DNA from: an uncultured archaeon
GTDB lineage: Archaea > Asgardarchaeota > Thorarchaeia > Thorarchaeales > Thorarchaeaceae
Direction of reading: 5' to 3'
DNA: 32,000 nucleotides
Assembly (NCBI GenBank): GCA_964354495.1
Contig: CAYHAA010000001.1
Location: forward strand, 487,049-519,048
In this document: in pieces, positions 1 to 32,000 of the stretch
How positions within the stretch are numbered: the first letter of the stretch is position 1
Layout of the letters: each line of letters begins with the position of its first letter
Made by a program: the position numbers and the translations under genes
The notes under the pieces: model-generated
What the model saw: the letters and a program-made list of their open reading frames with translations, nothing else
What the model was told of the DNA's origin: nothing
The model's database searches: none

Positions 1-1197
1 TACTACACTGCCACTTTGCTCAATAGCACTTATGTCATCGACGACTACACTGTCAAATTCAAATTAAACTATCCAAGCACATCTTTCACTTGGCACCTTG
101 GCAACATAGCTGGATATATACCGAGTCCCACAGCAATAGAAACATACGGAATAGATAACATCAACGATCACCCAGTTGGAACAGGACCATTCAAGTTCGT
201 AAGCAGAGTCCCTGACCAAGAGGTAGTTGTTGAGGCAAACAGAGACTGGTGGCAACTGAACCATGGTGAGGTAATCACGGTGGACGAAGTCATTTGGACT
301 CAGGTTGCTGACGCAGCAACGCTAGCCATAGCTCTCCAAAATGGCGAAGTTGATCTTATGGATGGAAGATTGAACAATGAAGACTATCACCTTCTCTCAG
401 CGAATCCCAATCTCGTACGATACGATATTAGCTCTTCGAGTTCTCGTCGCTGGCTGACATTCACCATGAATGATACAGTGTGGGATGTCTTCCCCAACAA
501 GACCATGAGACAGGCATTCGCCTACGCCATTCCGTATGATGAGATAATCGAAGTTGGTCTTTCAGGATACGGTCAGAGACAGTATAGCTTATTGGCACCA
601 GAACACCCGAATTATATGCCAGTCGGAGAGAAATACGAATATAACACAACTAAGGCACTTGAGCTCATTGCAGAAGGGGGATTCACTCCTCCAGTAGCGG
701 TCACTCTTCATATCACTCCTACGCACTATGGCGTTTCCGAGGTTAACATTGCTGCTCTCATAAAAGAACGCGCTCTGCCTGCTGGATTCGATGTGAGCAT
801 TGTGCAGGAGGAATATACTTCCTTCAAGACACGGTATCAGAAAACTAGTGAACAGGAAATGTGTCTATGGTCTTGGGCGGCGAATCCAGAAATAGTATGG
901 TTCGATATGTTTATGAGATCGAACACATGGGGTCCTGGATACTCAGAGGCTCTTGGTGGTGATATGGCAGTCCTCTACCCGTATGTTGATGACCTAATAA
1001 CTGAAGCGACAGGAACCACAAACTCTACCCGATATAGTGAGATCTGCGTCGAGCTTCAGGAATTGTGGGCTGAATGGTTGCCTAACATTTGGATTTGGAG
1101 AGAAGTCACGTATCGGTTTGCTAGAAGCAATATTCAAAATCTGGTCTATGGCCCTACGTTCTACGTCTACCATCTTCACGATGTTATAAAAACCTGA
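1..1197 (+). CDS. ABC transporter substrate-binding protein, family 5 (peptide/nickel; OppA/DppA-like), 5'-truncated by window edge
   Basis: Frame 1 is open from base 1 (YYTATLLNST...). Contains VIDDYTVKFKL, PVGTGPFKF, EANRDWW, ALQNGEVD and RQAFAYAI motifs typical of SBP_bac_5. Several N-x-S/T sequons (NST, NDT, NKT, NTT) fit an exported archaeal glycoprotein. Confidence 0.92.
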   Translation, partial: YYTATLLNSTYVIDDYTVKFKLNYPSTSFTWHLGNIAGYIPSPTAIETYGIDNINDHPVGTGPFKFVSRVPDQEVVVEANRDWWQLNHGEVITVDEVIWTQVADAATLAIALQNGEVDLMDGRLNNEDYHLLSANPNLVRYDISSSSSRRWLTFTMNDTVWDVFPNKTMRQAFAYAIPYDEIIEVGLSGYGQRQYSLLAPEHPNYMPVGEKYEYNTTKALELIAEGGFTPPVAVTLHITPTHYGVSEVNIAALIKERALPAGFDVSIVQEEYTSFKTRYQKTSEQEMCLWSWAANPEIVWFDMFMRSNTWGPGYSEALGGDMAVLYPYVDDLITEATGTTNSTRYSEICVELQELWAEWLPNIWIWREVTYRFARSNIQNLVYGPTFYVYHLHDVIKT

Positions 1198-1223
1198 TAA
1201 CCTGAATTCAAAGGCACTTAGCC

Positions 1224-1259
1224 ATCTGGAAGCAAAACTGCTTCCAGATACTTTTTTTT
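1224..1259 (+). terminator. Hairpin plus oligo-T terminator after the SBP gene
   Basis: Perfect 10-bp stem ATCTGGAAGC(1224-1233)/GCTTCCAGAT(1240-1249), 6-nt loop, followed by T8 (1252-1259) and further T-rich sequence. Confidence 0.75.
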
Positions 1260-1680
1260 CTTTCGTTTTTGATATTTCTTATATTCGAGTAATATTCCAT
1301 TTCCAAAGCTTTCGGTGCTTATTCTAAACTAGCTGTATGAAATCGAAGAAAACACGTGAATCAACGCTAGTCTATGCTACTGTAATCAAAAACAGATTGC
1401 TCTTTAGAACTCAATATCCGCAACAATCCGCTGTAGCATTACTTAGCGAAGAACCCATACCGTGAAATATAGCTGAGTTCTTCCAGTCGGCTTTCGGTTT
1501 GCACTTTAGTGCATTCCGTGCACTACACGGAGCCACATGATTTGTCTACACAACTGCGCACATTTCAAGAACTGCTTTGGCCTTGAGGATTTTCATATTC
1601 ATTGAGTACTTGTTTGGTTTTGAGCACTATGAAGCATTTGCTTACACAACATCATGATTAATCAAGAAAGCCGCTAGGCA

Positions 1681-2898
1681 CTACATTTGGTGTACTACAC
1701 TTCCTTCTTTCATGACCAATTGAACATTTCGTAGATGCTGAAGATCCAAGAAGGGTTCGCCCCTTACGACTATTAAATCCGCAATTTTCCCGACTTCGAT
1801 GGTTCCTATTTTGTTCTCCATTCCCAATGCCTGTGATGCAACTCCGGTAGCTGCTGCTATGGCTTCGAGCGGTGTCATACCGCCTCTAGTCATAAGCTGA
1901 AGTTCCTCAACGAATCCATCAAAGGTCACATAAGACCAGCCTGCATCGTCTCCAGCACCAATCCTAACTCCCAAGTTTTTCAAATGCCCAAGAGTTTCGA
2001 GTTTATTTTGGAAGTAGGGCCAATACTTGCGATAGTCGTTCGAATCCTCTGCTAGGTGCGCAAAGCGGGTATAGGTTGCTCTCATAGTGAAGTGCACTAT
2101 TATTCTCGAATCTGCGATTCTTTTTCCGATTTCAGGGTGGTACTTCCCATCGCGATCGCTTGGGTGCTTGAGTCCCACATGGGCTAATTCATCTATGCCT
2201 GATTCTACGGCATTCAAGACCCCCTGTCGTCCGGCAGCATGTGCCACGACTCTCCTTCCTAGGTTATGTGCCTCGTCTACAATCGCTTTAAGCTCTTCCA
2301 CAGAGAATGAAGGATACATACCATCTGTCCCTGGAGTACCGCCACCAGTCGCGATAACCTTAATGAAATCCACACCTTCCCTCTGTACAAGGCCCCTTAC
2401 AGCTTTTCTCAGTTCAGTTGTTCCGTCGCATTCTATAGCCATGTCCCTTCCATGACCTCCTGTTGTTGTCAAAGGTCTGCCACAAACGAACAGCCGAGGT
2501 CCACTCCATACCCCATCATCCATTGCCTTCTTGAGGTCTAAAGTTGTGCGATTGCGACCACCACAGTCTCTGATAGTTGTGACTCCAGCACGGAGTGCCG
2601 TTCTTGCATTGTTTTCCGCCTTTAGTGTCAAGATGTTGTCAGAGTCATCCCTCATATGTTCAATGAAGCGCCCGTCTGGTGTGCCCGTGAGATGCGCATG
2701 CAAATTGATCATGCCTGGGAGAATAGTCCCATCAGAAAACTCGACCTTCTGAGCGCCCTGGGGGGGGATTTCAGAAAGTCCACTGCTAACCTCTATTATC
2801 TTTCCGTTTTCGATAGTCACGATAGGATCTCTAATAGGCTTAGAGCCCGTCCCATCAAGAAGATATTTCGCCTTCAGTGCTATCAAGATTATTACCAT
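1681..2898 (-). CDS. Metal-dependent amidohydrolase (imidazolonepropionase / Xaa-Pro dipeptidase-like TIM-barrel)
   Basis: TILPGMINLHAH (HxH), FIKVIATGG (bridging Lys), VVAHAAG, LAHVG, GDDAG and C-terminal GTIEVGKIADL. Start is uncertain: ATG 2898, or TTG 2886 after the SD-like GGTAAT. The track's 2949 start looks too long. Confidence 0.9.
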   Translation of the reverse strand: MVIILIALKAKYLLDGTGSKPIRDPIVTIENGKIIEVSSGLSEIPPQGAQKVEFSDGTILPGMINLHAHLTGTPDGRFIEHMRDDSDNILTLKAENNARTALRAGVTTIRDCGGRNRTTLDLKKAMDDGVWSGPRLFVCGRPLTTTGGHGRDMAIECDGTTELRKAVRGLVQREGVDFIKVIATGGGTPGTDGMYPSFSVEELKAIVDEAHNLGRRVVAHAAGRQGVLNAVESGIDELAHVGLKHPSDRDGKYHPEIGKRIADSRIIVHFTMRATYTRFAHLAEDSNDYRKYWPYFQNKLETLGHLKNLGVRIGAGDDAGWSYVTFDGFVEELQLMTRGGMTPLEAIAAATGVASQALGMENKIGTIEVGKIADLIVVRGEPFLDLQHLRNVQLVMKEGSVVHQM

Positions 2899-2949
2899 TA
2901 ATATCACAGTGATACGTGTATATAAGATAGATGGACTCAAAAATAGCAT

Positions 2950-3046
2950 CGTGATACATATATATCCGATAATTAGGTCTAAAAAACGGAGATTTTAATA
3001 AATTGCGGATGAATCGCTTTCTCCCCCTGAACGGGAAGGTGATTGA
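2950..3046. promoter_or_regulatory. Divergent promoter region (amidohydrolase / SDR)
   Basis: ATATATAT run at 2958-2965, TTTAATAA at 2994-3001 preceded by an A-rich BRE-like tract, and SD GGTGAT just before ATG 3047. Confidence 0.4.
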
Positions 3047-4045
3047 ATGTCGTTCCTGATAACCGGTGCAACTGGCCTGATTGGACATTATATAATTCGT
3101 GAGCTTCTTAATGAAGACGAGAAGAATAAAATCATTGCCTATGACCTCTATCCAAATATGGAACTAATCAAGGACATCGCCGATAGGATAACGATTGTGC
3201 GCGGCGATATTCTTGACAAGACGAAGCTCGTATCCGTAGTTGAGAAGTACAGGCCGGAATACATACTACATGGAGGAGCTCTGCGATATGATGCATGTTA
3301 CGAGAATCCGACGGAATGCATCAAAATCAATTGCATTGGAACTAACAATGTCTTTGATGCCGCATTGCAGGTCAAAGCAAGAAGAGTAATCTACATGAGT
3401 AGCGGCAATATATACGGAACTGCAGATACTTATTATTGGAAGAAAGAACCTATCATCGTAGATGAAAATGATCCCTCAACATCCCTACAGCCTTATGGCG
3501 TTACTAAGTGGGTGAATGAAGCCATGGCTCATACTTACCGCATCCGACATGGACTTGACACCTTAGGATTCAGAATCACTGGCGTATGGGGCCATGGAAG
3601 GTACGGAGGGAAAGGAACAGTTGGCTTGATGAATGAGTTCATTCGAGATGTTGGTCTCGAAAAAGCCGTTGAAGTGCCCCCAACACTCATGGGAAGAGGC
3701 AACTTGACTTGGGTCTACGGGAAAAACGCAGCCAAATGGTTGGTTCAGTCCTGTTATGTTGAATCTCCCGCTCGTAGGATTTATTGCATGGGTGTTAGTC
3801 CACCATACTCATTTGGTGACGTATTGAAAATCCTAAGAAGACTTGTTCCTAATGCTAAGATTGCTTCGACTCAAGGATCATCTGATTCCGCTGAAGCGTC
3901 GAAGAATCTGGGCAAATTCGAAGGGTATGTAGATTGCGCCAGAATGTATAGGGAGCTTGGATTTAAGCAGGAGTTTGACACAGAACTAGCGATTAAGGAT
4001 TTCATAAACTCCCATCGCGAGGCTGCAAGTATGCCACCAATCTAG
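3047..4045 (+). CDS. NAD-dependent epimerase/dehydratase family protein (extended SDR)
   Basis: TGATGLIG Rossmann motif, RGDILD, catalytic Ser region (YMSSGNIYG), YGVTK (YxxxK). SD GGTGAT upstream. Confidence 0.92.
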   Translation: MSFLITGATGLIGHYIIRELLNEDEKNKIIAYDLYPNMELIKDIADRITIVRGDILDKTKLVSVVEKYRPEYILHGGALRYDACYENPTECIKINCIGTNNVFDAALQVKARRVIYMSSGNIYGTADTYYWKKEPIIVDENDPSTSLQPYGVTKWVNEAMAHTYRIRHGLDTLGFRITGVWGHGRYGGKGTVGLMNEFIRDVGLEKAVEVPPTLMGRGNLTWVYGKNAAKWLVQSCYVESPARRIYCMGVSPPYSFGDVLKILRRLVPNAKIASTQGSSDSAEASKNLGKFEGYVDCARMYRELGFKQEFDTELAIKDFINSHREAASMPPI

Positions 4046-4200
4046 GAATCCAGCACACCCATGATGATTATACTGTATGTGCTCAGGATTCTAGACAATA
4101 CTGAAATCTGTGTAGTTCCAAATGGGTCAAGAAAACACCTGCGCGATAACTGAGTAGTATTAATCACGACACCAATTTGATTCATCTCTTGAGTGACTTC

Positions 4201-4266
4201 GAAATCATGATGAGTGATATAGGAATGATTTGGAATCGAATGATTATGGTGGTCGCGATTGATTTC
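4201..4266 (+). ncRNA. Candidate box C/D guide sRNA
   Basis: C box ATGATGA 4207-4213; 11-nt guide; D' ATGA 4225-4228; C' ATGATTA 4240-4246; 12-nt guide; D TTGA 4259-4262; flanking GAAA/TTTC stem. Lies in a 227-bp gap between convergent genes. The D box is non-canonical and no target was identified. Confidence 0.3.
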
Positions 4267-4272
4267 TTTCAG

Positions 4273-5625
4273 TTATGAGGGCTTCAGGAAATCAGCTAGT
4301 ATAGCAACATTATTGCAGTTCTCCAAGGATTTCGTTATATTCTTCAACTTCTCTGCCTTCCTTTGGGAGATTGCCTTGGTTGAAAGACTCATGAATTTTC
4401 TATCAAGCTCTGTTGAGGACATATCACGTGGGCGTTTGATATAGTCGCTTTCTATTTTCGATCCATCTTTGAGCTGAATGTCAACCTTTGCCGCCATTCG
4501 ATGATCAAGCCCCATTTTGTCCAATTGCGGATCGATGTTTATATGCACTTTCTCAACCATTTTTCTAATATCTGAAGATTCTACTCTTTCCTCAGAGTAC
4601 TCATCGACGCCCAATTCTCCATCGAGTAGAAAAGCAGCTGCAGCATAGTTCATGCTCATCTGAGCAGATGATATGTTATCATAGGTCTCGCCAACATTGT
4701 TTTTCAATGCGCCACTTGTTGTATTGATAATGACTGAATCAATACTTGCCGGATTGACATCGTTTTCCGCCAGCACACCTGCAATTGCATCTGCAACTGC
4801 ATGAAAACTCGTACACATTGGGTACTTCTTCAGAACGAGGCCACTCATGAGATAAACAGATCCTAAATCCTTTGCAATTTGATCAATTGTCGGATCTGAT
4901 GAATGTGCAGAGCAAAAACCACCTTGTTTGGATTCAAAGATATCTCGAAATCCCGTGAATCCGCGTTCTGCAAGAAAGGCTGCCATCAACCCTCCTTGAG
5001 CAGACCTCGCATTCACAAGGCGCTTAGCCATGGCTTTGAATCCGTAAGTCAGCAGACCCCCAACATAGGGCCCACAAATACCCATTGCATTGACGATTCC
5101 TTCCTTATCTAAGCCCAATGATTTCGCTGTGGCTACAGCAGCTCCAAAGGTAGAACAAATCGCGGTTCCATTCCATCCATGAAAAACAGACCAACCCAGA
5201 CCACTGCGTACTCTAGCTGAGATTTCATGACCCGCTACGACTGCCGTTATCATATCTTGGCCAGTGATTGATTCTAGTTTCTCAGCAGTGGCCAGAACAG
5301 AGGTTATAACTAGAGCTCCCGGATGAATGCCAGTTGGTACATATGAGTCATCGAATTCAAAAGCGTTTACTGCGTTGGCATTAGCAAGGACTGCATTCAC
5401 ACAGGGCACTTTCTTGTTATGACCCCATATTGATGCTTCCTTCTTTCCACCCCATTCCTTGATCAATTCTGTGACTGTGGATACCCAAGAACACTTGGAG
5501 CCAAAGAGACCACACCCTAGCATATCAAGGATATCATCCTTTGCAGCCTGAACAAGCTGTTTCGGGATTTCGTTAAATTCCAATTCATATACCCAATCAG
5601 CAAGAATTTCACTAATTGTCGCCAT
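4273..5625 (-). CDS. MmgE/PrpD family protein
   Basis: AKDDILDMLGCGLFG, ANAVNAFEFDDS, IHPG, VVAGHEI, SAQGGLMAAFLAERGFTG, KKYPMC..FH and terminal LDRKF motifs. SD AGGTGA upstream. Confidence 0.92.
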   Translation of the reverse strand: MATISEILADWVYELEFNEIPKQLVQAAKDDILDMLGCGLFGSKCSWVSTVTELIKEWGGKKEASIWGHNKKVPCVNAVLANANAVNAFEFDDSYVPTGIHPGALVITSVLATAEKLESITGQDMITAVVAGHEISARVRSGLGWSVFHGWNGTAICSTFGAAVATAKSLGLDKEGIVNAMGICGPYVGGLLTYGFKAMAKRLVNARSAQGGLMAAFLAERGFTGFRDIFESKQGGFCSAHSSDPTIDQIAKDLGSVYLMSGLVLKKYPMCTSFHAVADAIAGVLAENDVNPASIDSVIINTTSGALKNNVGETYDNISSAQMSMNYAAAAFLLDGELGVDEYSEERVESSDIRKMVEKVHINIDPQLDKMGLDHRMAAKVDIQLKDGSKIESDYIKRPRDMSSTELDRKFMSLSTKAISQRKAEKLKNITKSLENCNNVAILADFLKPS

Positions 5626-5645
5626 TCATTTCACCTGGTCCGCAC

Positions 5646-5966
5646 TCATTCTTCAGGAGTAACACGCCGAATTCTAAAAACGACTGGGCGAGCAGCGTCA
5701 GGGCAGGCGTGTTCAACAACGCCATCTCTAGCCCAAGGATAATCAAATCCAGTCCGCATCGGTAGGACTTTGTGCATCATCGTGGCTAATGCGCTATAGC
5801 ATATAGTCCCCTCGATTCTGCCCTCCTTGAAGATTAGCTTATCACCAGGTTTGTAGTATCGACAGGGGCCTTTGCCTGCTGTATCTTCTCCTCTCAATCC
5901 GTGGACTGATTTCACTTCTGCTTCAACATCATATGTTTTATACCAAGGTTTTTCTTTTTTTGCCAT
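5646..5966 (-). CDS. TIGR04076-family small Cys-containing protein
   Basis: Pattern C-x3-KPGD-x-I/F...IC-x-SAL...CPD-x4-VVF-x-I-x-R recognised from this family. SD GGAGG 7 nt upstream of ATG. Confidence 0.75.
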   Translation of the reverse strand: MAKKEKPWYKTYDVEAEVKSVHGLRGEDTAGKGPCRYYKPGDKLIFKEGRIEGTICYSALATMMHKVLPMRTGFDYPWARDGVVEHACPDAARPVVFRIRRVTPEE

Positions 5967-6035
5967 TATCTTGCCTCCTGCAACTAAGGAAAAAGGCCAA
6001 AACGAAAACCGTTGGAGGCTTCCGCTGGCATTATC

Positions 6036-6878
6036 TTATTGAAAACCACCTCTCTCTAATATCCCCAGTTTGTAGACGCATGCAATGTGTCTTTTACACT
6101 GAGGGCATCCTCTCTCACATTCAATCAGGCTCTCTACATTTCCGCTTGTCTGTGCGCCCTTAATACTTGCGACAAGATTGTAGATTCTTTCAACCTCAGA
6201 GTCTTCACCCTCAACCACCATGGTTGTCGAACCCTCAGCACCTTGGATGCCGCCTGCAGCAATCACGACAGCTTTTACAGATGCCATGCTCATGATTGCT
6301 TCACGTTCAGTGAATACTTCTCCTACTATTGGTATTAGTCCCACAGCAGATCCGAAAGATTTGTCTATGGTTACTCTACCTGAAGCAAGGACGGCTTCGT
6401 GTATTGTGCCTGGTATTAGTTTCTCTAGTCCCACCGCAATTATCACTTTCGCGCCTTGTGACATAAACCCTGCAATCGCCTTGCCCGGGATGTGTCCGAG
6501 TGGTGCTGCGGCTAACATGGCGGCATCTCCGTCCACATCAATCGCATTTGCACTTGCAATGATTATATCTCCCTTTGCAAGATTCGCTACCACCTCATCA
6601 ATATCTGCATCGATATTTCTCGATTCACGGTTCTCTATAAGGACACAATGTGGCTGTTCCTGCTTCTTTAGGGTGTTCATGGTTCCCCTTGGTGAGATTC
6701 GGCCTCCGATTCTAAGTTTATACCGTAGCAATTCCTCACATATCGCGGAAACCGTAGTTCCTCCTTTGAGAACGACTTTTCCATCTCTAAGGGCAGTCTG
6801 CACGTCATTTCTAGCGACAACAGCTTTTGCAATCACCATTTTTGCTTCAGGAACAGTAAGTGTGAGCTGCAATTTCAT
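6036..6878 (-). CDS. Conserved hypothetical protein with C-terminal four-Cys motif (possible Fe-S); possibly NagB/RpiA/CoA-transferase-like fold
   Basis: Long ORF in the same-strand run with neighbours. LTVPEAK..IAKA, LKGGTT, IIASANAID, VGLEKLIP motifs; C-terminal CERGCPQCKRHIAC. Start placed at ATG 6878 after SD-like GGGGTCAT. Confidence 0.75.
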   Translation of the reverse strand: MKLQLTLTVPEAKMVIAKAVVARNDVQTALRDGKVVLKGGTTVSAICEELLRYKLRIGGRISPRGTMNTLKKQEQPHCVLIENRESRNIDADIDEVVANLAKGDIIIASANAIDVDGDAAMLAAAPLGHIPGKAIAGFMSQGAKVIIAVGLEKLIPGTIHEAVLASGRVTIDKSFGSAVGLIPIVGEVFTEREAIMSMASVKAVVIAAGGIQGAEGSTTMVVEGEDSEVERIYNLVASIKGAQTSGNVESLIECERGCPQCKRHIACVYKLGILERGGFQ

Positions 6879-6898
6879 AATAGATGACCCCAATCCGA

Positions 6899-7885
6899 TT
6901 AACTCACTTTCTTATCGACTCTGACAACTGTAATGATGTTATTCCCTGGATATGCAACTGGTGATGCTGGGACACCTAGAATGAAACCATCTTGTGGGGC
7001 ATTAATGACTTCGAGTTCATTTCCCAGGAGATCGACGATTGTTGCTAGCTGATCTCCTGATTTGACCTCCTGATTGATCCTGCATCTCTCACCAAGAAGA
7101 AGAAGGCCACCATGTCCGCATTTGATATTTGTCCCTTTTAGAACGCCCCATTCTTTTGCTGACTTGTGCTTTCCTTCAAGCATTTTGATGTATCTCATCA
7201 CATTCATGATTGCTGCGATGAATGTATCAACACTAGACGCTAGTTCATCGGGCATACGATTATTGGATCCTCCGCGCTCCAATATTACTGCTGGAATTCC
7301 TTCCACAGCACAAGAATTCAAAAGTGTATTCGGATGATGGCTCTCGTGTAGATATGGCCAATCAGGACCTATTGCTTTTCCAAGCTCAATTGACTTTGGA
7401 TCATCACTAATCATTATTCGATTAAGAAGATAAAAAAGAGCACCTCCGCCATGTAGTGAAACAACGTAATTGGAACGCTTCACTATTTTTGTGAAGTATG
7501 TGTGAACGAACACCTCTGATATTGAGCCCTTTGCATTTCCTGGAAACAGTCGATTCATATCGTAGTTATATCTCTCATCGGGATTTCCACGAGTCCCTTC
7601 CTCATATGCTCTAATGTTCAGCACCGGGACACCGATTACAGTACCTGCGACATCATTTGGATCGATATTGTTCAGTAGTTTCACTATTGCCAATGTGCCT
7701 TCTGTTTCATCACCATGGCAACATGCTTCAAGAAGAAGCGTGGGTCCGGCTTTCTTGCCATTGAGAACTATCACCGGAATTCCTAGCGGAGTTCCATCCG
7801 ATCGCGTCGAAACTTGCAGCCATGCAGAGTTTCTCTCTCCGCTCTTCTTCAACATCTGAGAAATATCTGTGATTATCATTATCAT
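6899..7885 (-). CDS. Succinylglutamate desuccinylase / aspartoacylase family (M14-like zinc deacylase)
   Basis: CHGDETEG (HxxE Zn ligands), DMNRLFPG, SLHGGG, catalytic ILERGG, C-terminal barrel-sandwich domain (GGLL...VKSGDQLATI...INAPQDGFI). Start ATG 7885 or 7879. Confidence 0.9.
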   Translation of the reverse strand: MIMIITDISQMLKKSGERNSAWLQVSTRSDGTPLGIPVIVLNGKKAGPTLLLEACCHGDETEGTLAIVKLLNNIDPNDVAGTVIGVPVLNIRAYEEGTRGNPDERYNYDMNRLFPGNAKGSISEVFVHTYFTKIVKRSNYVVSLHGGGALFYLLNRIMISDDPKSIELGKAIGPDWPYLHESHHPNTLLNSCAVEGIPAVILERGGSNNRMPDELASSVDTFIAAIMNVMRYIKMLEGKHKSAKEWGVLKGTNIKCGHGGLLLLGERCRINQEVKSGDQLATIVDLLGNELEVINAPQDGFILGVPASPVAYPGNNIITVVRVDKKVS

Positions 7886-7915
7886 TTTCCCTACAATATT
7901 GAGCGTTACACAGAA

Positions 7916-7923
7916 TATATAAA
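7916..7923 (+). promoter_or_regulatory. TATA box (TATATAAA) in divergent promoter; probable leaderless transcript for the PLP enzyme operon
   Basis: TATATAAA lies 25 nt upstream of ATG 7949, the usual archaeal TATA-to-start spacing, in a 63-bp gap between divergent genes. Confidence 0.5.
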
Positions 7924-7948
7924 GGTGATTTTTGCCAATCATTTATTC

Positions 7949-9406
7949 ATGACGAAGCAGTATAAATTCCACATGTATCAGAAATTGCAGCAAAATAAAT
8001 CGAATATTTTCACGGATATTAAAAAGGAATTTGAGAATATTGGACTGACCAAGGAACTGAAAGGAAACATAGGTCTTGGTGGTGGTTCAGGAACCCCGCC
8101 AATGTTACCACTCGATGTATTTGACGCAATGCAGAAAGCCAGTCGAGAAGTTGTGAACCTGACTAAATATGCAGATGAAATCCGAGATATCGTGAAAGAT
8201 GTCTACGGTGACGGATATGACGCTGCTGTAACATGTACGGCCGAAGCAGCATTATGGGTGTCATACGAGTCGCTGTTCACCCCGCCCCTCTCAGGAAGAG
8301 GCGAGAATTATAGGTCCGCTTACATTGCGCCCTATGAACGTCATCTTCATCATCAGGGTGGATACGGAAGACCATTTCCGCCAAAATACAAGGACTTGTT
8401 CTCCAATCGTGGCGTCACAGCAGGCGACCTTGGAGTACAAGGCAAACGGCTATCAAATCTTGACACCATCATTGTACCTCTAGAAGGAGCGAAATATGAG
8501 GTTCATGGTATAAACTACCATGCCATTCCTATTCTGACCTCTGTAGACCCGGACAAATCAATTGAAAGGATAAGATCTGTCGCTGAACGTCATTCTGATG
8601 TACTTGCAGGATTTGCTTCTCTCGGATACGATACCATCGGATATGGATATGATGTCAAAGATAAGGATGGAACACCGAGATTACAGAAATTGATAGGCAA
8701 GACATCTCAAGAGTATGATATACCATATGTATGTGATAATGCACGTGGTCTGCCTCTTGCAGGGACAGATCCAAGAAAGAATCTGTCAGACGTCATTCTG
8801 TATAGTATGGACAAAGCTGCAGGCGGTCCTACATGTGGGCTACTAATAGGCAAAGAAGACTCAATGGTTCCGATACGGAAAGCCATGGGTATTCATGGAT
8901 CTCGTGAAGGAACTTCATCATCCTATGGAAAAGCAGGATATGTTACTTTCGATCCTGGGAAAGAAGCATTGTCTGGTCTGGTTGTAGCTCTGAAGAAACT
9001 TCGTGATAATCCGCGGCGTATCTTCAAGAACGTGGACACAATGAATAAGGTGGTAGCCGACGAATTCAAGAAATCGGAGCTGCTATCGCAGGATGGAGTG
9101 CATATAACGAAATCTTACAATGGCGCAGCGGTTGAGGTAAACTATGTGGATACATGGAAAGAGGATACGGCGAATATCCCGATATTCAGCATTGAGGACA
9201 TGTATTCTGGTACGAATCTAATCCAGAGTGGATTGGCAAATGCAGGCATCCGCCCACCCCTTTGTTATGATGGAAACATCCCCATTGTATTGGGACAGGG
9301 TACTCTGAATGACAATGATGAGTTGATTGTTGATAGAGCCGAGGTTGCAGTGAGGGGTCTTGTCAAAACGCTTGAAGTAATATCAAGATACGCAAAGATG
9401 AATTGA
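7949..9406 (+). CDS. Uncharacterised fold-type I PLP-dependent enzyme (SelA/DgaE-like superfamily)
   Basis: YVCDNARG (Asp that pairs with the PLP ring N), YSMDKAAGGPTCGLLIG (Schiff-base Lys at 8813-8815), TCTAEAAL, plus family-specific YERHLHHQGGYGRPFP. Start moved to ATG 7949 because the 7814 start overlaps the divergent gene. Confidence 0.75.
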   Translation: MTKQYKFHMYQKLQQNKSNIFTDIKKEFENIGLTKELKGNIGLGGGSGTPPMLPLDVFDAMQKASREVVNLTKYADEIRDIVKDVYGDGYDAAVTCTAEAALWVSYESLFTPPLSGRGENYRSAYIAPYERHLHHQGGYGRPFPPKYKDLFSNRGVTAGDLGVQGKRLSNLDTIIVPLEGAKYEVHGINYHAIPILTSVDPDKSIERIRSVAERHSDVLAGFASLGYDTIGYGYDVKDKDGTPRLQKLIGKTSQEYDIPYVCDNARGLPLAGTDPRKNLSDVILYSMDKAAGGPTCGLLIGKEDSMVPIRKAMGIHGSREGTSSSYGKAGYVTFDPGKEALSGLVVALKKLRDNPRRIFKNVDTMNKVVADEFKKSELLSQDGVHITKSYNGAAVEVNYVDTWKEDTANIPIFSIEDMYSGTNLIQSGLANAGIRPPLCYDGNIPIVLGQGTLNDNDELIVDRAEVAVRGLVKTLEVISRYAKMN

Positions 9407-9421
9407 AGTTAGGTGATTAAT

Positions 9422-10492
9422 GTGGATTATGTTAACAGCATGCTAGAAGTTATCGGCAATACGAAGTTGCTGAAATTGAACCGAGTCGGTAAGGATGTCA
9501 AAGCCAATGTTTTTGTTAAGCTTGAACATCTCAATCCAAGCGGGAGCTATAAGGATAGAATGGCGCTCTCAATGGTAGAGGCGGCAGAACGAGGGGAAAC
9601 TTGGAACGGTAAGAAACTCCCTCCTGGAGGTACTGTCTGCGATGCTTCGGCTGGAAACACAGCTCCAGCACTTGCATTCATATGTGCTCTGAAAGGATAC
9701 ACTGTCAAACTGTGTTCCTATGCTCATTTCTTACATTCAACAGATAAGAATCAGAGTGTGAGAATGAAGATTTCATCTGCCTATGGAGCAAAAATATATC
9801 CCTGTCCATTGCCGTGCGATGACGTGCTTCAAAAACTCAAAACCGACAAAGAACGCAGATATGCATCAATAATCAACGGCAAGGTTCACATGAATCAACT
9901 GGAGCGTGATGACCCGAATACTGTCTGGGTCGACCAAATCTATAATGAAGCAAACGTCAATGGCCAGTTAGCTATGGGATATGAAATCTATCGTCAATTA
10001 GAAGGAAAAATAGATGCATGGGGCGCATCCATAGGTTCAGGTGCTACATTCCTCGGTGTGGCAAGAGCACTCAAAGAAAAAGGCGTGGAACCATACACCT
10101 TTGGAGTTGTACCTGAAGGTGGAACAAGCCTAGTTGATATCAGTGCGGACATAGCAAAGAGTGTTACCATGGGTAGACCTGAGCTACGAATGAGAATAGT
10201 AAAGATGCTCGGTTTGGAAAAATGGATCACTGAAGACTCGATTGTGGAAACTATCTATAAAGCCGGATACCCCCACGAATGGTTCGAAGTGAGTCCTAAT
10301 GATGCCAGAGCGATGGCGAATCGACTATGCGAAGAAGAGGGCATCTATTGTGGTATGTCCTCAGGTGCGAATGTCTACGCAGCTCTAAAAGTTGCTAAGA
10401 AAATGAAACGGGGTCAGAACGTCGTTACTGTCATTGTTGATCGACGTGACAGATACCTTGACGAGTATCCTAACGATCAGTATGTCGTCTAG
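9422..10492 (+). CDS. Cysteine synthase / cystathionine beta-synthase family PLP enzyme (fold type II), divergent
   Basis: IGNTKLLKL, VKLEHLNPSGSYKDR (PLP Lys 9551-9553), ASAGNT, SIGSGAT, EEGIYCGMSSGAN, VVTVIVD...Y. GTG 9422 follows SD GGTGAT (9412-9417). Confidence 0.9.
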   Translation: MDYVNSMLEVIGNTKLLKLNRVGKDVKANVFVKLEHLNPSGSYKDRMALSMVEAAERGETWNGKKLPPGGTVCDASAGNTAPALAFICALKGYTVKLCSYAHFLHSTDKNQSVRMKISSAYGAKIYPCPLPCDDVLQKLKTDKERRYASIINGKVHMNQLERDDPNTVWVDQIYNEANVNGQLAMGYEIYRQLEGKIDAWGASIGSGATFLGVARALKEKGVEPYTFGVVPEGGTSLVDISADIAKSVTMGRPELRMRIVKMLGLEKWITEDSIVETIYKAGYPHEWFEVSPNDARAMANRLCEEEGIYCGMSSGANVYAALKVAKKMKRGQNVVTVIVDRRDRYLDEYPNDQYVV

Positions 10493-10511
10493 ATAGAATG
10501 GAGATGAATTC

Positions 10512-11681
10512 ATGCCAATCAATCTTGAAAGAGCAAAATCCATTATGACCGAGAAGGGGCTTGATGCAATACTAGCATCATCCCCCGAGAATTTCTTCTA
10601 TGCCAGTGACCTATATATTCCATTCGTCGACAGATTCCGCGGGTTTCTTAGCGGATTTGGATCCTTTGTCCTTATTCCTAGAGAGGGCAACATGATACTC
10701 TCAACAACGGCTCTTGATCAGGATTTGGCAAAGATAACATCACCCATTAAGGATCAGCGATACACACGAACGTGGGCATACTTTAGGAGAGATAAGGGAA
10801 AGGAAGTTGAGGTCTATGAGAACCCAGTCGAATCCCTGACCGAAATCTTGAAAGAAAGAGGATTAGCGAATGGTGCAATTGGCATTGAGGAAAAAACGCT
10901 TGCTATTGCTGATTTTAGGCAAATTGCCAAGAGCTTGTCAAAAGCCAATTTTGTTGATTCTTCAAAGACCTTTCTTGATATCAGATCTGTCAAAATTCCT
11001 GAAGAGATTTCCAGAATAAAGAAAGCCTGTGAGGTATCAGAGATTGCATTCGATGCCGCTTTTTCTGTGGCTCAAGAGGGTGCAACTGAGGGAGAAATCC
11101 TAGGTGCATTCCAGCGTTCGGTGCTGGACCAATGTGGCTTCATTCCCAAAGGAATATTACATCAAAACTTCACCACTGGTATTCATTCAGCAACAGTCAG
11201 AAGAGGTGAACCATTTGATCACAAATTGAAGAAGGGCGACGTAATGAGATTTGACGGTGGTTCTATATACTTGGGATACCGTTGTGACTTTGCCAGAACT
11301 CGTGTTTTGGGAAGAGCCGAAGATAAGGTAAAGAACGTCTATAATGCACTTGTTTTGGCTGAAGAGAAAATCATCAGCATGATAAAACCCGGTGCGAAAT
11401 TCTCTGATTTGTTCAAAGTTGGCCTGAAGACAGTGCAGGGAAGTGGGTATCCAGAATTCGTTAGAAAGCACTTTGGTCATGGTCTTGGGCTAATTACTGA
11501 AGAAGAGCCTATCATAGGACCCACAAATGATGCGCTTATTCAAGAGGACATGGTTCTGTGTGTTGAAGTACCTTACTACTGGGTAGGGGTTGGCGGATTC
11601 AATGCAGAGGATGTTGTCAGAGTGACTTCTGATGGGACTGAGTGCTTCACGCCAAACCTGAGTAAAGAACTCGAAATGTGA
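10512..11681 (+). CDS. Xaa-Pro peptidase family M24B (aminopeptidase P/prolidase-like)
   Basis: N-terminal creatinase-like domain (LDAIL..SPENFFY), RSVKIPEEI, and intact metal ligands FDGG..GYRCDFART, HFGHGLGL, CVEVP, AEDVV. Confidence 0.92.
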   Translation: MPINLERAKSIMTEKGLDAILASSPENFFYASDLYIPFVDRFRGFLSGFGSFVLIPREGNMILSTTALDQDLAKITSPIKDQRYTRTWAYFRRDKGKEVEVYENPVESLTEILKERGLANGAIGIEEKTLAIADFRQIAKSLSKANFVDSSKTFLDIRSVKIPEEISRIKKACEVSEIAFDAAFSVAQEGATEGEILGAFQRSVLDQCGFIPKGILHQNFTTGIHSATVRRGEPFDHKLKKGDVMRFDGGSIYLGYRCDFARTRVLGRAEDKVKNVYNALVLAEEKIISMIKPGAKFSDLFKVGLKTVQGSGYPEFVRKHFGHGLGLITEEEPIIGPTNDALIQEDMVLCVEVPYYWVGVGGFNAEDVVRVTSDGTECFTPNLSKELEM

Positions 11682-12094
11682 GAGTGAGAGAGTTGAAGTA
11701 CGAGAGCAGCTTTTTGAAACCTCGAGAAAGTGAAGACATTCCCCATCATGACAGTTCAATCATAAAGCAAACTGGAATGTCGTATGTGCTTCTCGATAAT
11801 ATCCACTATCCTGATGCAAATATAAGGGTCACAACTAGATACATCCGAAATGTCCCGGATAAGGCTCCTGCATATGTTGAATTACATACACATGATGTTG
11901 ACCAGATTTTCATCTTTCTGAGTGACCCGGGAAATCATGATACTCTGAAAATAGAAGTTATTCTTGAAGATGAGGTCTATAATGTGGAGGCACCAGTGAC
12001 AGTCTTCATTCCGAAGAACATCCCCCATACACAAAGAGTATTGAGTGGAACTGGCCGATTGGTTACGATCCTGATGAAAGGAGTCTATCCATAG
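11678..12094 (+). CDS. Cupin-domain protein
   Basis: LHTHDVDQIFIF and VFIPKNIPHTQ match cupin motifs 1 and 2. The GTG start overlaps the M24 stop (GTGA), indicating translational coupling. Confidence 0.75.
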   Translation: MRVRELKYESSFLKPRESEDIPHHDSSIIKQTGMSYVLLDNIHYPDANIRVTTRYIRNVPDKAPAYVELHTHDVDQIFIFLSDPGNHDTLKIEVILEDEVYNVEAPVTVFIPKNIPHTQRVLSGTGRLVTILMKGVYP

Positions 12095-12104
12095 TCATCA
12101 GGAT

Positions 12105-13535
12105 CTAACCTTCATTCTGTCCATATTCCCAGATAACATAGGAGATGAGTTTTACAAATCCACCTATGCCATCAACTTTGTCAGTGCCATCGATTAACAG
12201 GTATTCGTCGCTCCCGTGACTCTCACCTCCAGCACCTACACATCCCGTAGCGAATGGAAGTTTCAATGGATCATTATTGAATAGAGATATGGGGATTGTA
12301 GCTAATGATGTAGGCCACACTTGGAATCTCGTGTTCGAAATGTTGTATGCGCGAATCAGTGCTTTAACAATCTCTTGATTGGCTCTTGTCCTACATGATT
12401 CAACACTCGCAAGCTTTGAAACTGTAATATCCGAGAAGTTATGATTATCAAGATGATGAATAATTCTATCCTGAATGGTTTCTGTTTTTTGATTTGGCAC
12501 TAATCTTATGTCAATCTTTGCCGTTGCTTCTTCAGGAATGACAGCTTCCGGTCCTGTACCAGTATATCCAGCCCAAATACCGTCAATATTGATTCGGCAC
12601 GTGAAGAAGAGCTGTTTTAGCAGGTCAAGAGCGTTGTCTTCCTCATTGATTAGATTCCGAACTCCTAGAGAGGATTTGTATGAGTCTACGCTGAAGTCCA
12701 ATGCAAGTTCTTCAAGAAGTCCGCGAAACTCATCATCAGGTCCAACAATATCCTCCATGAATCCCTCAACAAGTACTTTATTGCTATCATCAGATACCAT
12801 TGATTTTAAGGCCATAATCAATCGCCAGACTGGGTTATCCACTACAGGACGATGCATACTATGAATTTCGTGCTCTGATGGTCCTTTTTGCCATGACTTG
12901 CCAGATGCCTTCAGCTCGAGATATAAGACTCCTTTGTAACCTAGTTGGACTTTTGCAATTCCTTGAGAATTCTGAGAAGGAAATGGCATATAGAGCGAAT
13001 TTGCTTTTTCAAGAAGTGGCCTATACTCCTTGATGAATCTGGGCAGCGTGGGACTGAACATCTCTTCTTCACCATCAAATACCGTAATGAGATTACAGTT
13101 GATGCTCCCTACCGCTGCCTTCACAGATTCAATAGCATTCAAAATACCAGCAATCTTGATTTTGTTATTCACACCTCGTCCGACCAGAAGCCTACCCTTT
13201 TCTGGGTGCGTAATGATTCGGCCTTCATAAGGAGGAATAGTCCATTTTTCTTCTTCCACAGGATTGCTGTCATAAGCACCGAAAAGGAGAAGGGTCTTCT
13301 CTCTATCAATCTCACTCTCGTAGAATCCATAGACAATTGGATTTCCATCTCCAGGGTAGACTCTTACATCAGTAAATCGGAGTTGAGTCATCCATTCTGC
13401 AATTAACTCTGCAGATTCCTTTGTACCATGCTGTTCAACAGATACACTTGGTTGTCTAACAAGCTTCTGTAAATCATTAAGATATTTCGCTTGTTTTTTT
13501 TCAATAAGACTGGCTATTTTCTTATATTCGTCCAA
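12105..13535 (-). CDS. M20/M25/M40 family metallo-hydrolase (dipeptidase/ArgE/DapE-like) with atypical metal ligands
   Basis: LQKLVRQPSVS, GNPIVYG, W...PYEG, GRG, FDGEEE, GYKG, NIDGIWAGYTG...VIP, DIRLVPNQ, SHGSDEY. TTG start with SD-like GGTGTT. Confidence 0.88.
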   Translation of the reverse strand: MDEYKKIASLIEKKQAKYLNDLQKLVRQPSVSVEQHGTKESAELIAEWMTQLRFTDVRVYPGDGNPIVYGFYESEIDREKTLLLFGAYDSNPVEEEKWTIPPYEGRIITHPEKGRLLVGRGVNNKIKIAGILNAIESVKAAVGSINCNLITVFDGEEEMFSPTLPRFIKEYRPLLEKANSLYMPFPSQNSQGIAKVQLGYKGVLYLELKASGKSWQKGPSEHEIHSMHRPVVDNPVWRLIMALKSMVSDDSNKVLVEGFMEDIVGPDDEFRGLLEELALDFSVDSYKSSLGVRNLINEEDNALDLLKQLFFTCRINIDGIWAGYTGTGPEAVIPEEATAKIDIRLVPNQKTETIQDRIIHHLDNHNFSDITVSKLASVESCRTRANQEIVKALIRAYNISNTRFQVWPTSLATIPISLFNNDPLKLPFATGCVGAGGESHGSDEYLLIDGTDKVDGIGGFVKLISYVIWEYGQNEG

Positions 13536-13597
13536 AGGAACACCAATCTAGTGTGTTTTTCTTCCTACATATTTCATTTTCGATACTAAAGATACTG

Positions 13598-14800
13598 CTA
13601 CACTGATGCAATGACATTACTATGGGGTTTCTTTCTAATGAACAACGCACTAGCAAGTGCAGTCAAAGTCAGCAATGCTGCCAATTTGAATATGAGAGAG
13701 ATATCCCATACTGTAACCAATACCCCAGCGAGAACCGCACCGATTGTCGAACCGACATCAAACATAGTTGAAAGGTACGCAGCGGCTACATTTCTTGCGG
13801 TTGTATCACATCGATCAGCAAGCATTGTCCATTCTGAAACAACTCGAAGTCCAACTCCAAACCCAAAGATTACCATCAATAGAGTCAGAAGGTAGAAATC
13901 AGATATTTCGACGAGTAGTAAATATACAAATGTAAGAAGTCCGCTTGCTGCAAGAATGCACCACTTATAGTCAACTTTGTCAACAAGTCGTCCTGCTGGA
14001 ATTCTCAAAATCGCGTCAGCAAGACCCCTGGTACCAATGAGAAATGCAATGAGTGCCGGTGCAAGTAGAAGCGTATTCGCTGCATAGACAACAAAGAATG
14101 TTATATAAAAGGAGTAAGTAATTGCATAAGAGAACCTCGAGAATGTCAGAATCATAAGGTCTCTTGAGTGGAATATGTTGTTCAGTGAGGCAATCGGGCT
14201 ACTTCTGTGGGCATTTACCCGAACTTGTAGTGCTTTCGCCTTTTTTATGGCTAGTAGCGGTAGTAACCCGAACAGCGGAATGACGGCGGCTGCCTGAAAT
14301 AGTTCTCTGTATGACAAGAACGCCAGCAAATATGAACACAGGTATGAGCCAAGACTGTGTGATAGTCCATACGATGTAAGAAACAAGCCCATTATTTCAC
14401 CAGTTTTGTCTGGCGTTGCCAGGTTCTGTGAAACTGAAATAGCCATGGGAACCAACGCGGCAATTGAAATGGCATGAAGAACCTGGATTGGATAGAAATA
14501 AAGTAGTCCTGCAATTGAGTAAAAGAATTGTGTCAAGCTTTGACCAACAGCCGCCAGCAGTATGACATATGCTGCACTGAATCGTTCTGATAATACGCCT
14601 AGTGGAATTTTCAACGCCATCAATGAAAATGATAATACACCAATTATAAGTCCCAAATCAAAGAAACTGGCTCCTATCTCTGTAAGATAGAGTGGGATGA
14701 TTGGACGTGTTGTTTCAACACCTAAGAAGACAAAAACCGACGAAAAAATCAAAATATAGAGATCAATTGGATAGTGCTTCTTGTCTGTCGTTTCCATCAC
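13598..14800 (-). CDS. Major facilitator superfamily transporter
   Basis: About 12 hydrophobic segments. Motif A in both halves (GVLSERFS; GRLVDKVD), PIIPLY, G..MGLF, DVGSTIGAVLAG. Confidence 0.92.
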   Translation of the reverse strand: MMETTDKKHYPIDLYILIFSSVFVFLGVETTRPIIPLYLTEIGASFFDLGLIIGVLSFSLMALKIPLGVLSERFSAAYVILLAAVGQSLTQFFYSIAGLLYFYPIQVLHAISIAALVPMAISVSQNLATPDKTGEIMGLFLTSYGLSHSLGSYLCSYLLAFLSYRELFQAAAVIPLFGLLPLLAIKKAKALQVRVNAHRSSPIASLNNIFHSRDLMILTFSRFSYAITYSFYITFFVVYAANTLLLAPALIAFLIGTRGLADAILRIPAGRLVDKVDYKWCILAASGLLTFVYLLLVEISDFYLLTLLMVIFGFGVGLRVVSEWTMLADRCDTTARNVAAAYLSTMFDVGSTIGAVLAGVLVTVWDISLIFKLAALLTLTALASALFIRKKPHSNVIASV

Positions 14801-15225
14801 CCCGAGTTTTCAGTGAGCCACAATGTAGTCATGACTAAGTAGCGCTAAAAAACAAGTAAATAAACACGGCGAATTTATTATTATTCTCGACGTATTTACT
14901 TCGAAATCTGGCATTTATCGGATGATATCTGTATACCGTGCTCTACCATAGTAGGTAATATTCTTCATACGCATATTTCAGACATCTGTAGTAACGATTC
15001 AGAGAAGCGAGCTGCTTTGGGATTGTGTCGGAAATCAGGCGAGTCTGCCACTTCCTTTGTCTTGCCTCTTATCCTCTCACAAACTGCTTTCTCGGAGTCC
15101 ATTCACTAGACCGGATGCAAGAGCAAAGGAATCAGCGATATCATCGGAATTCGCATTCTAGGTAGACAGGAATCAACGGATGTTGCAGAAGTCAGTCACA
15201 ATGGAAGTACAAGCAGAATAACAAA

Positions 15226-15717
15226 CTAGTCCATCAACTCTGCCCGAAGGGAAAAGCATCTGGCTCTGTTATCTTCATCTTCGATGACCTTAATAATTCC
15301 GCGACCTACGAGTTCATTGACACGCTCACGAATGATTCTTCTTGAGGCGGTCCCCCTCTCTGCTCTGACAGCAGCTGTTATCTGACTTATGTTCAGTGGC
15401 CGAGATGTGGCATCCAATGTCTGAATGATTCGCCAACTGATATCATCTTTCTTGAGGTCGCCAAATCTTGATTCAAGTCTCTCCGTCTTGGTGAATTTGG
15501 ACATTAACCTGACCATTCCATCGTAGAAGTCGAACCCTTCCCTGATGACCTTGGCTGAGGTACGAACCTCTTCAATACCCGGGCCAACTCTCTCGATGAG
15601 TTCCTCCAGTCTTGCCAGTCTCATGGAGATCTCATCTAGTCGATTCTGCACCTCTTCGATCGTGAGACTCGCTGACTGACCGGAATCTGCATCATCGACG
15701 GTTTTCTTCTTGCTCAA
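15226..15717 (-). CDS. Hypothetical protein: N-terminal coiled coil plus C-terminal winged helix-turn-helix (probable DNA-binding protein)
   Basis: Heptad-like IEEVQNRLDEISMRLARLEELI; DISWRIIQTL...PLNISQITAAV...ASRRIIRERVNELVGRGII followed by a beta-wing. Probable start TTG 15717 (MSKKKT); the track's 15813 extension is unconvincing. Confidence 0.7.
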   Translation of the reverse strand: MSKKKTVDDADSGQSASLTIEEVQNRLDEISMRLARLEELIERVGPGIEEVRTSAKVIREGFDFYDGMVRLMSKFTKTERLESRFGDLKKDDISWRIIQTLDATSRPLNISQITAAVRAERGTASRRIIRERVNELVGRGIIKVIEDEDNRARCFSLRAELMD

Positions 15718-15883
15718 GGGGCAGTCGCCGTTTTTGGATGACACCAGAAAGTGATAAGTCTGATGGAAACAGCCACATTTGCTGGGGAGGCGATGTGGCC
15801 AAACGAAACACAAATGGAGCAGGTCTTATATGGATGTCAAGCCATGCGGAAGCAGCTACTACACAAATCAAAGGGTTGCCAGC

Positions 15884-16219
15884 ATGAAGCACGTGGGCAA
15901 TTTCACGCTCAAGTTGGATTCAAAGAAAGAAATGCCAGTTGAAGTTCTGACTGACCAAGAGAACACAATTATCCTAATTGACTGCCATTGCTGCGAAGAC
16001 TTTCTCTCAAGCCGACTGCCGGGCGGCGTTCTAATTCCAATCGCTTCAGCCCTCAAGACCTTTTTTAGGGCCAGCGAGATGCGGAATCTTGACGTTCATG
16101 TAAGTGGGTCGGTTATGCGGCGAACCTACAAAGGCCTCATCAAGAGCGACCGGCTAGAAGAGCTGACTCAACTCCTACAAGAAGCTGTTTCGAAATATGC
16201 TCGTAAGAAGAATGACTGA
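15884..16219 (+). CDS. Conserved hypothetical protein (~111 aa; contains DCHCC)
   Basis: Protein-like composition from ATG 15884 (MKHVGNFTLKL...), divergent from the wHTH gene. No family recognised. Confidence 0.6.
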   Translation: MKHVGNFTLKLDSKKEMPVEVLTDQENTIILIDCHCCEDFLSSRLPGGVLIPIASALKTFFRASEMRNLDVHVSGSVMRRTYKGLIKSDRLEELTQLLQEAVSKYARKKND

Positions 16220-16222
16220 GCC

Positions 16223-16260
16223 AAAAAAGAGATAGGGGGAGGGAATAGTCCCTCCACTAT
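16223..16260 (-). terminator. Hairpin plus T-tract terminator downstream of serC (possibly bidirectional)
   Basis: 7-bp stem GGAGGGA(16238-16244)/TCCCTCC(16249-16255) with 4-nt loop. The minus strand continues to a T6 run (A6 at 16223-16228). Lies between convergent genes. Confidence 0.55.
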
Positions 16261-16263
16261 AGA

Positions 16264-17346
16264 CTACTGGTTCTTTGCTTGGAAGTCTTTCATGAACTCA
16301 GCGAGCTTTTTCACTCCTTCCAAGGACATGGCGTTGTATGTTGAGGCTCTCATGCCTCCAACGGAACGATGGCCCTTCAGACCGATCAGGTCCAATTTGG
16401 TTGCTTCATCGACGCATTTCTGCTCAAGCTCAGGTGTTGCCAACGTGAATGTGATATTCATCAAGGAGCGTGAGTCTGGTACAGCATGACCCTTGTAGAA
16501 ACCCTTGGAACCATCGATCACATCATAAATCACCTTTGCTTTCGCTCGGTTGCGCTTTTCAATCTCCTTGATTCCACCGATGCCTTTCATGTACTCCAAG
16601 GCGAGCTTGGCTATGTATATAGCAAATACAGGTGGCGTGTTGTACATTACATCCTTGGCATGAGTACCGTATTTCAGCATGGTCGGTGTCTTTTCTGGCA
16701 CTCGCCCGAGCAAGTCTTCTCTCACAATCACAAGTGTTACGCCAGCTGGGCCAAGATTCTTTTGAGCGCCGCCGTAAATGAGCCCGAAGTCTTTCACGTT
16801 GACTGCTCTTGCCATCAAGTCTGAGGACATATCACAAACGAGGGGAACATCCTTTGGCACCTTTGGCCAATACTGCCATTCTGTCCCGTAGATTGTGTTG
16901 TTGCTGGTAATGTGCCCAAATGCAGCCTTGTCACTAAAGCTGACATTCTTGGGGATATATGAGAATTTCTTGTCCTCCGAGGAAGCGATAACCTTGACGT
17001 TTCCGTAGAGCTCGGCCTCATTTATTGCCTTTTGTGACCATGAACCAGTGGACACATACTCCATTGGCTTGCCTGCGACTTGAAGATTGAGAGGAGCCAT
17101 AAAGAATTGTGTTGATGCTCCGCCGCCTAACCAAATCACTTTATAGTCTGAAGGCACGCCCATGACCTCTCTTACAAGACCATCAACGTCGGTCATGGCC
17201 TTTTCCCATTGCTTTGAACGGTGTGATATTTCAATCACAGACATTCCAGTCCCCGCAAAATCCAAGAATTCATCCCTAGCCTTTTCAAGAACAGGAAGAG
17301 GGAGAGTTGCTGGACCTGCATAGAAATTGAATACTCTCTTTGCCAT
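16264..17346 (-). CDS. serC: Phosphoserine aminotransferase (bacterial/E. coli-type SerC)
   Basis: FNFYAGPATLPLPVL, SVIEISHRS, LGGGAS.QF, TGSWSQKA, NNTIYG, CDMSSD, GAQKNLGPAG (PLP Lys), YNTPP, SRSLMN, GHRSVGGMRAS.YNA. ATG 17346 follows SD AGGTGA. Confidence 0.96.
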   Translation of the reverse strand: MAKRVFNFYAGPATLPLPVLEKARDEFLDFAGTGMSVIEISHRSKQWEKAMTDVDGLVREVMGVPSDYKVIWLGGGASTQFFMAPLNLQVAGKPMEYVSTGSWSQKAINEAELYGNVKVIASSEDKKFSYIPKNVSFSDKAAFGHITSNNTIYGTEWQYWPKVPKDVPLVCDMSSDLMARAVNVKDFGLIYGGAQKNLGPAGVTLVIVREDLLGRVPEKTPTMLKYGTHAKDVMYNTPPVFAIYIAKLALEYMKGIGGIKEIEKRNRAKAKVIYDVIDGSKGFYKGHAVPDSRSLMNITFTLATPELEQKCVDEATKLDLIGLKGHRSVGGMRASTYNAMSLEGVKKLAEFMKDFQAKNQ

Positions 17347-17377
17347 ATTACTCACCTTCGCAATCTTTTCCTTTCGC

Positions 17378-18709
17378 TCACAGAAGCTTGTTCAACGTGA
17401 ACCCAGTCCACACCTTGGGCTGGAAGAACGTACTCTTCTGAGGCATGACCTCGAAATTCCTCGAAACAGCCTCGACTTCTTGTACTCGTGTCGGGTTCAT
17501 AAAGAAGACGGCTTGTGCACCTTTCTTCACGCTCTGTATTGACTCATCTACCGCATCTCCGATTCCTTTGATGTAGATGACGTACCCTTCGCCTTTCATA
17601 GTGCCCTGAGCAAGTTTCTCTTTGCCGATGCCAAGCATCTTGTCCAATATGAGGGTGTGTAAAACCGCTACGTCGAGCTTTCTCAGCTCCGGAGACTTGT
17701 CGGGGAGTAGTGAGTCCATTACTGTTCGGCTCTGCAATGTTAGGGCATAGTATTTTCCATCGTTGATGAATAGTCCAAAGGCGTTCTTGCTCTCCTTGAA
17801 CCTCCTATTCATGACTTCGAACATCTTCTCCTTGGCAGCAAAAGCCTCTAGGTCGAAGTGCTCCTTGATGCCCTTGAGCAGCTTGTCCTTTGAGAAACCC
17901 TCCAAATTCTGGATGAGTCTATGCGTTGGCAATACAGCAAGACCCGGGTTTAATATGTTCACAAAGGTCATCATCCTGAACTTTGCGCTCTGAAGTTTCG
18001 GATTTTCCTTGGAGAGAGCAAGTGCAGTCTTGTACCTGTGATGCCCGTCTGCGATGATTACATACTTCTCTTTCATCAGCTTGGTGATTTCCTGCAAATC
18101 CTGCTTCTTCGTTATTCTCCAGAGCCTATGTCGTATTCCATCCACGTCAGTCACATCTCCGATTGGAGAGCTCTTCATATGTCTCTCCAAGATTGTATCC
18201 ACCCTCCTCTCATGATCAGGATAGATTACGAAAATCTGTCCGAAGTTGGTCATACAGGTTCTACATAGATTGAGCCTGTCCTCGATGTCCTTTGGGAGCG
18301 TTTCTTCGTGCTGGAGAATCCCAGTAAAAGCTCCGGTAGTTGGAGCCTTCTTGGCGAACTCCTCGAGTTCAATCAATCCAATGAAACCGAATCTAGACAG
18401 CTGCTTTCCATCAATCTCAAAGTCTTGACCATAGACGTAGAATGAATCAGCATCATCCTGTTTCAAGACGCCTTGCCGAATCCATTTGTCGAGATGGTCC
18501 TTGGCCCGGGTATATTGATTACGGGCTGGCGTATCACCCTCTTCTGATTTGTTCTTGGTGATCCAAGCCATGTTGTATTCTGATAATGATTGTAGTTTGT
18601 CAATCATATCGCCCTTGATGATATCATAAGGCGGTGCTACGAGGTTTGCCAGCTTCCCCGCTTTGTTCTCATCAAATCTGTACGCTTTGAATGGCTTTAC
18701 ATTGACCAT
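17378..18709 (-). CDS. DUF1015 family protein
   Basis: VKPFKAYRF, LVAPPYD, ILQHEETL, IIADGHHRY.TA, LPTHR, MPQKSTFF.PK are family hallmarks. It sits directly upstream of serC, a known neighbour. Confidence 0.9.
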   Translation of the reverse strand: MVNVKPFKAYRFDENKAGKLANLVAPPYDIIKGDMIDKLQSLSEYNMAWITKNKSEEGDTPARNQYTRAKDHLDKWIRQGVLKQDDADSFYVYGQDFEIDGKQLSRFGFIGLIELEEFAKKAPTTGAFTGILQHEETLPKDIEDRLNLCRTCMTNFGQIFVIYPDHERRVDTILERHMKSSPIGDVTDVDGIRHRLWRITKKQDLQEITKLMKEKYVIIADGHHRYKTALALSKENPKLQSAKFRMMTFVNILNPGLAVLPTHRLIQNLEGFSKDKLLKGIKEHFDLEAFAAKEKMFEVMNRRFKESKNAFGLFINDGKYYALTLQSRTVMDSLLPDKSPELRKLDVAVLHTLILDKMLGIGKEKLAQGTMKGEGYVIYIKGIGDAVDESIQSVKKGAQAVFFMNPTRVQEVEAVSRNFEVMPQKSTFFQPKVWTGFTLNKLL

Positions 18710-18909
18710 AGTGATTACTTCCTTGCTCTGTTCAGTGTCTGTACTGAAGGTCTGCCTGATAACGGGCCCATATCTTCTTTTTCATAAGTCTTTCTTTTCG
18801 TCTACAAGTTTATCTAGGCTCATGCATATGCTACGTGAATCCAAGCGTCAACCTTAAATGAAGGTTGAGGCCGTCAGCGAGAAATTCAGCCATCAGGGGC
18901 GAGTCAAAG

Positions 18910-19185
18910 GTGGAATTCTGCGAGAAATGTGGTGCATTGATGCTTCCTAAGAAAGAGGAAGGTCGAAAGCTGTCAATTCTGAAGTGCCGAGAATGTGGGT
19001 ATGAGAAGTCGGTAAAGACTAATCCTGCCTACAAGGTCGAGTACAGAATAAAACACTCTCCTCGTGAGAAGATCGTTGTCGTTGAAAAAGAGTCTAATAA
19101 TACTGATGAACTGTCTGAGGATGAGCGTCGTGAGCGCTGGAAGGAAGTTCTTGAGTTTTACGAGGCTGAGGGCGAAGAAGAATGA
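18910..19185 (+). CDS. Transcription factor S / RpoM-like protein, N-terminal zinc ribbon only
   Basis: EFCEKCGALMLP...LKCRECGY is the TFS/Rpb9 N-terminal Zn ribbon. It is followed by a linker and acidic tail with no second ribbon. Probable start GTG 18910. Confidence 0.8.
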   Translation: MEFCEKCGALMLPKKEEGRKLSILKCRECGYEKSVKTNPAYKVEYRIKHSPREKIVVVEKESNNTDELSEDERRERWKEVLEFYEAEGEEE

Positions 19186-19299
19186 CCTACTGATATCTTT
19201 AATATTGAGTTGTCGTAGTACTATGCATAGTAAGAGTAAAAACCATGAAACTATCCTGGCTTTGATTCAAGCTCATTTTCCAATCCCCGCTTTTTAGGG

Positions 19300-20220
19300 T
19301 TGCACACTCATTCAATGGAGGACTTAACAAAGATGGAAAGCGAACTCCACTATGATTTTCAGAGCTTTTTATTGTCGAACGGAAGCATCGCTGACAAGGC
19401 GAGACTAGTTGCTGCTGGCAATAAGATACCAGCAGGTATTCAGGACAGTGTCATAACTGACCTGAAGACCCTTCAGAATAGTGATGGTGGAATCCCCTTT
19501 GAATTCAAGCTGGGCGCCCCTAGTTCTGTCAAACTGACATCTGAACTTCTGACGCTCATCTCGAGATTCAAGGTGAAGGAAAAGAAACTTGTAGAGACGA
19601 TGATGGGCTTCATCATTTCAAGACAGAAGAATGATGGAGGTTTTGCGGAGTCGCTAAAGATCGATCCATATATTGAAGACACATGGAGTGAAGTTGGAAG
19701 GGAGTGGTATCCAGTGGGCACAAGCATAACATGGTTGACAGGCAAGGCACTAGAAGCGCTTTGTTCAGCTGGATATGACGATCAGCACCGTCTGCGTCGA
19801 GCGAGGGACTTCTTGTTGTATACCCAATATGAAGACGGACATTGGCCTGATTTCAAAGGCCAAAAACTCTCTGACCCGCTTGGGACAGGCAACATACTCC
19901 TTGGTCTACAAGCCGTGGGTATCAATTCTGACAACAAGGTGTTCGAAGATGGAAGGGCTGCCCTACTTCAGCATATGAAGAATAGCATCGAAGCCAAGTC
20001 CATTTTTGATGTTGTAGATCTTACAGCGATTGGTAAACCAAAGTCCGATCTTGAAAAAGAGATTCTCAAGAGAGGGCTCGAACTAATCATTCAGACCCAA
20101 AACACCGATGGCGGATGGATCCCTCTTGGGGCGAAGAAAAGTGATCCCGAATTGAGTTCGAAATTGGTGCTCGAGTTCAAAAGGGCAAGGTCGTCACGTG
20201 ACAAGGTGATGGTGGAATAG
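19300..20220 (+). CDS. Prenyltransferase/squalene oxidase repeat (QW-motif) protein, alpha-alpha toroid
   Basis: Four QxxDG[G/H][W/F/I] repeats: QNSDGGIP, QKNDGGF, QYEDGHWP, QNTDGGW. Start may be TTG 19300 or ATG 19315. Confidence 0.8.
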   Translation: MHTHSMEDLTKMESELHYDFQSFLLSNGSIADKARLVAAGNKIPAGIQDSVITDLKTLQNSDGGIPFEFKLGAPSSVKLTSELLTLISRFKVKEKKLVETMMGFIISRQKNDGGFAESLKIDPYIEDTWSEVGREWYPVGTSITWLTGKALEALCSAGYDDQHRLRRARDFLLYTQYEDGHWPDFKGQKLSDPLGTGNILLGLQAVGINSDNKVFEDGRAALLQHMKNSIEAKSIFDVVDLTAIGKPKSDLEKEILKRGLELIIQTQNTDGGWIPLGAKKSDPELSSKLVLEFKRARSSRDKVMVE

Positions 20221-20480
20221 ATGTGTTGGACACCCAAAGATTCCCTCATGCCAAGAGAGTCGAGGCTCAATCGGTCTGTGGTTGCTAGCAAGGTGAATCC
20301 TCGAGTCATACAACATCATGAAGGTGCAACATAGATATATTGTGGGATTCATAAATAGGGCTTGACACAAAGCCCCTCTTCTATTCCGGAGGGCTTTCGC
20401 GGATTGATTTCTCAGAATCCTTTACATGTGGTTGTGTCTCTGTGTCAACGGGACTAGATAGAACTGGATGAGTGAGTCTA

Positions 20481-20957
20481 ATGAACCTGAAAGTACGAAG
20501 AGATGGCGAGATTGTCGAACTTCGCAAGGTTGAACTTGACACACTAAGTCCTCCTCTATTCAGAACTCTGATTGGATATAACTCTCTGAAGCGCATTGGC
20601 TACTCTATCTCATTCATTCGTCCCAAGAAGAGCTCAAGTGGCGACTTTGAACGGATTCGGTACAATTTCATTGAACGCGGAGTCATGACCAGACAGCTTG
20701 AGGGCCAGCTTGAGCCTGATATGAAAAGAGGCATTCTGAATCAGCTTCCTCGTGGCAACTTTTCAATAATTCTTCTTCTAACACAGATACCGAGGCGAGG
20801 AGTCAATATTCGTCTTGACAAATTTGAATACGAGTTTCTGGGTTGTATCCTTCTGAGGAATGAAGAAACATTAGATGTTGTCATGAATACGACTCCGACT
20901 CGTGATATCCTGCTGCCGATGTATCCAGACAGTGAAACCACACCTCTAGAGAGCTAG
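20481..20957 (+). CDS. Hypothetical protein (~158 aa)
   Basis: Open frame with protein-like composition. ATG 20481 follows SD-like GAGTGA. No motif recognised. Confidence 0.6.
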   Translation: MNLKVRRDGEIVELRKVELDTLSPPLFRTLIGYNSLKRIGYSISFIRPKKSSSGDFERIRYNFIERGVMTRQLEGQLEPDMKRGILNQLPRGNFSIILLLTQIPRRGVNIRLDKFEYEFLGCILLRNEETLDVVMNTTPTRDILLPMYPDSETTPLES

Positions 20958-20959
20958 TG

Positions 20960-21172
20960 TCAAATCTCTCTTGCAAAAGGCGTTGTCTTCTTCTCAAGTT
21001 GACGCAGTTCACTCCTTTTCTTCCATGCTCTATACCCCGCAAGAGCAGCTCTCAAGCCAAGGAGTGAAATAGGTATTGCGTACCAGATGAAGAGAATCGT
21101 GAGATCATACTGAAGCATTCTTGGTCCATGGTGCTGCTTGGCGAAAGGAATTAAGGCTGTTGCATATGGCAT
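20960..21172 (-). CDS. Possible small single-pass membrane protein
   Basis: Fills the gap between two genes without overlap. One hydrophobic segment (LTILFIWYAIPISLLGLRAALAGY) followed by a basic tail (RAWKKR). The start could be the internal Met (MLQYD). Confidence 0.45.
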   Translation of the reverse strand: MPYATALIPFAKQHHGPRMLQYDLTILFIWYAIPISLLGLRAALAGYRAWKKRSELRQLEKKTTPFAREI

Positions 21173-21228
21173 CGTTCAACTTCATTTTTATCTAGGGATT
21201 CGATATACTGATTCGAGGAGAAAGTTGA

Positions 21229-22926
21229 TTGTCCAAGATTTCTAGAGATGTTCCCAAGGCAATTGCAGCTTTCGGAGAGAAGCAGTTCAATGAAACTGGG
21301 GCTGCTGCTGTTGAAGTCCTCAGGGTGAAGGAAGCCGTACTGAGGAAGCACTTCCGAGAGCTCAGGGGAATTCTATACCTTGTGGCTGTCGTATCCACCG
21401 ATCGAGTAAGAGTCTACTTCTTCAATGCCGCCGGTGTGATGGTCATTGGCGAGAATCTAGACCTGTCTGTCTATGACGATATAAGAAAGAGTTCAAAGCT
21501 CTTGGCGAAGTATGAGAAGCCCAGACCCCTGACCCCCGAGGAGCTTCGCATTGAGGCTACTCAAGACCTGCGCGATGCTCTAGGGAAGGCCATTCGAAGG
21601 GTGTCACGTTTGCTCTCTCTGAAGGAACCGGAATTCCCGGACATCTTTGTCACTCGGTCAGAAACTGAGAGAGGAAGCCAGACCTTCGGAATTCAGGTGA
21701 CTGACGGCGGTGAACTACTGTTTGAAGAATCCATAATCGCCAAGATCTGGCATGAGGGTCTCTTGCTTCGAGTTGCATATCTATTGCACTTTGACAAGTC
21801 ACAATGGAAGAGTGATTTTGCAAGTTCCGTGGGGAATAGCATAGCTTACTCTCTTCTCAAGGATGAAGCCAAGGCTGCGTGGCATAGTGAATGGAAGAAG
21901 CGGAGCAAGGGGAGTATTTGGGAGCCCATCGTCAACCACTTCAATAATCATGCTTTGACGTATTCACCGAAGGGTTATCTCTGGCTAACCTCTGTCCTGC
22001 GCGAACTGCCCACAAACATTGATTTTTCCGAATGGGTAACTTCAGTTCAGGCTGTTCACGACTCATTATCGGTTTCCCTCGGCACAGAGGAATACCACAT
22101 CATAGATGGTTTCTGCAAGACCCTTGCAAATCCTCAGCAGTTGACAAAGCAGCGCTATTTGCTGGATTTGATTCATCTCTCCCCTCGGGCCCTGTGTGAT
22201 CCCACATCTCTAGGATTCCAGCTTTCGCTCGAAGAGAGTGAACAAGCGGCTGGGAATCCATGGGTGTCGATTTCGTATATTGATGGTGCAACTGTGAGAT
22301 CGCTCGATGTAGTTGAAGGCAGCAAGCATGTCATTGACTCGATTGAGTACTGGCTTAACTTAGAAGACATCTTCCCTTTGACTGGCGGTCCCATTTCACA
22401 CGGTTTGTCTGTCGTCAGGCATGCCTTGGAGAAGGCTGGTCTCAAGGAACCAGTGAAGGCGACGTTCGAAGCCACACTAGAAATGAAGGAGAGACCACAG
22501 CTGGAGCAAAAGGAAGCTGCAGTTCTTGAGCGACTCGTGCTTGGTGAGTTGGCCATTCTATCGAACACTCTAGTAGGCTCGCCTCTGATTGTTAGAAATC
22601 TGGTAGAGAAGCGAGCCATTGTCCTTGTACCATCTTTCAGTCATCTAGGCATACAACCCGAATTCTTGATTGAGGGTCAGGCCGAGAGAGTCAAAGGACT
22701 AGCCCGCTTAGCACCAGAAGCCACGATATTCGACTCGGGAGATCGCGCCAACGCGATTCTATCTGCCCCGACAAGTTGGAGGGCTAATCTCGTTGAGTCT
22801 ATCGCAAGGGAGAAAGTGTCACTCTGGCCAATCCTCTCGGCGAAATCATCACGACGACTCATTCGTGATGAGGTATCATTCCCCACTGGTGATGGTCCTC
22901 ATGCTTGGACGGCGGACTCTACCTGA
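21229..22926 (+). CDS. Large hypothetical protein (565 aa)
   Basis: Long uninterrupted ORF with TTG start after SD-like GAGGAG. Its 3' end overlaps the convergent GTPase gene by 8 bp. No family confidently recognised. Confidence 0.8.
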   Translation: MSKISRDVPKAIAAFGEKQFNETGAAAVEVLRVKEAVLRKHFRELRGILYLVAVVSTDRVRVYFFNAAGVMVIGENLDLSVYDDIRKSSKLLAKYEKPRPLTPEELRIEATQDLRDALGKAIRRVSRLLSLKEPEFPDIFVTRSETERGSQTFGIQVTDGGELLFEESIIAKIWHEGLLLRVAYLLHFDKSQWKSDFASSVGNSIAYSLLKDEAKAAWHSEWKKRSKGSIWEPIVNHFNNHALTYSPKGYLWLTSVLRELPTNIDFSEWVTSVQAVHDSLSVSLGTEEYHIIDGFCKTLANPQQLTKQRYLLDLIHLSPRALCDPTSLGFQLSLEESEQAAGNPWVSISYIDGATVRSLDVVEGSKHVIDSIEYWLNLEDIFPLTGGPISHGLSVVRHALEKAGLKEPVKATFEATLEMKERPQLEQKEAAVLERLVLGELAILSNTLVGSPLIVRNLVEKRAIVLVPSFSHLGIQPEFLIEGQAERVKGLARLAPEATIFDSGDRANAILSAPTSWRANLVESIAREKVSLWPILSAKSSRRLIRDEVSFPTGDGPHAWTADST

Positions 22927-24583
22927 TGATTGCGATGATGGTCCCTATCGCCCTTGTATTCTCTTCCCTTAGAACGATTCTGTCATCGACTCCGACTGCC
23001 TCTGGTGTCACCATGAATCTCAGCCGGACTCTTGCGAAGTCTCCCACAGACAAATAATCGGCATCGTATATCCTATCGAGAACGACTGTCTGCTGGATTG
23101 TGTGACACTGCAATACGGGTGTGTAGCCCACAGCGATTCTTGTCGGATGTCTTGTGACCACTATGTTGGCTTCAAATTCCCAGCAGCTCTGAACCTGTTC
23201 TTCAGGATCAGTTATCATCTGTCCTCGTCGAATCGAATGTTTGGCGACATCTTTGATGTCGAATCCAAAGAGATCGCCGGCTCTTGCAGCATTGATTCGT
23301 TTCTTGAACATCTCGATACTGAATAGTCTGCCTTCCTGAAACTGATTGTTCTTTTCGGGACCGACCTTTACAGTCTGTCCTGTCTTGAAGATTCCCGATT
23401 TTACGGTGCCCGTCACAACGACATTAGTTCCTTTGATCCCTCGGTACACTTTGTCAATGTAGGCACACGCGGTATCCGTAGGACTGGCATACTTTGTATT
23501 AGAAGGAACACTTCTGAGAAGATCTGTGAGCAGCGCTATTGATGTGGAATCCAGTGCAGAAAAAGGAACGACTGGTACAATCACTCCGTGCTGAATCTCT
23601 TTTGCGAGGAGCGGTATCTCGTCCGGAGACCGGAGTGTCAGAGGTATCTTACCAATGTCCTTGAGGCTTGACCTCAGGATGTTGTATACGAGCTCAAAAT
23701 CCTCAGCACGTGTCTTGTCTATCTTGGATATTACAACAAAGAATGGAGCCTGCTGGCTGGACATGAGGATCAGATGTTCTCTTGTGATCTCATCCAGTCT
23801 GGGGATTCTCGTGCGGTCTTCCTCTTGGCGTATCAGGCGTGCCTCTTCGGGCCCCGGGACGAGGATGAGGCCGTATTGAGCATCAGCACTCAGAATGCTT
23901 CTTATCATGGTCTTACTGAATTCTCGATGACCCGGCGCGTCGAAGAATGTCACTATCTTCGTAGACTGGTCAAGAATCCTGGCAGACTCCTCCTTGTTGA
24001 GAGGATTCACAGGATGAATTGGACATCCTTTCTCATCGAATCCTAGAAATGAAAGGTGAATATCTGCTGTCTGCCCTCGCGTAATCTCCTGTGGGTGTGT
24101 GAGTAGAAATGACCTGGATCTTCCCTTTCCGTCATCCGGTTTTCCAGTAACAAGTGCTCCGACCAGACTGGACTTTCCTGAGTTCACCCTTCCTGCTATA
24201 TTCACAGAGCATGTTTCCTTGATCTCAGGTGCTGCCAGTTTCTTCAACAGGTAGATTCCCACAAGTCCCTTTGGGGTCTCTACTTGCTCCTCTTCCACTA
24301 TCTCCACTGCTGCTTCTTCACAGAGATCCTTCAATACCTCCTCAGCAATCTTGAGAGCAGGCGCAGAGATACCAAAGATCTTCCACTCCTTTCCTGCAAT
24401 ATCATCAATCCCCAGGAGGAAGAGACCTTCAAATGGATTCTCACATGTCAAGTACTTTATTCTAGTGACGAGCTTCTCTCGTCTGTCTTTCTTAAGGTCC
24501 GCTTTTGTTAGTCTTCTCTTGAATTCGGTATGATGGTCCTCCCCACTCTTGAGTATTTGCAGAATATCATCATGAGATGTCAT
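22919..24583 (-). CDS. GTPBP1/GTPBP2-like translational GTPase with N-terminal Schlafen/AlbA_2-like domain
   Basis: G1 AGRVNSGKSS, switch I HPQEITRGQT, G3 DAPGH, G4 SKID; EF-Tu-like domains II and III (VVVTGTVKSG, SIEMF; WEFEA.IVV..HPT.I.VGY.PVL, GDFARVRLRF). ATG 24583 follows SD GGAGAG. Confidence 0.88.
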   Translation of the reverse strand: MTSHDDILQILKSGEDHHTEFKRRLTKADLKKDRREKLVTRIKYLTCENPFEGLFLLGIDDIAGKEWKIFGISAPALKIAEEVLKDLCEEAAVEIVEEEQVETPKGLVGIYLLKKLAAPEIKETCSVNIAGRVNSGKSSLVGALVTGKPDDGKGRSRSFLLTHPQEITRGQTADIHLSFLGFDEKGCPIHPVNPLNKEESARILDQSTKIVTFFDAPGHREFSKTMIRSILSADAQYGLILVPGPEEARLIRQEEDRTRIPRLDEITREHLILMSSQQAPFFVVISKIDKTRAEDFELVYNILRSSLKDIGKIPLTLRSPDEIPLLAKEIQHGVIVPVVPFSALDSTSIALLTDLLRSVPSNTKYASPTDTACAYIDKVYRGIKGTNVVVTGTVKSGIFKTGQTVKVGPEKNNQFQEGRLFSIEMFKKRINAARAGDLFGFDIKDVAKHSIRRGQMITDPEEQVQSCWEFEANIVVTRHPTRIAVGYTPVLQCHTIQQTVVLDRIYDADYLSVGDFARVRLRFMVTPEAVGVDDRIVLREENTRAIGTIIAIIR

Positions 24584-24623
24584 CAAGCGCTCTCCGATAC
24601 ATGCAATTGGTTCTATCAATGAG

Positions 24624-24629
24624 TTATAA
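24624..24629. promoter_or_regulatory. Palindromic TATA-like box TTATAA in the divergent GTPase/tldD intergenic region
   Basis: TTATAA lies about 40 nt upstream of the GTPase ATG, compatible with a short leader carrying the SD. Confidence 0.35.
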
Positions 24630-24747
24630 GTACTACCGCACTATCTTTTGTTGTAGGCTCACAACGCTTTCAGCGTAGATAGCAATCTTATTAGAGGTTT
24701 CCAATTTAGCAGGAATCACAATCTTGACGAATGGAGTTGCGATTTCA

Positions 24748-26136
24748 TTGTTTGATATATTGGAATCTGCTGCTGAAAAGGGACGTGACCTAGGTGCCAC
24801 CTATGTTGAGCTGCGTGGAGAATCCGGCTTCATTGAATACATCCAGATGGATGATTCTCGTATCGCGGCTCTGACTCAGCGTCTTGAACGCGGAGTGGCT
24901 GTAAGAGCGCTGGTAGATGGGGCCTGGGGTTTCGTGTCTACGGGCAACCTCGACTTGCTTGACAAAGCCGTTTCGAATGCCATCGGAATGGCAAAGGCGG
25001 CAGCCCGCACTAGGAGAGAGCCGATTGAACAAGCCGAAGTCAAGGTATACGAAGACGTGATTAAGGAAAAACCGAAGCGGGATCCACTTCATGTGCCCAT
25101 CGAAGAGAAGATTGGATACATGAATGACACGACAAAGGTGATACGAGACTATGACTCACGAATCACTGCTGTCACTGTCAAGATTCGAACTGCTTCAGGT
25201 CAGAAGTACCTTGTGACTTCTGAGGGGACTAGAATTCAAGCTCCCTCTCTTCTTGTCTGGACATACCCATGGGTCAGCGGCAAAGACGGCATACGTCTAA
25301 GTGCGGCGCGATACGAAGATGCTTCGACACATCAAGGCTGGGAGTTCCTTGAGAATATTGCTACTCCTGAGGTCATTGGTACTGCAGTAGCCAAACGTGT
25401 GAAGCAACAACTTGATGGTGTCGCTGCCAAGAGTGGAGCCTTTCCATGTGTATGTGGTCCTCGCGTGATAGGTACTCTTGCGCATGAGGCGTTGGGCCAT
25501 CTGGCAGAAGCTGATCTGACAGTGAACAGCTCATTTGCAGGCAAGCTTGGGGAAGTTGTAGCATCTGAGGGCGTAAGTATGACCGATAATGGCAAGAATC
25601 GAGGTCAGACTGGCGTGTCAAAATACGATGATGAAGGCGTGCGTGCCAGTCGTGTCGAGATAATCAAAGACTCCGTTCTTACAGAGCTAATGACAAATAG
25701 AGAATATGCAGCCAAAATCGGTCGAAGGACAACAGGCAATGCTCGTGCCGAGAGCTACCTGTATCCCCCCATAATCAGGATGCGAAGCACGTATTTCGAA
25801 CTTGGTGAGCATTCGCAGGAAGAGGTCTTTGAGGGCATCAAGTTTGGATACTACTGTTCTGACTTTAGAGGCGGGCAGGCCCAGACGAATGCGAGTTTCC
25901 AGGTAGGGATTCAGGAAGCATATGAGATAGTGAATGGAGAAGTCGGACGTCCAGTGACAGATCTCTCAATATCAGGTATCGCAACAGACTCTCTATTCAA
26001 GATTGAAGCGATTTCGAAGGAACCCTTCGCATACGAGGTTGGCAGATGTGGAAAGGGACAAGAAGCTTTTGTTTCCTCTGGAGGTCCTGACATTCGATTC
26101 GGCGCTGGAGGAATCACTTTTGGAGGCAAGAGCTAG
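24748..26136 (+). CDS. tldD: TldD family metalloprotease
   Basis: GVAVRALVDGAWGF, LAHEALGH (HExxxH), YDDEGV, GNARAESY..P..RM..TY, GRCGKGQ, VSSGGP. Probable start TTG 24748 after GGAGTT; alternative TTG 24724. Confidence 0.93.
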   Translation: MFDILESAAEKGRDLGATYVELRGESGFIEYIQMDDSRIAALTQRLERGVAVRALVDGAWGFVSTGNLDLLDKAVSNAIGMAKAAARTRREPIEQAEVKVYEDVIKEKPKRDPLHVPIEEKIGYMNDTTKVIRDYDSRITAVTVKIRTASGQKYLVTSEGTRIQAPSLLVWTYPWVSGKDGIRLSAARYEDASTHQGWEFLENIATPEVIGTAVAKRVKQQLDGVAAKSGAFPCVCGPRVIGTLAHEALGHLAEADLTVNSSFAGKLGEVVASEGVSMTDNGKNRGQTGVSKYDDEGVRASRVEIIKDSVLTELMTNREYAAKIGRRTTGNARAESYLYPPIIRMRSTYFELGEHSQEEVFEGIKFGYYCSDFRGGQAQTNASFQVGIQEAYEIVNGEVGRPVTDLSISGIATDSLFKIEAISKEPFAYEVGRCGKGQEAFVSSGGPDIRFGAGGITFGGKS

Positions 26137-26145
26137 GAGGCATCA

Positions 26146-27507
26146 ATGATGACAAAAGAAAAAGAACTTCTAGGACTCTGCAGCTATGCAGTATCGACCG
26201 GAGTAAAGTTGGGAGCCACCGCAGTCGAGTCTCTTGCTCAGTCGCAAAACGAATTGGAAACAAACATTGAGCTCTCTCAGATCAATAGTGTAAATCAGAG
26301 AACTGGAACTGACATGGCAATTCGTCTGTTCATCGGGAAGCGAATGGGTTCGGCCTTCACAAACATACCTTCGAAGGAGAGTGTGAAGGATGCTGTTCAG
26401 CTGGCGCTAGCGGCAGCTAGGGTGACAACGGAAGATGAAGACTGGATCTCTTTCCCGCAACCGCAGAAGTATCCCACAATCGAAGGTCTTTGGCATGATG
26501 ATGTGGTCAAGACCAAGCCAGGCAAAATCGTAGATCTGACTGGCAGGTTGATAGCTGCTGCCACTGCAAGCGAATCCGGCCTTGTTGTCATAGCCGGCGG
26601 TTCTGGTACTGCATCCTTTACAAGCGCATACGCTAACAGCAACGGTGTCAAATGTGCTGAGAGTGGAACCGTGGCATACTTGGCTGAAGCTGCCATAGCC
26701 CAGATTGAATCTGGAGCCACTCCCTTGGTACAAGCATATGATGTCCGAAGAGACCTCTCTCTCGACCTGGAAGGCACAGTAAAGACAGTAGCCGAAAAGA
26801 TTCGGATCTGCAAAACAAAAGCAAAGGGAAAGACCGGTAAATACCCCGTTGTCTTTCATCCTGGTGCGTATTCACAGCTCTTGAATTATACCCTGATGGA
26901 AAGTGTCCGCGGCGACAATGTTGCCCGGGGTAAGTCCAAAATCGCGGACAAGATTGGTGATGTAATTGCATCCCATCTCTTCACGCTTATCGACGATGGT
27001 TTGATACCTGGCGGCGCAGCGACATCTATTGCTGATGATGAGGGTGTGCCTCGGCAGAGAACGCCAATTATCGAGAAGGGTATTCTCCGTTCATTCCTCT
27101 GGGATACGTACTGGGCCAATAAGATGGGCGTGCAAAGCACTGGCAATGCGAAGCGGGGTATGCGACAAGGTCTCGTAGAAATCGGAAAGACTACGCTAGT
27201 AATCACACCAGGAACACGAGATATCGAAGAAATCATTGCGGGCCTGGACTATGGTTACTATGTCCTTGATGTTCAGGGTGCTCACAGCTCGAATCCTGAA
27301 TCTGGCGATTTCAGCATCGTTGGAAATCCTGCGTTCCTCATTGAGAATGGCAAATTCACTGGCGCTGTTGATGGTCTCATGGTATCCGGCAGCATATTCG
27401 AAGTTCTCAAGAAGATAGTTGAGGTTGCAGAGAAGCCTATCAAATTGACCTCTTGGATAGCGCCTGAGTTTGTCGTCAGCAGTGTCGATATTACTGCCAA
27501 AGAATGA
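26146..27507 (+). CDS. pmbA: PmbA/TldE family protein (non-catalytic partner of TldD)
   Basis: Directly follows tldD. AYANSNGV, ARGKS, TLIDDG, DDEGVP, GIL.SFL.D, TGNA.R, NP.SGDFS motifs, and no HExxH. Confidence 0.9.
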   Translation: MMTKEKELLGLCSYAVSTGVKLGATAVESLAQSQNELETNIELSQINSVNQRTGTDMAIRLFIGKRMGSAFTNIPSKESVKDAVQLALAAARVTTEDEDWISFPQPQKYPTIEGLWHDDVVKTKPGKIVDLTGRLIAAATASESGLVVIAGGSGTASFTSAYANSNGVKCAESGTVAYLAEAAIAQIESGATPLVQAYDVRRDLSLDLEGTVKTVAEKIRICKTKAKGKTGKYPVVFHPGAYSQLLNYTLMESVRGDNVARGKSKIADKIGDVIASHLFTLIDDGLIPGGAATSIADDEGVPRQRTPIIEKGILRSFLWDTYWANKMGVQSTGNAKRGMRQGLVEIGKTTLVITPGTRDIEEIIAGLDYGYYVLDVQGAHSSNPESGDFSIVGNPAFLIENGKFTGAVDGLMVSGSIFEVLKKIVEVAEKPIKLTSWIAPEFVVSSVDITAKE

Positions 27508-27621
27508 GTCAAAGACATGCGAAGATCCCCCGTCTGTTCATACTCTCCCATAGCGCCAAGGACAAAAGCATATCAGTCACAGACTGGGAGCAGGAAAGAC
27601 AACCATCCTCGAGGAACACCG

Positions 27622-30600
27622 ATGTATCGAAGCCACCTCATAGTTGCCATACTCATAGTATCAATCCTACCTTTATCCGGAAACTCAGTAGTGCAGCACA
27701 GTACGTACTATAGTCCTATCGCGGATGGCTACCTGATTGAGGCAAGGCTCCAGATGGAGATTGCTACGGCACAAGAGAGTGGCGCGAGCGCAATCCTTGA
27801 GTTCAGGAAGCCTCTCTCATCGATGGAGGTTGCACAAGCAGAGTCGCTCGGGCTTGAGTTTGCAAGGCGCGGATCCACAGTGATCAATGTTGGTCGCATC
27901 TATTCAGCCAGAGTCACCTCGATTGACGTCCTAGAGCGTCTCTCCCCTCTCGGACTTGTCCGGGCTACTTCTGGCACAAAACAGTATGTTCCATCCCTTC
28001 AAAGCTCTGTATCGGAGATTCACGCTGATGATGTGTGGAATAACCTGCAGACTGATGGTCAGACTGTGAATGGCTCTGGCGTCACTGTGGCAGTAATAGA
28101 TACTGGAGCAATGTGGACACATCCGTCCTTTTGGCGGCAGTATCCTGACCAGTTTGACTTCCTCCTATCAGGACCCGATTACTTTATCGACCTTAATAAC
28201 GATTCAGTTGCTGGCCCAGGCGAAGGTCCAATTCGAACTGTCAACTCGCAGTCAGGACCTATGATAAGTTATGCATTGGATTACATGTATGCCAATAATG
28301 ACGGTGCAACTGGTTTCAACTACGCAGCTGGGGACAGATGGATTGGAGGGATTGATGCGAACTTAGATAGTTCAATCGACCTATCCTCTGAGAAAGCAGT
28401 GATTCTGAACATTTCAAAGGTTACCTTGTTCTATGATCAGGAGGAATCACTTGTCTATGCACGTGGAGTCAATCTGACTCTAGCTCCCGCTTTGGGAGAC
28501 ACGAACGGTCACGGCACGCATGTTGCATCAACAATTGCGGGGGGTCAGCCCGGTCTTACATCCTATGTGGGCGTAGCTCCTGGAGCTGACCTGATTATCG
28601 TTCGCAGCCCTCTCCAGTCAGCAGACATCATCGATGGGATTAGTTTTGCAGTAGAGAACGGCGCAGACATCATTAACATGTCATTCTCCTCGTATCTCGG
28701 TTTTCTTGACGGAACTGATCCTGAAGATCTTGCAATCACAGAGGCCTTTCTCAGTCATGGGGTCTTGTCAACGGCAGCGGCGGGCAATCTGGCCACCCAC
28801 GATAAACATGCACGTATCAGCGTATCCTCCGGTTCGTACAATACTGTCGGTCTGGATGTCTACAGTGAACCTGATTTTTCTTTCTTGAGTCTACTATGGC
28901 AGTCTATAGATCGCGATGAGCATGTGATCTTGAGTTACTCCTCGAGTGAACCGATTGATCTTGGGAAGTACTCAGACATAGCAGGACGTTCTTTCTTCCT
29001 GGACACGGAGAATCTCTCTGCATATGTGTTCTGCGAGATCAGTCCACGCGGGATGAATAACATCATCATCCAAGTTTCGACCGCTGAACATGATTGGCTT
29101 GATGGACATTGGACTATCCGAGTCGAAAACCCCGAAGGAGATACAGTCTATGTTGATGGCTATGCATGGGATGGCGACTGGGGAACTTCCTACATGACCT
29201 TCAGTGACCATATTGAAGATTTGCAGACTATCAGTGGCCCTGCCACTTCAGACTTTGCCATTGCTGTGGCATCATTTGATGAGGGCTCTGGAAGTATAAG
29301 TTCTTCATCAAGCAGAGGACCCCGCATTGATGGTGCACCTAAGCCAGACATTTCAGCTCCTGGCGTGGGAATAACCGCCGCAAGTAATAGTGTATCTTCA
29401 CTCTGGATTTCAAAGGGAGGTACTAGCATGGCTTCTCCGCATATTGCTGGAGTCCTTGCTTTGATTCGTCAGGCTGAAGGTACGTCAAGCAAATGGACCG
29501 ACTACACTGCCTTAGTCAATGGTGCTGGAGGCAGATTGTCACACTATGAACGGCCCTCCGTGTATTGGGGCCATGGACTCTGCGACGCGGCTTTCTCCGT
29601 CATGCACGTTCTCAATGAAACCCTTGAGAGTGGCTCTTCACAATCAGATTGGGCACTCGTTGAGGATTTGGTGAGCGACCCTGTGGATTCAGCAATTTCG
29701 GGAGAGCTGGACATTCTCTCGGTCAAGGTAATGCAACAAATCAGGTCTATAGGCTTTGCAGCAACGACAAGGTCTGCCAGTGATTTCAGTGGGACTGATA
29801 TGCTGAGTATAGAGTGGGACTCTGACTCAAATGTATCTACTGGAGTCAATGGAGCAAATGTACTGTTCAACTTGACTGGAAACACGCTATCTATCTTTGA
29901 GTGGTCCGGGTCATCATATGAATCATCAGCACTACTTGGTTCGTGGTGGCAGGATGGAGTAATGACCGCGATGAGGATCGAGGGTCTCCAAGATGTGGAG
30001 CGGGGAAGCATCATCTGTGCCACTCACAATTCAGCAAAATCCTACCTTGACCAGACTGGAGTCGGAGTCCTTTCTGACCAATGGCGTCCACTGATTGACA
30101 GCCTATTGATGACACCTGTTGACACTTCTCTCTCTGTCGTGATAAAGGCTGATGACCGAGACTCGTCGGTGGACATGATGACCATTGGCGTAAGTGTCGT
30201 AGACGGTTCATATGAGGTGCTCCAATCCTCGATCGTGAATGGAAATGTATCTATCGAACTAGTCATAGAGTCCGATACTCTCGTGACACCGTACATCAAC
30301 AGCCTCCTCTTCAATCTAACATCCGAATCAGAATCACTCTTCTCACCACTAGTCATGCTCTCAGGGTCGGCTGGCGGATTCATGAGAATCACGAGCGCAT
30401 CATTGGATACCTCAATAGTCCGTGTCGGCCTTCTCCATAATGAGCAGATATCCGGTCAATTCACGCTAGAAGGATTTGCGCTCGCAACTGATGTCTTGAT
30501 AGGCTTCCGTTATTCCTCTGGTCTGTGGTTTAATTTCACGCTTCCAGGTATCGAGGGTCTCTATGAGTTTCTCATTACTCCCGCAGGGTTTCCTGCAGGT

Positions 30601-30783
30601 AATTATGATGTCTATGCTATCGCCAGAGGTGCTGCAGCGTATACGACCGAGCTGAACTTCGCTACACTGTCGATCATTGAGGATAATACAGCAATCATTA
30701 TGGGAATCGGACTGGTGGTTATTGCCATTGCAGTTATCTTGGTCATGAGAAAAATGAGAGATAGAAGAGGTTTTGAATCATGA
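27622..30783 (+). CDS. Large membrane-anchored S8 (subtilisin-like) serine peptidase
   Basis: Signal-peptide-like N-terminus from ATG 27622 (MYRSHLIVAILIVSILPL). Triad VAVIDTG (D 28099), NGHGTHVAS (H 28510), GTSMASPHIAG (S 29425); oxyanion AAGN; SSRGP..DG.PKPDISAPG. C-terminal TM helix plus basic tail RKMRDRR. Confidence 0.93.
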   Translation: MYRSHLIVAILIVSILPLSGNSVVQHSTYYSPIADGYLIEARLQMEIATAQESGASAILEFRKPLSSMEVAQAESLGLEFARRGSTVINVGRIYSARVTSIDVLERLSPLGLVRATSGTKQYVPSLQSSVSEIHADDVWNNLQTDGQTVNGSGVTVAVIDTGAMWTHPSFWRQYPDQFDFLLSGPDYFIDLNNDSVAGPGEGPIRTVNSQSGPMISYALDYMYANNDGATGFNYAAGDRWIGGIDANLDSSIDLSSEKAVILNISKVTLFYDQEESLVYARGVNLTLAPALGDTNGHGTHVASTIAGGQPGLTSYVGVAPGADLIIVRSPLQSADIIDGISFAVENGADIINMSFSSYLGFLDGTDPEDLAITEAFLSHGVLSTAAAGNLATHDKHARISVSSGSYNTVGLDVYSEPDFSFLSLLWQSIDRDEHVILSYSSSEPIDLGKYSDIAGRSFFLDTENLSAYVFCEISPRGMNNIIIQVSTAEHDWLDGHWTIRVENPEGDTVYVDGYAWDGDWGTSYMTFSDHIEDLQTISGPATSDFAIAVASFDEGSGSISSSSSRGPRIDGAPKPDISAPGVGITAASNSVSSLWISKGGTSMASPHIAGVLALIRQAEGTSSKWTDYTALVNGAGGRLSHYERPSVYWGHGLCDAAFSVMHVLNETLESGSSQSDWALVEDLVSDPVDSAISGELDILSVKVMQQIRSIGFAATTRSASDFSGTDMLSIEWDSDSNVSTGVNGANVLFNLTGNTLSIFEWSGSSYESSALLGSWWQDGVMTAMRIEGLQDVERGSIICATHNSAKSYLDQTGVGVLSDQWRPLIDSLLMTPVDTSLSVVIKADDRDSSVDMMTIGVSVVDGSYEVLQSSIVNGNVSIELVIESDTLVTPYINSLLFNLTSESESLFSPLVMLSGSAGGFMRITSASLDTSIVRVGLLHNEQISGQFTLEGFALATDVLIGFRYSSGLWFNFTLPGIEGLYEFLITPAGFPAGNYDVYAIARGAAAYTTELNFATLSIIEDNTAIIMGIGLVVIAIAVILVMRKMRDRRGFES

Positions 30784-32000
30784 GAGTAGTAATAGTTGGC
30801 TACGGTCCTGGTGGAGCAGCTGCAGCAATTGCAGCAAGGATGTTCGATCCCGAAGCCGACGTAAGAATCCTGACTGAGGAGGTTATTGACGCCCACAAGA
30901 AACCAGGTGCCTCGCTTGCTTTGGAGTTCCCAGATACAAAGGATCTATCAATCAACGACTGGTCCATAAGCTCACTTGAAAAGAAACGCATCGATGTTGT
31001 CACTGGTACGAGCGTCATTGGCGGAAATCCGAAGTCAAGAACGCTCAAGGCAAAGAACGAGCAGGGCAAATCGACAGTGAAGTATGATTGTCTCATCTTA
31101 GCCACTGGAGGCATTCCGAATGTCCCAGAGATACCAGGAACTAATCTGCTTGGCATATTCACGATTCAGAACATGGCTGACACAAGCGAGATTGGCAGAC
31201 AACTCTCACAAATGAACAAGGTTGTCATTGTCGGTGCTGGATTCAGTGGTCTTGAAGCTGCAGAGAGACTGATTGCTCTTGGCAAAGATGTGCACATGAT
31301 TGTCCGTTCACGTCTCATGAGAAGGCAACTGGAGGATTCGATGAGTGATGAACTCCAATCAAGGCTGCCCGAGAGCCTCAGGATGCACTTTGGTAATTCT
31401 CCAACAGCGGTTTGCGGCGACAAACGCGTTCAGGGTATTCTTCTTGGAGACGAACAGATTGATGCGGATGCTGTTCTTTTCATGACTGGCGTCAGACCCA
31501 ATACAGCTCTTGCTCAACAACTTGGTACCAATATTGGTAGTCTTGGCGGAATTCTCGTTGATGAGCAGATGCAGACCTCTGTCAAGGGCATCTTCGCTGT
31601 GGGGGATTGCGTAGAGATGAAGGACTCGTATACCGGATTCAATCTTCTTCTTCCGGTTGGCAGTGTCGCAGCGAGAGCGGGAAAACAAGCTGGCGTTGCG
31701 GCAGTGGGAGGCACCAAGATATACGGAGACACATCAATGCGACTTCAATACGACAGAATCTTTGGAAATGATGTTGTCTGTGTCGGTCATTCCTCGACTA
31801 GCGCTAAGGACTTGGGTGTCAAGACGAAAGTCCAGTATGTTGAGGATCCTAGTGAGTTTAGCAAGGCCGCGCTCGTTATCGGACCAAGGGGTCAACTGAT
31901 TGGCGGACAGGTGATAGCCCCTAGACAAGGTGCTCGGCTTGGATATGAGATTTTGGAACGTGTTGAAAGCAAAGCCAAACTCAAGACTCATCCGCTTCTT
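30780..32000 (+). CDS. FAD-dependent pyridine nucleotide-disulphide oxidoreductase (NADH oxidase/CoA-disulfide reductase/rubredoxin reductase-like), 3'-truncated
   Basis: Translated by hand; absent from the ORF track because it has no stop in the window. MRVVIVGYGPGG, YDCLILATGG, VVIVGAGFSGLE, MTGVRPNT, VDEQMQTSVKGIFAVGDC. The ATG overlaps the S8 stop (ATGA). Confidence 0.92.
   Translation, partial: MRVVIVGYGPGGAAAAIAARMFDPEADVRILTEEVIDAHKKPGASLALEFPDTKDLSINDWSISSLEKKRIDVVTGTSVIGGNPKSRTLKAKNEQGKSTVKYDCLILATGGIPNVPEIPGTNLLGIFTIQNMADTSEIGRQLSQMNKVVIVGAGFSGLEAAERLIALGKDVHMIVRSRLMRRQLEDSMSDELQSRLPESLRMHFGNSPTAVCGDKRVQGILLGDEQIDADAVLFMTGVRPNTALAQQLGTNIGSLGGILVDEQMQTSVKGIFAVGDCVEMKDSYTGFNLLLPVGSVAARAGKQAGVAAVGGTKIYGDTSMRLQYDRIFGNDVVCVGHSSTSAKDLGVKTKVQYVEDPSEFSKAALVIGPRGQLIGGQVIAPRQGARLGYEILERVESKAKLKTHPLL

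Follow-up and report, generated by a model that had tools for sequence, protein, structure and literature searches.

A horizontally gained gene island of an Asgard archaeon with a co-conserved core that may serve uptake and breakdown of an unusual amino-acid derivative

Among the described systems closest to the locus considered here are the DoeABCD and EutABCDE gene sets of Halomonas and Ruegeria, which combine an M24 enzyme, an AstE/AspA deacylase, a fold-type-II PLP enzyme, a class-III aminotransferase and a dedicated importer (PMC3187862). In these pathways an amide or amidine is opened, an acyl group is then removed and deamination follows, an order that may also apply to the archaeal genes described below. 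Another comparable system is the yxe operon of Bacillus subtilis for breakdown of S-(2-succino)cysteine, which encodes an importer, the M20 deacylase YxeP and YxeQ, a protein of unknown role (PMC9706529). The yxe substrate is a dicarboxyethyl-substituted amino acid, chemically near iminodisuccinate (IDS), which is itself the substrate of a solved PrpD-family epimerase. YxeQ is presumably also a member of the MmgE/PrpD family. Both IDS epimerase and cis-aconitate decarboxylase (Irg1/CAD) act on small polycarboxylates carrying no CoA thioester.

The stretch of DNA analysed here, which we refer to as the window, is 32,000 nucleotides long and its positions 1–15236 make up the right-hand half of an insertion that spans 29,610 bp and carries 25 genes for transport and enzymes. 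The insertion is seen as a clean indel, with the junction aligned, against the closest relative at 90–91% DNA identity. It continues for 14.4 kb upstream of the window's left edge and ends at 15236, with the sequence shared with the sister genome resuming at 15237; a match of genome G191 to window positions 15200–20300 starts at query position 38, and G000:C1:502285 pairs with position 19923 of L078, 58 bp past the end of the left flank's homologue. An earlier interpretation of the same DNA, the sequence-only reading, had placed the unit at 1–14800, a left limit that proved to be an artefact since the window edge cuts the island. Its proposal that the genes are accessory agrees with two observations: the closest relative, with 90% DNA identity, lacks the island, and searches of same-genus genomes did not find it. 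The island was gained en bloc by horizontal transfer; its G+C content is 43.2%, compared with 47.8% for the genome, and falls below that of all 477 sampled windows of equal size. Both MmgE/PrpD genes of the genome, the only two that it carries, lie inside the island, for which neither a regulator nor a shared operator was identified. Within the window it comprises the following features.

1–1197, forward strand: family-5 solute-binding protein (SBP) of Dpp/Opp/Nik type (Pfam SBP_bac_5, E = 1.7e-51)
1681–2949, reverse strand: amidohydrolase-superfamily hydrolase, Caulobacter-type Xaa-Pro dipeptidase-like (Amidohydro_1, E = 4e-39)
3047–4045, forward strand: extended SDR/epimerase (Pfam Epimerase, E = 1e-31)
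4273–5625, reverse strand: MmgE/PrpD-family enzyme with both Pfam domains (N and C), last gene of module A
5646–5966, reverse strand: small TIGR04076-family protein, module A (54 bits against a cut-off of 33)
6036–6878, reverse strand: 280-aa protein of an unnamed family, module A (open reading frame with 466 homologues)
6899–7888, reverse strand: AstE/AspA-family (M14-like) zinc deacylase, first gene of module A, start codon approximate (AstE_AspA_cat, E = 8e-23)
7949–9406, forward strand: 485-aa putative PLP enzyme of fold type I, by structure model, heading module B
9413–10492, forward strand: CysK/CysM/CBS-like fold-type-II PLP enzyme (PALP, E = 4e-57)
10512–11681, forward strand: M24 metallohydrolase (Pfam Creatinase_N and Peptidase_M24)
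11678–12094, forward strand: 138-aa cupin-like protein, its start overlapping the M24 stop by 4 bases
12105–13535, reverse strand: M20-fold protein, module C (M20_dimer and a weak Peptidase_M20 match)
13598–14800, reverse strand: MFS transporter, module C (MFS_1, E = 1e-38)
14801–15236, no strand: non-coding segment that closes the 29,610-bp island on the right, from comparison with the sister genome

Thirteen open reading frames, non-overlapping apart from those 4 bases, thus fill positions 1–14800, and the earlier description of a 13-gene block of alternating divergent and convergent units, with no housekeeping gene, was correct. The family assignments made at that time also stood for the two PLP folds, the four hydrolase folds, the SDR, the PrpD-family enzyme and the two Cys-bearing proteins of no known function, with the exception that the cupin is weak (Cupin_2, E = 0.023).

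Ten of the thirteen genes recur as a cluster in eight further Asgard genomes among those searched. This core consists of the genes for the PrpD-like enzyme, the TIGR04076 protein, the 280-aa protein, the AstE-like enzyme, the fold-type-I PLP enzyme, the PALP enzyme, the M24 and cupin-like proteins, the M20-like protein and the MFS carrier; they occur together in G164, G102, G283, G027, G233, G128 and G140, and parts of the set lie on cut-off contigs in G245 and G209. Orthologues at >60% identity of the fold-type-I PLP enzyme and of the 280-aa protein were found in the same nine of 301 Asgard genomes, and G209, where the contig ends, is a tenth for the PLP enzyme. Modules A, B and C differ in order and strand between genomes and yet are never separated, and the fold-type-I PLP gene, which heads module B here, lies within module A in three other genomes; such shuffling of a set that stays together is not what simple inheritance of a single fixed block would predict. 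The genomes that carry the cluster share ancestry, or have exchanged the block, and the nine occurrences are therefore not nine independent observations. Conservation extends to the flank, with genes for M19-like, C45, DUF6917, DppBCDF, SBP, class-III aminotransferase, AspDH-like and second PrpD proteins, and an orthologue or homologue of the SBP accompanies the core in at least four other Asgard genomes. The 10–11 core genes are functionally linked, and their grouping goes beyond chance. The claim of a linked accessory set in the sequence-only reading is upheld for the ten genes and the SBP orthologue and not for the amidohydrolase and SDR, which were not found with the cluster elsewhere. The core probably constitutes one undescribed route for uptake and breakdown of an unusual amino-acid or peptide derivative, and five of its proteins belong to families lacking any characterised member.

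The best solved relatives of the PrpD-like protein are cis-aconitate decarboxylase and IDS epimerase (E about 1e-33, nearly full length), and it belongs to the IDS-epimerase/cis-aconitate-decarboxylase branch. Assignment as a 2-methylcitrate dehydratase was rejected, with TIGR02330 (prpD) reaching only 54 bits against a cut-off of 458. Orthologues, at 54–76% identity, occur only in the Asgard clusters and the next relative shows 38%. The TIGR04076 protein carries C35, C56, C88 and H86, all invariant in 8 orthologues. The 280-aa protein matches no Pfam or NCBIfam family; its 466 homologues are distributed among Asgard archaea, Bathyarchaeia, Bacillota and Chloroflexota and, at the C-terminus, C254, C261 and C267 never vary and H264 hardly does. 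Its structure model (pLDDT 90) gave best fold matches to eIF2B subunits and ribose-phosphate isomerases at borderline Z values of 7.5–8.8, which suggest, as a borderline assignment, an ISOCOT-like core (eIF2B/RpiA/DeoR-C type) followed by a C-terminal Cys3-His site. HxxE, His and Glu motifs can be seen in the translation of the AstE-like enzyme. Among named solved structures its best relative is N-acetyl-L-2,4-diaminobutyrate deacetylase (E = 2e-15, residues 36–151 only), and with TIGR02994 (DoeB) it reaches 82 bits, over residues 53–169 only, where the cut-off is 403.

The 485-aa protein of module B yielded no Pfam match and no PDB sequence match at E < 0.3, and its structure model (pLDDT 81) matches only generic fold-type-I enzymes at a TM of about 0.5. 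There are 1108 homologues among the 8000 candidates scored, with 55–57% identity to Bacillota proteins, and an SMDK motif that includes K289 is invariant; judged from the model, this is a very conserved new fold-type-I PLP family with neither a Pfam model nor a solved structure. The neighbouring CysK/CBS-like gene is the most conserved of the cluster (76–79% identity among Asgard clusters), and its product carries an insertion of about 45 residues and has CysM and CBS as solved relatives (E about 1e-37); it was rejected as a cysteine synthase, with 177 bits for TIGR01136 against a cut-off of 344. The M24 protein is best matched in NCBIfam by PRK14576 (130 bits) and among solved structures by archaeal prolidases (E about 2e-30), and it appears from its sequence to keep all five metal-ligand positions. 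In the cupin-like protein the motifs YVELHTHxVDQ and PHxQ, forming an HxH...H pattern, are invariant in 9 orthologues, and the Atlas clusters nearest to it are without a Pfam family.

The M20-like protein of module C has the Sulfolobus CP2 carboxypeptidase as its best solved relative (E = 2e-45) and scores 228 bits with PRK06446, for which the cut-off is 369. G[AS]YDSNP and RG[VA]NNK are kept in all 8 orthologues, and we take these to show Ala/Ser at the position of the canonical His and Asn in place of the bridging Asp. Its gene always lies beside that of the MFS carrier, which shows 44–73% identity in other clusters and reaches no NCBIfam cut-off. The left edge of the window truncates the 5' end of the SBP gene, whose start, like the N-terminal hydrophobic anchor of its product, is found some 390 bp further upstream, and the protein reaches no NCBIfam equivalog, the best being GsiB with 95 bits against a cut-off of 594. 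Orthologues at 59% identity are divergent beside DppB in G102 and G140, and homologues at 44–46% lie within the cluster flank of G128 and G233. A Dpp-type ABC transporter adjoins the core in other genomes; here DppBCDF lies 7–9 kb upstream and is probably the partner of the SBP.

The closest known systems differ from the island in several respects. Unlike Doe/Eut, it has six extra conserved components, namely the PrpD-like, TIGR04076, ISOCOT/Cys3-His, fold-type-I PLP, cupin-like and M20-like proteins. In contrast to yxe, it lacks a GNAT acetyltransferase, a YxeK-type monooxygenase and a class-I lyase (2SL), the metal ligands of its M20-like protein are altered, and two PLP enzymes are central to it whereas the yxe route has none. 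Neither ectoine catabolism nor the yxe route for S-(2-succino)cysteine passes the tests that would define it. The PrpD-like protein is only remotely related to IDS epimerase and Irg1/CAD and belongs to a separate Asgard subfamily. Neither curated equivalog models nor literature searches yielded a matching described pathway, in line with the sequence-only reading, in which the gene set was not recognised as one.

Related gene sets occur in other lineages. A bacterial operon (L054, GCA_040960625.1) combines an amino-acid-type (LivK-like) ABC importer with CysK-like, M24, ThrC-like, PrpD and PALP genes. It encodes a 61% orthologue of the island's CysK/CBS-like enzyme, two further PALP enzymes and an M24 protein of the same PRK14576 type; its M24 and PrpD proteins are only 28–29% identical to those of the island, and the recurrence is thus at the level of families and not of orthologues. 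Of the gene sets seen, this operon comes closest to a second and independent appearance of the idea behind the core, although it lacks the AstE, TIGR04076, 280-aa, fold-type-I PLP, cupin-like and M20-like components, uses another transporter family and is itself uncharacterised. The closest non-Asgard relative of the PrpD-like protein (38%) is encoded next to an AstE/AspA gene, a gamma-glutamyl transpeptidase, a CN-hydrolase and RidA. Moreover, bacterial DUF6917 genes accompany the fold-type-I PLP gene at the two loci seen, one of which has RidA alongside, which points to an enamine-forming eliminase. These gene contexts speak for breakdown as opposed to synthesis and for an acidic substrate of small size, though for nothing more specific.

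We infer every catalytic step of the route, its breakdown direction and its class of substrate. The best reading would be a catabolic route whose substrate, an amino acid or a short peptide, is small and acidic and either N-acylated or dicarboxyethyl-substituted, and the most likely substrate would bear an N-acyl or (di)carboxyalkyl ('succino'-type) substituent. Import would occur via the Dpp-type ABC system with its family-5 SBP and/or the MFS carrier, after which the AstE-like deacylase, a zinc enzyme, and the M24 hydrolase could open amide bonds, possibly helped by the C45, M19-like and M20-like proteins, of which the last two keep one metal site at most. The PrpD-like enzyme may then epimerise, dehydrate or decarboxylate a polycarboxylate, either released or still attached. 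On the amino-acid part, the CysK/CBS-like enzyme would catalyse a beta-elimination or beta-replacement and the fold-type-I PLP enzyme a second elimination; keto acids and ammonia would result, together with sulfide in the case of a thiol leaving group. Our guess for the 280-aa, TIGR04076 and cupin-like proteins is an isomerisation or lyase step that depends on a metal or a thiol. No ligase, ATP-grasp, NRPS or opine-synthase family was seen among the 24 of the 25 island genes screened with Pfam or NCBIfam, and importers and hydrolases dominate, a balance that favours breakdown.

That the 25 genes, gained by an Asgard archaeon (probably of the Thorarchaeia), form one functionally linked catabolic system, acting on a small acidic derivative of an amino acid or on an unusual peptide of very short length, we consider slightly better than an even chance (about 0.55). 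A rather unlikely, though credible, competitor is a mobile scavenging block in which independent peptidases, deacylases and lyases for many peptides and amino acids travel together with no single pathway. The hydrolase families, which number up to seven (amidohydrolase, AstE, M24, M20-like, M19-like, C45), exceed what one small compound should need, so that a multi-substrate 'peptide utilisation' island fits as well; there are two kinds of transporter, the island is clearly mobile and has taken up the non-conserved amidohydrolase and SDR genes, and Thorarchaeia have been described as peptide degraders. Against this reading, no module is lost or dispersed despite the reshuffling between genomes, the M24/PrpD/PALP and PrpD/AstE combinations turn up again in unrelated contexts, and the core holds the genome's only PrpD-family genes and five non-hydrolase proteins of unknown function, all of which generic scavenging leaves unexplained.

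The single catabolic system also has to be set against a biosynthetic scheme, in which an aminopolycarboxylate or opine-type metallophore or solute is made and recycled, with C-N bond formation by a CysK/SbnA-like enzyme, PrpD-like tailoring, MFS export and re-import of the metal complex by a NikA/CntA-like SBP and ABC system. The PALP enzyme scores 135 bits with the SbnA family (cut-off 350), the SBP weakly matches NikA and CntA, the MFS carrier weakly resembles a siderophore exporter, and the Cys/His-rich small proteins and 3-His cupin-like protein could handle metal. Yet none of these scores comes near its cut-off, and screening of the island showed no nicotianamine-synthase-like enzyme, opine dehydrogenase, ATP-grasp or NIS synthetase. 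A synthesis of this kind has no use for five or more hydrolases, and bacterial relatives of the island genes sit with importers, RidA and catabolic enzymes. We consider the scheme improbable. Least probable is an archaeal catabolism of ectoine, hydroxyectoine or N-acetyl-diamino acids, with the M24 protein serving as a ring hydrolase (DoeA-like), AstE as a deacetylase (DoeB-like), the class-III aminotransferase as DoeD and PALP as a dehydratase (EutB-like). The same four families do co-occur in the Doe/Eut pathway (PMC3187862), N-acetyl-DABA deacetylase is the relative noted above for the AstE-like enzyme, the aminotransferase is present in the island, and one genome has an ornithine-cyclodeaminase gene near the cluster. 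Against this, the M24 protein reaches 60–61 bits with DoeA models (cut-offs 575–613) and is closer to prolidases, DoeB falls far short as well, EutB gives 29 bits against 413 and PALP is of the CysK/CBS and not the threonine-dehydratase type; the island has no aldehyde dehydrogenase (DoeC) or EutA-like gene, and the PrpD, TIGR04076, 280-aa, fold-type-I PLP and cupin-like proteins would be left unaccounted for.

The amidohydrolase (252 bits with NF051886, cut-off 500) has no homologue at the other cluster loci and none at E <= 1e-20 in five cluster-bearing genomes, and the SDR, which reached no equivalog, is absent from the other cluster loci. Both genes thus appear private to this genome while lying in mid-island, and the island must therefore have acquired unrelated genes at least once.

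Thirteen closely packed open reading frames fill positions 1-14800 of the window, as defined by ORF calling, and Pfam and NCBIfam searches agree with the families listed for these genes in the sequence-only reading. Their close homologues lie in records of Candidatus Thorarchaeota or other Asgard archaea.

Genes at window positions 1-14800, with strand
1-1197 (+), family-5 solute-binding protein (SBP)
1681-2949 (-), amidohydrolase (Pfam/NCBIfam)
3047-4045 (+), SDR, extended type
4273-5625 (-), MmgE/PrpD protein (PrpD-like)
5646-5966 (-), TIGR04076 protein
6036-6878 (-), 280-aa protein, no family match
6899-7888 (-), AstE/AspA deacylase (AstE-like)
7949-9406 (+), 485-aa protein, no family match (new PLP enzyme)
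9413-10492 (+), CysK/CBS-like enzyme (PALP)
10512-11681 (+), Creatinase_N+M24 hydrolase (M24)
11678-12094 (+), cupin-like protein, 138 aa
12105-13535 (-), M20 protein (M20-like)
13598-14800 (-), MFS transporter

The cupin-like assignment is the sole weak family call among the 13 (Pfam E = 0.023) and gains support from an HxH...H pattern unchanged in nine orthologues.

These genes belong to a 29,610-bp block of 25 genes that is an acquired genomic island. In G191, the closest relative of the Thorarchaeaceae genome under study (G000), with 90-91% DNA identity, the homologues of positions 457229-472674 and of 502285 onward on the contig of the window are contiguous, separated by 58 bp; the block is therefore an insertion in G000, and its right end falls at window position 15236. 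The extent of 1-14800 originally proposed for the gene group consequently needs revising, since the unit extends about 14 kb past the left edge of the window and ends at 15236. Comparison with sister genomes, which had been suggested as a check, showed that the island DNA is missing from G191 and window positions 1-4100 were not found in the 24 same-genus genomes; positions 15200-20300 were found in 22 of the 24. Moreover, the G+C content of the island is 43.2% compared with 47.8% for the genome, and none of 477 sampled 29.6-kb windows was as low (mean 47.8%, SD 1.2%). With regard to hallmarks of mobility, no integrase or transposase Pfam family occurs among the 24 of the 25 island genes that were screened, the approximately 15 kb directly upstream of the window (L050) carry no tRNA, and the alignment of the island junction reveals no direct repeat. 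The DUF1015-serC pair at window positions 16264-18709, just right of the island, belongs to the genus backbone (66-90% DNA identity, 22 of 24 genomes).

In other cluster-bearing Asgard genomes, genes for an M19-like protein, a C45 autoproteolytic hydrolase, DUF6917 and DppBCDF precede the PrpD gene, and an SBP, a class-III aminotransferase, an AspDH-like dehydrogenase and a second PrpD paralogue are encoded divergently from DppB. In G000 the same flanking genes occur in the 14 kb that precede the window, and the only two MmgE/PrpD genes of this genome both lie inside the island region. The window SBP had been counted as a cluster member, and rightly so, because its 59% orthologue adjoins DppB in two of the other cluster-bearing genomes, G102 and G140. 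The first island gene (L050:839-1969) encodes a third PALP-family enzyme of 376 aa which is not conserved at other cluster loci. A 750-bp spacer between the AspDH and DppB genes (L050:5256-6006) includes about 50 bp of G+C-rich sequence that may be structured; Rfam and tRNA scans covering the window, the 15 kb that precede it and hence this spacer gave no match. Five promoter-side spacers, read by eye for a shared operator, showed no recurring motif.

Conservation of the gene set was assessed by fetching about 20 kb around matches to the new PLP enzyme and applying tblastn with every window protein. The enzyme occurs in 21 of 301 Asgard genomes and was found in none of the 24 same-genus genomes. 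Ten genes are co-clustered, encoding the PrpD, TIGR04076, 280-aa, AstE, new PLP, PALP, M24, cupin-like, M20-like and MFS proteins, and this set was seen in seven long-contig genomes and partially on two cut-off contigs, with identities of 44-79%. It consists of module A (AstE, 280-aa protein, TIGR04076 and PrpD), module B (PALP, M24 and cupin-like) and module C (M20-like and MFS), the order and orientation of which vary by genome, and the new PLP gene comes first in module B in some genomes and is part of module A in others; the whole set is never dispersed. Orthologues of the 280-aa protein exceeding 60% identity occur in exactly nine genomes, all of which also carry an orthologue of the new PLP enzyme. 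The earlier grouping of the 13 genes as a linked accessory set stands with respect to both linkage and accessory status, but two of them, those for the amidohydrolase and the SDR, fall outside the conserved system. They are local additions: tblastn of the cluster loci detected no counterpart of either at any other cluster locus, and searches of five cluster-bearing genomes did not recover the amidohydrolase. A second group of new PLP proteins, 42-44% identical to the window protein, occurs in about ten Asgard genomes (loci L036-L041; Asgard family f22 and others) and has no other cluster gene within 10 kb.

The new PLP enzyme matches no Pfam model and has no solved relative detectable by sequence. 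Its AlphaFold model (pLDDT 81) shows PLP fold type I, equally distant from every known subfamily, and an SMDK motif that includes Lys289 is invariant. An assignment as a SelA/DgaE-like protein was rejected (TIGR01437, 22 bits against a cut-off of 385), SelA being one of many equally distant structure matches. The family exceeds 1000 members, including proteins of many Bacillota that are 55-57% identical to the window protein, and in its tree the cluster-type Asgard sequences form one group beside a bacterial group, with two sequences of unspecified origin inside the Asgard group. At three bacterial loci from Bacillota and a Treponema (L051:9027-18291, L052:9541-14485 and L002:7877-11467) a corrinoid-binding protein is encoded near the homologue in every case, DUF6917 lies beside the PLP gene in two and RidA is present in one. 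The bacterial homologue adjoins genes for an approximately 80-aa protein and an approximately 600-aa protein with an N-terminal KamE/OraE-like corrinoid domain, and in L051 the neighbour of the corrinoid protein scored as a KamB-like reactivase subunit, with 209 bits against a cut-off of 210. These loci may represent an undescribed B12/PLP-dependent system; the B12-binding and KamB-like partners have no counterpart in G000 and, therefore, the corrinoid context cannot be transferred to the island.

For the 280-aa protein, the model (pLDDT 90) shows an ISOCOT-like core whose best fold matches are eIF2B, RpiA and DeoR-C, at borderline Z scores of 7.5-8.8, and the C-terminal end forms an invariant Cys3-His site. 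In bacteria and Bathyarchaeia, members of the family adjoin Asp/Glu-racemase-type and DUF917 proteins, and at one locus M20 and PALP together with RidA. The neighbouring protein belongs to the TIGR04076 family (54.1 bits, curated cut-off 33), for which the literature searched gives no function. Complex prediction for the two proteins yielded a score of 0.00, which counts neither for nor against binding. The literature searched also contained nothing on DUF6917, which is encoded in the Asgard island as well, nothing on thiohydantoin desulfurase and nothing linking Thorarchaeota with PrpD.

The PrpD-like protein is a member of MmgE/PrpD (MmgE_PrpD_N 198 bits and MmgE_PrpD_C 100 bits; Pfam cut-off 32.1 for each), nearest to cis-aconitate decarboxylase and iminodisuccinate epimerase, and it is not 2-methylcitrate dehydratase PrpD (TIGR02330, 54 versus 458 bits; NF006943, 59 versus 575). 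It represents an Asgard-only subfamily, and its next relative, at 38% identity, adjoins genes for AstE/AspA, gamma-glutamyl transpeptidase, CN-hydrolase and RidA. PALP falls short of cysteine synthase CysK/CysM (TIGR01136, 177 bits against a cut-off of 344) and probably keeps that type of chemistry, since its translation shows the PLP-lysine motif SGSYKDR and the SAGNT loop. The AstE-like protein matches the AstE/AspA catalytic domain with 81 bits (Pfam cut-off 25) and carries the motifs H-G-D-E, LHGGG and ERGG, which we take to be zinc ligands, and, as read from the translations, both this protein and M24 appear to keep their metal ligands. In the M20-like protein the motifs G[AS]YDSNP and RG[VA]NNK are conserved in 8 orthologues at the positions where M20 enzymes presumably carry HxD and the bridging Asp. 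The M19-like protein (L050:11584-12720) has the substituted motifs LQGG, DI[AS][QH]LS and SNSN at the canonical metal-ligand positions in all cluster orthologues, with Q and N in place of the two His of the solved M19 homologue 2I5G. It is predicted from these residues that the M20-like and M19-like proteins can each bind at most one metal, with the canonical M20 positions assumed from family knowledge.

Outside the Asgard archaea, gene neighbourhoods were covered at about a dozen loci only. Orthologues of PALP with 57-68% identity occur in Nitrososphaeria, Anaerolineae and other Asgard lineages. A scan for related loci with this protein returned five, of which two were new, one having an M24 gene 8 kb away and the other a Dpp transporter only. 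The bacterial locus L054 (GCA_040960625.1) has a 61% orthologue of PALP whose operon also encodes an amino-acid-type ABC importer, an M24 protein of the PRK14576 type, as in the island, a PrpD-family protein and two additional PALP enzymes. The stretch L054:639-11886 encodes, in all, an HTH-cupin regulator, a CysK-like enzyme, the importer (LivK-type), M24, a ThrC-like enzyme, the PrpD-family protein and the PALP orthologue. This operon is a candidate for an analogous pathway that would be easier to study than the Asgard one.

Importers and hydrolases dominate the island, no ligase-type enzyme was seen among its genes screened, RidA occurs in related contexts and L054 includes an amino-acid importer, all of which argue for breakdown of a small compound. 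The recurring combination of AstE, PrpD, M24 and CysK-like enzymes suggests that the substrate is an acidic derivative of an amino acid and carries an amide-linked or dicarboxyethyl-type substituent, and we consider, with a probability of roughly 55%, that the island encodes the breakdown of such a compound. Any single named substrate would be improbable at best. Linkage of the genes is observed directly and we infer every step of the pathway. The compound would be taken up and its amide hydrolysed, the polycarboxylate part could then be epimerised or dehydrated, and PLP-dependent elimination on the amino-acid part would be followed by a final deamination.

The gene set had not been recognised earlier as a described pathway, and no such pathway was found; none of the enzymes passes any curated NCBIfam equivalog cut-off. 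An ectoine-type pathway is very unlikely, since all equivalog tests failed, with 60-61 versus 575-613 bits for DoeA (M24), 82 versus 403 for DoeB (AstE-like) and 29 versus 413 for EutB (PALP). DoeC (aldehyde dehydrogenase) and the EutA/EutC partners are missing among the island genes screened, and an OCD-family gene adjoins the cluster region in just one other genome. The nearest chemical analogy is the yxe pathway of B. subtilis for S-(2-succino)cysteine, which employs the YxeL acetyltransferase plus the YxeK monooxygenase or the class-I lyase 2SL (PMC9706529). It combines an importer and an M20 deacylase with YxeQ, a PrpD-family protein, and the island encodes an importer, an M20-like and a PrpD-like protein, but the screened island genes include no GNAT, luciferase-like monooxygenase or Lyase_1 family, and with the defining acetyltransferase and monooxygenase or lyase missing an identity with the yxe pathway was rejected.

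The ten-gene core could, less probably, constitute a so far undescribed pathway that acts anaerobically on an amino acid bearing a dicarboxyethyl ('succino') or carboxyalkyl substituent, possible substrates being thiol adducts of the S-(2-succino)cysteine type or aminopolycarboxylates of the iminodisuccinate type. The PrpD-family protein would prime the substrate as an epimerase or lyase, and the two PLP enzymes would stand in for the oxygen-dependent step of the known route. While we regard this as unlikely, it would, if true, imply new enzymology from the new PLP family, the ISOCOT/Cys3-His protein, TIGR04076 and DUF6917. Somewhat less doubtful is an island for scavenging multiple substrates, and a cluster for synthesis and recycling of a metallophore or solute is quite improbable.

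Breakdown of an acidic amino-acid derivative remains our preferred reading, and the block is a probable catabolic gene island with at least four protein families lacking a characterised member. Asgard archaea are uncultured or barely cultured and, therefore, what they do in sediments is deduced from their genomes; a conserved mobile island of 25 genes that fits no known pathway exposes a gap in that reading. The island provides a testable context for the function-less new PLP, 280-aa ISOCOT/Cys3-His, TIGR04076 and DUF6917 families, and an opening into the non-PrpD branch of the MmgE/PrpD family, which is poorly understood. An easy starting point is the SBP: once its ligand is identified, the pathway could probably be named.

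A search with the 280-aa protein found homologues in 124 of 301 Asgard genomes, mostly of a paralogue type; the one in G000, a 255-aa protein (about 35% identity, without the Cys3-His tail), is encoded at G000:C7:108331-109068 (L064:8008-8775), directly after an ADSL-like class-I lyase and before an ABC-2 transporter. A tie to a fumarate-type lyase was considered and dropped because no more than one or two of 12 other genomes share the ADSL adjacency, which is confined to the same family. The ABC ATPase beside this paralogue is split into two overlapping ORFs (L064:7045-7988), one (187 aa) covering the N-terminal and the other (127 aa) the C-terminal portion of ABC_tran, which could reflect a frameshift or an assembly error.
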